DNA of 64,000 bases from a candidate division TM6 bacterium GW2011_GWF2_28_16 (GTDB lineage Bacteria > Patescibacteriota > Microgenomatia > UBA1400 > PJMF01). Both the position numbers and the translations under genes were made by a program. Under the pieces are notes generated by a model. It did no database searches, was not told the DNA's origin, and saw only the letters and a list, made by a program, of their open reading frames with translations. How positions within the stretch are numbered: position 1 is the stretch's first letter; each line of letters starts with the position of its first letter. Location of the stretch: contig CP011212.1 in assembly GCA_001029715.1 (NCBI GenBank), positions 3,407-67,406 on the forward strand. The letters are read 5' to 3'. Shown here piece by piece: positions 1 through 64,000 of the stretch.

Positions 1-3000
1 CTTATTTTCTGGTTCGATTGGCATTGGCTCAACAACTCCTGATAGAAGACTTGAAATTGTTGACGCCAGCAATCCACAGCTTCGCCTCACTCAAACAGAT
101 GGCTCCATCTATGCTGATTTTCATGTGAACAGTAATGGTGATCTAATCATGAATGTTGATGGAGTTAGCAATCAATTTGTATTAGATAATGGCGGAAATA
201 TTGGTATTGGAATTACTAATCCAGATGAAAAATTGACTGTTGACGGTGCGGTTAACGCCGAAAAATATTATGACTACACCAATAAAAACTACTTTTTGGA
301 TCCTGCTGCAATTTCCACCTCTCTAAAAACTGCCGGTGATGCTCACATCGGTGGCGATGTTTATGTCGAAGGCGGAGAAGTTTTCTTTGCTCCTCTAACC
401 ACCTCTACCTCTACTACAGAAGGCACTGTCTATTATGACAATGATGTTGATCACCTCTATCTCTATGACGGCAATAGTACTTGGCACCGTATCGCCCTGG
501 ATATGACTAAGTATTCAGATTACGGCACTATTTCTAATCAAGATTACATTGAAATTGCTCATAACCAAAACAGTAATGATTTAACCTTTACTGTCTGGAT
601 TAAAAATGCTTTGACGAATTTATGGGAAAAAATTGACCCAACTAGCTCGAGTATTGATCATGATTTAGATAATGAATTTAATCCTGAATATACCCAAAAA
701 GAAAAGGTGTCTTCAGTTTCTTTAAAGTTACAAAATGATTCTTTAGGCACCGGTGCTGATGGAGCTATTACCGTTTCTACCAGTAGAAGTATTAATAGTT
801 ACAACTCTATCTCTGGAAGAACCTGTGCTGATGGTGGTGACGGCGTCAACTATTCTGTCACAGGGTTGACTAGCACAACAGCTACTCTTGAAGCTGCCCC
901 TTCTACTGGATGCTTGGCTGTAGGAGATGAGGTGTTACTCATTAATTTGAGAGGTACTCCTAGTGCTTATGGAAATGTTGGTAATTACGAAACATTAAGA
1001 ATTGAAAGTATTAGTACTAATACTATTACTTTCACAACGGCTAAGACTAAATATTATGGCGACAATCCAACAGATGATACTAATATTGGTATTGGCACCG
1101 GAGCTCAAGATGTCATGCTACAAAGAGTGCCAAATTATACAGACGTAACAGTAAACGCTACTTACAGTTTCTATCCAGATGAATGGGTTAGACCATCAGG
1201 TAGTGCTGAAAGTGGAACTGGTGGAGCTGGTGAAGGTGGTGTTATGTTTTTTAGAGCTACTGGAGCTGTCACAGTCAATGGCACAATCACTTCTTTAGGC
1301 AGAGGCTACATTGCCGGTACTTATGCTGGAGACAATACTCAACAATATCAAGGTGATTCCACAACTGGTGTTGGTGGACTAGCCACAGCATTTTTGGCAG
1401 AAGGTGGTGGTGGTGGTGCTTATCGTTATTGTGCAGGAGGAGGTGGAGGTGGTTATGCCACTGCTGGCTCTGCTGGTATAAAAGCTGGAACTTCATGCAT
1501 CACTGTAGGTACTGGTGGTCCTGCTTATCCAACTGCTGGCAACTCAACTTTAGATAAATTGTATTTTGGTTCTGCTGGTGGTGCGGGTGGAACTGGATAT
1601 TTATCTACATGGACATATGATGGTACTAGAGGTGGAGATGGAGGTGGAGTAATTTATATAACAGCAGACACTATTTCTGTATCTGGTTCTGTAAGTGCTA
1701 CTGGACAGGCTGGCACTAACGTAGCTGATTTAGGTGGATCAGATATTACTCCAGGAGCTGGTGGTGGTGGTGCTGGAGGATCATTAAAAATTGTAGGAGA
1801 TACTCTTAATCTAGGTACCAATTTAGTTACTGCTGGTGGTGGTGCTGGAGGTACTACTGGTTATTCAAATTACGGAGGTGGCTATGTTGACTTGGGTGGC
1901 TATGCTCATGGTGGTGCTGGAGGAAGTGGTGTAGTGGCCACTTATTATGCTGAAACTATTAGTGGAAGTACTTCACCAACTTATACCATAGATACGGCAA
2001 CTGGTGGATATAACAGTTATAAAACTTATATTAGTAAAGAACTAGCTACTACGGGCGCCACTTCTTTTGGCAATCTTGAATGGACGGAAAATTTACCAAG
2101 CGGTACAGAAATTCAAATGCAAACTAGAAGTGGCAACACTAGCAACAGCACTGATGGCACTTGGGAAGCTTGGCGACCAACAACAACAACTTTATCAATT
2201 AATGACGCCAATACTCATGCCGATTGGGTAGGTACTAATGCTACGGTTGCCGACGGAGATGTAGCTAGAAATATTAATTTTTACGAAGATGAAGACGAAT
2301 CAACAGTTGGAAATACAACTAAATATACTACTAGCGCTGCTAATGGTTATGCCGAACGCACATTAACTAGCACCAATTTGTCTTCATATCAATATGTAAC
2401 ACTTTGGCTGCGCTCTGCCACAGCAGGATCAGTTATTACTCTGGGCATGGGAGAAAGTGTCGCGACAGAACAAACAAAAACTATCAAAATTGAAACAGCC
2501 GACGTCTGGCAGAAAGTTTATTGGGATATTTCTGGTATTACTGGCACTGCTCGTGATGCAATCACTAAATTTAGAATTACAAGCAGTATTAACAGCAATG
2601 TGGTTTATTTAGACAATATTAAAGCTGAGACTTATCTAAGTACTTCTACAGGTTCTACTATTACTAGTACTGCTAACAGCTATATTCAATATCGAGCTAT
2701 TATGACAACTACGAGTGCTAGCACAACTCCTACTCTAGCTGAAGTGCGAATTAACTATAATGATGGCACCGCAAAAATAATTAATGATAAGCTTTCCAAC
2801 CAAAATGACACTGATTATTATGATCAGTCTTCGCGTCTTAACATTACAACCATAAATTTGGATGATTCCAAAAGTTTAGATATCCAAAAAACAGAAACGG
2901 GCATTACAACAAAAGGAGCTATTGATCCAGGAACAGGCAATGATGGAGACATAGTAATTAGTACTAATAGAAATATAAACACCTATAATTCGATTGTCGA

Positions 3001-6000
3001 TCGCACTTGTATTGATGGAGGTGATGCTGTTAATTATTCAGTAACAGCTCTTACATCGAGAGCTGCTACTCTGCCAACAGCTCCCAACACTGGGTGCTTG
3101 GCTGCAGGAGATGAAGTACTACTCATTAATTTAAAAGGAAACATCACCTCTACTATAAATGTTGGTAATTACGAAACATTAAGAGTAGAAAGTATCAGTG
3201 ACAATGTTGTTCATTTTACCACCGCCAAAACTAAATATTATGGCGATAATTCAACAGATGATACTAATATTGGCACTGACTCTGGAAATCAAAATGTTAT
3301 GTTGCAAAGAGTACCAAATTATAATTCATTGGTAGTAGACGCTGGTATTACCTTTTCTCCTTCTGATTTTAATGGTCTAAAAAATGGAGTAATGTTTTTC
3401 AGAAGCAAAATTACTTCAATTAATGGCAGTGTCACTGCAAAAGGCGCTGGTTATAATAGAGGTACTTATGCTGGAGACCAACAACAACAATACCAGGGTG
3501 ATTCTACAACTGGCGTTGGTGGACTAGCCACAGCATTTTTAGCAGAAGGTGGTGGAGGTGGAGCCTATCGTCAATGTGCTGGTGGAGGTGGAGGTGGCTA
3601 TGCCACTGCTGGTTCTAATGGTGTAAGAGCTGGAACTTCATGCAACACTGTAGGTACTGGTGGTCCTGCTTATCCAACTTATGGAAATCCCACTTTAGAC
3701 AAGCTCTATTTTGGTTCTGCTGGTGGTGCTGGTGGAACTGGATATTTAAGCCCCAATGGTTGGATTTATGATGGTGGTGCTGGAGGTGATGGCGGAGGCA
3801 TTGTTTATATAGCCTCTGGCTCAGTTGTAGTATCAGGATCGCTTAGGGCTGATGGCGATGCTGGCACTTCAATCAGCGACATTGGCGGCACAGATATTAC
3901 TCCAGGTGCTGGTGGTGGTGGTGCTGGAGGATCATTAAAAATTGAAGCTCAAACTGTAAACTTAGGAACAAACTCAACTCTTGCCAGTGGAGGTGGTGGA
4001 GGCTCTACTGGTTATTCAAATTACGGAGATACCTATGCTAACGAAGGTGGCTATGCTTATGGTGGTGCTGGAGGCGACGGTATCATAGCTGTTACTTATG
4101 GGTCATCTATTTCAGGTTCTTCCACTCCTACTTATAATGTTGCTCAAGTACCTGCTTATACTTCTTCAATATTTGTCTCTGATGAAATAGCTACTCCAGA
4201 TTCTGTATCTTACAATAAAATATCTTGGCTAGCTGACGAAACTGCGCATGGCACTGTAGAAGTTCAAACCAGATCAGGAGCAACCAGTAACAGTACGGAT
4301 GGATCTTGGGAAGAATGGAAGCCTGCAACAAGCAGTGCTACTATCCTAGATTCTACAGATGTTCACACCAATTGGACTCCTTCCGACGCTACCATTACTG
4401 TTGCCGATGGCGATGTTGCTAGAAATGTAAATTACTACGAGGATGAAGATGAAGTTGTGGTTGAAAACACCACCAAACTTACTACAACTAGCAACAATGG
4501 TGCTTATGCTGAAAGCAGAATTGCCCAAGCAGATTTGTCTGAAAAAAGCTTCATTACTATCTGGGTTTATGCTTCCAGTTCTGGTGCCACAGTAAAAATT
4601 GGTTTTGGCGAAAATACTTCCTCAGAGCACGAGACTCTCGTTAAAATTGATGCTATTGATATTTGGCAAAAAGTTTACTGGGATATTAGTCATATTCCTG
4701 CTCAAGAACGCGATGCTGTTAGACTTTTGAAGGTTGGAACAGCAACGACAAACAACACCATTAGATTTGATCAATTTGCTGCTCAAAGATTTGGAAATGA
4801 TTCATCTGGCACTAATGTAGCCTCAAGACCAAATCAGTATTTTCAATATCGTGTCATCATGGGTAGCTCAGATCCTGCATATAGACCAGTTTTATATAAC
4901 ATTGGTATGGAATGGAACAACGGTTACAAAGTCGAGCAAACCGATAGCAACACTGTTCGTCTATACAATTACACTGGTGAGGAACAAGAGATGCGTCTTG
5001 ATGTAATTGTTTTTGGTGCTGACTTGGCTGAGTGGTATACCGTAGATGATGAGAGTATTGGCCCTGCTGATCTCGTTTCTATTACTGGCGACATGGATGA
5101 ATATGGGGTACCAATCATACAAAAATCCAGCAAATCAAACGATCCAATGCTTGTCGGTGTAATCTCTACTCAAGCTGGCACAGAATTAGGTCTTGAGGCA
5201 GACAATCGTCGCTTACTCGCCCTTGATGGGCGTGTGCCGATCAAAATTGATCCTAATAGTGATGCTATAGAAAAAGGTGATCATCTAACCTCCTCTGGAA
5301 CTCCAGGTTTAGCCCGCAAAGCTAGGCCAGGAGAACTCAGCATTGGTCGCTCCTTTGAAGCTTGGAGCCCTGACTCAGGAAAAGATCGCGTTATGGCCAT
5401 CGTCAATGACGCTATGGCTACCCCATCCTTTGGTCAACAATTGGTAGATGGCGTGGTAGAAATTGCTGATCTTCTTAATCTCAATATTCAAGATACTTGG
5501 GACGTCGTTAATTATGGGACCGGCGAAAGTATTAAGTCTGCTGCTGCTTTGGCTCAAGCCATTATTGGCAAACTTAAAGTTGGTCAGATGGAAGTTTCAG
5601 AGATCAAAGCTCCAGAAGATGGGAAGATTAGTCTTGAAGGAAATAATATCTCATTCCAACTCAATGATTCTGAGGCCTCTGGCAGTAGCGCCCTGGGTAA
5701 ATTAATTATCCAAAATGAGGATGGTGAGACAGTGGCCAGCTTCGATAGTGAAGGAAATGCCTCAATTAGCGGGCAATTAGATGTGGCTGGAATTAGTCGC
5801 CTTGGAAAACTTATTGCTGAGGAAGCCTCTTTCACTTCGATAATTTCACAAACAGCCTCTATATCCGGAGAGTTAATTGCCGGAAGTATCCAGGGAGACT
5901 CAGCCAGACTCGACTATATTGAATCAAAGCTTGCTAACTTAGAGACCGCTAGCGTTAGTGGCACTCTTTATGCAAATAATATTGAAACAGGAAGCATCCA

Positions 6001-7009
6001 AGCTGGCGTCATCAGCGGTCTTGAAGAAAGGCTAAGTAGCAAAATAGCTGAAACCCTGGGTCAACCAAGTCTGCTTGCCACCCTATTTGGGGAACAGCAA
6101 CAGCAAACCGACGAGTACCTAAGACAACTTCAGGAAGAAATTAATAATATTTCCTCAGCAAGTGCCACTTTAGAAGAGATTGATAATGAGAACACTGAAG
6201 ATATAGCTCTCATCGCAGACAATGCTTTCATCAATCAATATTTTGAAGTTAATGGTAGCGCCTATATTAAAAATTCACTCAAACTTGGCGAAAGCCTGAT
6301 GGTTGGAGGTGGCACTGTTATTGGAGATGGCTTTATTAGCTATCAACCAGAAATGGCTGAAGATGAGAACTTCACCTTCTCCATCCAACCAACTGGTATG
6401 GGCAAACTTTCTTTAATGGCTGGCTTAATGCAATTAGATAATCAAGGGCTTGTCACCATAAATGGCGACCTCAAAGTAGCTGGCGTTCTAGAAGTTGCTG
6501 ATGATCTCAAGGTTAACGATACTTTACTTACTAATTTAATTAGTCCAAATAATCCTGGTGAGAATATTCAAGTTAAATTAGCCTCGAATGAATTAAGTGG
6601 TGAAGATTTATCAATACAAAAAAGTAACTTTGAATTCATAAATGAAAACGACACTCCAGTCGCATCATTCTCTTCTGCTGGTGATTTGGCTCTCGTTGGA
6701 TCTCTCAGGCTTGGACAAAACATCGAAATTGCCAGTGATTCTGGTGAATTGGTTAGTAACCGCAGTGCCGGGCAGGCTACTCTAATAGCCGGCACCACTG
6801 AAATAACCATTGCGAGTGACAAAATTGAGGAAAATAGCATGATTTATGTCACCCCAATGAACTCCACTAACAATCAGGTCCTTTATGTAAAAAACAAGAT
6901 CACAGATAGTCCTTTTACCCCTGAAAATGAGGCTCAATTCACTGTCGCCATTGACTACGTTTTGGGGCATAATGTAACTTTCAACTGGTGGATTGTTCAG
7001 CTAAATTAA
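1..7009 (+). CDS. Giant secreted/surface repeat protein, 5'-partial (ORF open at window start; >2,300 aa in window)
   Basis: The frame containing nt 125 is open from nt 2 with no stop. The upstream residues (GSIGIGSTTPDRRLEIVDAS) repeat the in-window NIGIGxTNPxxKLxV motif, so the gene starts left of the window. It has Gly-rich segments (GGGGGAYRYCAGGGGGGYATAGSAG) and a roughly 2.1-kb internal tandem duplication. Recurring modules include TRSGxTSNSTDGxWExW, ADGDVARNxNxYEDEDE and QYRxI, and the C-terminus is fibre-like. Confidence 0.8.
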   Translation, partial: LFSGSIGIGSTTPDRRLEIVDASNPQLRLTQTDGSIYADFHVNSNGDLIMNVDGVSNQFVLDNGGNIGIGITNPDEKLTVDGAVNAEKYYDYTNKNYFLDPAAISTSLKTAGDAHIGGDVYVEGGEVFFAPLTTSTSTTEGTVYYDNDVDHLYLYDGNSTWHRIALDMTKYSDYGTISNQDYIEIAHNQNSNDLTFTVWIKNALTNLWEKIDPTSSSIDHDLDNEFNPEYTQKEKVSSVSLKLQNDSLGTGADGAITVSTSRSINSYNSISGRTCADGGDGVNYSVTGLTSTTATLEAAPSTGCLAVGDEVLLINLRGTPSAYGNVGNYETLRIESISTNTITFTTAKTKYYGDNPTDDTNIGIGTGAQDVMLQRVPNYTDVTVNATYSFYPDEWVRPSGSAESGTGGAGEGGVMFFRATGAVTVNGTITSLGRGYIAGTYAGDNTQQYQGDSTTGVGGLATAFLAEGGGGGAYRYCAGGGGGGYATAGSAGIKAGTSCITVGTGGPAYPTAGNSTLDKLYFGSAGGAGGTGYLSTWTYDGTRGGDGGGVIYITADTISVSGSVSATGQAGTNVADLGGSDITPGAGGGGAGGSLKIVGDTLNLGTNLVTAGGGAGGTTGYSNYGGGYVDLGGYAHGGAGGSGVVATYYAETISGSTSPTYTIDTATGGYNSYKTYISKELATTGATSFGNLEWTENLPSGTEIQMQTRSGNTSNSTDGTWEAWRPTTTTLSINDANTHADWVGTNATVADGDVARNINFYEDEDESTVGNTTKYTTSAANGYAERTLTSTNLSSYQYVTLWLRSATAGSVITLGMGESVATEQTKTIKIETADVWQKVYWDISGITGTARDAITKFRITSSINSNVVYLDNIKAETYLSTSTGSTITSTANSYIQYRAIMTTTSASTTPTLAEVRINYNDGTAKIINDKLSNQNDTDYYDQSSRLNITTINLDDSKSLDIQKTETGITTKGAIDPGTGNDGDIVISTNRNINTYNSIVDRTCIDGGDAVNYSVTALTSRAATLPTAPNTGCLAAGDEVLLINLKGNITSTINVGNYETLRVESISDNVVHFTTAKTKYYGDNSTDDTNIGTDSGNQNVMLQRVPNYNSLVVDAGITFSPSDFNGLKNGVMFFRSKITSINGSVTAKGAGYNRGTYAGDQQQQYQGDSTTGVGGLATAFLAEGGGGGAYRQCAGGGGGGYATAGSNGVRAGTSCNTVGTGGPAYPTYGNPTLDKLYFGSAGGAGGTGYLSPNGWIYDGGAGGDGGGIVYIASGSVVVSGSLRADGDAGTSISDIGGTDITPGAGGGGAGGSLKIEAQTVNLGTNSTLASGGGGGSTGYSNYGDTYANEGGYAYGGAGGDGIIAVTYGSSISGSSTPTYNVAQVPAYTSSIFVSDEIATPDSVSYNKISWLADETAHGTVEVQTRSGATSNSTDGSWEEWKPATSSATILDSTDVHTNWTPSDATITVADGDVARNVNYYEDEDEVVVENTTKLTTTSNNGAYAESRIAQADLSEKSFITIWVYASSSGATVKIGFGENTSSEHETLVKIDAIDIWQKVYWDISHIPAQERDAVRLLKVGTATTNNTIRFDQFAAQRFGNDSSGTNVASRPNQYFQYRVIMGSSDPAYRPVLYNIGMEWNNGYKVEQTDSNTVRLYNYTGEEQEMRLDVIVFGADLAEWYTVDDESIGPADLVSITGDMDEYGVPIIQKSSKSNDPMLVGVISTQAGTELGLEADNRRLLALDGRVPIKIDPNSDAIEKGDHLTSSGTPGLARKARPGELSIGRSFEAWSPDSGKDRVMAIVNDAMATPSFGQQLVDGVVEIADLLNLNIQDTWDVVNYGTGESIKSAAALAQAIIGKLKVGQMEVSEIKAPEDGKISLEGNNISFQLNDSEASGSSALGKLIIQNEDGETVASFDSEGNASISGQLDVAGISRLGKLIAEEASFTSIISQTASISGELIAGSIQGDSARLDYIESKLANLETASVSGTLYANNIETGSIQAGVISGLEERLSSKIAETLGQPSLLATLFGEQQQQTDEYLRQLQEEINNISSASATLEEIDNENTEDIALIADNAFINQYFEVNGSAYIKNSLKLGESLMVGGGTVIGDGFISYQPEMAEDENFTFSIQPTGMGKLSLMAGLMQLDNQGLVTINGDLKVAGVLEVADDLKVNDTLLTNLISPNNPGENIQVKLASNELSGEDLSIQKSNFEFINENDTPVASFSSAGDLALVGSLRLGQNIEIASDSGELVSNRSAGQATLIAGTTEITIASDKIEENSMIYVTPMNSTNNQVLYVKNKITDSPFTPENEAQFTVAIDYVLGHNVTFNWWIVQLN
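766..4920 (+). repeat. Intragenic tandem duplication, two units of about 2.1 kb (approx 766-2760 and 2950-4920)
   Basis: Long stretches are near-identical at DNA level with a 2,146-nt offset. Examples: 1348-1610 against 3494-3755, and gatattactccaggagctggtggtggtggtgctggaggatcattaaaaattg at about 1743 against about 3895. The protein modules repeat in the same order. Confidence 0.8.
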
Positions 7010-7017
7010 AATTAAAA

Positions 7018-10000
7018 ATGCTTAAAATATTTAAAAAAATAAAACACCAGCTCCACAGATTTGCTATTAGATTTAAGAGAAAAATCCTCTTTATTAATTG
7101 GAATAAGTTCAAATTACCTGGTCTAATTTTATTAGGTTTTTTGATTTTGCTTGGTCTATTCTTCTGGGCTCGCCAGCTTCCTCCCAGAGCTCCAAATTTT
7201 AAAAAAAGTGAAGCTAGCAGCTACTCTTTTGAGGCAAAAAACAAAGTTTTTCAGGCTAAATTTGGCATCAGAGAACAACAGCCAATGGTGACTTTCAACG
7301 TCGATGGAGATAAATCTGTAACTCTGTCATATCAAGGAAACGATAATAGCCAAGCTACTATAGATAGTAAAGGTAAAAACCTTACTTTCAAAGATGTTGA
7401 GCCTAATATGGATATTCAGTACAAAACTTTGGCTAATGGTATTAAGGAAGAAATTGTTCTCCACCAGGCTCGCCAGAAGGAAAATAACGCTAACGTCTTT
7501 CTTTTCAATGGTAATTTTCAAGATGCCTACCCCAAAGAAATCATCAAAGGCATCTCAGGAGTTGGGTTCTACGATGAACAAAATAATTATCTTTTTCACT
7601 TCGAAAAGCCATTTGCCATTGATGCTGCTGGCAATCGTACTGACAACGTCGTCATACAAATTGAGAACAAAAATGACTCGAAAGTGCCAGAAGTTAAAAA
7701 TAGTATCGACGGTGAGACCGCTTACGTGATTCGCTTAACCGTTGACGAAACCTGGCTTAACGATCCAGTACGTACCTATCCTATTATTATCGATCCGACT
7801 ATCGTCCATGATGAATCTAGTGAATTTAGCATAGGTCAGCTAGATAGAGTTAAAGACACTGGCTCTGGCTCTTCACCAAGTTTAGAAAGTTTTTATCAGG
7901 AGCTTGGAGCAGATATTAATACTGCTGGACTTTGGCATTTTAATGAAACTAGTGGTAATGCACTAGACTCCTCTGGAAATTCTAATACTGGTACACCAAC
8001 AGGCACTACAATTGTCGATGGTCTACTCAGTAAAGCCAGATCATTTAGTGGATCTGGACAATATATAACAGTTCCAAACAGCGCATCTCTAAATCCAACT
8101 GACTCGATAACTATCGAAGCTTGGATTTATCTATCCGCCGCAAATACTAATAATGGGTTAGTTTATAAAGGCAGTTTTGCGGGTTCCCAAGGAATATATT
8201 CTTTTGGTTTTTTTAGTGGCTCAAACAATTCTCTTACATTTAGGCTCAATGGCAGCACTGGACTGGGAAATGGTCAAGTTTCTGGAAGCACAAGCTTAGC
8301 ATTAAACACCTGGTATCATGTTGCAGCTGTATATGACAAAAGCCTTAGCCAACAGAAGATATATGTCAATGGAGTTGAAGATGGATCACAACCATATGGA
8401 GTAGCAATCTCAACAGATACCAATAACTTAATAATTGGTGGTTATTATAGTTCTTCCTATTTATTTAACGGCGTAATGGACGAAGTCCGTGTCAGTAACG
8501 TTGCTCGCACTCCAGAAGAAATTCGTCTCAATGCCTCTCGCCGACCATATTCCACGTTTACTTCCAATGCAATTGATCTTACTAGTGTCAACGCTTGGAA
8601 CTCTCTCTCTTGGACTGGCACTGGTTTGGCAACTAGCGATGGAGAAACCCCTGCCTCTTCTACTGGCTTAGTAGCTCAATGGAACTTTAATGAAACTTCA
8701 GGAGTAACAGCTGTTTCTGGTGGAACTTGTGGGACAAGTTGTAATGGAACTTTAACCAATATGACTACTACAAGTCAAGACGCTGCTGCAATGACTGGTT
8801 GGACAGCTAATAACCGTCGTTGGGGCGCGGGGGCTTTGATGTTTGATGGGAGTAATGACTATGTTAATGCAGGCAGTGATTCGTCTATAGACAACATTAC
8901 TTCAAAAACTTTTTGTACTTGGATAAATCTTCGTACTCAAATCGGTTCTGATTCTGCAGGAAGCCACATCATAAATAAGGGAGATCTTTGGTTTATTGCT
9001 ACCGACCCAGCCAATTCAAGAAATATTTATGGACAAAATTTCTCCACAACAAATGGAAGATGGTCGTTTCCATTAATGCAAACTGGACAGTGGAATCATT
9101 TATGTGCTGTCTATGACAGATCTTCCACAAGTAATGACCCAACGATCTACGTTAATGGAGTTGCTCAACCAATAACTGAATATTCTACTCCAGTAGGTTC
9201 AGCAAGTGATGATTCTTCCAACAGCTTATCTCTTGGATCGTCTATTCCAAATGGAAGATGGCTGGCTGGATCTCTAGATGGAGCACAGCTATATAGTCGT
9301 GCCCTAACTGCTTCCGAAGTCTTATCTAACTACAACTCCTCCCGTATTGAACTTCAAACTCGCGTTGGAACCTCCAGCGATCCCAATGATGGCACTTGGG
9401 AAGCATGGAAACCAACTACTGCTGAAGCAATTATCGACAGTCTTGATAATTCTGTTGACCAATGGACCATCGATAGTTATCAAAATAGTTCATCTACTAT
9501 CTCTAAAATCGGTACTATTAATGTAGGTTCAGGAAATGATGGCGCATGTACAGTATCTTCAGGAACTACTACCCTAAGTACGGGCAGCTGTGCAGGTCGA
9601 GGTACCGCCGATGCCGTTAACTTTGCTTCCACCGTGCTTACTGGTGCGGGTGCTACTAGTATTACTGTTTCAACCACCCCAACAGGTCTTACCGCCGGAG
9701 ATGAAGTTTTAATTATCAATCTTCAAGGCACAAGCACTAATTACGATCGTGTTGGACAATATGAAACACATACAATTGCCTCTATTTCCACAAACACTCT
9801 TAATTTTACCGATAGCCCCCTTCAGAATACCTATGACGGAACCACTCAAAAAATTATGGTGCAGAGAGTTCCCAACTACACCAACGTAACTGTCTCATCT
9901 GGAGCTATCCTTACCACAGGAGCTTGGGATGGCACAAAAGGTGGTGTTCTTTTCTTCAGAGCCTCTGGCGCTGTCAGTAATGCCGGAACAATTACCATGA

Positions 10001-13000
10001 CTGGATTAGGATATCGGGGTGGTACAGCTGCCGTGGGATGCACCACTGGAGGTAAGGGAGAATCATTAAATGGAAATCTTGGCGGAGGCGATGGAAAAGA
10101 TGGATATTCTATAGGGGCGGGTGGTACAGGTGTATTTGGTGGTGGTGGTGGAGGTGGAAGCTATCCTGCAGCCTCAAATGTTGTCGCTAAAGGCGGAGGT
10201 GGTGGTTATGGTACAGGTGGATCAGGTGGAGCAGGAACTGGCTCTGCTTCAGCAGGAGGTACCGGAAGTTCAGTTGGTGGAAACGGAGGCGCAAACACTG
10301 CTACTAATACTGCCGGTGGTGGTGGTGGGGGGGGTTTTTATGGTCAAGGAACTCTGGAGAGAATATTTTTTGGTTCTGGAGGAGGAAGTAGTGGGGGTTG
10401 GTATAATGGAGCCTGTCAAAATGGCTACGCCGGCACAAACGGAGGCGGCATAATTTCAATTTTTGCCGATACTTTAACCAATGCCAATACTATTAGCTCA
10501 AATGGAACAAATGCCAGTTCCGCCAACTCTGGAACAGGATCTGGAGGAGCAATAAAAATTGTCGGTAATACACTTACTTTAGGGTCTACTGTTACTGCCA
10601 GCGGGGGCACTTCGGGGGTAACAGGTGGTGTTGGTCGTGTTTCAACTACATATTCCACTTCCCTCTCTGGTTCCACGACCCCCGTTCCGTACACCCAAAA
10701 ACTCCAATCAACTATTAAACAGGAGGGTACTGGTGCCATGCAAATTTCTACTGGTCGCCCTGAAGTAGATTCCTCCACTGTTGGTCTTTGGCACCTTGAT
10801 GAGACTGGAGGTACTGGTGCATATCTCAAAGATAGCAGTGGTAACGCCAATCATGGCACTGCTACTGGAACAACCATTATTGATGGACTCCTTAACAAAG
10901 CTCGATCATTTAATGGAAGCTCATACATTACAGTGGCTGATAGCAATTCTTTAGATCTTACTGAAAATTTCAGTATTTCAGCCTGGGTTAATAGAAAAGA
11001 TACAGATGGGGGCACAGTTGTATCTAAAACAGTAGCTGGTACCACTGGTGGTTATGCTGTGCTTTGGGGCAGCGCTGGTGAAGTATATTGCAGAACAAAC
11101 AATGGAACAACTTACACTGATTCTTATAGTTCACAAGGGGTTCTCACATCAACTACTGGATGGACTCACGTTGCTGTGGTTAAAAATGGAACTAGTTGTC
11201 GTATCTATATTAATGGAATTGACAAAACCTCAACCGCAAATTCGCACACTAACCCCATTGCTAATGCTCTTCCTTTGCTCATTGGTTCTAGAACTGATCT
11301 TGGAGCGGAATTTACAACAGGAGTTATTGATGAAGTCCGCATTAGTAATATCGCCAGATCTGCCGAAGAAATTGCTGAAAGCTACCGCATGGGTCGCGAT
11401 CATCGTACTAGTAAAAACATTTCCTCTATAAATCTTTCCGCTTCTACCAAACTACCCTTTTATATTGCCTCTGATCGTCTTGGCACTTTTTCTGAATTAA
11501 CTATTGGCGAATCTGCCTTTGCCAATTACGAGCCAGATGCTAATACTGTTGGACTATGGAATATTGATGAACAATCTGGTGCAGGTGCTTACTTAAAAGA
11601 TTCATCTGGAAATGGCAATCATGGCACCCCAACAGGCACTACCTTCACTCAAGGGAAAGTAGGAAAAGCTAGAAATTTCAATGGAACTAGTGATGTTGTT
11701 AAAACAGGTACAAATTCGTCCTTAAATATAAACGGAACTTTGACTCTTTCAGCTTGGATAAAAGCGAGCACGGACGTGACAAATTATAGAATGATTATTT
11801 CAAAGGAGGAATCCCCATCAATAAACCCATATCGTATTTATCTTGGATCATCCACAGGTATTCCCAATTTTACAGACATGTTTACCAACGGCGGAGTAAC
11901 CGGCACAATTGCGTTGAACGACGATAAATGGCATTACATTGTTGTTACACGAGATGATACAGCCAAAGTATCTAAAATGTACATTGATGGTATATTAAAT
12001 GCTCAGGGCACAACATATTCTGGTACCAATCCTCAAGCAACTTCTACTATAGAAACATGGATAGGAAAGACACCATATGCTGACAGATTCCCTTTCTATG
12101 GATCAATTGATGAAGTCCGTATCGACAACGTCGCCCGCACCGCCGACGAAATCCGTCAAGCTTACGAAGTTGGATCACGTACCCACAATATTACTATCGA
12201 TTTTAAGGCCAAATTAGGTTCTGGAGATTTGATTACAAGTGGCTCTGATCTTGGTTTTACCGTCGATGAAACTGCCTATGGCTCGTCCTACGCCGCTAAT
12301 CACTTATTCTTAGGAGACAAAATCATTGTCAAGGAAAACTACGATGGCACTGAATATATTGCCCAAGGCACGGTCAATGCTGTGAACTTTAGCACGGGTG
12401 CCGTCACAGTCGCTGCTTGGGACTCTGGCTCTACTTTCCCAGCTGCTGGTTTTACTGTCAACGCCACTGTTTTTAAATGGCAGCGTGAATACTTTGATAT
12501 TACTAGTTCTCTCTCTACTCAAAGAGACGCTATCACTCGCCTCACTTATCGCATTACCGACGGTTCTATGGGAGCCAATCTTTGGCTTGATGATCTTAAA
12601 AGTTCTGGTGGATACTTATCTAATCCACTTGGATCTACCATTACCTCTTCTGTTGGCAATCAGTATTTTCAGTACCGGGCAATTCTTTCACAAAATGATC
12701 CTAGCATTCCATCAGCCGCGTTGACTTCGGTAACTGTTGATTATGTTTCTAATAATACTCCAGATGCCCCAACACTTAATGATTCATATCTTCATGACAA
12801 AATTAAAACTCCAGACTCCTCTCCAGAAATTCGTTTTACTGCGACCGACGAAGAAGATGACGACCTTATTTACCAATTTGAATATGATACGACTGCCGAT
12901 TTTACTGCTCCCACTACTATAACTTCAGATTCTGATTTGGGTTTTACCAACATTACTACTCCAGCTGACACTAACCCTTTTAATGTGGGAGAAAGTATCG

Positions 13001-16000
13001 CCTATACTTTTCAATCAGCCTTAAGCAATGACACAACTTATTATTATCGTGTAAGAACTAAAGATCTTATTTCTAATACTTATTCTTCTTGGTCTAGCAT
13101 CCGTTCATTAACCATTGACACTTCCATCAGCGATGAACAGTGGTTTGAAACCATGGGAGAACAATTTGCAACCGATACAACTACTGGTAAAGCAATTGTT
13201 TCTAACGTTACCAACGACGTTCGCATTACAGCTACATCCGGAACTACGTTACTCGATGATATGGAATACTCTTCTGATTCTGAAGCTCAAACAGCGTATA
13301 TAACAGACGATGCAGGTATTATAGCAACTGGCGGAATTGTTTCTTTTAATGGAGACTATACTGTTCACACATTCACCAGTAGTGAAAATTTTAATGTTTT
13401 ATCCGGAACAGATGATATTGAAGTTCTTGTTGTTGGAGGTGGTGGAGGTGGAGGTTATTCTTTTGGAGGTGGTGGAGGTGGTGGTGGTACAATCTATAAC
13501 CCATCGTATACAGTATCTTCAGGTGCAATCCCCATAACCATAGGTGGAGGAGGAGGAGGTTCTACTTCATCTAGTTCTAAGGGTAGTTCAGGAGCAAATT
13601 CAGTCTTTGGATCGTTGACAGCTATTGGAGGAGGAGGAGGTGCCAGTGACGGCGCAGAAGAAGGTGTCCCCGGAGGCAGTGGTGGTGGTGGTAGTATAGA
13701 CTCGGTTACCCTTGCTTCTGGTACATCTGGTCAAGGATACGCCGGTGGAATAGGCTCACGCACTGGTTACGGTGGTGGTGGTGGAGGTGGTGGTGGTGGC
13801 GTAGGACTTAATGACACTGCCTCAGAAGCTGGCGATGGTGGAATTGGATACAATTCAAACATTTCTGGTATTTCAACATACTATGCAGGTGGAGGTGGAG
13901 GTGGAACAGGCTCTCAAGTACACAATAATCCTGGTGAGGGAGGAACTGGAGGTGGCGGTAATGGAGGCAATAGTACAAATTCAGGTCTTTCCGTAGGAAC
14001 AGTAAATACTGGAGGAGGTGGTGGTGGAGGAGGTCAGGGCTATTCAGGAGCTTCTGGTGGCTCTGGTATTGTAATTGTTAGATACAAAACTACTCCACTA
14101 AACGTTTACAACAGTAATAATTTTGTTGCTCTTGGTGGCACAATTGCCACTTCTAGTGCTTACACTAGACACACATTCACCAGTAGTGAAAATTTTAATG
14201 TTTTATCCGGAACAGAGAATATAGAAGCCCTTATTATTGGAGGTGGAGGTGGAGGTGGAGGTGGAGAAAGTCAAAACGGATATGGAGGAGGTGGAGGTGG
14301 AGGTGCTGGAGGAGGAGTAATTTATCAACCACATCTTATTTTATCATCAGGAAATAATGCGGTGACTGTGGGTAACGGTGGTAGTGGCGGTGCTTCAGCT
14401 GCTGGAGATTCTTCAAGTAGGGGCTCAAACGGGCAAAACTCTACTCTTGGCTCGCTTATCGCTATTGGTGGTGGTGGTGGTGGAGGTGACTGGTTGTCAG
14501 GATTGTATGGAGGAAGCGGAGGTGGTGCTGGTGGTGATAATGGCGTTATTGGTTTAGGAGCACTGGGTCAAGGATATAACGGAGGTGGCGCAGGTGGAAG
14601 AGCTGGTGGTGGAGGTGGAGGTGGTGGAACCATAGGAAACAGTGGAAGCTCAAGTATTGGAGGAGCAGGTGGAACAGGTTTTCAATCTTCTATAAGCAGC
14701 AGTTCTATTTACTATTCTGGTGGTGGTGGAGGTGGTGCTGGTGGCACCAGTGGTGGTACAGCTGGAGGCGCTGGTGGCATCGGTGGAGGTGGTGCTGGTT
14801 CATATAATGGTCCTAGTGATGGTTCTGGTACATATACTGCCACACCTGGCACAGCCAATACGGGTGGTGGTGGTGGTGGTGAAGGAGCTGGAAATGGTAC
14901 TAGTAGACCAGGAGCTTCTGGTGGTTCTGGTATTGTTGTTGTCAAATATAAAACCCCAACAGGATCGAGTCATTCTCAGGGTGACTACTCTCTTAAAGCT
15001 ATTGCCAACACGAACTCTTTAAATAAAACACTTACTAAAACCATATCCCCTACTATTGATTTATCCGAAAAGGATTCCCTATTTTTTGACATTAGATCCT
15101 CAAGAACAGGTAGTAATATTAAGCTCGGAATTCGCGATTCTGGTGGTACCACCACTGAAGTCACGCCCGACATTACTGCTGTTGACACCTTCCAAACAGT
15201 TTCCCTAGATATTTCTGGTGTTACTAATGCTGATAAAGATAATATTGAGGAAATTATTATTACCATTACTAATGCTGACGCTAGTAATACTTTTTATTTA
15301 GATAATTTTTATACTGAAAAACTTTTAGCCTCTACGGGCTCTGTTCTTTCTACTCCAATAACAGCCACTGATATCAATTCCACAGCCTCAACTTGGAATA
15401 GTCTCGTTTTTGACAGTACTCCTGATGAAGCTATTACTTATCAAGTATATTATGACGTAGCTGGAACTCCCACCATTATTTCAGATTCAGATTTGCCAGG
15501 AAACTCGATTGGTTTTACTACTTCACCTGTTAGTCTAACGTCTCTTAATACTTCTTCGTATCCTATTATCTATATCAAGGCCAATCTCTCTGATGCTACT
15601 GGCGAACCAATTCTTACCAATTGGGGAGTTTACCTCGGCTCTCCACCCAATGCACCTAGTGAAGCAAAGGCTGAAAATCTTACTAATCCAACTGGTATTC
15701 TTGACACAACTCCAGAATTTTCTGCTATTCATAATGACGTTGATGGTGATAGCGCTAATTATTCTGAAATTGAAGTAAACACGGCTAATGATTTTACCGG
15801 TACTGTCATGTGGGACTCAGGTCAACAAAGTATGACTGCCGTCGCTAATGGCGCGCGCTCTGCACAAATTCCTTATGCTGGTACTACTTTGACCTTAAAT
15901 GGAGCCACTTATTATTGGCGCATTCGTTTCTGGGACACTTTTGGCTTAGTTAGCCCTTGGTCGGCAACACAAAATTTCAGCATGAACCAAAAACCAAGCA

Positions 16001-16695
16001 TTCCTACCCTAGATTTGCCAGGCAATAACGCCATTGATCAAAACTTTAATCTTGCCTTTAAAACTACTACTACTGATGCTGACGGTGATTATCTACGCTA
16101 TAAAATTCAATTATGTACCAATGTAGAAATGACGGTTAATTGCCAAACTTTTGATCAAACTGTTTTGCAAACTGGCTGGAGTGGACAAAACACTCAAACA
16201 AATACCGCTTACACCAGTGGTACACAAGCTACATATACTCTGCAAACAGATTTAGAACCAAATAATACTTATTATTGGAGAAGTTATGCCATTGATCCAG
16301 GAGGCAGTAATACTTGGAGTGAAACCCAAGCTGTACCTTATAATTTTTCAACCCTCACCACTCCATTGCCTGCTAGTAACTGTTACATTCAAGAAAACAT
16401 TGATCGCACTCAATTTCTCTTAGTTTGGACAGATAATGCGGATAATGAGGATTTCTATGAAGTACAACGAAGTGTTGATGGCGGAACTTGGACTGCCTTG
16501 CAAACTGGCTTAGCACCAAACACTGCAAATCTTCTCGACAATACTATTAGCACTGGCCATACTTACCAATATCGCGTCGCTCCTTACTTCATCGGACCAT
16601 ATTATGCTTCTTGGTGCACCGCAAGTACTCTTAATATTGGAGTGGGCTTGTTCAATCTAGAGGGAATCAAGGCAAGTGGTTTGCATTTCAACTAA
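7018..16695 (+). CDS. Giant cell-surface protein (about 3,225 aa) with an N-terminal signal-anchor, three LamG/ConA-like modules, Gly-rich beta-rich repeats and FN3-like C-terminal repeats
   Basis: ATG at 7018 lies 8 nt after the upstream stop, and the tool's 6988 start overlaps the previous gene. The N-terminus (LPGLILLGFLILLGLFFWA) is a TM anchor. There are three DEVRxSNxARxxEEI motifs at about 8475, 11325 and 12105, typical of Laminin_G_3/concanavalin-like domains. FTSSENFNVLSGTxxIExLxxGGGGGGG units occur at about 13370 and 14160, and YYWRxR/YYYRVR FN3-like repeats at about 13000 and 15700-16300. Modules are shared with gene 1 (AGDEVLxINLxG, VMxQRVPNYT, GVxFFRAxGAV, QYFQYRAI). Confidence 0.8.
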   Translation: MLKIFKKIKHQLHRFAIRFKRKILFINWNKFKLPGLILLGFLILLGLFFWARQLPPRAPNFKKSEASSYSFEAKNKVFQAKFGIREQQPMVTFNVDGDKSVTLSYQGNDNSQATIDSKGKNLTFKDVEPNMDIQYKTLANGIKEEIVLHQARQKENNANVFLFNGNFQDAYPKEIIKGISGVGFYDEQNNYLFHFEKPFAIDAAGNRTDNVVIQIENKNDSKVPEVKNSIDGETAYVIRLTVDETWLNDPVRTYPIIIDPTIVHDESSEFSIGQLDRVKDTGSGSSPSLESFYQELGADINTAGLWHFNETSGNALDSSGNSNTGTPTGTTIVDGLLSKARSFSGSGQYITVPNSASLNPTDSITIEAWIYLSAANTNNGLVYKGSFAGSQGIYSFGFFSGSNNSLTFRLNGSTGLGNGQVSGSTSLALNTWYHVAAVYDKSLSQQKIYVNGVEDGSQPYGVAISTDTNNLIIGGYYSSSYLFNGVMDEVRVSNVARTPEEIRLNASRRPYSTFTSNAIDLTSVNAWNSLSWTGTGLATSDGETPASSTGLVAQWNFNETSGVTAVSGGTCGTSCNGTLTNMTTTSQDAAAMTGWTANNRRWGAGALMFDGSNDYVNAGSDSSIDNITSKTFCTWINLRTQIGSDSAGSHIINKGDLWFIATDPANSRNIYGQNFSTTNGRWSFPLMQTGQWNHLCAVYDRSSTSNDPTIYVNGVAQPITEYSTPVGSASDDSSNSLSLGSSIPNGRWLAGSLDGAQLYSRALTASEVLSNYNSSRIELQTRVGTSSDPNDGTWEAWKPTTAEAIIDSLDNSVDQWTIDSYQNSSSTISKIGTINVGSGNDGACTVSSGTTTLSTGSCAGRGTADAVNFASTVLTGAGATSITVSTTPTGLTAGDEVLIINLQGTSTNYDRVGQYETHTIASISTNTLNFTDSPLQNTYDGTTQKIMVQRVPNYTNVTVSSGAILTTGAWDGTKGGVLFFRASGAVSNAGTITMTGLGYRGGTAAVGCTTGGKGESLNGNLGGGDGKDGYSIGAGGTGVFGGGGGGGSYPAASNVVAKGGGGGYGTGGSGGAGTGSASAGGTGSSVGGNGGANTATNTAGGGGGGGFYGQGTLERIFFGSGGGSSGGWYNGACQNGYAGTNGGGIISIFADTLTNANTISSNGTNASSANSGTGSGGAIKIVGNTLTLGSTVTASGGTSGVTGGVGRVSTTYSTSLSGSTTPVPYTQKLQSTIKQEGTGAMQISTGRPEVDSSTVGLWHLDETGGTGAYLKDSSGNANHGTATGTTIIDGLLNKARSFNGSSYITVADSNSLDLTENFSISAWVNRKDTDGGTVVSKTVAGTTGGYAVLWGSAGEVYCRTNNGTTYTDSYSSQGVLTSTTGWTHVAVVKNGTSCRIYINGIDKTSTANSHTNPIANALPLLIGSRTDLGAEFTTGVIDEVRISNIARSAEEIAESYRMGRDHRTSKNISSINLSASTKLPFYIASDRLGTFSELTIGESAFANYEPDANTVGLWNIDEQSGAGAYLKDSSGNGNHGTPTGTTFTQGKVGKARNFNGTSDVVKTGTNSSLNINGTLTLSAWIKASTDVTNYRMIISKEESPSINPYRIYLGSSTGIPNFTDMFTNGGVTGTIALNDDKWHYIVVTRDDTAKVSKMYIDGILNAQGTTYSGTNPQATSTIETWIGKTPYADRFPFYGSIDEVRIDNVARTADEIRQAYEVGSRTHNITIDFKAKLGSGDLITSGSDLGFTVDETAYGSSYAANHLFLGDKIIVKENYDGTEYIAQGTVNAVNFSTGAVTVAAWDSGSTFPAAGFTVNATVFKWQREYFDITSSLSTQRDAITRLTYRITDGSMGANLWLDDLKSSGGYLSNPLGSTITSSVGNQYFQYRAILSQNDPSIPSAALTSVTVDYVSNNTPDAPTLNDSYLHDKIKTPDSSPEIRFTATDEEDDDLIYQFEYDTTADFTAPTTITSDSDLGFTNITTPADTNPFNVGESIAYTFQSALSNDTTYYYRVRTKDLISNTYSSWSSIRSLTIDTSISDEQWFETMGEQFATDTTTGKAIVSNVTNDVRITATSGTTLLDDMEYSSDSEAQTAYITDDAGIIATGGIVSFNGDYTVHTFTSSENFNVLSGTDDIEVLVVGGGGGGGYSFGGGGGGGGTIYNPSYTVSSGAIPITIGGGGGGSTSSSSKGSSGANSVFGSLTAIGGGGGASDGAEEGVPGGSGGGGSIDSVTLASGTSGQGYAGGIGSRTGYGGGGGGGGGGVGLNDTASEAGDGGIGYNSNISGISTYYAGGGGGGTGSQVHNNPGEGGTGGGGNGGNSTNSGLSVGTVNTGGGGGGGGQGYSGASGGSGIVIVRYKTTPLNVYNSNNFVALGGTIATSSAYTRHTFTSSENFNVLSGTENIEALIIGGGGGGGGGESQNGYGGGGGGGAGGGVIYQPHLILSSGNNAVTVGNGGSGGASAAGDSSSRGSNGQNSTLGSLIAIGGGGGGGDWLSGLYGGSGGGAGGDNGVIGLGALGQGYNGGGAGGRAGGGGGGGGTIGNSGSSSIGGAGGTGFQSSISSSSIYYSGGGGGGAGGTSGGTAGGAGGIGGGGAGSYNGPSDGSGTYTATPGTANTGGGGGGEGAGNGTSRPGASGGSGIVVVKYKTPTGSSHSQGDYSLKAIANTNSLNKTLTKTISPTIDLSEKDSLFFDIRSSRTGSNIKLGIRDSGGTTTEVTPDITAVDTFQTVSLDISGVTNADKDNIEEIIITITNADASNTFYLDNFYTEKLLASTGSVLSTPITATDINSTASTWNSLVFDSTPDEAITYQVYYDVAGTPTIISDSDLPGNSIGFTTSPVSLTSLNTSSYPIIYIKANLSDATGEPILTNWGVYLGSPPNAPSEAKAENLTNPTGILDTTPEFSAIHNDVDGDSANYSEIEVNTANDFTGTVMWDSGQQSMTAVANGARSAQIPYAGTTLTLNGATYYWRIRFWDTFGLVSPWSATQNFSMNQKPSIPTLDLPGNNAIDQNFNLAFKTTTTDADGDYLRYKIQLCTNVEMTVNCQTFDQTVLQTGWSGQNTQTNTAYTSGTQATYTLQTDLEPNNTYYWRSYAIDPGGSNTWSETQAVPYNFSTLTTPLPASNCYIQENIDRTQFLLVWTDNADNEDFYEVQRSVDGGTWTALQTGLAPNTANLLDNTISTGHTYQYRVAPYFIGPYYASWCTASTLNIGVGLFNLEGIKASGLHFN
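10327..10334 (+). repeat. G8 homopolymeric tract inside the giant surface protein gene
   Basis: ggtggtgggggggg ttttt: eight consecutive G in an AT-rich genome, within a Gly-Gly-Gly-Gly-Phe coding stretch. Confidence 0.9.
13435..14885 (+). repeat. Multiple (GGN)n glycine-codon microsatellite-like tracts (ggt/gga repeats of 20-60 nt) inside the giant protein gene
   Basis: Tracts are at about 13435-13488, 13771-13800, 14241-14318, 14471-14490, 14611-14630, 14721-14790 and 14866-14880. Similar tracts in gene 1 are at about 1381-1450 and 3541-3600. Confidence 0.8.
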
Positions 16696-16720
16696 AAATT
16701 CACAAGCTCCATCGAAAAAA

Positions 16721-17182
16721 CTAATCAGCACAAACATAATAAGTGGATGTTGCTGGAGCAGCGACATTACAATGATCTACGCTGTCCGTTATGTCAGAAT
16801 CTGAAGCATTTTCTAAAACTGTTGAAAACAAAAAATCTTCTCCTCCATCAAGTTGTATGTAGTCAAATAAACTATTATCAATCATCTCTTTCATATAAAT
16901 ATTGTCAGAAATCGCAAAACTGCCATCTCCATTTGGACAATTTAGAGAACCATCTTCTCCGCAGGCAACAATGTTTCCATTATCATCGTCTGGAGGGTAA
17001 GATTGAAAATCATTGTAATATATGCGAATTGCAGATTTCAGCTGGCGCAAATCATTTTTTCTAGCACTATCTCTTGCTCGAGCACGAACGCCAATCAAAT
17101 TTGGTAAAAGCACTGCTACTAAAACTCCCAAAACGGAAATTACTACCAAGAGCTCAATGAGTGTAAAGGCATTTTTTTTCAT
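16721..17182 (-). CDS. Type IV pilin/pseudopilin (class III signal peptide)
   Basis: The N-terminus MKKNA/FTLIELLVVISVLGVLVAV is a prepilin leader with Glu at +5 and a hydrophobic helix. Ala occurs at the -1 cleavage position instead of the usual Gly. Confidence 0.8.
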   Translation of the reverse strand: MKKNAFTLIELLVVISVLGVLVAVLLPNLIGVRARARDSARKNDLRQLKSAIRIYYNDFQSYPPDDDNGNIVACGEDGSLNCPNGDGSFAISDNIYMKEMIDNSLFDYIQLDGGEDFLFSTVLENASDSDITDSVDHCNVAAPATSTYYVCAD

Positions 17183-17203
17183 AAATTTAATTTTATTAAA
17201 AAA

Positions 17204-17764
17204 CTAGTAACTATCTACCACTGTCGGAGCATCAATTATATTAGTACTCATAATGATGTAATTGCAGGTACTCGCTGTCAAAACAGTATCAATAATTCGG
17301 CAATAAGTACCACCATAATAAGCTGGCTCGTCATCTTCATTGAGCACTACTGACTCATCCTCTGTATTTTCTAAATAAGCAAAAAGACGATAACTTGTTC
17401 CCCCTGCATCTGCCAAGTAGAAATATTGATTCCCACCAGGATCTCTAGGCATTTTGCTCATGTATAAAGTCTGGTTGCTGGTATTTTGCCAAACATCTCC
17501 CCATTCACAAGCTTCCGTAGAATTCTCACCACAACCTAAAATTTTACCTCCAGAAGCATAAGGATAATGTTTGAAATCATTGTAATAAAGTTCCAAAGTT
17601 TTACTTATACTTTGCAAGTCTTCTTTACGCTTACTATCTCTGGATTTTTGCTGAACACTGCCAAAAGTGCGCAGACCCAATCCCACCAAAAGTGCCAAAA
17701 TTGCCATCACCACTAAAAGTTCAAGTAAGGTAAAGGCTTTTTGGCTGAGTTTCATATTTTTCAT
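17204..17764 (-). CDS. Type IV pilin/pseudopilin
   Basis: The N-terminus MKNMKLSQKA/FTLLELLVVMAILALLVGLGL again has Ala at -1. It lies 21 nt downstream of the next pilin gene on the same strand. Confidence 0.8.
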   Translation of the reverse strand: MKNMKLSQKAFTLLELLVVMAILALLVGLGLRTFGSVQQKSRDSKRKEDLQSISKTLELYYNDFKHYPYASGGKILGCGENSTEACEWGDVWQNTSNQTLYMSKMPRDPGGNQYFYLADAGGTSYRLFAYLENTEDESVVLNEDDEPAYYGGTYCRIIDTVLTASTCNYIIMSTNIIDAPTVVDSY

Positions 17765-17770
17765 AAAGCT

Positions 17771-18475
17771 TTATTGTCTCGCACAAGGTGTCTCGTTATA
17801 GCATTGAGTTGAAGTGGTAAATGGACCCATGTCGCAGTTGTTTCCTTTAACCCAAACGTTACAATCTTGAGATGAAGTATAGGCTGAATTAGCACAACAG
17901 TAACACAGGTGAGTGTCGCAATAGTTTTCTTGAGCAGTTGGAATAGGTGTAGCGGTAGTGCTTGGTGCTGGCGTAGAAGTTGGAAAAACAGCTCCATTTA
18001 AAACAAGAGGAACTCCTTCAGCAATCCCATAAACATAATCAAAACTATTAGTAAACTCTGGATTATCTTCTGGAATGCCACATCCTCCCTCACATCCAAA
18101 TTTTTCAATAATTGGATCACTTTTATCGTTTAAAATACTCAAAACTCTATAGCCTTGAGTTCCATCGTCTGGAAAAGGCATGTAAAGGTAAGGCTTACCT
18201 GTCTCTGGATCGCAAGGTACCGCCTTCAAATACGGACGTAATGAATCGCCACCACAATCATCTAAATATTCTCTGGGTGGATAAGATTGGTGATCATTAT
18301 AATAATCTTCAAAAGCCAACTTAATGTCTCTTAGGTCGCTTTTTCTTTGTGCGTCCTTAGCACGATTAACATCAGTTCCAAAAACCTTAAAAATTGCCAA
18401 CAAGATTAACATCAAAAGTGCTATCACTATTAAAATCTCTATCAAGGTTAGTCCGCTTTGCTTCTTCACTTTCAT
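17771..18475 (-). CDS. Type IV pilin with a Cys-rich C-terminal domain
   Basis: Start is the internal Met (MKVKKQSG/LTLIEILIVIALLMLILLAIF), and the longer ORF call is an upstream extension. The C-terminal 50 aa contain 9 Cys (CDTHLCYCCANS...CNVWVKGNNCDMGPF..QCYNETPC). Confidence 0.75.
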   Translation of the reverse strand: MKVKKQSGLTLIEILIVIALLMLILLAIFKVFGTDVNRAKDAQRKSDLRDIKLAFEDYYNDHQSYPPREYLDDCGGDSLRPYLKAVPCDPETGKPYLYMPFPDDGTQGYRVLSILNDKSDPIIEKFGCEGGCGIPEDNPEFTNSFDYVYGIAEGVPLVLNGAVFPTSTPAPSTTATPIPTAQENYCDTHLCYCCANSAYTSSQDCNVWVKGNNCDMGPFTTSTQCYNETPCARQ

Positions 18476-18500
18476 CTTGTTTTGTTTTAATCTTAACACT

Positions 18501-20534
18501 ATGACGAAAGAAAATAAATTAAGTACTTTTTTCACTTGGTTTCTAATTGGATCGGTCTTTTTATTACCTATCTTTTTTTGCCCTTTCATTATTAATCCTT
18601 TAATTAACAGCAAACTACTTTTAGTCTTTCTAATTGCTTTCGTTAGTGTTTTTGTTTTTATTGCTCAAAGTATACAAAAAAAGAGCTGGGAAATAATCAA
18701 AACTCCCTTTATTCTTCCTCTATTTGCTTTTGCCTTGCTCGTAATTATCTCTAGTTTGGTTAGTCATCAATATCCGAGTAAGCAGTTATTGGGCATGGGA
18801 GGGGCTTACCTTGCCTTCGCCAGTATCATCATGCTTGCTCCCTCAATATTAAAAGATAAATTCAGCAAATACTTTATTGTAGCCAGTAACATAGCAGCTT
18901 TAGTTCTAAGTGTTCTTTCTATTGCACAAGCACTTGGCTTTGGACTGAGTTCCTTAATCAATCGCACAGGAATTTTAGAGTTACCAGACAGCCTAGCTTT
19001 TTCACTAAGCGGATCGACTTTTGTAGCTATTCAATTTTTATCGGCAGTCTTACTCAGTAATGTTTTTGATCAAAAATCTTGGCAAAAATCCTTGTTTAAT
19101 AAAATTACCACCGTCTTCATTGCCATTGCCCTTGGAGTTAATGTTCTAGCTATTTTGCCAAAGGGTGAAGCTTCATTCCAAAGTCTTTCTCTCGCTAATA
19201 GCGTTAGTGTTGCTAGAGGCAGTCTTACTTTTACTAGAAATGCTCTCTTTGGTTATGGTCCAGATTCTTATGGTAATGCGTACAATATACTTAAGCCTCT
19301 TTCAGTTAATGGTCTTGATTACTGGCAATTTACTTTTGACTCAGCCTTTAATCTTCCGCTCACTATTCTTGTAAGCGTAGGATCAATCGCCTTTTTGGCT
19401 TATGCAATATTCTTAGTCAAAACTGTAATTGCAGTCAAGAAAAAAACTGAAGAAGAGGTTTTTCTAAAAACCTTTATTTTGACTGCTTTAGTCTGGCAGT
19501 TCCTAGTTCCAGTTAATTTAGTCATGCTATTCTTACTTGCTCTGGCGCTAGCTTTCTTCATCAATGCGTATAGAGATAAGTATAAGAAAATCAGTTTCAG
19601 CGTTCATAGCTTGACTGATCTTTTACATCGCGGAAAATGGACCAAAACCAAGAATCTCGCTTTCATTGGTGGAAATGTTGCTATATCTTTATTCGCTATT
19701 ATTGCTCTTTATGTTATTGCTAAAAACTTTTTTGCCTATCATCTGTTATATAAAAGCAGTGTAAGCATTAGTAAAAATCAAGTTGCTGATGCATACGACT
19801 ATCATAAAAAAGCAAAACTCTTAGCTCCTCAAGTTGCCTTTATTAGAAGAAGCTATTCTCTGCTCAATCTACAGATCGCTATAGCTTTATCAAATAAAGC
19901 CGATATTAGCCCAGCTGAACAAGAGCAGGTATTGCAATTAGTTAACCAAGCTATTGGAGAAGCAAAAGCTGCCACAGTCCTTGATCCAAGCAATTACCAG
20001 AACTGGTCAGTTCTTTCACAAATATATATGCAACTTCTTGACACAACGAGTCAAGCTCAACAGGAAGCTTTTAATTCTCTCGCCAAAGCTGCTACTTATA
20101 ATCCAGGTAATCCAGAGATTAGAATAATTTTAGGACAGCTATTCTTTAATGTTAAAAAATATTCAGAGGCAACGACCTTCTTTAATCAAGCTATCGAGAG
20201 AAAACCAGATATGTTCCTTGCCCATTATTATCTAGCTCAGACCCTAATTGCTAATAAACAACTAGCGGAAGCTAAGGCCTCTCTCGTTAATAGTCTAAAT
20301 CTTTTAGATAAAGGGACTGATGAATACAAAACAGTTGAAGATGAACTCAACGCCCTAATCGAACAAATAGAAAATAATGCAAAAGCAGCTGAGCCTATAG
20401 ATCAAGTTCCTGGATCAGTGATTCCAGATCTATCAGAAGCTAGTTCTAAGCTCTCAACTTTAGATAAAGAGGATGCTGAGGCTGCTATTCAAGAAAGCGC
20501 TCTTACACCCGACCAGAGTTTAGTTGAAAACTAA
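18501..20534 (+). CDS. Polytopic membrane protein with C-terminal TPR repeats; O-antigen-ligase/Wzy_C-like architecture (candidate pilin glycosylation/TfpO-like)
   Basis: About 10-12 predicted TM helices are followed by TPR-like repeats (AYNPGNPEIRIILGQLFFNVKKYSEATTFFNQAIERKPDMFLAHYYLAQTL). It is divergent from the pilin operon. Start is at Met60 of the tool ORF. The function is inferred from architecture and neighbourhood only. Confidence 0.4.
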   Translation: MTKENKLSTFFTWFLIGSVFLLPIFFCPFIINPLINSKLLLVFLIAFVSVFVFIAQSIQKKSWEIIKTPFILPLFAFALLVIISSLVSHQYPSKQLLGMGGAYLAFASIIMLAPSILKDKFSKYFIVASNIAALVLSVLSIAQALGFGLSSLINRTGILELPDSLAFSLSGSTFVAIQFLSAVLLSNVFDQKSWQKSLFNKITTVFIAIALGVNVLAILPKGEASFQSLSLANSVSVARGSLTFTRNALFGYGPDSYGNAYNILKPLSVNGLDYWQFTFDSAFNLPLTILVSVGSIAFLAYAIFLVKTVIAVKKKTEEEVFLKTFILTALVWQFLVPVNLVMLFLLALALAFFINAYRDKYKKISFSVHSLTDLLHRGKWTKTKNLAFIGGNVAISLFAIIALYVIAKNFFAYHLLYKSSVSISKNQVADAYDYHKKAKLLAPQVAFIRRSYSLLNLQIAIALSNKADISPAEQEQVLQLVNQAIGEAKAATVLDPSNYQNWSVLSQIYMQLLDTTSQAQQEAFNSLAKAATYNPGNPEIRIILGQLFFNVKKYSEATTFFNQAIERKPDMFLAHYYLAQTLIANKQLAEAKASLVNSLNLLDKGTDEYKTVEDELNALIEQIENNAKAAEPIDQVPGSVIPDLSEASSKLSTLDKEDAEAAIQESALTPDQSLVEN

Positions 20535-20549
20535 AAACAATTAGCTATA

Positions 20550-21713
20550 TTAAACTGTCTTAGCGATAGCTTTTGTAACTTCAGACAATCCCTCATTGGT
20601 AAACATACTAAATAAGATCACATCGGTGTCTTTCTTAGTAAAATATGATCTAAAGGTATCTATCTGCTTAGGAGTGTATATATCTATCTTATTTATTGTC
20701 ACAATAGATCGTTTTTTGAGCATTTTTGGATCATAATCATTTAGTTCTTTTCTGAGTTGCTCATATTGCTCCCAAAGCATTTGTGCTTTTTTAGCATCAC
20801 TGATCTTCTCATCAAAAATAGTTTCTTCATCCAAATACAAAATGAACATTAAACTTTTACAGTTTTCGATATGACGCAAAAAGTCTAAACCCAAACCCTT
20901 GCCTTTGCTTGCCCCTTCAATTAAGCCTGGAATATCTGCTACTACTAGCTCTTCTTTGCTCTGACCAGAGCCAAGATACATAATTCCTAAGTTTGGCTCG
21001 ATGGTCGTAAATGGGTAATTGGCAATTTTCGGATTAGCTTTAGTTACTTTGGATAAAAAAGTGCTTTTGCCGGCATTTGGAAAACCAACTAAACCTAGAT
21101 CGGCTAGCAATTTAAGCTCTAATTGAACCAATTTTTGATCTCCAAAACCACCATAGCCCGCCTCCATGGGAGTTGTTTTAACTGAAGATTTAAAATGTAC
21201 GCTACCTCTCCCGCCTCTGCCACCATGACAGATGAGAAGTTCTTGATCAGCTTCTTTGAAAGTAATGATTTCTTCTTTTTCTTCTAAATATTGAAGTTGA
21301 TTGTCTGGATCGCGCAAAGGAATCCCCTGGTTCTCTTCTTCCAGATAATACTTACCACCATATAGAGCGTCGTCCTCGATTAGAGAGTTATTTCTTCTTT
21401 TGGCGGCAACTTTATTTTCAGCTAATAAATAAACAACGGTACCGATTGGCACTTCAATGACTTTAGCTTCGCCTTTTTCACCAAATTTCTTGCGACGGTC
21501 ACCATTCTGACCCCTAGTTGCCTCTATTCTCTTAAGACCCGCATAATCTCTTAGAGTAGTCATACCAGCCTTACTACGGATGATCACTGAGCCACCATCG
21601 CCACCATCGCCACCGTCTGGACCACCTTTGGTCACAAATTTCTCTCGACGGAATGATACTTTACCATCACCGCCATCACCTGCTGCTAAAGTTAGTTTGA
21701 CTAAATCGATCAT
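20550..21713 (-). CDS. obg: GTPase Obg/CgtA
   Basis: Gly-rich Obg fold (GDGGDGKVSF, GGPDGGDGGDGGSV), G1 motif GFPNAGKST. There is a roughly 50-aa acidic insertion between the Obg fold and the G domain. Confidence 0.85.
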   Translation of the reverse strand: MIDLVKLTLAAGDGGDGKVSFRREKFVTKGGPDGGDGGDGGSVIIRSKAGMTTLRDYAGLKRIEATRGQNGDRRKKFGEKGEAKVIEVPIGTVVYLLAENKVAAKRRNNSLIEDDALYGGKYYLEEENQGIPLRDPDNQLQYLEEKEEIITFKEADQELLICHGGRGGRGSVHFKSSVKTTPMEAGYGGFGDQKLVQLELKLLADLGLVGFPNAGKSTFLSKVTKANPKIANYPFTTIEPNLGIMYLGSGQSKEELVVADIPGLIEGASKGKGLGLDFLRHIENCKSLMFILYLDEETIFDEKISDAKKAQMLWEQYEQLRKELNDYDPKMLKKRSIVTINKIDIYTPKQIDTFRSYFTKKDTDVILFSMFTNEGLSEVTKAIAKTV

Positions 21714-21772
21714 AGTTTCACCTTTATACTCTAATCTCAGTCACGTTCGACTAAAATTATTGCTTCTAATAC

Positions 21773-22939
21773 TTATTTCAAAAAGCTCAGAGGATTGAGT
21801 AAAGCTCCTCCTTGGCGAAGCTCAAAGTGCAAATGTGTACCAGTGCTACGACCAGTGCTTCCCATTTGGCCAAGAACATCGCCTCTTTTAACTCTTTGTC
21901 CTGCTACTACTTGTACTGTTGATAAATGTGCATATAAGGTCACATAGCCATTGCCATGGTCGACCACAACTCTATTGCCATAGCCAGAACTGTCCACCCA
22001 ACCAGCGGTAGTAACTACTCCTGCATCGGCAGCCAAAATTGGTCCAGCAGCACGATTAGCGATATCAATAGCTTTGTGAAAGAAACTATAACCCTGAGTG
22101 ATCCCACCTGAGGCTGGCCAGATAAAAGAACCTAAGGCAGAAACTGTACCCGCATCTGGAGTTAAACTACCATACTTAGTAGCTCCAGTATAACTACTCG
22201 GTAGTTTGACCTCTGCTTTTTCACCCTCTGGAACCATCAAATATTGTCCTACCACTAATTCAAAAGTCTCATCATTGAGAAATTCATTAAAAGGATAGTC
22301 AACAATCATCTGCACTTGAGAACCATCTAAGCCATATTTTTTACCGATTGAATAAATAGTTTCACCACGACCAACTTTGTGACGCACTCCATCAACTGGC
22401 AAAATACTTAATTCTTGACCCGGCTTAATTTTAGATTTATCAGTGAGATTATTTTCCCAAAGAATGGTGCTTGGTCTTAAACCATAGCGCTCTGCAATGC
22501 TAGAGATGGTTTCCCCATCCGAAACAATGTGACTGATAATTTCTCCACCGCGATACTGACGAACTTCTTCTGCCTGTGAAGTGTAAAAATCTGGAGCTGC
22601 GGCAGTAGCAGTTGAAAGAATAGGACTAGCCAAAACTTTTTGTTGTCCCTCACTATCTGATTTTGATAAAAAACTTGGTCCCAAAGTAACCATTAAAAAA
22701 GTCAGCCCAATGGTTCCAAAATGCAAAAAAGGCTTAGTATATTTACCTCTTTGCATATAAAGAACATCAACTAACTTATCTTTGAACTTTTCAAACCAAG
22801 AGAAAATCTTATAAATGCGATATTTAGCGTAGGTTCTAACAAAAATACCAAAAGCTCTCAGGTCTGCGAATAGCAAAGCCAAGCGGTTTGAAATTTTACC
22901 ACTTTTCCTGCCAGAATCATTTCTTATAAATAGAGCCAA
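21773..22939 (-). CDS. LysM-domain M23 (LytM-type) peptidoglycan endopeptidase, membrane-anchored
   Basis: Two LysM-like segments (GETISSIAERYGL, GETIYSIGKKYGL); M23 HxH motif (STGTHLHFELRQGG); N-terminal hydrophobic anchor. Confidence 0.8.
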   Translation of the reverse strand: MALFIRNDSGRKSGKISNRLALLFADLRAFGIFVRTYAKYRIYKIFSWFEKFKDKLVDVLYMQRGKYTKPFLHFGTIGLTFLMVTLGPSFLSKSDSEGQQKVLASPILSTATAAAPDFYTSQAEEVRQYRGGEIISHIVSDGETISSIAERYGLRPSTILWENNLTDKSKIKPGQELSILPVDGVRHKVGRGETIYSIGKKYGLDGSQVQMIVDYPFNEFLNDETFELVVGQYLMVPEGEKAEVKLPSSYTGATKYGSLTPDAGTVSALGSFIWPASGGITQGYSFFHKAIDIANRAAGPILAADAGVVTTAGWVDSSGYGNRVVVDHGNGYVTLYAHLSTVQVVAGQRVKRGDVLGQMGSTGRSTGTHLHFELRQGGALLNPLSFLK

Positions 22940-22940
22940 T

Positions 22941-24332
22941 TTAGCCTTTCAATGAAGCTAGGAATTCTTTATTACTGTCGCTTCTCTTGAGTTTTTCAAT
23001 CAAAGTAATAGTGCGTTCATCTTTGCCTAACATATCAAGCATACGATGAAGAGTAATTACAGATTGATAAGTTACAGGATCAATTAATAAGTCATCGCGA
23101 CGAGTTCCGGACTTCTGAGCATCGATAGCTGGATGGATGCGTCTCTCAGCTAAACTTCTATCCAAATGGATTTCTTGATTACCTGTACCCTTAAACTCTT
23201 CATAGACTAAATCATCCATTCTTGAACCAGTATCAACTAAGGCGGTTCCAACAATTGTCAAAGAACCCTGCACTTCAAAATTTCTGGCTGCGCCAAAAAA
23301 TTTCTTTGGTGGGAAAAGCGCTGCTGGATCAAAACCTCCAGATAAAGTGCGTCCAGAAGTTGGCATGGCTAAGTTGTATGCTCTAGCTAAACGAGTAATG
23401 GAATCAAGTAAAATCACCACATCTCTTCCAGTTTCTACTAATCTCTTGGCTCTTTCTAAAGCCAATTCAGCCACTCGACATTGATCGGTTGCTGCTTCAT
23501 CAAAATTACTGGCAGCAGTTTCACCTTTGCCCTTAGTTAAAAACTCTATATGACGGCGAATGTCTGTGACTTCTTCTGGTCTCTCACCTACCAAAACGGC
23601 CATTAGATGAATGTCTGGATTATTAGCAGCTACGCCAGTAGCGATATCTTTAAGCAAAGTAGTTTTACCTGCTTTTGGAGGAGAAACAATTAAACTACGC
23701 TGACCTTTGCCGATTGGAGCAATCATGTCAATAATGCGCAATGAAATTGGTTCTTTGCCTGTTTCTAATTTGATTAAGCTATCTGGATAAACTGGAGTAA
23801 GAGATTGAAATTTGACGCGATTTTTTCTTAAATAGTCATCAACTGAAAAACCATTGACCTTATCTACCTTGAGTAAACCCCAAAAACGTTCGTTGTCTTT
23901 TGGTCTTCTAGCTGGACCAGTAATTACATCTCCTGGACGGAGCTGCAAACGGCGAATTTGTGAAGTAGAGATATAAGCATCACGCTCAGATTCAGAGAAA
24001 CCAACACGTAAGATACCGTGCCCATCTCTAGACATATCCAAAATGCCTTCAATGGTTTCAGAAGGATCACTTAATTCTACAAAATTACTTCTGCTCACTT
24101 TGTGTCTGGTAATTCTTGGATTGTAATTGTTTTGCTGATTATCTCTTGAATCTCTCTGCTCCATTTTTTCTAATTGAGGCTGCTCTTCCGGCCGTGCTTG
24201 TTCTACTGTTTCCACTGGTGGAGCTGACTCTACTGGAACTTGTTCCACTGAAGATTCTTCTTTAACGTCTGCAGATTGCAACTCTTCAGCAAACAAATCA
24301 TTGGCGCTAGCGCTAGTTTTCTTAACTGGCAT
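22941..24332 (-). CDS. rho: Transcription termination factor Rho
   Basis: Walker A SPPKAGKTTLL; Rho Q/R-loop region (FEVQGSLTIVGTALVDTGSRMDDLVYEEFKGTGN); N-terminal low-complexity extension. Confidence 0.9.
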   Translation of the reverse strand: MPVKKTSASANDLFAEELQSADVKEESSVEQVPVESAPPVETVEQARPEEQPQLEKMEQRDSRDNQQNNYNPRITRHKVSRSNFVELSDPSETIEGILDMSRDGHGILRVGFSESERDAYISTSQIRRLQLRPGDVITGPARRPKDNERFWGLLKVDKVNGFSVDDYLRKNRVKFQSLTPVYPDSLIKLETGKEPISLRIIDMIAPIGKGQRSLIVSPPKAGKTTLLKDIATGVAANNPDIHLMAVLVGERPEEVTDIRRHIEFLTKGKGETAASNFDEAATDQCRVAELALERAKRLVETGRDVVILLDSITRLARAYNLAMPTSGRTLSGGFDPAALFPPKKFFGAARNFEVQGSLTIVGTALVDTGSRMDDLVYEEFKGTGNQEIHLDRSLAERRIHPAIDAQKSGTRRDDLLIDPVTYQSVITLHRMLDMLGKDERTITLIEKLKRSDSNKEFLASLKG

Positions 24333-24477
24333 AAAAATATTTAACCTTTCTTAATTTAAAAAAATACTGTTTTATCGTGGATCATATGAGATGGGTTTTT
24401 GGAAAGACATTTCGGGAAGTCAAAATACTCTACTATTATGTCAAAAAAGCATTAAAAAGCAAGCTTAAATCAAAAAC

Positions 24478-25203
24478 CTAAGGCAAACCGAAGGTTTCAC
24501 TATTGATACCTTTAGAATTTAATATATCTTTAAGAGCCTGGCCGTCGGTGGCAACATAGACTAAATCCCCCACATAAGCATAAAAATTGCCATAATTATC
24601 TCTGTAGCCATCAATTGTCGAATCAGTAAAAATTCTGGTAATATTGTAGTCATCATCTTTTACTGCAACAAAAACTCTGCCCTCTGCACCTGCCAAAGAC
24701 TCTCTGACCTGTCTAATGAAATTTTGACTAGTAATCTCCATATTTTGCCCAGCTTGAAAGCTATAAACACCTTCGACAATTTTTTCTAAAGGAAGTTTTT
24801 CTGCTGAGACTTCGGCGGCAACATCAGTTTGAGCATCTTCCATGGGAGTATTTAAATCTACTGTCATTTCTTCCATGGAATTAGCGTTATTGTTAAGTAT
24901 CAGCGCTCTATTTCTCTCTAAGTTATAGGCAAAATCTCTAATTTCATCTGAAGTATGACCCTCAGCAGCAAACCAGATCATTCCAGGATCACTGGACATC
25001 TCCGCTGACAATCCGGCAGCAGCAAGATCAGCTTTGGCATTCTTTTCAGCAGTCTTAATCATGCCGAAAGCAAAACCAGTCCCTAAAATAGCTAAGGTTA
25101 TAACTTGCTTGATTGCCACAGAACGCGGAGTTGAATCTTTTTTCTTTTCTAGAGACTTATTATTTCGATCAAAAACTTTATTTGGGTATTCTGTTCGATT
25201 CAT
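24478..25203 (-). CDS. Hypothetical membrane-anchored protein
   Basis: Single N-terminal TM (VITLAILGTGFAFGMI); no recognisable catalytic motifs. Confidence 0.5.
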   Translation of the reverse strand: MNRTEYPNKVFDRNNKSLEKKKDSTPRSVAIKQVITLAILGTGFAFGMIKTAEKNAKADLAAAGLSAEMSSDPGMIWFAAEGHTSDEIRDFAYNLERNRALILNNNANSMEEMTVDLNTPMEDAQTDVAAEVSAEKLPLEKIVEGVYSFQAGQNMEITSQNFIRQVRESLAGAEGRVFVAVKDDDYNITRIFTDSTIDGYRDNYGNFYAYVGDLVYVATDGQALKDILNSKGINSETFGLP

Positions 25204-25240
25204 ATATAGGAAAGATTATAAAGCAAAAAGGCGATAAAGA

Positions 25241-25305
25241 AAACAAAAAACCCTATGCGAAAGCTCGGTTGCCTGCCCAACTACCGAGCCTTCACAAAGG
25301 GTTTT
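25241..25305 (-). terminator. Long GC-rich hairpin followed by a U-tract on the minus strand (orphan terminator or attenuator-like) in the 5' region of the 24478-25203 gene
   Basis: Outer arms aaaaccct (25247-25254) and agggtttt (25298-25305). Inner arms gctcggt (25263-25269) and accgagc (25283-25289). On the minus strand the hairpin is followed by TTTTTTGTTTTC. Confidence 0.4.
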
Positions 25306-25825
25306 GAGATACTTTGATCCAAAAAAAACCACTTAAGTATAATTTACTAAATTGAGGGTGAATGATAACCTATAGACAATTAGTTATCTGAATAAGATAA
25401 CCATAAAACAAGCTACATTGTTATTCGTGATTCATCAGCGGTAATAATGTTCGCTATAATCCATCTTGTTTAGCTTCTTGTACTGCCTTTAAGAACAAGT
25501 TCTAAACGGGATGGATTTTTTTATTTGTCTAACAATCCTCACACTCTTTCCTTAGAAAAAGCTGAGAAAAACCACTCTCCCTCAATAAATTACTGCTTTA
25601 AAGAACTAAAGATTATTATATATAAGTTCATAATTTTTTCAATGATCAATCCTATCCTATAACTTTTTCTATGTCTTTTTCTAGCTATCCTATATTTTTA
25701 TATTTATAACTTTTATTGATGGATATTAGATTGTTTTCAACAAAAATATTGCTAAGAGCTTTTTTGTGTACAAAAAGGGATAACTTTAAAAAAACGAAAA
25801 AGATGTCATCTTCTCGACAATTTGC

Positions 25826-25831
25826 TATACT
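25826..25831 (+). promoter_or_regulatory. -10-like hexamer TATACT 6 nt upstream of the GTG start (leaderless-type arrangement)
   Basis: tatact agaagg GTG; same geometry recurs at 30240, 39172, 48310, 60655. Confidence 0.3.
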
Positions 25832-25837
25832 AGAAGG

Positions 25838-27982
25838 GTGTTAAAAAACCACATTCTACTTGAGATCAAAACTAGTAAAGACAGCGAAGAAACAGAAGAA
25901 ACAGCAGTTCAGCTTTTCTCTACTCTGCCAAAATTGAAAAACAATATTTTTGATAAACTTCTTGGCAAAGAAGAAGCTTTAAGTTTCGAAATATTGGTAC
26001 GCGAACAAAGCATTCACTTTTTGGCCCATATTCCTCTGCGTTTGCTCGAGTATTTTAAAGGTGCAATTCACGCTAGTTATCCAGAGGCTGTTATTTCTGA
26101 ATTGCAGTTTGATCCGGTAGATTTTTTCTTTGAACCAGATTCAGTGACTAGAGTTGCCAGTCTTAAATTAAAGAATAGCAGCTATTTACCTCTTAAAACT
26201 TATCAGGAATTCAAAGATATCGACCCACTTTCCACCCTAATGTCGACCCTATCTAAGAATGATGGCAAAGATACCATCCTTATTCAAATGATTTTAGACA
26301 ATGATAGTGAGTTTTTCCCCAAAAAAGGACATATCTCTGCTGAAAAATTGGAAGCTCATTCGCAAAAAAGCCTTATTCAAGAAAAAATGGATAAGAGATC
26401 GCTTAAAACTGCTTTCAAAATTGCCGTGACCACAGATGATCGTAAAAAAAGCAAACTGATTCTAGAAAATATTGCCGCTTCCTACCAAGCTATTACCCAA
26501 AGCGATAGTAATTCTCTTCGTTTAAGACATCGTTATTTTTTCAAAAAGAGTTTCCTAAAGAAAATGGCCAAGCGCAGTTTCAAAGCTTCTCCTCTTCTTA
26601 GCCTAAGTCTTGACGAAACTGCCACTCTTTTTCATTTGCCAAATAAAAAATTAGCTAATATTCACAACATTTCTTGGGGTAAAAAAATCTTAGGTGAAGC
26701 TCCAGAAAGATTACCCGTGGTTGACCGAGATACTCCAGACGAGATTAAAAATGATATTAATGTAATTGCCGAAACCGTTTTCAAGAACAGAAGCACTAAA
26801 TATGGCTTATTGCGTAGCGATCGCCGCCGTCATGTCTATGTCATTGGAAAAACTGGCACTGGTAAGTCCACTCTTTTAGCCAACATGGCTATTAATGATC
26901 TCAAGCATAATGAGGGCATGTGTGTCATCGATCCCCATGGCGATTTAGTGGAAACTTTACTCGATTACATTCCAAAACATCGTATTAACGATGTTGTCTA
27001 TTTTGATCCTTCTGATCAAGACAGAACTGTGCAGATTAACCTTTTTGAGGGTGAGAACGTGGTTCACCGCGAGTTAATTGCTTCGGGAATTATTTCGGTT
27101 TTTCAGAAGCTTTATAGCTATTCTTGGGGTCCAAGACTTGAATATATCTTGCGCAACTGTCTTTTAACTCTACTTAAAAGCAAAGAATCAAAGCTTTCCG
27201 ATGTTCTTGAACTACTAACTAACAAAAACTTCCGCGATAAAATCGTTGAAAATCTCGACGACCCAATCTTAAAAAGCTTTTGGGTTAATGAATATAACAA
27301 AATGCAAGATCGCCAACGCCAAGAATCAATTGCCTCCATTCTCAACAAGGTTGGCCAATTTGTCTCTTCACCAATCGTTCGCAATGTAGTTAACACCAAC
27401 CAATCTTCCTTTAGTATTGAAGAATTGATGGCTCAGGGCAAGATTTTGCTAGTCAACTTATCTCAAGGTCGCTTGGGTGAAGATAATGCCACTCTACTCG
27501 GCGCAATGATGATTACCAAAATTCAATTGGCTGCCATGGCTAGAGTCAATGTTGAAGAAAAAGATCGCAGAGATTTCTATTTATATGTCGATGAGTTCCA
27601 AAATTTTGCTACTGATGCTTTTATCAAAATTCTCTCTGAGGCTCGCAAATATCACCTCAACTTAACCTTGGCTAACCAATATATCGATCAGATTCCTGAA
27701 GAAGTTAGACAGGCTATTTTTGGCAACTGTGGAAACATCATTAGTTTCGTAATGGGTGCTGGCGATGCGACCTATTTCCAGGCAGAATACGGCGGTCTTT
27801 ACACTCAGGATGACCTACTTAATCTAGATAAATATCAAATTATTAATAAAATTTCCATCGATAACGTGCTTAGTCGCCCATTCCCAGCCTACACCCTTAA
27901 TTTAGCGAAGAGCAGCAATCAAAATCGTGAAAAAGTAATCCGCAATAGCCGTGAACGGTATGCGAAAAAGAGAAATTTATAA
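25838..27982 (+). CDS. P-loop ATPase of the TraG/VirD4/TraD (type IV coupling protein)-HerA/FtsK superfamily, no predicted TM segment
   Basis: Walker A VIGKTGTGKSTLLANM; DPHGD motif; Walker B-like LYVDEFQNF; the C-terminal region is TraD/VirD4-like. GTG start. Confidence 0.5.
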   Translation: MLKNHILLEIKTSKDSEETEETAVQLFSTLPKLKNNIFDKLLGKEEALSFEILVREQSIHFLAHIPLRLLEYFKGAIHASYPEAVISELQFDPVDFFFEPDSVTRVASLKLKNSSYLPLKTYQEFKDIDPLSTLMSTLSKNDGKDTILIQMILDNDSEFFPKKGHISAEKLEAHSQKSLIQEKMDKRSLKTAFKIAVTTDDRKKSKLILENIAASYQAITQSDSNSLRLRHRYFFKKSFLKKMAKRSFKASPLLSLSLDETATLFHLPNKKLANIHNISWGKKILGEAPERLPVVDRDTPDEIKNDINVIAETVFKNRSTKYGLLRSDRRRHVYVIGKTGTGKSTLLANMAINDLKHNEGMCVIDPHGDLVETLLDYIPKHRINDVVYFDPSDQDRTVQINLFEGENVVHRELIASGIISVFQKLYSYSWGPRLEYILRNCLLTLLKSKESKLSDVLELLTNKNFRDKIVENLDDPILKSFWVNEYNKMQDRQRQESIASILNKVGQFVSSPIVRNVVNTNQSSFSIEELMAQGKILLVNLSQGRLGEDNATLLGAMMITKIQLAAMARVNVEEKDRRDFYLYVDEFQNFATDAFIKILSEARKYHLNLTLANQYIDQIPEEVRQAIFGNCGNIISFVMGAGDATYFQAEYGGLYTQDDLLNLDKYQIINKISIDNVLSRPFPAYTLNLAKSSNQNREKVIRNSRERYAKKRNL

Positions 27983-37174: not shown

Positions 37175-38080
37175 GTGAATAGAATGAAATCAATCACTCT
37201 GGCTTTGTTGTTAATTAGTTCTTTTTTTTCTATTAGTGTAAAGAGTGCTTTTGCTACAAAACCAGAACCCATCATTGAGACAATAGAGGTTTATCAAACA
37301 AGAACCATCGTTGATAGCGAAACAAAAGAAGAAAGAGAAGCACAGTGTAATTTCTTTAATGGTTGTGTAGAGGCTGGAGAAAACGTGACAATTCACCTCT
37401 CTGGAATCGCCTACAACAATGGACTTCCTCTTCCAGAGGGTTCCAAAGTAAAAGTTCGTTTAAAATCAGAAGGGTGTAATGACTGGCCTGTGGGTGGCGG
37501 TTTCCAAGAAGCCACCCTCTACGACAATTACGTTGAAATCACAGCTCCAGGCTTAAATATTAAAGGCACCTGCTCTTACCAGTTAATTGTCAAGTTGGAA
37601 GCAGGAGAATCAGGACTAACTGGAGACGATAAACCAGAAACAAATAAAACCTATTTGGCAACTTCAACTATTGTTCAAGCTCAATGTTCATCAGAACAAT
37701 GTAATGAGGATCTTACTAGGTCTTCAAGATATGAACTATGTTCACAAATTGATGAAAGCGCTCCAGAATATCAGTCTTGTGCTGATTGTTTTAGTAATGA
37801 TGGGATTTGGACAGCTGTTGGCTGCATACCCAGCAACCCGAATGATGTAATTAAAGTAATTATTACTATTGGCTTGGCACTCGGAGGAGGAGTAGTTTTG
37901 GTAATGATTTTGGCTGGTTCTTTTATGCTTTCCGTCTCTCAAGGAGATCCAAATAAAACCAAAGAGGCCAAAGAAATTATCACCTCTGCCATAATCGGCT
38001 TATTATTTGTGATATTTTCCGTAACTATACTGCAGTTTATTGGTGTAGAAATTTTGCACATACCTGGATTTGGAGAATAA
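37175..38080 (+). CDS. Cys-rich secreted protein with a C-terminal two-helix membrane hairpin (VirB2/TrbC pilin-like topology)
   Basis: Signal peptide (ITLALLLISSFFSISVKSAFA); about 20 Cys in the ectodomain. The C-terminus has hydrophobic helix IGLALGGGVVLVMILAGSFMLSV, polar loop SQGDPNKTKEAKEI, then helix ITSAIIGLLFVIFSVTILQF. This module is shared with the next gene. Confidence 0.6.
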   Translation: MNRMKSITLALLLISSFFSISVKSAFATKPEPIIETIEVYQTRTIVDSETKEEREAQCNFFNGCVEAGENVTIHLSGIAYNNGLPLPEGSKVKVRLKSEGCNDWPVGGGFQEATLYDNYVEITAPGLNIKGTCSYQLIVKLEAGESGLTGDDKPETNKTYLATSTIVQAQCSSEQCNEDLTRSSRYELCSQIDESAPEYQSCADCFSNDGIWTAVGCIPSNPNDVIKVIITIGLALGGGVVLVMILAGSFMLSVSQGDPNKTKEAKEIITSAIIGLLFVIFSVTILQFIGVEILHIPGFGE

Positions 38081-38082
38081 AA

Positions 38083-39156
38083 ATGAAAAAAATTATTCAA
38101 ATTTCACTATTCCAACTTTTATTTGCTTTTCTTTTTACCGGGATTGGATTGGCATATAGGTGTGGTGAAAATTTTAAGGTTTATTATGGAGACGATGTCA
38201 GTACTATGTGCGAATGCGCAGCTGTAAACAACGAAGCTGCCTTCGTAAGCTTTACTAGTGGTGCCCCATCTACATACTGTTGTGGTTTTTATTATGGCGG
38301 TGAATGTCACATTGAAGAACAAAGTGATGAAGAAGAAACAAATACCTATGGGTGTGGAGAGGGCTTTATAGTTCTAAAAGATCAAGATATTTCTGGAATG
38401 TGCCAGTGTTCAATTGTAAATAATCAAGCAGAACTAATGAACTTTGATCAAGGAACGCAAACATACTGTTGCGGAAACGTTCAGGGAACACAATGCAGAA
38501 CTTACGAAGATCCCAATGACTATGCATGTGGAGAAACGAATAGTAGCGCCACCGTGCCAGATGGAGCAATTTGTAAATGTGATGGGGCAACTTGGGAATC
38601 ACGTAAAGACGGTTTCCTTAATTGGAGTAAGGGCATTTGTTGTGGTTGGGTTGTAGACAATGTATGTCTCAGCGAAGATCCTGCCGCAACGAATGCTTAT
38701 TGTGGGGATATTTATCCAGCTGGTGAAAAAAGTTGTATCTGTGGAGGTAGTGGTGGTCCAGTTCCCATGGAAGATGGCAATACTTGCTGCGGCTGGCTAG
38801 AAGAAGGAGTGTGCAAAAGCACCGATGTCGGCATTAGCGATCTTGAAGTCTCTGGTGATTTACTAGATAGTCTCAATCCTCTTTCTTCAGGAGATAATAA
38901 AGATGAACTTAGCACTCCAGGAGGAATTATTTCAAGAGCATTAAGCAATTTTATCTTCCCAATCGCAGGAATTATTCTTTTTGCAGTTTTACTACTCGGA
39001 GGATTCCAAATGCTTTCTGGAGCAACTAATTCAAAATCCTTGGAGGAAGGTAAGCAAAGAATTACTTCTGCAATCATTGGATTTATTATTCTCTTTGCAG
39101 CCTACTGGATTGCGCAATTGCTAGAATTAATCTTTGGTATTCGCATTCTTTCCTAG
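38083..39156 (+). CDS. Cys-rich secreted repeat protein, paralog of the upstream gene, with the same C-terminal two-helix hairpin module
   Basis: Internal ~60-aa repeats (CGEnF.V...D.S.MC.C..VNN.A....F..G....YCCG). The C-terminus (FPIAGIILFAVLLLGGFQMLSGATNSKSLEEGKQRITSAIIGFIILFAAYWIAQLL) aligns with the C-terminus of the 37175 gene, including the shared ITSAIIG core. Confidence 0.6.
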   Translation: MKKIIQISLFQLLFAFLFTGIGLAYRCGENFKVYYGDDVSTMCECAAVNNEAAFVSFTSGAPSTYCCGFYYGGECHIEEQSDEEETNTYGCGEGFIVLKDQDISGMCQCSIVNNQAELMNFDQGTQTYCCGNVQGTQCRTYEDPNDYACGETNSSATVPDGAICKCDGATWESRKDGFLNWSKGICCGWVVDNVCLSEDPAATNAYCGDIYPAGEKSCICGGSGGPVPMEDGNTCCGWLEEGVCKSTDVGISDLEVSGDLLDSLNPLSSGDNKDELSTPGGIISRALSNFIFPIAGIILFAVLLLGGFQMLSGATNSKSLEEGKQRITSAIIGFIILFAAYWIAQLLELIFGIRILS

Positions 39157-39171
39157 AACTAGCATTCTTAG

Positions 39172-39177
39172 TATAAT
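39172..39177 (+). promoter_or_regulatory. TATAAT -10 hexamer 7 nt upstream of the GTG start (leaderless-type)
   Basis: gtataat caagctt GTG. Confidence 0.3.
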
Positions 39178-39184
39178 CAAGCTT

Positions 39185-41965
39185 GTGTTTAATAGATTTT
39201 TCAAAAAATCAGCGTTGTTTCTGCTCCTCTCGCCCATTTTATTTCTAAGCAATCCTAAGCAAATATTTGCTCAAGCTGCTGACGATGATCAGGCTCAAAT
39301 TGTCGATCAAAGTAAGCTTTATACAATCATGCCGATGTTTTTACCAAGTGCTCCGAGCTCTTTGAATTATAGTGATTTATTAACCACCATGACTAAGGAT
39401 CAGGGATATGAAGCGCACTGTGCAGGCGCGCAGTGGGTAATTAGTGAGAAACAATATGGCAATGCAGCTAAATTTTTTAGCCAGTTGCCAAGAGAAAACT
39501 TCTCTACGCTTGCGACACAAGTCTTTGGCAGTTCTGATCCTTATATTGTAGATTTCACCAAAGCTCGCATTCCAGTAATCCGAGGCATGGAATCGAAGTC
39601 AGACACCATGAAGAATAGTTCTATTGAAGGAATGTTTGGAGCAAATTATCAAACCATAAAAGACATCTACATGCTTAATTCAGCTGGTGTTAGCGAGAGA
39701 CTTCTAACTTCATATCAGCAGTGTTTAGCAAAAAGTCAAAACCTAGTCAGTATTAATAAAATTTGTGCTGAAATCAAAGGCGAGCCCTGCTCTCTTAATA
39801 AAGAGTATTCCATCGAGGTAAATGAGAATCCTGTTACTTTCAAAGTGCTAGAAATTCTAGAATGGTTCTCTCAAATTCGTCCAAGTCTGAGTGGTGATGA
39901 ACTTTATCAGCAAGTTTGTGCAGACATTACAGGGGGTGGTTCCACCGACGCAGCTGAGTTTAATGAAGCCCATACTGATCTCCCCGACGTTAGTCAAGAA
40001 TTTTTAGACAAAACCAAAGCAGCTGTCGGTGTCATCTCTATTGATATGGACACTCTCTATCGTTTAGCTTTTTTGGTTTTGGTTCCCACTCAAAACATCA
40101 GTGGAGATGCAGACAAATTTCACTTCCTGCAATCCAGCCCAAGAATTAACGCAGAAGTTCAAGCTCCAATTTTCATTGCTTTCAAAATTCCTGAATTTGG
40201 CACTAATAAATCTAAATTCGTTAATAATATCGATAGTTTAGAGCTAACAAAAATGGCTATTCAGGCTGCTGCACAGAACAAAGCAGATCTAGACGAGCAG
40301 AACACTAATCGTGATAAAAATTATGAAGCAGCTAAAAACGCTCCCTACATTCAAGACCCCGTCATTAAATGTCCTGAGGGTTTTCCTCAGTGCACAAGAA
40401 GTTCAGACAATGCTCTTCTTAATGTCTTAGTTGATATGATTAACGGCGCAGCACCAAATTGTAAAGATGTTACTCTGAGAGTAGTTGAAGAAACGACTAT
40501 CGAAGAAATTTTTAATCAAGAAGACCAAAATTGGGAAAAGGCTGGCGATCTTTTTACTCCCGCCAATAAAGATATAAAAGAGAATTTATATAAAAGTAAT
40601 ACCAATGAAGAAACCATTAAAAAACTTGGTATCGACAGCTCTAATATATTTAATTGGCAATTAACCGTCGACGAAAAAAAGGAAAGCTATGGCACCCCAG
40701 TTGTTGTTAATGCCTATCTCGTTCTTCCAGTTGGAGAAACCATAAAAGACGTCAATAAATCTCTGTCAATTTTTTGGAATGAAGAAGACTTTTTTAATCT
40801 GGTTAAAACTAATGTCATTGAAGATATGAAAAACGCTGATGGCACAAATAAAATGGGCTCAATTCCAAAATATTACACGATTAAAGGAGCTGATGTTGGT
40901 ATAGCTTCCTCAGATGTCAAAAGCTACATTGATACTTGCGAAGAAACTCTTGTTTTTGGCGAAGATGGCCTCTATCGCACAGAATATACTTGTACTAGCT
41001 ATAATTATGGTTTTGGACTGGATGAAGAAAAAGACGCTCCACTCTATCCAGATTTTGGCCTTGGATTTATGTTAAGAAAAATCCAACAAACCCTGCGTGC
41101 TACCTTTGATCAAACCTATGATTACATTGCTTCCTGCCAAAGAGTTGAAGACATGTTCCTTGGTCGCTGTAGTGGCGATCCGAGTGGGAAAACTCAATCC
41201 GTATGTACCGGCGAATCATTTAAAAATATTAAGAACATGCCTAGTTATGAAGGCATTCCTCAATTTGCCAAAGATGTTTATGCAACCGGCATCGCTCCAA
41301 AAATTACTTCCGAATTAATTGAGGCCTATGAATATGCTGAAGAACAAACTGGTATTCCATGCGAAGTTGTAGCTGGCATTCATTTTACAGAAGGAGGACT
41401 CAGTCCAACTAATTCTGTCTTTGATGGAGGTACCCTACACGGCTCACTAAAAGATGATGCCAAAGGTGCTATGGAGCATTTGATCAGTAAATGGCCAGGA
41501 CAATTCGATAAAAATAACATTGAATATGAGGATTTAGTCACAGCCATCGGTGGCTTTAATGGTACTGGCAATCAAAATTGTGGCAAAGAAACTCGTTGGC
41601 TGAATGGTGGCAAATGCCCTTCAGAGTTTGCTTCTGAAGATCATCCCCATCCACTTGCTTACATTGATGAAAGACATAGCGATATGGACTTAATCTTTTG
41701 CTTAGACTTCACTGAGTTTAATTGCAGTGTTAGTCCAACTGCGGCGACCTTGGCTACATTGCGCAGCCAACTTGATGAAAAACAAGTTAATTCAGGGTTT
41801 TCAGATGAAACAAAAGAAAATTTAATTAGCGACGCTGCAAATTATTGCTTCGCCAACTCCAGCGTGTGTCAAAGTCTAAGCGACGGTGGTAAATATCCAA
41901 AATATCAAAGGCCTGGCTCAGTTACCACGGCTATTTTACTGAATGAATCTGGGGTTGGACAATAG
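39185..41965 (+). CDS. Large secreted protein (about 925 aa), Cys-containing, with a possible lytic-transglycosylase-like C-terminal segment (candidate VirB1-like hydrolase)
   Basis: A GTG start gives a signal peptide (FNRFFKKSALFLLLSPILFLSNPKQIFAQA). The C-terminal GIPCEVVAGIHFTEGGLSP resembles SLT motif I (xAIaxxES). Otherwise no known domains. Confidence 0.45.
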   Translation: MFNRFFKKSALFLLLSPILFLSNPKQIFAQAADDDQAQIVDQSKLYTIMPMFLPSAPSSLNYSDLLTTMTKDQGYEAHCAGAQWVISEKQYGNAAKFFSQLPRENFSTLATQVFGSSDPYIVDFTKARIPVIRGMESKSDTMKNSSIEGMFGANYQTIKDIYMLNSAGVSERLLTSYQQCLAKSQNLVSINKICAEIKGEPCSLNKEYSIEVNENPVTFKVLEILEWFSQIRPSLSGDELYQQVCADITGGGSTDAAEFNEAHTDLPDVSQEFLDKTKAAVGVISIDMDTLYRLAFLVLVPTQNISGDADKFHFLQSSPRINAEVQAPIFIAFKIPEFGTNKSKFVNNIDSLELTKMAIQAAAQNKADLDEQNTNRDKNYEAAKNAPYIQDPVIKCPEGFPQCTRSSDNALLNVLVDMINGAAPNCKDVTLRVVEETTIEEIFNQEDQNWEKAGDLFTPANKDIKENLYKSNTNEETIKKLGIDSSNIFNWQLTVDEKKESYGTPVVVNAYLVLPVGETIKDVNKSLSIFWNEEDFFNLVKTNVIEDMKNADGTNKMGSIPKYYTIKGADVGIASSDVKSYIDTCEETLVFGEDGLYRTEYTCTSYNYGFGLDEEKDAPLYPDFGLGFMLRKIQQTLRATFDQTYDYIASCQRVEDMFLGRCSGDPSGKTQSVCTGESFKNIKNMPSYEGIPQFAKDVYATGIAPKITSELIEAYEYAEEQTGIPCEVVAGIHFTEGGLSPTNSVFDGGTLHGSLKDDAKGAMEHLISKWPGQFDKNNIEYEDLVTAIGGFNGTGNQNCGKETRWLNGGKCPSEFASEDHPHPLAYIDERHSDMDLIFCLDFTEFNCSVSPTAATLATLRSQLDEKQVNSGFSDETKENLISDAANYCFANSSVCQSLSDGGKYPKYQRPGSVTTAILLNESGVGQ

Positions 41966-42773
41966 TTTTCTTCTTTTTGTTGACAACTGTGGAAGAATTT
42001 TCTGGCTTTAATTTAAACAAACGCATTGCACCAAGTTGCAATAGTTCTGCCACTGCTAAAAAAGTATTAGAGCTGGTGTTCTGAGCCTGTAAACCAAGGT
42101 TTTTATCTTCAATGCCATAAAGTAGCAAGGTTGGCAAATTACTTTTAGCTAAAAGATCTTCATTGTTTTGATCCATATCTTTGAGCAAATAAAAAACTGC
42201 TTCACAGTAAGAATTGCTTGGAGAAATATCTAAGTTAAGCTTGCCAAAATCTGGAATAAAATTATTAATTGTTACCAAGTGATTATCAATGCCTTTATAA
42301 AGATTCTCGTAAGCAAAATAGAGTTGATTGAGTTTTTCCAAATCCTCCACTCCACATAAAATTAGCAAATCGGCTTGAGCGCCGGCATAAGAAAATTCAA
42401 GTGCTGAACTATCGAGTGGAGCGACACCTTTTTTTGGCTTGATAGTTAAATAAAAACGCTTGTCTTGCTCGCCAATGTAATAAGAAACTTTGTCGACCTG
42501 ATCTTCCTGATAAGGAAAACTAACCAAGAGATTTTCTTTACCTAATTCATGTTCAATTAACTTAACATCAATAAAATCATTTAGTTCGGTAGGAATTTTT
42601 TGTTTGAGTTTTGGAGTTAGTAGTCGCGCCTCCTGTTTAGCACTTAGAAATGAATATAGACAATAAGTTGCTAAAAATAAATCTAGATTTTCTTCTTCTG
42701 GAAAAATAATTAGAGCATTTTTGCTTATTTCTAAAATGTCCTTGAATTTATTAGTTTGAGCTTGATCGATCAT
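41931..42773 (-). CDS. Hypothetical cytoplasmic protein
   Basis: ORF only; no confident motif. No DHH motif was found. Confidence 0.4.
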   Translation of the reverse strand: MIDQAQTNKFKDILEISKNALIIFPEEENLDLFLATYCLYSFLSAKQEARLLTPKLKQKIPTELNDFIDVKLIEHELGKENLLVSFPYQEDQVDKVSYYIGEQDKRFYLTIKPKKGVAPLDSSALEFSYAGAQADLLILCGVEDLEKLNQLYFAYENLYKGIDNHLVTINNFIPDFGKLNLDISPSNSYCEAVFYLLKDMDQNNEDLLAKSNLPTLLLYGIEDKNLGLQAQNTSSNTFLAVAELLQLGAMRLFKLKPENSSTVVNKKKKTIVQPQIHSVK

Positions 42774-42860
42774 CTATGATTGTTTTAAATGTTTTCCCGA
42801 AGAATGTCAAGAATTATCTTTTGCAGTTTTGCTCTGTTTCATCTAGAATATACTTGTTTT

Positions 42861-44537
42861 ATGTTACGTAAAAAAGCTTCTCACCTGCTTTTGGTTTTGT
42901 TTTTGGTTTTTTCGTGCTTTTTGATGTCTGCTAAACCTGCAAAGGCTAGTACTATTTCTGACTGGCTTTCTTCAGTCTTTCATATTAAAGAAGCTACAAC
43001 CAGCTATTCCAACGCTCTTCTTGAGGAAGGAGTGGCTCAAGAAAAAAATGTTTCCTCGACTTGGGCTAATAGTTTTAACTACATAAATGGCAACGTTTAT
43101 GGTGGTGAAACAATGGCCAAAATTAGTGGCATAACTGGCGCAGACAAAATTGCTCTTGAAGAAAGCTTGGGAGATGGCATGCTGGGAGACGTAAACAAAG
43201 GTATCGTTGCTCTCTACACTCCTCCAGCTAGCACCAGAACCTACGTTGCTGATGTGATGAAATCAGCCAAAATTATTCCAGAAGCTCAAGCTCAAGGCCT
43301 TGGCTTTGCTGCTCTTGATCCAATTTTAGAAACCTGGAAATCTTTTCGTAATCTAGCTTATCTTTTCTTTGTACTTATTTTTCTCATCATTGGTTTTATG
43401 ATCATGTTCAGAACCAAAGTTGGACAAGCCGCCATTACCGCCCAGCAGGCCATTCCCAGCGTCATCATTGCCATGCTGGCTGTTACTTTTTCTTATGCCA
43501 TCGCAGGATTTATGATCGATATTATGTATGTAGTGATGTACATGCTAGCTGGCTTTTTTACCGAGGGTTCAGACATTGTGACGAGAAATATATTTGGCCT
43601 AGTGGGCTTAATGTTCAAAGGAACCACCGGTTCCACTCAGAATGCCATTGAACAATTCATGGAAGATGCTTTAAACATTGGTTTAGTTGGTGAAGCTATT
43701 GCCTGGATGTCCAGTTTACTCGGCACAGTAATTGTCGGTATTGCTATTCTTTTCGCTACTTTCAAAGTCTTTTTTGAATTAGTCAAAACCTATGTAGCCG
43801 TACTTATTCAAATTATTTTTTCGCCAATTATCTTAATGCTTGGTGCTTTTCCAGGTAAAAATGTCTTTGGCAAATGGCTCAAAGACCTCGCCGGCAACCT
43901 AATTCTTTGGCCCGTAGTTCTACTCTGTATTTTAGTGCAACGCATGCTAACCGCCCCGATTCGCAATCTTCAAGGCACGGGAGAAACTCTCGATGCAAAT
44001 TTCGGTGGTGGCTTCATGCCTCCATTCTTAGTCGGGCAGGGACAAGCTTCTATCATTCCAGTCATTCTTGGTATTGGCATACTCCTCGTCATTCCAGAAA
44101 TCATGCAAGAAGTTAAAAAAGCCATGCACGTTGATAGCGGAATCTTTGGGCAGTTAGCTGGATCAATGGGCAAGGGCTTGCAAGGAGCATGGCAAGGCGG
44201 AGATGTTGGATTACCAGTTAAAATGCCTTTTGGTGTAAAAGACGCTGTTAGTGCTGGAGCCAGACTAAGCAGGTCCGGCATTGAACATCTTGGACAAAAA
44301 TTAATTGTCAATAATGGTGGAACAATTGTACCTCCAAATCCTGCTTCTGTTGATATTGTCAGTGAACAAGGGGCCTCTACAACTACTAATAAAAATCGTC
44401 AAAACGTTGATGTTAATAACGTTGTTAATAGGGTTAACACAGCATCTAGACCAATTAACCCAGTTACTCAAGCGACTGGACCTAGACCGAAACCCACACC
44501 GATTAAAAACATTGATGAACTGTCTGACATTATTTAA
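42861..44537 (+). CDS. VirB6/TrbL-like polytopic membrane protein (candidate T4SS channel component)
   Basis: Start at the internal Met gives a signal peptide (LLLVLFLVFSCFLMSAKPAKA). An extracytoplasmic domain of about 130 aa is followed by 5-6 TM helices and a hydrophilic Asn-rich C-terminal tail. The architecture matches Gram-positive VirB6-like proteins, but this is inference. Confidence 0.4.
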   Translation: MLRKKASHLLLVLFLVFSCFLMSAKPAKASTISDWLSSVFHIKEATTSYSNALLEEGVAQEKNVSSTWANSFNYINGNVYGGETMAKISGITGADKIALEESLGDGMLGDVNKGIVALYTPPASTRTYVADVMKSAKIIPEAQAQGLGFAALDPILETWKSFRNLAYLFFVLIFLIIGFMIMFRTKVGQAAITAQQAIPSVIIAMLAVTFSYAIAGFMIDIMYVVMYMLAGFFTEGSDIVTRNIFGLVGLMFKGTTGSTQNAIEQFMEDALNIGLVGEAIAWMSSLLGTVIVGIAILFATFKVFFELVKTYVAVLIQIIFSPIILMLGAFPGKNVFGKWLKDLAGNLILWPVVLLCILVQRMLTAPIRNLQGTGETLDANFGGGFMPPFLVGQGQASIIPVILGIGILLVIPEIMQEVKKAMHVDSGIFGQLAGSMGKGLQGAWQGGDVGLPVKMPFGVKDAVSAGARLSRSGIEHLGQKLIVNNGGTIVPPNPASVDIVSEQGASTTTNKNRQNVDVNNVVNRVNTASRPINPVTQATGPRPKPTPIKNIDELSDII

Positions 44538-44585
44538 ACTCGATTATTCAAAATTGAAAATTGTTTGCTAACTAAAGGAGTCTAT

Positions 44586-47081
44586 TTATTTCTTGTCTTT
44601 GACTGCTGATTTTGCCCCATAAAGAATAGGTTCTTCTGGGAAGATAGAAACTAATTTCAGGGCCTCATTCTTAGTCCAGATACCAGTACTAACCACTGGA
44701 TATGATTCTCCAAAGAACATTGGTCTTCTTTTCGAAAAAGCTGCTTTTAATGGATTTGCTTCCGTTAATTCATTGGCAAACTGACTGGATAGCAACTCTA
44801 CCAAAGCGGCTCTTTCTTGATAACTTAAATAATTCTTGTTAGTTTCTTCTTGTAAGTAATGCCTAATTGAGGCAATTACAAATTTCTCAGTAATTAACTT
44901 TCTTAGAAGAGTGTATTGATCTCCTGGTTCTTTATACAATCTTTCTGGATCTAATTGCATAAATTTAACTTCTTCTTTAGAAACCTCAAGTTCTTTTCTT
45001 AATTTATCATTATCTCCATTCCAATCTGGACTTAGAACAAAAGACTCTCTAAAATTCATGAGGATAAAAGTGCCAATCTCCTTATCACCTCTCTTCTTTA
45101 TAACCCTTATTTTCATGAATCTATTTGCTTCGTCCATTTTCTGTGCATCTGCGAGATTTTCAGATTCAACATCTGACTTGTCAAACTCATAGCGATTTCC
45201 ATCCTTATCTCTTAATACAGAATCACCCATCCAGTAATCAGCTCGTTTATAAATATTAGCTAAATTATTTTTTAACTCTTCAGCTGGAACCTTAGTCTTA
45301 AAATCTTCAAAAATACCTCTAGAAGAAACTTCTCTTAATAAGTTCTTCATTGGCAAAGAATCTGTTTTGATTAATTTCCATATATCATTTGCGTGCTCAA
45401 TCATTCCATCCCAATAACCACCAATGTTTGCGGGAATATTTTCATTAATTAAATCAGGCAATGGTTTTAAATAAACCTTATTTAATTGCGGAAATTTATC
45501 CAAAAGCATTCTTTGTCTCTCATCCCAACCGTTTTCTTCTTTTCTCTCTATGTCTCCATCTGCGTGAGTAAGATTGTTTTTGTCTTTTTCAACGGTTAAA
45601 CACTGATGCATTAACAACTCCAAGAGAGTAACAAATTCTTCTTTAACTACAATGTTCCCCACTTCATCTTTAGTAGCATATTTAGCTCTCAAAACATGAG
45701 ATATTAAACCATTATTAAGCAATCTACCAAAGTTGGCAATAAATACCCTGTCATATACGCTCAATTTACCAGACTGCTCTTCTTCTGTTAGATATTTTCT
45801 TTCTGATGCTCCAAATCTAAACAATTTCGTTGGAATAAGAGAATCATATCTTAGAATAGCCAAGTCACTAATTGGCCAAGGAACTAAAGTCGCTAAAAAT
45901 TTTACAGAATAGTTAACAACTAAAAATGCCAATATTTCTGCTTTTTCTTTCTTACGATTTTCTTCTACTTGATCACCACCATCTATTGCGCGCAATTCAG
46001 GACTAATTCTTTGAATTAAATTAGCAAAATCCTTTCCCATTTCTTTTGATATTTCACCTCTTCTAGCATTGTGTGCAAACATATTATGATCTGGATCAGA
46101 AAGTTCTGGATCAGCCACTCTCCTTAAGAGATATCTGACTGCTGTTTGAGCTAATTCACCAAAAGACAAATTTGCACCAATCGTGGTAAATTTTTCTTCC
46201 TGACCATTCAACTCTATTTTTGATCTAAAAAAATGACCCCATCTAAATGGCTGTGGAACATCTTCCTTAAGATAACTAAAAAATTTATCTGGATCGCCCT
46301 GAGTTCTCTTATCCTCTATTGACTCGGCGCCTTTTTCAATAGCATTTAAAGCATTAAAAAACCACTCAACCTCATCTCTTATTTCTCTAGAGGGAAATGC
46401 CGGTAGAATATCTTCGTGCAATGAAAATTTTTGTTGTTCTCCCTCTATGACATATTTCTTAGTAACCGCTTCTTGCCAAATTGCCTGCATTGGATATTCT
46501 TTATGAGCCTCGCTTTTTAAATCTCTGGCAACATAAGACATGATTGCTTTAACATAATCATATGGTTGCCAATCAGCAACCTGATCTTTTTCCCATAAAT
46601 TTCCCCTAACAACATCCAATTGAAAAAACTTAACAACAAAACCAGGAACTTCATTATTCTCTTGTTCTGGATTGCCTCCAGGATTATCAATTCCTCCACC
46701 ATTTCCGCCGTTTCCACCAGCAACCTCATCTAATATATTTCCCGGTGCTTCGGTAGAATCCTCATTATCATCAGTATCTTCATCATCAACTACTTCTCCA
46801 GAAACAGGAACAAATCCAAGCATACCAAAAAACCTTCTTTGATCTTCTTTAGGAATTTCCCCATCATGGTTCTTAGCTCTAATTAAAAAACTAAATAAAT
46901 CTGTAACATCCCTACTTTCTTCTGGGCTGAGTTTTTCATCTAGAACACGCTTAACAACAGAAATAACATCATCTATGCTATATTTTCCATCCAAATATGA
47001 CTCGAGTACTTCGCTAAGCTTAGCTAGAAGCGCCTCCTTTGCATTTTCATGTTTTTCTGCAAAACGATTTATTTCAGTCAT
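44586..47081 (-). CDS. Large hypothetical soluble protein (831 aa) with an acidic/Gly-Asn-rich linker
   Basis: Long ORF without TM or recognisable motifs. It is embedded antisense in the T4SS-like cluster. Confidence 0.5.
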   Translation of the reverse strand: MTEINRFAEKHENAKEALLAKLSEVLESYLDGKYSIDDVISVVKRVLDEKLSPEESRDVTDLFSFLIRAKNHDGEIPKEDQRRFFGMLGFVPVSGEVVDDEDTDDNEDSTEAPGNILDEVAGGNGGNGGGIDNPGGNPEQENNEVPGFVVKFFQLDVVRGNLWEKDQVADWQPYDYVKAIMSYVARDLKSEAHKEYPMQAIWQEAVTKKYVIEGEQQKFSLHEDILPAFPSREIRDEVEWFFNALNAIEKGAESIEDKRTQGDPDKFFSYLKEDVPQPFRWGHFFRSKIELNGQEEKFTTIGANLSFGELAQTAVRYLLRRVADPELSDPDHNMFAHNARRGEISKEMGKDFANLIQRISPELRAIDGGDQVEENRKKEKAEILAFLVVNYSVKFLATLVPWPISDLAILRYDSLIPTKLFRFGASERKYLTEEEQSGKLSVYDRVFIANFGRLLNNGLISHVLRAKYATKDEVGNIVVKEEFVTLLELLMHQCLTVEKDKNNLTHADGDIERKEENGWDERQRMLLDKFPQLNKVYLKPLPDLINENIPANIGGYWDGMIEHANDIWKLIKTDSLPMKNLLREVSSRGIFEDFKTKVPAEELKNNLANIYKRADYWMGDSVLRDKDGNRYEFDKSDVESENLADAQKMDEANRFMKIRVIKKRGDKEIGTFILMNFRESFVLSPDWNGDNDKLRKELEVSKEEVKFMQLDPERLYKEPGDQYTLLRKLITEKFVIASIRHYLQEETNKNYLSYQERAALVELLSSQFANELTEANPLKAAFSKRRPMFFGESYPVVSTGIWTKNEALKLVSIFPEEPILYGAKSAVKDKK

Positions 47082-47145
47082 ACCTGCTCATTATATTTTT
47101 TTTTAGCAACATTTTCAACCTGAGAGTAAGGCTAAATGTGTTTAA

Positions 47146-48198
47146 TTAATTGCCCAAACTAGCATTTCTTAAAGAAGCACTCATTCCTGCCACTCTCATC
47201 GCTCCAGAAAATAAATTAGTCCAGTCAAATTTTTGACTAGACTCTGTTTTCTCTTTTAAAGAAAATACTTTCCCAAACTCACTCAAGTGTCTTTTTAATA
47301 AAGTTCTGAATAGTTGGCGCTGATTTTCAGGAGTCCATCTTCCAGAAATACTCGTTTTACTCTCCCCAGCAAAGAATTTATTTAAAATCAATTCTTTTTG
47401 ATCTAAAGACATGCTGGAATTCGATAATGCCAAAATCTGACTGGCGTTGAATTGCTTTATTTCATTAGCATCAACTTTGGACAATAGGTCATTAATTGGA
47501 AAAGAATGAAAGTCTAATTTCTTGTCTTTTAATCTGGATGCCATCTCATGCAATAGTTTGAAGCTAGATTTTTTATCCATTCTACTGAGAATGTTTTTAT
47601 TAAAAGATTTTATAAGTCCAGAGAATAAAAGACTGCTTAAACTGGCAGATTCTGCCTGTCCTTGCATGATATCTACTATTAGTTCTGCATTTTGTTCTGA
47701 TTTTAATTTACCTGCAACCTGTTCAAATAAAATTGTTGAAAGCATTAATGCAGAAAGAGCCTTTCCACCAGGTTCAAACCCTTTTTTAAGAATTTCTGAT
47801 ATATATTTTGGATCTCCAGTTTCTTTCACTTGGTCGGAAATAAACCCAAAAGCAAGAAAAGAGCTTTTAACTGGCAGTTTTATTAGTTTTGCCAGCTCGC
47901 GGGGAGTTTTTTCATTTGGATCCAATTTTGATAGAAATGAATTTACCAATTCAGTTGCTTTGCCAGATCCAAAACCGACAATCGTGTTCCAATTTTCATT
48001 GCCATTACCCAAAAGAAAGTTTATTTTTGCATCACCAATCTTCAAATTATTTAGTTCTTTTAATAAAGTTGATGATTTATTTTCATTTAGCTGCTCTTTA
48101 GAAGACAATTGACTTTCAGCACCAATTTTCACAGCAATTTTCTGAGTGACCTCACTATCAGCTGGACCAGTGGAATTTGCTTCCTCTGAATTTATCAT
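47146..48198 (-). CDS. Hypothetical protein (350 aa)
   Basis: ORF only; co-directional with the 831-aa gene and probably in the same operon. Confidence 0.45.
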   Translation of the reverse strand: MINSEEANSTGPADSEVTQKIAVKIGAESQLSSKEQLNENKSSTLLKELNNLKIGDAKINFLLGNGNENWNTIVGFGSGKATELVNSFLSKLDPNEKTPRELAKLIKLPVKSSFLAFGFISDQVKETGDPKYISEILKKGFEPGGKALSALMLSTILFEQVAGKLKSEQNAELIVDIMQGQAESASLSSLLFSGLIKSFNKNILSRMDKKSSFKLLHEMASRLKDKKLDFHSFPINDLLSKVDANEIKQFNASQILALSNSSMSLDQKELILNKFFAGESKTSISGRWTPENQRQLFRTLLKRHLSEFGKVFSLKEKTESSQKFDWTNLFSGAMRVAGMSASLRNASLGN

Positions 48199-48309
48199 AA
48201 AAAAAGAATAAAAATAATACTCTTAAAACAGTCTCAATTATATTAAATAAAGCAGATACAAAGCAAGCAAACTATTTTTCCCACCCTTTCAAGCTAATTG
48301 TTATCAAGT

Positions 48310-48315
48310 TATAAT
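48310..48315 (+). promoter_or_regulatory. TATAAT -10 hexamer 8 nt upstream of the ATG start (leaderless-type)
   Basis: gttataat aaaaatag ATG. Confidence 0.3.
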
Positions 48316-48323
48316 AAAAATAG

Positions 48324-51300
48324 ATGGCAGCAATAGATAGTAAACAAAGTTCAGAAAAAAGAATTCCATTAAAGGAATTGTCTGGCGTTAGTAAATTCAG
48401 CCGTGAAGATGTGGCTCGAATTCTAAGTTTAATTAAGCTGTGGATTTATGATTTTCACAATAAATCTTACAAAGAAAGCAAGGTTTCTGGAGGATTTCGT
48501 GTAAATAGATTTAGCGGAGAAGAATTTGACCTCAGCACTTACTTAGATATTATCTCTGATAAATTTGAGAATCCTTTTGAAGAACCTCACCTTTTTATTT
48601 CTGATTTGATTAATTTTGTTGATCAACTTTATCATCCAATTCCAGATGTTTTTATTGCAAATGAAAATTCTCGAAATATTGTTGCGGAATTGGGAAAACT
48701 TGGGAGTGTGTTTGAATTAATTGGGGTTTATCCAGACAAAGATAAGGTTAGTATAGAAGATCTTCAGAGAATGGAAGATTTTTCAATTAGGCAACTAATT
48801 GTCAAGCACATTGAAAAAATAGAAGTAATTCTTGATTTAAAACCAACCAAGGAAGAAGAAGAGCCGGAAGATGAAAAAGATACCGTTAAAGATGGAGCTG
48901 CAGGCATACCTAAAACAGTTACTGGCAAAACCTCCAAAGATGAATCTCCAGATAGCTCTGATAGCGATGGGGATGATGAAATAGATAAGAAGCTTGAAAA
49001 AAATAAACCTCCCCTCAAAATCTCCGAGCTTGATCCTCAGTCTAAACTTTATCTTCAATCGCTATCCATTATTACTATTAATCAGGCCCTTAGTAAATAT
49101 TTTAATGAAGCTTCTTTAGCTAAGTATGGTTTTCCTCCAGGAACTCGAATAACTTTTGATCAGCTGCCACTAGAAATACGCAAGCAATTAATGGATCGTG
49201 CTTTCTTGCAAGTGGAAAATCTGCTTCTCAGTGAAAAATTCACTCTTGAGGATCTAATCAAAAATCCAGCCCAAAGAATTAGTTTTAGTAACCAAGCTTC
49301 ACTTAGCTTGCTGATGGATCCTCGAGGTCTCAACTTATTAAACGGCGCTATTCGCGAGATCACTACCGCGACAGATAAAGTTGAAAAAATTAAACAAAAC
49401 CAAGAAGAAAAAGCAGAACTTGATAGCAAAAAAGCTGAGGAGATTATAGAAGAAGCTTCTGAGCAGGCTGGAATTGATCCAAATTTCGCTAGAAATATTG
49501 AATCTGAACTCGATATTATTAAAAATGAATCACGACTGGATGAAGTTTTTTTTGAAAAGCTTAGTGGAATTGCCAGCGAAGTAGATCAATTTAAAATCAG
49601 ACAAGCAATTGTCTCAGGCAAAGCCTACATCGAGGTTTTGATTCAACAGGGTGTCCCACCAGAATATATCATTCCTGATCCTAGAAACTTTGATTACAAC
49701 AGATTTGTAAATATTTTTGGCAATAACTTAGACGCAGCTCAGTTTAATGCTCACAAAGAAGAAATTGCTAATTTAATAATCTTTTATTGGAAACGCAAGA
49801 GAGCCATTTGGACGCGTGAATTCAGTCAAGAATTTGGGCTGGAAAAATATACTCCAGAAGAAGCTCAAAGACTCTTTGATGAAATTTCCAAAGATCCAGA
49901 AAAACGAAAAAGACTAGAAATATTAGCCAGGTTTAATTTAAATTATGGCGGAAGTGAAATTGCTAGCCAACTAGTTGAAAGAGACGGCTCTAAATTAAGC
50001 GAGGAAATGAAGGCTTTTCGCGAACAACAAGAAAAGCTCATTAAAGAATATTTAAAAGAAGAAATTAATAAACTTTCTGCAGCAGAACAGCAAGAAACTT
50101 TTGCTGTTTGGCTTCAGTTTTATCAACCAGGATCGCCACAAATAGAATACAGCGTTGAGAATTTCTATCAACTAATCGATTCTCAGTCAAATTCAATGGA
50201 TTTTTCAGAATTGGCTGCTGCAGAGGCTTTTGGCGCTGGTTCTTTTAACCAAAATGGTAGCGGATGGATGCAAAATGCTTTTGCCCCTGGAGGTGATTAT
50301 CAGGGTACAGGCCTCATGGATAGTGCCGCTGGACAAGCTGGCAAAAAATTAGCAACTAAAGCAATTGGCGAGGGTCTCTATGTAGCCTTGGATGCGGCTG
50401 GTGGCTGGGGTGAAGTTCTTAGAGCAGCCGAAACAGCAGCTCCATGGATTAAAAAACTAAAAGAAAAAATAATCGAGCAAGGTTTAGAAAAATTTTTGGA
50501 GTCTATTAAAAAGTACTGGCCTATACTTTTAGCTTTTACTCTCCTGGCTGCCCTTGGTGGATTTCTTGCTGGAGTGCTGGCAGCGCTAGCAACTTATTAC
50601 TTTTTAAAAAACGGTTTAGCAGGTATTAAAAATCTTTTTACCGGAACTCAAAAGGTTGTTGGTCAAATAGGAAATGGGGTCAGTGGAATCGCTGGTGAAA
50701 AAGCTAGTATTAGTAATCAAGCGATCGTAAAACAGAACAGCATTGGACAACTATCTGCTCCCGGAAACACTCTCGCTACTCAACTTTCCCCAGCTATGAT
50801 TACTGCTGGACAAGCGGTCATTGCTACTTTTACCGGCACCGCACTTTTAGTTTTTATGTATCAAACTAGTCTAAATTCTGCTTTTCTAACTGATTTTCCA
50901 AAAAATGAAACTGATTTTGCTAACTCTGTTGAAAAAACTTCTAAATATGCTGAAATTAGCAAAACTGCCAAAATTAAGAGTGGCTGTCCAAATCCAGAAA
51001 GTAACGACACAAAATGTGAAAACCCTTCTTTTCCAGTTACTATTGAGTACACTATTACCATTAAGCCAAAAGAGGACTTTACCATTCAAATCACTGATCT
51101 CCAAGATAAAATTAAGTTTAAACAAAGTAAAAAAGGTTGGGAAGAAGCTGGTGCCTCAGCTCCATCAATTGAAAATGAAAAGAATCTGGAATTTGATTAT
51201 TTTAAAGAAATTATTAAAGAGCAAGGTGGTCTAACTAGTGAAAACATTAACATTACCCCTACTCCCACTCCGGGAAGCGAAACAACTAATGATACAAATC

Positions 51301-52022
51301 CTGCGGAAACTCAAGACAATATCATTATTCCTCCAGGCAGCGAACTAACTTTTACTTATTCTCTAGAAGATCTCGGCACTGGCTATAATCACACCGCCAT
51401 AATTAATACTATTGAGGCTAATTTTTATTATCAAAATGGATTTATGTCTGGAATGGATAACATGATTACGGCTTCGAGAGTCTGCCTTGGAGATTGTAGT
51501 GCTGGAGCAGGCTGCTGGCCAACCAATGGTATCTTAACCCAGCTACCATTTGGAGTTGGAACTCCAGACGCTGATGCTTCTCATAGACCACCTCTTTCTG
51601 GTGGATATTCAGATGCTTACGACATTGGCGGTAGTGGTGGTCATCCCAACGTTTACGTACCTTTCCCAGGAGATCTTTGTTTTAAAGGATGTAGCGATAC
51701 TGGCTACGGCTGCTACTTTACCTTAACTTTTGATGGTTCTGGCAGTAGCCAAAAACTGCTGTTTGCTCATTTCGAACAACCGAACTCTCAGCTCCCACAA
51801 GCAGAAACATGTATGGTTGTAGACGAAGGATTTTTACTCGGCCCAATGGGAACTCGTGGCAATTCAACTGGAGTCCATTTACACTATGAGATAGACTTTG
51901 AAGGGCAATTTTATCACCCAAGCTCAAGAAATTTCTCGATTCTTGAAACTCTTGTGCCAGAAACAGATAAAGGAAATTATCCACCTGTTTTAAACGATGG
52001 AGTAAGCACTTGCTATGAATAA
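48324..52022 (+). CDS. Large bitopic protein (1,232 aa): about 700-aa cytoplasmic N-region, 2 TM helices, extracytoplasmic C-region ending in an M23-like peptidase domain (candidate secretion-system cell-wall hydrolase)
   Basis: TM helices WPILLAFTLLAALGGFLAGVLAALATYYFL and AGQAVIATFTGTALLVFMY. The C-terminal segment contains ASHRPPLSGGYSDAYDIGG and an HxH motif in GNSTGVHLHYEIDFEGQFYHPSS. Confidence 0.5.
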   Translation: MAAIDSKQSSEKRIPLKELSGVSKFSREDVARILSLIKLWIYDFHNKSYKESKVSGGFRVNRFSGEEFDLSTYLDIISDKFENPFEEPHLFISDLINFVDQLYHPIPDVFIANENSRNIVAELGKLGSVFELIGVYPDKDKVSIEDLQRMEDFSIRQLIVKHIEKIEVILDLKPTKEEEEPEDEKDTVKDGAAGIPKTVTGKTSKDESPDSSDSDGDDEIDKKLEKNKPPLKISELDPQSKLYLQSLSIITINQALSKYFNEASLAKYGFPPGTRITFDQLPLEIRKQLMDRAFLQVENLLLSEKFTLEDLIKNPAQRISFSNQASLSLLMDPRGLNLLNGAIREITTATDKVEKIKQNQEEKAELDSKKAEEIIEEASEQAGIDPNFARNIESELDIIKNESRLDEVFFEKLSGIASEVDQFKIRQAIVSGKAYIEVLIQQGVPPEYIIPDPRNFDYNRFVNIFGNNLDAAQFNAHKEEIANLIIFYWKRKRAIWTREFSQEFGLEKYTPEEAQRLFDEISKDPEKRKRLEILARFNLNYGGSEIASQLVERDGSKLSEEMKAFREQQEKLIKEYLKEEINKLSAAEQQETFAVWLQFYQPGSPQIEYSVENFYQLIDSQSNSMDFSELAAAEAFGAGSFNQNGSGWMQNAFAPGGDYQGTGLMDSAAGQAGKKLATKAIGEGLYVALDAAGGWGEVLRAAETAAPWIKKLKEKIIEQGLEKFLESIKKYWPILLAFTLLAALGGFLAGVLAALATYYFLKNGLAGIKNLFTGTQKVVGQIGNGVSGIAGEKASISNQAIVKQNSIGQLSAPGNTLATQLSPAMITAGQAVIATFTGTALLVFMYQTSLNSAFLTDFPKNETDFANSVEKTSKYAEISKTAKIKSGCPNPESNDTKCENPSFPVTIEYTITIKPKEDFTIQITDLQDKIKFKQSKKGWEEAGASAPSIENEKNLEFDYFKEIIKEQGGLTSENINITPTPTPGSETTNDTNPAETQDNIIIPPGSELTFTYSLEDLGTGYNHTAIINTIEANFYYQNGFMSGMDNMITASRVCLGDCSAGAGCWPTNGILTQLPFGVGTPDADASHRPPLSGGYSDAYDIGGSGGHPNVYVPFPGDLCFKGCSDTGYGCYFTLTFDGSGSSQKLLFAHFEQPNSQLPQAETCMVVDEGFLLGPMGTRGNSTGVHLHYEIDFEGQFYHPSSRNFSILETLVPETDKGNYPPVLNDGVSTCYE

Positions 52023-52998
52023 AGAACAAAAAAAAGAAATTAAAATAATTCCTATACTAATAATCTTTGTGATTGTTTCTTTGCTTATTTCGGCAATTCT
52101 AATAGCCATTACTCCTCAAAAAGAAAAGGTTTCACAAACTGATTTTGTTACCAGTAATTACAATGACACTCAAAGTACTTTTAAAAAAGTCAGCTTCACT
52201 GGAAGAGAAATTATCGTTCCAGAAAAATTTAAGCTTTATCAGCCAACTTCAAGCGTCAGCTTAATTAATGAACTTGCAGACAAAATCATTAAAGACTACC
52301 AATTGGAACAAGGAGAAAAACTAAATAATTATTGGACCAGGGAAAATTACACTTTAATCAAGAATTCTTATGAAAACAGGTGGTCTTTTGATTTAAATCC
52401 AGCAAAAATTGATAATAAAGTTACCATTATTACTGATGAAGCCATAACGACATGCTTTGATTTTTACTCCAAATACAACATTAATTTGTCTTTAGTCGCC
52501 CAAGAAGATGAAATTAGTTATCTTGATGGCAAATTACAGCAAGAAAAATCTGAGCCAGAAGAAGCCTTATATTTACAGATTCCCCTCACTTATGAACTAG
52601 ACGGCTACCCTGTTTTTTATCAAAGTGAAAGCAACTATCCATTTTTTTGCAAAATAAACAATAACTACGAAATTGAAAGAATAGTTTTTAAAGATGTTTT
52701 TTATATGTTTGAAGTGGTAAAAGAAATGCCTTCGATTAGCATTGACCAAGCAATTAAAAATATTAAAAATGAAAAAGTATCTATAATTGACGCTCAAAGT
52801 CAAATTGTCGATGCGATCGACTTAAACTGGATTAATGAAGCAGATTTACAAAGCGTTTCCATTGACTATCGTTTTGATGAAAATCTGAAGTTAGCTTATC
52901 CTTTTTATAAATTCAAGGCAAAACTAACTAATTCTGCAGGTATTAATATCCAGGCAGAAATTATTACACCAGCTGTAGCCAGTGCCGTTCAGGAATAA
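52015..52998 (+). CDS. Bitopic membrane protein (N-terminal TM plus ~290-aa extracytoplasmic domain); candidate VirB8/TcpC-like component
   Basis: TM IIPILIIFVIVSLLISAILIAI. Size and topology resemble VirB8/TcpC-like proteins and the gene sits in the T4SS-like cluster, but there is no sequence-motif support. Confidence 0.3.
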   Translation: MNKEQKKEIKIIPILIIFVIVSLLISAILIAITPQKEKVSQTDFVTSNYNDTQSTFKKVSFTGREIIVPEKFKLYQPTSSVSLINELADKIIKDYQLEQGEKLNNYWTRENYTLIKNSYENRWSFDLNPAKIDNKVTIITDEAITTCFDFYSKYNINLSLVAQEDEISYLDGKLQQEKSEPEEALYLQIPLTYELDGYPVFYQSESNYPFFCKINNNYEIERIVFKDVFYMFEVVKEMPSISIDQAIKNIKNEKVSIIDAQSQIVDAIDLNWINEADLQSVSIDYRFDENLKLAYPFYKFKAKLTNSAGINIQAEIITPAVASAVQE

Positions 52999-53048
52999 GT
53001 TCTAAACTAAACAAGTCATCAGTCTTTCTGCTAAAATGAATTAAACAA

Positions 53049-53903
53049 ATGAAACAGCACCCAATCCCACAGGATATCACCAACTATAAGTTTCATCTTA
53101 TTGGCAGCATGACGCTTAAGCAATTTGCAGAAGTGGCTGTAGCTGCAGTCTTGGCTTTTATTATTTTTAAAACAAATTTAATCGCTATTGTTAAATGGCC
53201 ACTAATTTTCTTTACGGTTGGTTTGGGAGCAGCTTTAGCTTTTGTACCAATTGAAGAAAGGCCTCTAGATCACTGGATCCAAACTTTTTTCAAAAACATC
53301 TATAAGCCTACAAAGTTTTTTTGGAAAAAAGCTAGTAAAATTCCAGATTTTTTCAATTATAAAATTAGTAGTGTTCAAAGTGATTTTTTCGCACCCAACG
53401 TTAATTTAAACCCAGCTCGTAAACAACGTATTAATGAATACATTAAAAGTATTCCTGAAGCGGAAAAGGTTGATGAATTTGACGCCGGAGAAAATCAAAA
53501 GATCAGTGCCTTACTCAATCAGTTTAATGATGTAAAAGTTGATCAAGATCAGATTAAAATTGAAGTCAAAAAACAAGAAAAACCAAACCTGCAAACAAGA
53601 GTTAGAGATCTGAAAGCTCCTCAAGAGGAACTTGATAATAAAAAATATTCAACCAACCAAATTTTTGGCTCAGTAATTGGTCAGAATGGACAAAAAGAGT
53701 CAGAAGTAATTATTGAAATAAAAGATCAAAGTGGCGAAAGTCTTAGAGTCATCAAAAGTGATGAGGATGGCAATTTTGTTGCTAACAATCCACTAAAAAA
53801 TGGATCTTATCAAGTAATAGCTGAAAAAAACGATCAAAAATTTCCAATTTTGCAAGTAGAACTCACTGGACAAATTCTCGATCCCCTTGTAATCAAAGCA
53901 TAA
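53049..53903 (+). CDS. PrgI/VirB3-like membrane protein (N-terminal two-TM module) with a C-terminal soluble extension
   Basis: The N-terminus PQDITNYKFHLIGSMTLKQFAEVAVAAVLAFIIF followed by a second TM matches the PrgI-family pattern (DI..Y....G.T.RQ... then TM hairpin). It lies upstream of VirB4-like genes. Confidence 0.45.
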   Translation: MKQHPIPQDITNYKFHLIGSMTLKQFAEVAVAAVLAFIIFKTNLIAIVKWPLIFFTVGLGAALAFVPIEERPLDHWIQTFFKNIYKPTKFFWKKASKIPDFFNYKISSVQSDFFAPNVNLNPARKQRINEYIKSIPEAEKVDEFDAGENQKISALLNQFNDVKVDQDQIKIEVKKQEKPNLQTRVRDLKAPQEELDNKKYSTNQIFGSVIGQNGQKESEVIIEIKDQSGESLRVIKSDEDGNFVANNPLKNGSYQVIAEKNDQKFPILQVELTGQILDPLVIKA

Positions 53904-53927
53904 AATTTAGTAAACTATTGCTAGCTC

Positions 53928-55337
53928 ATGAGCGACAAAGTAATTAGTTCCACCACTCAAGAATTTCTTGATGTCTATGACATTGTCAACGACATGGTTC
54001 TTTTAAAAGATGGCACTGCATCGATGATCCTTCAAGTGGGAACCATGAATTTCAGTCTTTTAGCTGAGCAAGAACAAGACGCCATTATTTTTACCTATGG
54101 TTCTCTGCTCAACTCGCTTAATTATCCAATCCAGATCAGCATTCAATCTCAAACTAAAGATGTAACTAAATATTTACGCTTACTTGACGAAAGAATTTCA
54201 AAAGCTAGCACGGATCGCAAGGCAACTCTCATTAAAAAATATCGAGATTTTGTGGCAGCTTTAATCAAAGAAAGAAATGTTTTACAAAAAAACTTCTTTG
54301 TAACTATTCCTGCTAGCCCTGCGGAGATGGGCTTGTTTACAGCAACTAGTGTTTTACCAGGCAAAACTGCTTTTGATATCAACACTGTTGAAAAAAGCGT
54401 CATTTTAGAAAAAGCTGTAAATCTACTTGGGCCAAGACGAGATCATTTAACTTCTCAATTTGGTCGCCTGGGGCTTTACGTCAGACAATTAAACACTCAA
54501 GAAATTATTCAAAACTTCTATATTAATTACAACCCTGAGGCTGCTGAGGGTCAAGAAATTAGCAGTAATGAAAATTACACCACTCCTCTAGTTAGAGCGA
54601 GTTTTGGAAGGAAAATTATGCAAGTAAATGATCCAAGCACCCAAGCACAACCACTACCAATTAATCCCGCAGATAATAGTAGGCCTCCTGCACCAGTTAC
54701 TCCAACGGAAGTAATTTTGGAAAATCCAGCTGTGGAGAATGTTGCTCCCGTAGCACCTCCAGTGCCAGAAGCTTCAGTTGTTCAAGAAACTGAGCTAAAG
54801 ATACAGGCACCAACTCCAATTCAAGAAACCACTCCAGTAGTTGCTCCCCATGAAGAACCAATTTTTAGTCCAGAAGAAATTTTAAGTGGCAAAACACCTG
54901 CAGAAGAACAAGTTCTTCAAGAAAACAAGGTTCAAGAAGTACAGGCTCCGCCAATTGTCCCTCCAACTCCAGATCCAATTTTAGAACAAGCTTCATCGCC
55001 AGTTTCTACTCCAGTTCCAGAACAAACTCCGATTTCAGATCTAACTCAGACTCCAGAGTTAGATCTCAATCTCGATCCTAGTCTAATAAATGCTGATCCA
55101 ATTTCTGAAACCGTTACTCAAGAACCAACATTAGAACCCATCCCAGTAATAACTCAAGAAACAGCGGTGGCTCAGGAAACAAATGACTTTGCTGAAGAAA
55201 TTAAGCCTCTGCAAAATAAGTTTGAGACCGCTGAATCAGTAATTGAATCACCTATAGCCGTCGAGGAAGCTCAAATTCAAAATCAAACTCAAGTAGCAGA
55301 ATCTACTCCGACAGAGCCAGAAGAAGCACAAATATAA
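53928..55337 (+). CDS. Protein with a VirB4/CagE/TrbE N-terminal-domain-like region followed by a Pro/Glu/Gln-rich low-complexity tail
   Basis: FLDVYDIVNDMVLLKDGTASMILQVGTMNFSLLAEQEQDAIIFTYGSLLNSLNYPIQISIQS resembles the conserved N-terminal domain of VirB4-family proteins. There is no ATPase motif. It is immediately upstream of the full VirB4. Confidence 0.4.
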   Translation: MSDKVISSTTQEFLDVYDIVNDMVLLKDGTASMILQVGTMNFSLLAEQEQDAIIFTYGSLLNSLNYPIQISIQSQTKDVTKYLRLLDERISKASTDRKATLIKKYRDFVAALIKERNVLQKNFFVTIPASPAEMGLFTATSVLPGKTAFDINTVEKSVILEKAVNLLGPRRDHLTSQFGRLGLYVRQLNTQEIIQNFYINYNPEAAEGQEISSNENYTTPLVRASFGRKIMQVNDPSTQAQPLPINPADNSRPPAPVTPTEVILENPAVENVAPVAPPVPEASVVQETELKIQAPTPIQETTPVVAPHEEPIFSPEEILSGKTPAEEQVLQENKVQEVQAPPIVPPTPDPILEQASSPVSTPVPEQTPISDLTQTPELDLNLDPSLINADPISETVTQEPTLEPIPVITQETAVAQETNDFAEEIKPLQNKFETAESVIESPIAVEEAQIQNQTQVAESTPTEPEEAQI

Positions 55338-55346
55338 AATATAAAT

Positions 55347-64000: not shown

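What the first reader, a model, noticed from the sequence alone, without database searches (positions are those of the whole stretch)
1..16695. Two adjacent paralogous giant surface proteins (over 2,300 aa and about 3,225 aa) occupying a quarter of the window
Both proteins share ordered modules (AGDEVLxINLxG, VMLQRVPNYT, GVxFFRAxGAV, TRSGxTSNSTDGxWExW, QYFQYRAI). The second adds an N-terminal membrane anchor, three LamG/concanavalin-like modules and FN3-like repeats. The first ends in a fibre-like C-terminus. One segment of it (LVGVISTQAG...GRVPIKID...IEKGDHLTSSGTPGLARKA) resembles the autoproteolytic intramolecular-chaperone modules of phage tail fibres and spikes. Giant adhesin-like proteins next to type IV pilin genes fit a host-attachment role in an epibiotic lifestyle.
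Basis: partly seen in the sequence, partly recalled or inferred. Interest (0 to 1): 0.6.

Follow-up and report, generated by a model that had tools for sequence, protein, structure and literature searches.

The report
Giant phage-fibre-like surface protein pair
Two neighbouring genes of a tiny candidate-phyla-radiation (Pacebacteria) bacterium encode membrane-anchored surface proteins of about 3,300 and 3,225 residues, built from lectin-like and glycine-rich modules; one of them also carries, at an internal position, the self-cleaving folding module normally found at the very end of phage tail fibres, so they are most likely attachment fibres of a partly new design.

Summary
The two giant ORFs are real, adjacent and paralogous. 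Gene 1 is cut by the window edge. Its full length in the public closed genome is 3,294 aa. Gene 2 is 3,225 aa from ATG 7018. The source is Candidatus Pacebacteria GW2011_GWF2_38_9.

They share a ~450-aa module (beta-barrel plus glycine-rich solenoid) and a split beta-sandwich. The motif order in gene 2 differs from gene 1, because the module and two LamG domains sit inside the split domain. Gene 2 has four LamG domains, not three, plus two Gly_rich_2 domains and Ig/FN3-like domains.

The chaperone-like segment of gene 1 holds up. It belongs to a very large family (16,914 cluster representatives). A profile of that family hits the phi29 gp12 autochaperone (Peptidase_G2 type, E=3e-4). The near-invariant D-x-A-E motif aligns to the gp12 cleavage site. 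It is not Peptidase_S74, although relatives carry S74 in the same slot.

In phages the module is C-terminal. Here about 530 residues follow it.

The full gene 1 starts with a cytoplasmic integrase-SAM-like domain and a TM helix.

Host attachment is a plausible inference but is untested. Giant adhesin-like proteins in Patescibacteria are already known. I rate this a new variant of a known kind.

The parts
2..7009 (+). Gene 1, the C-terminal 2,335 codons plus stop of a 3,294-aa protein (AKM80965.1). The missing 959 N-terminal residues lie left of the window. They hold a Phage_int_SAM_1-like cytoplasmic domain (aa 36-113), a Lys-rich linker, one TM helix and fibre repeats.
   Evidence: ORF open to the window edge; full-length protein ends with the window sequence exactly; Phage_int_SAM_1, 38.7 bits against a cutoff of 22.3
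2..745 (+). Fibre-like repeats of gene 1 ('IGIGxTxPxxxLxV' type), continuing from the missing N-terminal part.
   Evidence: Read from the sequence. The same region and the same junction to the module are present in orthologs L003 (87%) and L005 (74%)
746..1984 (+). Shared module, copy 1 in gene 1 (aa 249-661): beta-barrel (AGDEVLLINL...VMLQRVPNY) followed by a glycine-rich beta-solenoid. Related to AgmC_N.
   Evidence: NF047640, 86.7 bits, below cutoff 275; paralogy; 207 homologs; AF2 pLDDT 78, pTM 0.84; fold matches
2066..2767 (+). Split beta-sandwich, copy 1 (N-part with QTRSG..WEAW, C-part with YIQYRAI) holding an inserted carbohydrate-binding-module-like domain (YEDEDE...WQKVYWDIS). No family assignment.
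   Evidence: motif positions; no Pfam hit; phrog_6185, unknown function, E=3.3e-8. The domain interpretation is inference from the sequence pattern
2930..4135 (+). Shared module, copy 2 in gene 1 (aa 977-1378).
   Evidence: 55% identity to copy 1; 64% over 448 aa; DNA copies at most 83% identical
4211..4924 (+). Split beta-sandwich with inserted domain, copy 2 (aa 1404-1641).
5018..5413 (+). Peptidase_G2-like (phi29 gp12-type) intramolecular-chaperone module, aa 1673-1804. Predicted scissile bond between Ala1673 and Asp1674 of the invariant A-D-L-A-E (nt 5018-5032).
   Evidence: 50-62% identical across relatives, flanks ~30%; PDB profile hits to phi29 gp12; D-x-A-E aligned to residue 1 of the released fragment 3gqh; 11 of 29 members hit PF11962; bridge through P0093; model and fold search; 16,914 relatives; D-x-A-E in 89 of 96
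5414..7006 (+). C-terminal extension after the chaperone-like module (531 aa): repeat-rich and coiled-coil-like stretch, then a small terminal domain with a weak K1-lyase_C-like match.
   Evidence: PF24146, E=7.6e-4, below cutoff; homologs only in Patescibacteria; the same extension follows a true Peptidase_S74 domain in P0003 and P0030
7018..16695 (+). Gene 2, 3,225 aa from ATG 7018 (an in-frame GTG at 6988 overlaps the end of gene 1). Basic N-terminus plus TM anchor at nt 7114-7170.
   Evidence: (identical 3,225-aa product called in two public assemblies)
7924..9333 (+). LamG domains 1 and 2 of gene 2 (aa 313-512 and 561-782).
   Evidence: Laminin_G_3, E=1.2e-88, 4 stretches
9346..12747 (+). 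Split beta-sandwich of gene 2. N-part IELQTRVG..WEAW at nt 9346, C-part QYFQYRAIL...VDYV at nt 12661-12747. Nested inside are the shared module (nt 9526-10692), LamG 3 (10780-11373), LamG 4 (11548-12153) and a CBM-like stretch.
   Evidence: (AgmC_N 60.6 bits, TafC 166.6 bits, both below cutoff). The nesting is inferred from the motif order
13357..14955 (+). Two tandem Gly_rich_2 domains of gene 2 (aa 2124-2368 and 2392-2656).
   Evidence: PF21722, E=1e-37, 2 stretches; repeat D10, 804-nt spacing; phrog_863, phrog_2295
12760..13125 (+). FN3-like domain after the split sandwich of gene 2.
   Evidence: Sequence pattern only; one search gave a weak Pur_ac_phosph_N match (E=0.032). Low confidence
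15650..16692 (+). C-terminal Ig/FN3-like domains of gene 2 (Ig_Rha78A_N at aa 2891-2999, then FN3-like repeats).
   Evidence: PF25788, 62.8 and 60.3 bits, above cutoff 27.4; fn3 E=0.011, below cutoff
16721..18613 (-). Three prepilin-type genes convergent with gene 2 (153, 186 and about 234-280 aa).
   Evidence: N_methyl 28.2, 30.3 and 25.9 bits against cutoff 21.2; T2SSG in the second

Best explanation
Genes 1 and 2 form a conserved tandem pair in a Pacebacteria (CPR/Patescibacteria) chromosome. They encode two N-terminally membrane-anchored (N-in, C-out) extracellular fibre proteins of about 3,300 and 3,225 aa.

Both display a shared beta-barrel plus glycine-rich solenoid module (two copies in gene 1, one in gene 2). 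Both also hold a split beta-sandwich that carries inserted binding-type domains. Gene 2 adds four LamG lectin-type domains, two Gly_rich_2 domains and Ig/FN3-like spacers.

Gene 1 is built like a phage tail fibre. Long fibre repeats are followed by a phi29-gp12-type (Peptidase_G2-like) intramolecular chaperone.

Proposed mechanism:
1. The ectodomain is exported (inferred).
2. The chaperone-like module trimerises and nucleates folding of the upstream fibre (inferred).
3. It may cut the chain at Ala|Asp of the invariant A-D-L-A-E motif (inferred).
4. Unlike in phages, about 530 further residues follow the module. These are a coiled-coil-like stalk and a small terminal domain. They would either stay attached as the distal tip or be shed (inferred).
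5. The finished fibres bind surface glycans of a partner cell, possibly working with the neighbouring type-IV-pilin-like proteins (inferred).

Shown here: the gene structure, the paralogy, the domain families, the homology of the module to gp12's autochaperone, its unusual internal position, the conservation of the gene pair, and the N-terminal anchor with a cytoplasmic SAM-like domain.
For: - Gene structure and paralogy.
- Domains: Laminin_G_3 E=1.2e-88 (x4), Gly_rich_2 E=1e-37 (x2), Ig_Rha78A_N E=4e-17.
- Full-length gene 1 and its N-terminus; Phage_int_SAM_1 38.7 bits and a TM helix preceded by KKKK.
- Chaperone-like module:
  - It is the most conserved stretch of the C-terminal region (50-62% identity against ~30% for the flanks).
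  - Profile A2 hits phi29 gp12 (6qz9_A E=3e-4, 3gqh_A E=6.6e-4). The family's D-x-A-E aligns to D692-F-A-E695, the first residues of the released fragment.
  - 11 of 29 family members hit PF11962 on their own.
  - P0093 has the same layout and scores 24.9 bits against PF11962; it aligns to the module at hhalign probability 98.9.
  - Foldseek finds 3gqh_A (probability 0.93) and phage cement and decoration proteins.
  - D-x-A-E is present in 89 of 96 distant relatives.
  - Relatives P0003 and P0030 carry a true Peptidase_S74 chaperone in exactly the same slot, in front of the same C-terminal extension. This argues that a chaperone or cleavage function is what is selected there.
- Surface and adhesion context:
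  - The shared module is fused to prepilin N-termini in other bacteria (P0073 N_methyl 31.1 bits).
  - The best fold match is a PA14-domain protein of a Bathycoccus virus (E=1.9e-18, TMq 0.55).
  - Three pilin-like genes lie directly downstream.
- The tandem gene-1-like then gene-2-like order is conserved in L005, L008 and L010.
- Literature: very large surface proteins with FN3 and ConA-like domains in Patescibacteria have been proposed as host-recognition factors (PMC13059738). The gp12 C-terminal domain is a cleaved chaperone (PMC4690869, PMC3357383).
Against: - Gene 1's own module gives no Pfam Peptidase_G2 hit even at E<=10.
- The single-family profile hit to 3gqh was only E=0.25.
- The structural match to 3gqh has TM 0.35. 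Matches to uncleaved phage cement and decoration proteins are better (TM ~0.5). The module could therefore be a non-cleaving trimerisation clamp.
- The residue before Asp is Ala, not Ser as in gp12, and it varies across the family.
- From my own recollection of Xiang et al. 2009, which I could not read here, release of the gp12 chaperone needs ATP. ATP is not available outside the cell.
- There is no evidence of expression, export, trimerisation or binding.
- The shared module has no solved relative. Its best PDB fold hits are tailspike depolymerases at TM<=0.18, so an enzymatic role is not excluded.
- Adjacency to pilin genes was only examined in this genome.
Confidence: 0.6

Rival explanations
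1. The proteins are surface-tethered polysaccharide-degrading enzymes (tailspike-like depolymerases) that digest the capsule or cell wall of the host or prey, rather than passive adhesins. The glycine-rich solenoid or barrel module would carry the active site.
For: The best PDB fold hits of the shared module are phage tailspike depolymerases and lyases (LKA1 gp49 E=7e-5, phi297 gp61, AP22 gp54, KP34p57, K1 lyase). There is a weak K1-lyase_C match at the gene-1 C-terminus. A Glyco_hydro_130-like weak hit occurs in one homolog. phi29 gp12, the closest relative of the chaperone module, is itself a teichoic-acid-degrading spike (my own knowledge of Xiang et al. 2009).
Against: TM-scores are at most 0.18, so the similarity is only generic beta-solenoid. 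No catalytic family was detected in Pfam, NCBIfam or PHROGs. No conserved acidic catalytic residues were identified. The invariant columns of the module are mostly Gly.
Confidence: 0.15
2. They are structural envelope components (an S-layer-like or spacer coat) of the CPR cell with no specific partner-binding role. The chaperone-like module serves only as an uncleaved trimerisation clamp, like phage cement proteins.
For: The best structural matches of the module are uncleaved capsid cement and decoration proteins (8hdt_G E=9e-4, TM 0.51; 8pkh; 6qyy). 10 of 29 members hit XM1_gp53_minor_capsid and 5 hit Phage_cement_2. The module is internal, not terminal.
Against: The D-x-A-E motif that aligns with the gp12 cleavage site is nearly invariant. 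An S74 autocleaving chaperone substitutes for the module in relatives. Four LamG domains and other lectin-type domains suggest ligand binding. Module content and copy number differ between close relatives, which is more typical of host-interaction proteins than of a structural coat.
Confidence: 0.15
3. The pair is a degraded or domesticated prophage tail-fibre cassette, or an assembly artefact created by repeats.
For: Phage-type features are present: fibre repeats, a G2-like chaperone, Gly_rich_2, and PHROG hits to tail-fibre families. The module is common in IMG/VR viral contigs. Public assemblies break inside gene 1.
Against: The flanks are housekeeping and pilin genes, with no phage structural, packaging or lysis genes. 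Both proteins have N-terminal TM anchors, which tail fibres lack. The pair is conserved in several CPR lineages. Two independent assemblies are 100% identical to the window over 24.9 kb. A closed-genome protein matches gene 1 exactly. Internal DNA repeats are at most 83% identical.
Confidence: 0.04

Closest known systems
Bacteriophage phi29 pre-neck appendage protein gp12, C-terminal autochaperone (Pfam Peptidase_G2, PF11962; PDB 3GQH, 3SUC, 6QZ9)
   Same: There is profile-level homology to gene 1 aa 1673-1804. D-x-A-E sits at the position of the gp12 cleavage site S691|D692-F-A-E695. The downstream motifs are shared (..iGviS..pG..lG....vaL.G.v.Vkv..). The module follows a long fibre or beta-structured region. 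In viral contigs the same family ('YADLAExY') closes tail-fibre-sized proteins.
   Different: Gene 1's module is not C-terminal, since 531 residues follow it. The median tail is ~430 aa in the cellular giant proteins against 17 aa in viral contigs. The protein is a TM-anchored cellular protein of 3,294 aa, not a virion component. The residue before Asp is Ala, not Ser. Pfam's own model does not reach threshold. Cleavage is untested.
Endosialidase-type C-terminal intramolecular chaperone (Pfam Peptidase_S74; K1F endoNF, T5 pb1; also eukaryotic MyRF)
   Same: It has the same presumed job, namely trimerisation and self-cleavage after a fibre. Close relatives of gene 1's C-terminal extension (P0003, 53% identical; P0030) carry a true S74 domain in exactly the slot that the G2-like module occupies in gene 1. 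As in MyRF, the module is internal to a membrane protein that has a DNA-binding-type domain at the other end.
   Different: There is no sequence match of gene 1 to S74. The fold type differs (beta-stranded body, as noted for phi29 in PMC4690869). In MyRF the cleavage frees the DNA-binding part. Here the module lies on the opposite side of the membrane from the SAM-like domain.
Giant adhesin-like surface proteins of Patescibacteria and DPANN episymbionts (for example the >1,500-aa FN3/ConA-like surface proteins of Absconditicoccaceae, PMC13059738) and RTX-type adhesins with split domains
   Same: They are very large, surface-targeted and carry lectin-type (ConA/LamG) and FN3/Ig-type domains. 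They occur in an organism with an inferred episymbiotic lifestyle. Binding domains are inserted in split 'companion' domains.
   Different: The module set differs: the AgmC_N-like barrel and solenoid, Gly_rich_2, the phage-type chaperone, and an N-terminal cytoplasmic integrase-SAM-like domain. No function has been tested for any member.
Myxococcus AgmC N-terminal domain (NCBIfam NF047640) and glycine-rich solenoid proteins of Chloroflexota, Myxococcota and Planctomycetota
   Same: The shared module matches NF047640 over nearly its full length (profile positions 26-397 of 412; E=1.5e-24 and 1.3e-16). It has 207 homologs across these phyla.
   Different: The scores (86.7 and 60.6 bits) are far below the equivalog cutoff of 275. 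The architecture and the organism differ. The molecular role of AgmC itself is unknown (my own knowledge; no paper in the library mentions it).

Membership tests
Peptidase_G2 (phi29 gp12-type intramolecular chaperone, PF11962) | Match to the Pfam model at or above the gathering score (25 bits) | tested here: not met
   Gene 1 gives no hit, even at E<=10 on the isolated C-terminal region. The best family members reach E=1.3e-5, and P0093 reaches 24.9 bits.
Peptidase_G2 (phi29 gp12-type intramolecular chaperone, PF11962) | Detectable homology to the gp12 C-terminal domain | tested here: met
   Profile A2 against PDB: 6qz9_A E=3e-4, 3gqh_A E=6.6e-4, 3suc_A E=0.021, as the top three hits. 11 of 29 members hit PF11962.
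Peptidase_G2 (phi29 gp12-type intramolecular chaperone, PF11962) | Conserved Asp and Glu (D-x-x-E) at the N-terminal boundary, aligned with the gp12 cleavage site | tested here: met
   D, A and E are invariant in A1 and A2. They align to residues 1-4 (DFAE) of the released fragment 3gqh, equal to D692-E695 of 6qz9. The motif is present in 89 of 96 distant relatives.
Peptidase_G2 (phi29 gp12-type intramolecular chaperone, PF11962) | Same fold as the 3GQH/3SUC domain | tested here: inconclusive
   The AF2 model has pLDDT 79.8. Foldseek gives 3gqh_A E=0.023, probability 0.93, but TM 0.35. Phage cement and decoration proteins score better (TM ~0.5).
Peptidase_G2 (phi29 gp12-type intramolecular chaperone, PF11962) | Located at the extreme C-terminus and removed on maturation | tested here: not met
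   531 residues follow the module in gene 1. The median tail is ~430 aa in cellular relatives against 17 aa in viral contigs. The removal itself is not testable with these tools.
Peptidase_G2 (phi29 gp12-type intramolecular chaperone, PF11962) | Autoproteolysis after trimerisation | not testable with these tools
   This needs expression of the ectodomain and mass spectrometry or N-terminal sequencing.
Peptidase_S74 (endosialidase-type chaperone, PF13884) | Match to the Pfam model, with the S-D-x-R-x-K start | tested here: not met
   There is no hit in gene 1 or gene 2. Relatives P0003 (E=3.2e-18) and P0030 (E=1.4e-12) have it in the equivalent slot.
LamG / concanavalin-A-like lectin (Laminin_G_3, PF13385) | Match above the gathering score | tested here: met
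   Gene 2 scores 295.4 bits against cutoff 27.6, E=1.2e-88, in 4 stretches. The positions are aa 313-512, 561-782, 1265-1462 and 1521-1722. Gene 1 has none.
Gly_rich_2 (PF21722) | Match above the gathering score | tested here: met
   Gene 2 scores 130.8 bits against cutoff 24.3, in 2 stretches.
FN3 / Ig-like | Match above the gathering score | tested here: met
   Ig_Rha78A_N scores 62.8 bits against cutoff 27.4 at aa 2891-2999. Classical fn3 reaches only E=0.011, 16.3 bits, below its cutoff.
AgmC N-terminal domain (NF047640, equivalog domain) | Score at or above the curated cutoff of 275 bits | tested here: not met
   The scores are 86.7 bits (gene 1, two stretches) and 60.6 bits (gene 2). The module is related but is not an equivalog.
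Type IV pilin-like neighbours (N_methyl, PF07963) | Prepilin N-terminal methylation motif above threshold | tested here: met
   The three genes at 16721-18613 (minus strand) score 28.2, 30.3 and 25.9 bits against cutoff 21.2. The giant proteins themselves have no such motif.
Tyrosine recombinase / site-specific integrase (the name PGAP gives to fragments of this protein family) | Catalytic Phage_integrase domain following the SAM-like core-binding domain | tested here: not met
   Only the SAM-like domain is present (PF02899, 38.7 bits, aa 36-113). It is followed by a TM helix and the ectodomain. No catalytic domain was found in the 3,294-aa protein. The 'site-specific integrase' names are misannotations.

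The most novel reading that the evidence does not exclude
These giant fibres may be signalling or delivery devices rather than passive adhesins. A cytoplasmic DNA-binding-type domain is wired through a single TM helix to a 3,000-residue extracellular fibre. In gene 1 that domain is integrase-SAM-like; in relatives that carry the same chaperone module it is two MerR-type HTH domains. The fibre's phage-type chaperone is placed internally, so that self-cleavage would free a ~660-residue C-terminal piece. Contact with a host cell could then either be transmitted to the DNA-binding domain (a ToxR-like or MyRF-like membrane-tethered regulator on a giant scale), or could trigger shedding or transfer of the C-terminal fragment onto the host.
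Probability: 0.12. Interest if true: 0.85.

Novelty: new variant of a known kind. Interest (0 to 1): 0.55.

Why it matters
CPR/Patescibacteria are thought to live attached to other cells. How they recognise and hold their hosts is largely unknown, and giant surface proteins are the main candidates.

This locus gives a concrete, testable design:
- a conserved pair of TM-anchored fibres;
- a predicted cleavage site (Ala|Asp in A-D-L-A-E);
- identifiable lectin-type modules.

It also shows that a phage tail-fibre folding device has been taken over by cellular giant proteins on a very large scale (16,914 cluster representatives). In these proteins it sits in a different position, internal and followed by a long extension.

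The recurring cytoplasmic DNA-binding-type N-termini (SAM-like, MerR) are unexplained and are routinely misannotated as integrases.

A practical point: these genes break short-read assemblies, and module copy number varies between near-identical strains. They are therefore under-represented and fragmented in databases.

Tried and rejected
- Direct Pfam, NCBIfam and PHROGs scans of gene 1 for S74 or G2 gave nothing.
- phmmer of the segment against PDB gave only spurious hits to designed TIM barrels.
- The profile of close homologs (A1) gave phi29 gp12 as top hit, but only at E=0.25. A broader profile was needed.
- The shared module gave no PDB relative by sequence. The Foldseek PDB hits are too weak (TM<=0.18) to assign a fold family.
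- I could not obtain the primary phi29 gp12 paper, Xiang et al. 2009. Statements on ATP-dependent release rest on my memory of it.
- Literature searches for the genome accession and for AgmC found nothing. The giant-gene preprint 10.1101/2023.11.21.568195 does not cover these proteins.
- The prophage or tail-fibre-cassette reading and the collapsed-repeat chimera reading are rejected.
- The weak hit of the module profile to the Aureispira grappling-hook protein GhpA (9flp, E=0.074) was not pursued and is not used as evidence.
- No tRNA genes were found in the window.
- I did not test whether pilin genes also neighbour the pair in other genomes.


Full report
**What is there.** The left quarter of the window holds two same-strand giant reading frames.
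- Gene 1 is open from nt 2 to the stop at 7007-7009. That is 2,335 codons with no stop upstream, so the window cuts it.
- Gene 2 runs from GTG 6988 or ATG 7018 to 16695.
- Exact-sequence look-ups place the locus in Candidatus Pacebacteria bacterium GW2011_GWF2_38_9 (GCA_000993185.1, LBVQ01000001.1). This is a CPR/Patescibacteria genome of ~0.85 Mb.
- The 3,225-aa product of gene 2 (from ATG 7018) is encoded identically there and in an ENA metagenome contig. Both contigs are 100% identical to the window over 24.9 kb.
- Both contigs begin inside gene 1, at window nt 1840 and 1798. Short-read assemblies therefore break in the duplicated glycine-rich module.
- The complete gene-1 product is AKM80965.1, 3,294 aa, on a closed 853-kb contig. 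Its last 2,335 residues are exactly the window's translation.
- The surroundings are chromosomal. They include Obg, Rho, RadA, an M23/LysM peptidase, a type IV secretion cluster, and dnaA-dnaN-yidC at the right end. No phage genes were found.

**Paralogy and module map.**
- Gene 1 and gene 2 are related at E=7.6e-68.
- Gene 1 contains a tandem duplication of ~715 aa at 55% identity. At the DNA level the copies are at most 83% identical over 300 nt. A collapsed-repeat artefact is therefore unlikely.
- The junction between the N-terminal fibre repeats and the first module is the same in orthologs from other genomes (L003 87%, L005 74%).
- Each unit in gene 1 has two parts:
  - a ~410-aa module, consisting of a barrel with AGDEVLLINL...VMLQRVPNY followed by a Gly-rich region;
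  - a sandwich-like domain whose N-part (QTRSG..WEAW) and C-part (Y[IF]QYRAI) are separated by a ~180-aa insert.
- In gene 2 the N-part (aa 790) comes first. Then follow the shared module (847-1235), two LamG domains and a further insert. The C-part (YFQYRAI) appears only at aa 1893.
The simplest reading is that in gene 2 these domains are nested inside the split domain. This arrangement has been described for adhesins (a paper cited in PMC13059738). The nesting is my inference from motif order.
- Pfam finds in gene 2: Laminin_G_3 four times (E=1.2e-88), Gly_rich_2 twice (E=1e-37) and Ig_Rha78A_N (E=4e-17). Classical fn3 is only weak.
- Pfam finds nothing in gene 1.

**The shared module.**
- It matches NCBIfam's AgmC N-terminal domain far below the curated cutoff (86.7 and 60.6 bits against 275).
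- It has 207 detected homologs in CPR, Chloroflexota, Myxococcota, Planctomycetota and others. Some are fused to LamG, to EGF-like domains or to prepilin N-termini (P0073 N_methyl 31.1 bits).
- An AlphaFold2 model (pLDDT 78, pTM 0.84) shows a beta-barrel followed by a beta-solenoid.
- There is no relative among solved structures by sequence.
- Foldseek PDB hits are phage tailspike depolymerases, but with TM<=0.18.
- Among predicted viral structures the best match is a PA14-domain protein of a Bathycoccus virus (E=1.9e-18, TMq 0.55). Uncharacterised phage and giant-virus glycine-rich proteins follow.
- The fold is recurrent on viral and bacterial surfaces, but its activity is unknown.

**The chaperone-like module of gene 1.**
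- It is the best-conserved part of the C-terminal region. Identity is 50-62% across Patescibacteria homologs whose flanks are ~30% identical.
- Scans of gene 1 alone were negative.
- A profile of 18 close homologs put phi29 gp12's C-terminal fragment (3GQH) on top, but at E=0.25.
- Searching 1.84 billion representatives with that profile found 16,914 proteins at E<=1e-3 and 4,634 at E<=1e-10. Most are 1,000-7,700 aa long. The distant ones start to match exactly at the A-D-L-A-E motif.
- A broader profile (29 sequences, 31% mean column identity) hits phi29 gp12 significantly: 6qz9_A E=3e-4, 3gqh_A E=6.6e-4, 3suc_A E=0.021.
- That profile aligns the family's invariant D-x-A-E to D692-F-A-E695. 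These are residues 1-4 of the crystallised released fragment, directly after Ser691.
- The literature held here confirms that this gp12 domain is an intramolecular chaperone cleaved off after folding. [quoted passage not shown]
- 11 of 29 family members individually hit Pfam Peptidase_G2. 10 hit XM1_gp53_minor_capsid and 5 hit Phage_cement_2.
- P0093 is a 915-aa protein with the same layout (fibre repeats, shared module, then this module). It scores 24.9 bits on Peptidase_G2 (cutoff 25) and aligns to the gene-1 family at hhalign probability 98.9.
- The AF2 model of the module (pLDDT 79.8) matches phage capsid cement and decoration proteins at TM ~0.5. It matches 3gqh_A at probability 0.93 but TM 0.35.
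- D-x-A-E is present in 89 of 96 distant representatives. The residue before Asp is variable.
- Verdict on this module: homologous to the Peptidase_G2-type chaperone, and not S74. Cleavage is untested.

**Two features that differ from the phage paradigm.**
- Position. In 78 IMG/VR loci the same module ('YADLAExY') lies at the very end of tail-fibre-sized ORFs, with a median of 17 residues after the match. In the cellular giant proteins a median of ~430 residues follows. In gene 1 the figure is 531.
- What follows it. The extension is found only in Patescibacteria. In relatives P0003 (53% identical) and P0030 it is preceded by a true Peptidase_S74 chaperone (E=3.2e-18 and 1.4e-12), sitting exactly where gene 1 has the G2-like module.
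- Two unrelated chaperone types occupy one slot in front of the same extension. This argues that the chaperone or cleavage function is what is selected there, and that the extension is a functional unit.

**The N-terminus, which lies outside the window.**
- The full gene-1 protein starts with a Phage_int_SAM_1 domain (38.7 bits against cutoff 22.3; aa 36-113).
- This is followed by a Lys-rich linker and one TM helix, then a conserved 'LSYQGRL...' ectodomain start.
- There is no recombinase catalytic domain. The PGAP names 'site-specific integrase, partial' for fragments of this family are misannotations.
- I examined 100 relatives that begin with Met and carry the G2-like module. At least 11 have this SAM-like start.
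- By phmmer, 3 of the 100 have a MerR-like start, and about 9 more show HTH-like N-termini on inspection of the listing. Three of the latter (P0163, P0167, P0227) were confirmed by Pfam to carry two MerR-type HTH domains.
- About 30 of the 100 have a TM or signal-like segment within the first 60 residues, many followed by the same 'YQG[RK]L' motif.
- Gene 2 has only a short basic N-terminus and a TM helix.

**Conservation of the pair.** A gene-1-like ORF followed by a gene-2-like LamG-rich ORF recurs in the 74% ortholog genome (L005) and in two MAGs labelled Saccharibacteria (L008, L010). A near-identical relative (HAZ72971.1, 98.8% over 2,119 aa) has an additional module copy upstream of the first module. 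This indicates copy-number variation between strains.

**Interpretation.**
- The best-supported reading (confidence ~0.6) is a conserved pair of TM-anchored extracellular fibres that display lectin-type and solenoid modules. Gene 1 folds as a trimer with the help of a phage-derived G2-type chaperone.
- Attachment to a partner cell is the likely role, given the domain content, the pilin fusions of the shared module elsewhere, the adjacent pilin-like genes and what is proposed for similar proteins in other Patescibacteria (PMC13059738). None of this is tested.
- Rivals are a depolymerase function, a purely structural coat with an uncleaved clamp, and a phage remnant or artefact (largely refuted).
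- The most novel reading not excluded is a signalling or delivery device. It would link host contact to the cytoplasmic DNA-binding-type domain, or shed the C-terminal ~660 residues.

**Novelty.** The genes have been public as 'hypothetical protein' or 'PE-PGRS family protein' since 2015. Giant adhesin-like proteins in CPR are a known theme. My recollection is that the phi29 gp12 paper already suggested that bacterial adhesins might use such chaperones. Three things appear not to be described in the library I could search: the internal placement of the chaperone followed by a conserved extension, the S74/G2 slot exchange, and the DNA-binding-type cytoplasmic N-termini of this very large family. 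I rate it a new variant of a known kind, interest 0.55.

Noticed in passing
window 25838-27982, 37175-39156, 48324-52022, 53049-53903, 55347-57545: There is a Gram-positive-type type IV secretion cluster. It comprises a VirD4/TrwB-like coupling protein, two T4SS_pilin-like proteins, a 1,232-aa protein with a weak M23 peptidase match, a PrgI-family protein and a VirB4/TraG-like ATPase. Several large ORFs between them (39134-41965, 42789-44537, 44586-47081) have no Pfam match.
   Followed up: no
window 57656-63247: dnaA, dnaN, yidC, a KH/R3H (Jag-like) gene and RNase H lie together. The cumulative GC skew reaches its minimum near 58-60 kb, so the replication origin is probably here. In the closed genome, gene 1 is annotated as the first gene.
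   Followed up: no
window 1798-1840 (start of L001 and L002): Two independent public assemblies of the same genome (NCBI LBVQ01000001.1 and ENA ERZ27254744 k141_417722) start inside gene 1, in the glycine-rich part of module copy 1. In the NCBI draft assembly the gene is split into partial proteins (1,722 aa at the contig start, and a 1,240-aa partial on the same contig).
   Followed up: partly
P0153 (HAZ72971.1) versus window 662-7006: A Pacebacteria protein is 98.8% identical to gene 1 aa 221-2335. Upstream it carries a further module copy where the window has fibre repeats. This means module copy number differs between near-identical strains, or one assembly is wrong.
   Followed up: partly
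full-length gene 1 (P0292 aa 1-200) and relatives P0163, P0167, P0227: Giant ectodomain proteins of this family start with cytoplasmic DNA-binding-type domains (integrase SAM-like, or two MerR HTH domains) before the single TM helix. PGAP names the fragments 'site-specific integrase, partial'. The function of these domains is unexplained.
   Followed up: partly
L003, L005, L011 (CAZBVY010000008.1, CAZEEV010000002.1, CAZIBP010000001.1): MAGs titled 'uncultured Pseudomonadales bacterium' carry the closest orthologs of this CPR gene (87%, 74% and 61%). L003 and L005 also show the SAM-like/TM N-terminus. The taxonomic labels are probably wrong. L005 also has a run of N inside the ortholog, followed by a frame change.
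   Followed up: no
window 16721-18613 (minus strand) and 18324-20534 (plus strand): Three prepilin-type genes are convergent with gene 2. The longest-ORF extents of the third pilin gene and of the TPR-protein gene overlap by ~290 nt. The two public gene calls place their starts differently (16,792 vs 16,636 for the pilin end; 16,938 vs 16,662 for the TPR start, in locus coordinates), so the start sites are uncertain. No pilus assembly ATPase was seen in the window.
   Followed up: no
profile A2 versus PDB 9flp_A (residues 3720-3758): The chaperone-module profile gives a weak, non-significant hit (E=0.074) to the 5,898-aa grappling-hook protein GhpA of the predatory bacterium Aureispira. This could hint that the module occurs in another giant prey-capture fibre.
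   Followed up: no

Follow-up and report, generated by a model that had tools for sequence, protein, structure and literature searches.

The 64,000-nucleotide stretch of DNA analysed here (the window) encodes two adjacent paralogues, p1 and p2, that belong to the T4SS_pilin family (Pfam PF18895) and join a conserved C-terminal two-helix hairpin to large N-terminal ectodomains that vary far more than the hairpin, in a gene order kept across related species. The pair belongs to a known family and has a widespread variant architecture that we did not find described in the papers searched. We lean towards a reading in which p1 and p2 are the conserved leading PF18895 ('VirB2-like') pair of an origin-proximal, chromosomal, monoderm-type type IV secretion system (T4SS) of Patescibacteria, the near-invariant hairpin doing the work and the exchangeable ectodomains binding the host.

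Architecture of the p1–p2 gene pair

The two open reading frames are co-oriented on the plus strand and lie 2 nt apart in the ORF listing of the window (Table 1). A Shine–Dalgarno-like AAGGGTG ends 6 nt before the ATG of p1 at 37184; an alternative GTG start at 37175 adds 3 residues (301 aa). By hydropathy, each protein opens with a signal-peptide-like segment carrying an AxA-type site (SAFA↓T in p1, GLA↓Y in p2) and closes with two hydrophobic helices separated by a polar loop of 6–13 residues. With an ectodomain in between, both ORFs fit the first-pass annotation's description of tandem Cys-containing secreted-type proteins with a C-terminal two-helix hairpin. AF2 models have a mean pLDDT of 83.8 for p1 and 82 for p2. 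The two ectodomains are unrelated, that of p1 being a β-sandwich followed by a Cys-rich stalk and that of p2 a row of four small β modules. The same annotation had put about 20–30 Cys in each ectodomain, which holds for p2 (24, in four 6-Cys modules) and fails for p1 (10); neither hairpin contains Cys.

In p1, Ala24 at the end of the predicted signal peptide is nearly invariant among 81 homologues. The β-sandwich is the most variable part of the protein (column entropy 1.9–3.1 bits). Its Foldseek matches, to CBM56, β-GRP, TapA and FnIII, are weak (E about 2e-3, low TM-scores); the best match, 6s7t_F, was discarded at an r.m.s.d. of 39.7 Å, and the remaining ones are generic Ig/FnIII/CBM-like sandwiches. 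The stalk carries a GIWTAVGCIP motif, and its Cys 168, 186, 199, 202 and 214 are invariant, with Cys 173 nearly so (alignment A2). AF2 places the hairpin helices at residues 219–251 and 256–285, and the hairpin has an invariant loop, SQGDPNKTKEAKE, and a C-terminal tail, IPGFG.

The CxC...CCG repeats first seen in p2 resolve into four modules of about 45–60 aa, each with 6 Cys in the pattern C-x10-15-CxC-x14-20-CC-x7-C and with Cys spans of 27–75, 91–138, 149–195 and 207–244. The distal pair, R1 and R2, is restricted to four-module proteins. In the membrane-proximal pair, R3 and R4, residues C207, C218, C220, C235, C236 and C244 are nearly invariant and pLDDT exceeds 90. The linker that follows is modelled with lower pLDDT (62–69) and contains invariant L261, N265 and P266; P279 and G280, at the beginning of the hairpin part, are also invariant, and the AF2 hairpin helices span 279–312 and 317–351.

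We defined this 6-Cys module (CGE..CxC..CCGW..C) in the present analysis; it has no curated family. Across 50 modules the columns C, G, C, C, C, C, G and C are invariant, and Cys counts step in sixes (6, 12, 18 or 24). Among 1.84 billion representatives the module had only 25 matches, nine of them p1- or p2-family proteins already known as carriers. Of the 16 further proteins, one is a fragment of 127 aa, one is a spurious match with a repetitive sequence, and the remaining 14 terminate in a pilin hairpin. Every full-length true match ends in such a hairpin, and the module is seen on both paralogue types, on pilins only and in 0–5 copies.

Table 1 Features of the p1–p2 pair and its locus (window coordinates)
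Feature	Position	Strand	Remarks
VirD4-like coupling ATPase	25838..27982	+	PF10412, PF12696; apart from the cluster, 9 kb upstream of the pair
p1, pilin-like protein with large ectodomain	37184..38080	+	298 aa from ATG; PF18895 28.4 bits
p1 signal peptide, residues 1–24 (...SAFA↓TKP)	37184..37255	+	Hydropathy; cleavage site inferred
p1 β-sandwich ectodomain (Ig/FnIII/CBM-like), residues 25–162	37256..37669	+	AF2 strands 30–160, pLDDT >90
p1 Cys-rich stalk, residues 163–215	37670..37828	+	Invariant alignment columns
p1 pilin-type two-helix hairpin, residues 216–298	37829..38077	+	PF18895 match 232–286
p2, pilin-like protein with four 6-Cys modules	38083..39156	+	357 aa; PF18895 39.2 bits
p2 signal peptide, residues 1–24 (...GLA↓YRCGE)	38083..38154	+	Hydropathy; cleavage site inferred
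p2 modules R1 and R2 (distal pair), residues 25–141	38155..38505	+	Cys pattern; divergence hotspot
p2 modules R3 and R4 (membrane-proximal pair), residues 142–247	38506..38823	+	Kept in most homologues
p2 linker, LNPL...STPGG motif, residues 248–278	38824..38916	+	Conserved motif
p2 pilin-type two-helix hairpin, residues 279–357	38917..39153	+	PF18895 match 283–347
orf943, secreted, 20-Cys	39134..41965 (listed TTG start)	+	Position after the pair kept in L001 and L084
Polytopic membrane protein, 6–7 hydrophobic segments	42789..44537	+	Weak NF045889 (Mbov_0396), E 0.008
PrgI/VirB3-like protein	53049..53903	+	PF12666 29.7 bits (threshold 27)
TrsD-like protein, resembles VirB4 N-terminal region	53928..55337	+	NF041427 E 6.6e-6; NF045975 E 1.1e-5
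VirB4-family ATPase, monoderm (CD1110/MPF_FATA-like) type	55347..57545	+	NF045971 394 bits (cut-off 325); PF19044, PF12846
dnaA	57656–59212		Directly downstream of the VirB4 gene

The two hairpins are homologous members of PF18895

The C-terminal alignment of p1 and p2 reported in the first-pass annotation proved to be beyond chance. BLASTP aligns the two C-termini at 26% identity over 80 aa (E = 6e-6), and hhalign pairs the hairpins with a probability of 97.2% over 70 columns. Each family's profile (271 homologues retrieved for p1 and 101 for p2) picks out the other ORF alone among the 483 ORFs of the window (E = 1e-6 and 2e-5). As controls, we compared a reversed profile of short pilins (A5) with the two hairpin profiles. 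A chance similarity of hydrophobic helices, with the repeats as compositional artefacts, could be argued from the fact that the identity is 26% over 80 mostly hydrophobic residues only; that reading is refuted by the reciprocal profile detection, unique in the window, by an hhalign E-value of 3.9e-11 against at least 0.008 for the reversed controls, by loop and tail motifs conserved across hundreds of homologues, and by a module profile that matched four stretches in P0002 with an E-value of 1e-39.

Both hairpins are also homologous to the short pilins of multi-gene arrays (hhalign 99.9% for p1 and 98.3% for p2). Both proteins score above the PF18895 gathering threshold of 26.6 bits, and the model matches all 159 aligned relatives (78 of the p2 family and 81 of the p1 family; E < 0.1). 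Their layout is that of the family, a signal peptide with predicted cleavage and then a hairpin with a short polar loop, and so is their context, a VirB4-containing locus with a tandem pair at 26% identity and conserved synteny.

Of the NCBIfam models, NF045849 (Mbov_0395 pilin-like conjugal transfer protein) matches p1 at 23.6 bits (E = 3e-5) and p2 at 17.7 bits (E = 2e-3), both below its equivalog cut-off of 40 bits. It is matched by all 81 p1-family members (best E = 4e-8) and by 53 of 112 short pilins; other NCBIfam matches in these sets are few, with pLS20_p028 and TIGR03758 among those of the short pilins. Because the match is below the cut-off yet specific and family-wide, we regard p1 and p2 as remote relatives of NF045849 and not as members. 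Searches of all PDB chains with both family profiles gave only spurious GPCR and titin matches (E of at least 0.1), and tblastn with the p2 hairpin found no match in 72,556 plasmids and 50,697 phage records.

Relation to canonical VirB2 and TrbC pilins

The first-pass annotation had further likened the hairpin to TrbC/VirB2 pilins. Topology, PF18895 membership and the T4SS locus support this in part; Pfam, hhalign and fold searches gave no significant similarity to canonical VirB2/TrbC. Against PF04956 (TrbC/VirB2; threshold 27.9 bits) p2 reaches 16.3 bits (E = 0.011) and p1 has no match. Sub-threshold Pfam TrbC matches in 64 of 78 members were dropped as support, as DUF996 and RseC_MucC match equally often. 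Profile–profile comparison gave no support for homology: with two narrow hairpin profiles (p1c and p2c) and the broad profile A5 as queries, hhalign against 120 Agrobacterium-type VirB2 relatives, themselves a narrow profile (Neff 3.8), gave probabilities below 1% and E-values of 0.07–0.43, no better than reversed controls. Fold searches for likeness to T4SS pilins returned generic hairpins only. Because none of these searches gave significant similarity to canonical VirB2/TrbC, the label 'pilin' here denotes topology, context and curated naming.

Canonical TrbC/VirB2/TraA proteins (PF04956; T-pilus, F-pilus) likewise have a Sec signal peptide, two hydrophobic helices and a short basic loop and are likewise encoded with VirB3-, VirB4- and VirB6-type genes; polymerization is proposed for the family of p1 and p2, as in the canonical proteins. 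Whereas canonical VirB2 relatives are 102–193 aa long without an ectodomain, the mature forms are longer by about 190 residues in p1 and about 255 in p2, and canonical VirB2/TrbC work in diderms, where an outer-membrane core complex is present. VirB2 and TrbC undergo head-to-tail cyclization, which seems incompatible with a large N-terminal domain.

Hairpins are constrained and ectodomains diverge

Column entropy is 0.3–1.0 bits in the hairpins compared to 1.9–3.1 bits in the ectodomains, and pairwise divergence from a congener (L084), our reference for both proteins, follows the same gradient, with much stronger conservation in the hairpin than in the ectodomains. Both hairpins have dN = 0 at dS of 0.28–0.43, with all 79 residues of the p2 hairpin identical at a dS of 0.43. 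R3 and R4 are 88–89% identical. R1 and R2 retain only about 50% amino acid identity (dN 0.48–0.49, pS 0.67–0.76) between flanks with dN of about 0.05, and a trough of 66–78% nucleotide identity extends across 38119–38568. We rejected positive selection at R1 and R2, because dS there is also elevated or saturated and dN/dS is uninformative. This divergence is more safely put down to recombination or cassette replacement; misaligned paralogous modules could also produce it.

Locus and synteny

The placement of the pair at the head of a T4SS-like cluster holds loosely: the PrgI/VirB3-like, TrsD-like and VirB4 genes are 14–16 kb downstream, with both strands coding in between. Cell-wall protein genes (SpoIID, VanW/PG_binding_4) lie on the upstream side of the pair. 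An 841-kb contig and the congener contig both show the same gene order, which also parallels Mbov_0395/0396/0397 of Mycoplasma integrative and conjugative elements (ICEs). The nearest genomes carry the labels Ca. Pacebacteria, Ca. Microgenomatus and Ca. Woesebacteria. The orf943 gene is probably in the same operon as p1 and p2, its true start likely downstream of the listed TTG; its product has no Pfam, NCBIfam or PDB match. A promoter and terminator scan of 36800–42100 gave nothing above shuffled expectation, with no terminator-like site between the pair and orf943. The polytopic membrane protein beyond it is tentatively a candidate VirB6-like channel subunit, as judged from its sequence.

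The first-pass annotation had called the arrangement unusual, but it is typical of the lineage: 73 of 80 related species loci have a p1-type pilin, with its large ectodomain, directly followed by a p2-type pilin of variable size, and arrays of VirB2-like pilins in Patescibacteria have been published (PMC12102498, PMC10633639). Twenty-one loci hold 3–12 pilin genes. The p1-type proteins always have 190–395 residues ahead of the hairpin, the extra array pilins are short (median 142 aa, 52 residues ahead of the domain), and the p2-type orthologue is a minimal pilin without ectodomain in 15 of the 73 loci. A profile search of the 483 ORFs found no short pilin within the window.

Possible roles of the hairpin and the ectodomains

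In the reading that we favour, p1 and p2 precursors would be exported by Sec and lose their predicted signal peptides. Hydropathy and AF2 suggest that, once inserted, the C-terminal hairpin would have its two ends facing outward and its short basic loop facing the cytoplasm, so that the ectodomain would be displayed at the cell surface. Because of the extreme purifying selection and the family context, the near-invariant hairpin may be the working part, contacting the T4SS membrane machine and/or neighbouring subunits of a VirB2-style polymer. The N-terminal domains, putatively stabilized by disulfides (6 Cys per module), would project outward as exchangeable modules that may bind the host surface, and would diversify by substitution, gain and loss of modules (0–5 copies) and replacement of distal modules, consistent with the variation observed. 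Contact with the host cell is the probable role of these fast-changing outer domains with their putative disulfides. Several points count against this reading: the searches gave no significant similarity to canonical VirB2/TrbC; 14 kb, with genes on the opposite strand, separate the pair from virB4; a VirB2-type helix would have to pack appendages of 25–30 kDa densely; and our literature search found no observed pilus of PF18895 proteins.

A tentative extension, which we would not expect to hold, is that ectodomain-bearing PF18895 proteins polymerize into a monoderm T4SS pilus, a 'bottle-brush' of swappable disulfide-locked modules that sets the host specificity of the epibiont; the modules would be the p1 β-sandwich and, from p2, the 6-Cys module confined to pilins, in 0–5 copies. 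If true, no conjugative-type pilin family before it would have displayed large domains. The pilus would also provide a modular host-range determinant that evolves by cassette replacement at its distal end, and its ancestry would point to the 'pilin-like' proteins of monoderm ICEs and not to diderm VirB2.

It is possible, though doubtful, that the hairpin does not polymerize and is instead a highly specific membrane anchor or docking element, by which adhesins of the cell surface or a contact factor like VirB5 or PrgB are kept at the T4SS channel, any filament being built solely by the short (about 115–150 aa) pilins of other genomes. Such a division of labour fits the contrast between p1-type proteins, with their 190–395 pre-hairpin residues, and the short extra array pilins, and with no short pilin encoded in the window, any filament here would consist of bulky subunits throughout. 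The adhesin role would also be vacant, with no PrgB-like adhesin detected in Patescibacteria T4SS loci according to the main text of PMC12102498, and Gram-positive T4SSs mostly lack pili (PMC12857230). However, the 15 bare p2-type orthologues mean that the same hairpin exists without an ectodomain, orthologous to the decorated form, and simple anchors rarely reach dN = 0 with an invariant loop and tail, although docking to the machine could explain this equally well. That 'T4SS pilin' is a misnomer, applied to generic two-TM proteins of the surface or envelope (such as factors acting on the cell wall or in host interaction) whose T4SS proximity is coincidental in a compact genome, we consider unlikely. 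The lack of a significant link to canonical VirB2, the sub-threshold matches of unrelated two-TM families about as good as those of TrbC, the cell-wall genes upstream and the distance to virB4 speak for it; against it stand the match of the NF045849 conjugation family throughout the p1 family, those of pLS20_p028 and TIGR03758 in short pilins, and the gene order shared with Mycoplasma ICEs. Also against it, pilin genes are described as near virB4 in 1,135 assemblies and as essential along with other T4SS genes (PMC12102498, PMC10633639).

Comparison with known systems and implications

VirB2-like pilins of Patescibacteria are described in PMC12102498 (Quinonero-Coronel et al. 2025) from 1,948 assemblies; there are 441 arrays, in which identity is about 25%, and a T4SS near dnaA. 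According to PMC10633639 (Wang et al. 2023), the pilin genes are essential in Southlakia epibionticum. Like these arrays, p1 and p2 score above the PF18895 threshold, are tandem paralogues with an identity of about 25% and belong to a relaxase-poor T4SS of monoderm type that is chromosomal and adjoins dnaA. The phylum is shared as well, the arrays being reported as abundant in Microgenomatia. The two main texts treat the pilins as small and mention neither N-terminal ectodomains of 200–400 residues nor the order with the large-ectodomain pilin first, the 6-Cys module or the divergence gradient between hairpin and ectodomain.

By sequence, the hairpin's best specific relative is the Mbov_0395 family (NF045849) of Mycoplasma ICEs, from a monoderm conjugation context; genes neighbouring the pair also match Mbov_0396 and Mbov_0397. 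The NF045849 model, at 80 positions, covers a hairpin only, without an ectodomain, and Mbov_0395-type and pLS20_p028-type conjugation TM proteins belong to mobile ICEs, whereas the p1–p2 locus is chromosomal and origin-proximal. By analogy, VirB5-type minor pilins and PrgB-like Gram-positive adhesins may share the target-cell contact role proposed for p1 and p2, but they lack a VirB2-type hairpin and we detected no sequence or fold similarity. Pam pili of CPR (bioRxiv 10.64898/2026.03.03.709456) are likewise built from CPR-specific, Sec-exported surface proteins with Ig-like domains and paired cysteines and occur in Microgenomatia. We rejected a link of p1 and p2 to Pam pili because the assembly principle differs, Pam pilins using donor-strand exchange and chaperone-like partners from a separate operon and system, and because Pam pilins have no two-helix hairpin.

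Patescibacteria, which live attached to host microbes, may account for much of bacterial diversity, and their T4SS, including the pilin genes, is described in PMC10633639 and PMC12857230 as the only one that its owner is known to need for growth. The only specific sequence relatives that we found are monoderm ICE proteins, which tempers the published view of these pilins as co-opted from diderms. The p1–p2 pair, whose conserved genes come first in the locus, is a concrete candidate for the host-contact surface of this T4SS, and through its ectodomains the determination of host range becomes a testable question.

A shared hairpin beneath unrelated ectodomains

The tandem pilin-like genes p1 and p2 are separated by 2 nt. 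An ATG at 37184, placed 6 nt behind a Shine–Dalgarno-like motif (AAGGGTG), is a likelier start of p1 than the listed GTG. Both products begin with a signal-peptide-like segment (MKSITLALLLISSFFSISVKSAFA, followed by T, in p1 and MKKIIQISLFQLLFAFLFTGIGLA, followed by Y, in p2) and end in two long hydrophobic helices joined by a short polar, Lys-rich loop. AlphaFold2 models of p2 and p1, built from 78- and 81-sequence alignments (mean pLDDT of 82 and 84), predict a β-sandwich at residues ~30–160 of p1 (pLDDT >90) leading through a Cys-rich stalk to helices 219–251 and 256–285, and four small β-rich modules in p2 leading through a linker to helices 279–312 and 317–351. The first-pass annotation had estimated about 20–30 Cys per ectodomain, which holds for p2 (24) but not for p1 (10); neither hairpin contains any. 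The p2 cysteines form four modules of six with the pattern C-x10-15-CxC-x14-20-CC-x7-C.

Neither ectodomain matched any Pfam or NCBIfam model, and the two are unrelated, BLASTP aligning p1 and p2 over their C-terminal 80 residues alone (26% identity, E = 6e-6). The conserved hairpin previously proposed for this region is real: hhalign aligned the two over 70 columns (97.2% probability, E = 3.9e-11), and the C-terminal profile of each family picked out the other ORF alone among the 483 six-frame ORFs of the window. As a control, a reversed broad short-pilin profile gave no better than E = 0.008 against the two hairpin profiles, and chance resemblance is thus excluded. The hairpin has an invariant loop, SQGDP.K, and tails IPGFG (p1) and FGIRIL (p2).

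A profile of 50 six-Cys modules (CGE..CxC..CCGW..C), searched against 1.84 billion representative proteins, matched only 25, nine of them p1- or p2-family proteins recovered before. Fourteen of the 16 others end in a PF18895 hairpin (six p1 type, eight p2 type) and carry up to five modules each; the remaining two are a truncated fragment and a spurious repeat protein. The module is pilin-dedicated. Cys counts in the p2 family rise stepwise (6, 12, 18, 24), and the four-module form found in the window is the largest within it, common to the members P0001 and P0002 only; more distant relatives have up to five modules.

Features of the window, with coordinates where available
Feature	Position	Strand	Description
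Giant ORF 1	125–7009	+	2,294 aa
Giant ORF 2	6988–16695	+	3,235 aa
Type IV pilin/T2SS pseudopilin-like genes	17204–17764, 17771–18613	both −	N_methyl motif, T2SSG
VirD4-like ATPase	25838–27982		Pfam match
SpoIID-domain secreted protein	35194–36948	−	N-terminal coiled coil
p1	start listed 37175 (GTG), likelier 37184 (ATG)	as p2	298 aa from ATG; ORF call
p2	38083–39156	as p1	357 aa; ORF call
orf943	39134–41965	+	secreted, 20 Cys
orf582	42789–44537		6–7 TM; weak Mbov_0396 match
1,232-aa protein	48324–52022	+	two hydrophobic segments
PrgI/VirB3-like	53049–53903
TrsD-like	53928–55337		adjoins VirB4 on its 5' side
VirB4, monoderm type	55347–57545		NF045971, 394 bits
dnaA, dnaN, yidC	after VirB4
Rho, Obg, RadA	in window
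SpoIID-type and VanW-type wall proteins	in window

Relationship to known pilins

Both proteins are members of PF18895 ('Type IV secretion system pilin'), scoring 28.4 (p1) and 39.2 bits (p2) against a Pfam gathering threshold of 26.6, and every aligned p1- and p2-family relative matches it as well. A monoderm-type T4SS has been described near dnaA in Patescibacteria, with VirB2-like pilins (PF18895/PF04956) identified in 1,948 assemblies and with 441 tandem arrays, each of 2–11 pilin genes, at a mean identity of 25% (Quinonero-Coronel et al. 2025, PMC12102498). In Southlakia epibionticum the pilin genes proved essential (Wang et al. 2023, PMC10633639). The T4SS of the window is the system of PMC12102498, so the core of the original reading as pilin-like T4SS subunits is correct and already known.

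The suggested profile-level similarity to TrbC/VirB2 did not materialize. We took an Agrobacterium VirB2 gene from a Ti plasmid and collected 120 relatives, all PF04956 proteins of 102–193 aa without ectodomains. Compared with VirB2, the narrow p1, narrow p2 and broad (112 short array pilins) hairpin profiles gave hhalign probabilities below 1% (E = 0.07–0.43), and reversed-sequence controls were equally good. The Pfam TrbC model scored 16.3 bits against p2, under threshold, and matched 64 of 78 p2-family members at E < 0.1; these matches are unspecific and were rejected as support for VirB2 because the unrelated two-TM families DUF996 (64/78) and RseC_MucC (42/78) match likewise. PF04956 membership of p1 and p2 was not demonstrable, three of its defining features being absent and fold searches returning generic hairpins.

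The one specific link is to NF045849 (Mycoplasma ICE 'Mbov_0395 family pilin-like conjugal transfer protein'), which matched all 81 p1-family members (best E = 4e-8) and 53 of the 112 short pilins. As scores lie under the equivalog cut-off, p1 and p2 are remote relatives of this family and not members. The p1 family and short pilins have almost no other NCBIfam match, a few short pilins matching pLS20_p028 and an ICE family. Since the NCBIfam search also links orf582 weakly to Mbov_0396 and the TrsD-like and VirB4 ORFs to Mbov_0397, the gene order of the window runs parallel to the Mycoplasma ICE transfer module (Mbov_0395/0396/0397). This parallel suggests that the 'pilins' may be native to the monoderm lineage and not borrowed from diderm T4SSs, a possibility that PMC12102498 leaves open. 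The CPR Pam pilus, which uses donor-strand exchange (bioRxiv 10.64898/2026.03.03.709456), is a different system.

Conservation of the locus

The arrangement had been called unusual, yet in 73 of 80 species loci fetched via the p1 family a p2-type gene lies no more than 150 nt behind a p1-type gene; a large-ectodomain pilin ahead of a second pilin is therefore the rule within the lineage, not an oddity of the window. In p1-type proteins the hairpin is preceded by a median of 303 residues, and the median Cys count is 12; p2-type proteins range from a bare pilin (116 aa, no Cys) to 543 aa, 15 of the 73 having at most 90 residues ahead of the domain. Three to 12 pilin genes occur in 21 of the 80 loci, the additional ones being short (median 142 aa), whereas the lineage of the window has only the pair, the C-terminal profiles of the two families finding no further pilin among the 483 window ORFs. 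In some relatives (loci L031, L048, L049, L045 and L080), 9–12 consecutive pilin-domain genes lie behind the leading pair. Several internal pilins of these arrays carry 6–12 Cys and 100–455 residues N-terminal to the hairpin, which shows that decoration with ectodomains extends beyond the leading two genes.

The nearest genomes bear the labels Ca. Pacebacteria, Ca. Microgenomatus and Ca. Woesebacteria, which all belong to the Patescibacteria. Many clearly patescibacterial MAGs among loci L003–L082 are titled 'uncultured Pseudomonadales bacterium', and others Limisphaerales or Methylococcaceae, evidently mislabelled taxonomy.

By gene content the window resembles the near-origin part of a small chromosome. 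The secreted protein orf943 had no match in Pfam, NCBIfam or PDB and always lies 3' of the pilin pair (related loci L001 and L084); longer arrays have a gap of ~3.4 kb between pair and short pilins, with room for an orf943-like gene. With the listed TTG as its start, orf943 would overlap p2 by 23 nt; this start is probably incorrect. The TrsD-like ORF preceding VirB4 is separate and resembles the VirB4 N-terminal region. At its C-terminus the 1,232-aa protein matches Peptidase_M23 below threshold (22.7 versus 28.7 bits), as does its counterpart at the same position in L001, and it may be a VirB1-like wall hydrolase of the T4SS. Giant ORF 1 had no Pfam match and giant ORF 2 has four Laminin_G_3 lectin-like domains and one each of a glycine-rich, a clostridial-neurotoxin receptor-binding-like and an Ig domain; both are likely giant surface/adhesion proteins. 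The pilin/pseudopilin-like genes belong to a separate pilus system.

A gradient of constraint

Column entropy was 0.3–1.0 bits in the hairpins and 1.9–3.1 bits in the ectodomains, a steep gradient. Against contig L084 of a congener, whose neighbouring genes are 91–97% identical (dS ~0.5), both hairpins had dN = 0. In p2, dN was ~0.05 in the linker and in the membrane-proximal modules R3 and R4, and 0.48–0.49 in the distal modules R1 and R2, where synonymous differences were saturated. Nucleotide identity fell from 99% to 66–78% over 38119–38568 and recovered beyond. Because dS rises as well, positive selection on R1 and R2 is not proven, and we read their divergence as probable distal-cassette replacement or recombination, or as very old alleles.

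The SpoIID-domain protein, encoded upstream of p1 in divergent orientation, is only 61% identical to its L084 orthologue (dN 0.34, dS 1.0; other neighbours 91–97%). Its gene is a further rapidly diverging surface gene next to the pair.

Possible roles of the pair

We consider it moderately probable that p1 and p2 are exported, that the invariant hairpin contacts the T4SS machine and/or like subunits, and that the ectodomains face outward as host-binding modules. After Sec export and signal-peptide cleavage, the hairpin would sit in the membrane N-out and C-out, and the ectodomain would lie outside the cell; the hairpin, including loop and tail, would specifically contact the membrane machine of the T4SS and/or like subunits of a VirB2-style polymer; and the disulfide-stabilized ectodomains would project outward as exchangeable modules. 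In F- and T-pilus structures, pilin termini point outward from the filament, with the inter-helix loop turned to the lumen, so N-terminal appendages on such a filament are conceivable geometrically.

The size dichotomy between p1-type proteins and short pilins would fit the main rival, a pair that anchors adhesins at the T4SS without polymerizing, as would the absence of PrgB-like adhesins from these loci (PMC12102498); we hold this to be possible, with less confidence. That the T4SS association is spurious seems improbable, the conjugation-specific NCBIfam matches and the published co-localization and essentiality data arguing against it.

The PF18895 assignment is ordinary and already known. 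What sets the pair apart from known patescibacterial VirB2-like arrays is that an invariant hairpin bears a large, modular, Cys-rich ectodomain and that this form is conserved at the front of the locus. The main texts of PMC12102498, PMC10633639 and PMC12857230, and the related literature searched, mention neither such ectodomains nor the leading-pair architecture, the six-Cys module or the gradient of constraint. The biology of these ectodomains is a useful, testable lead on host recognition.
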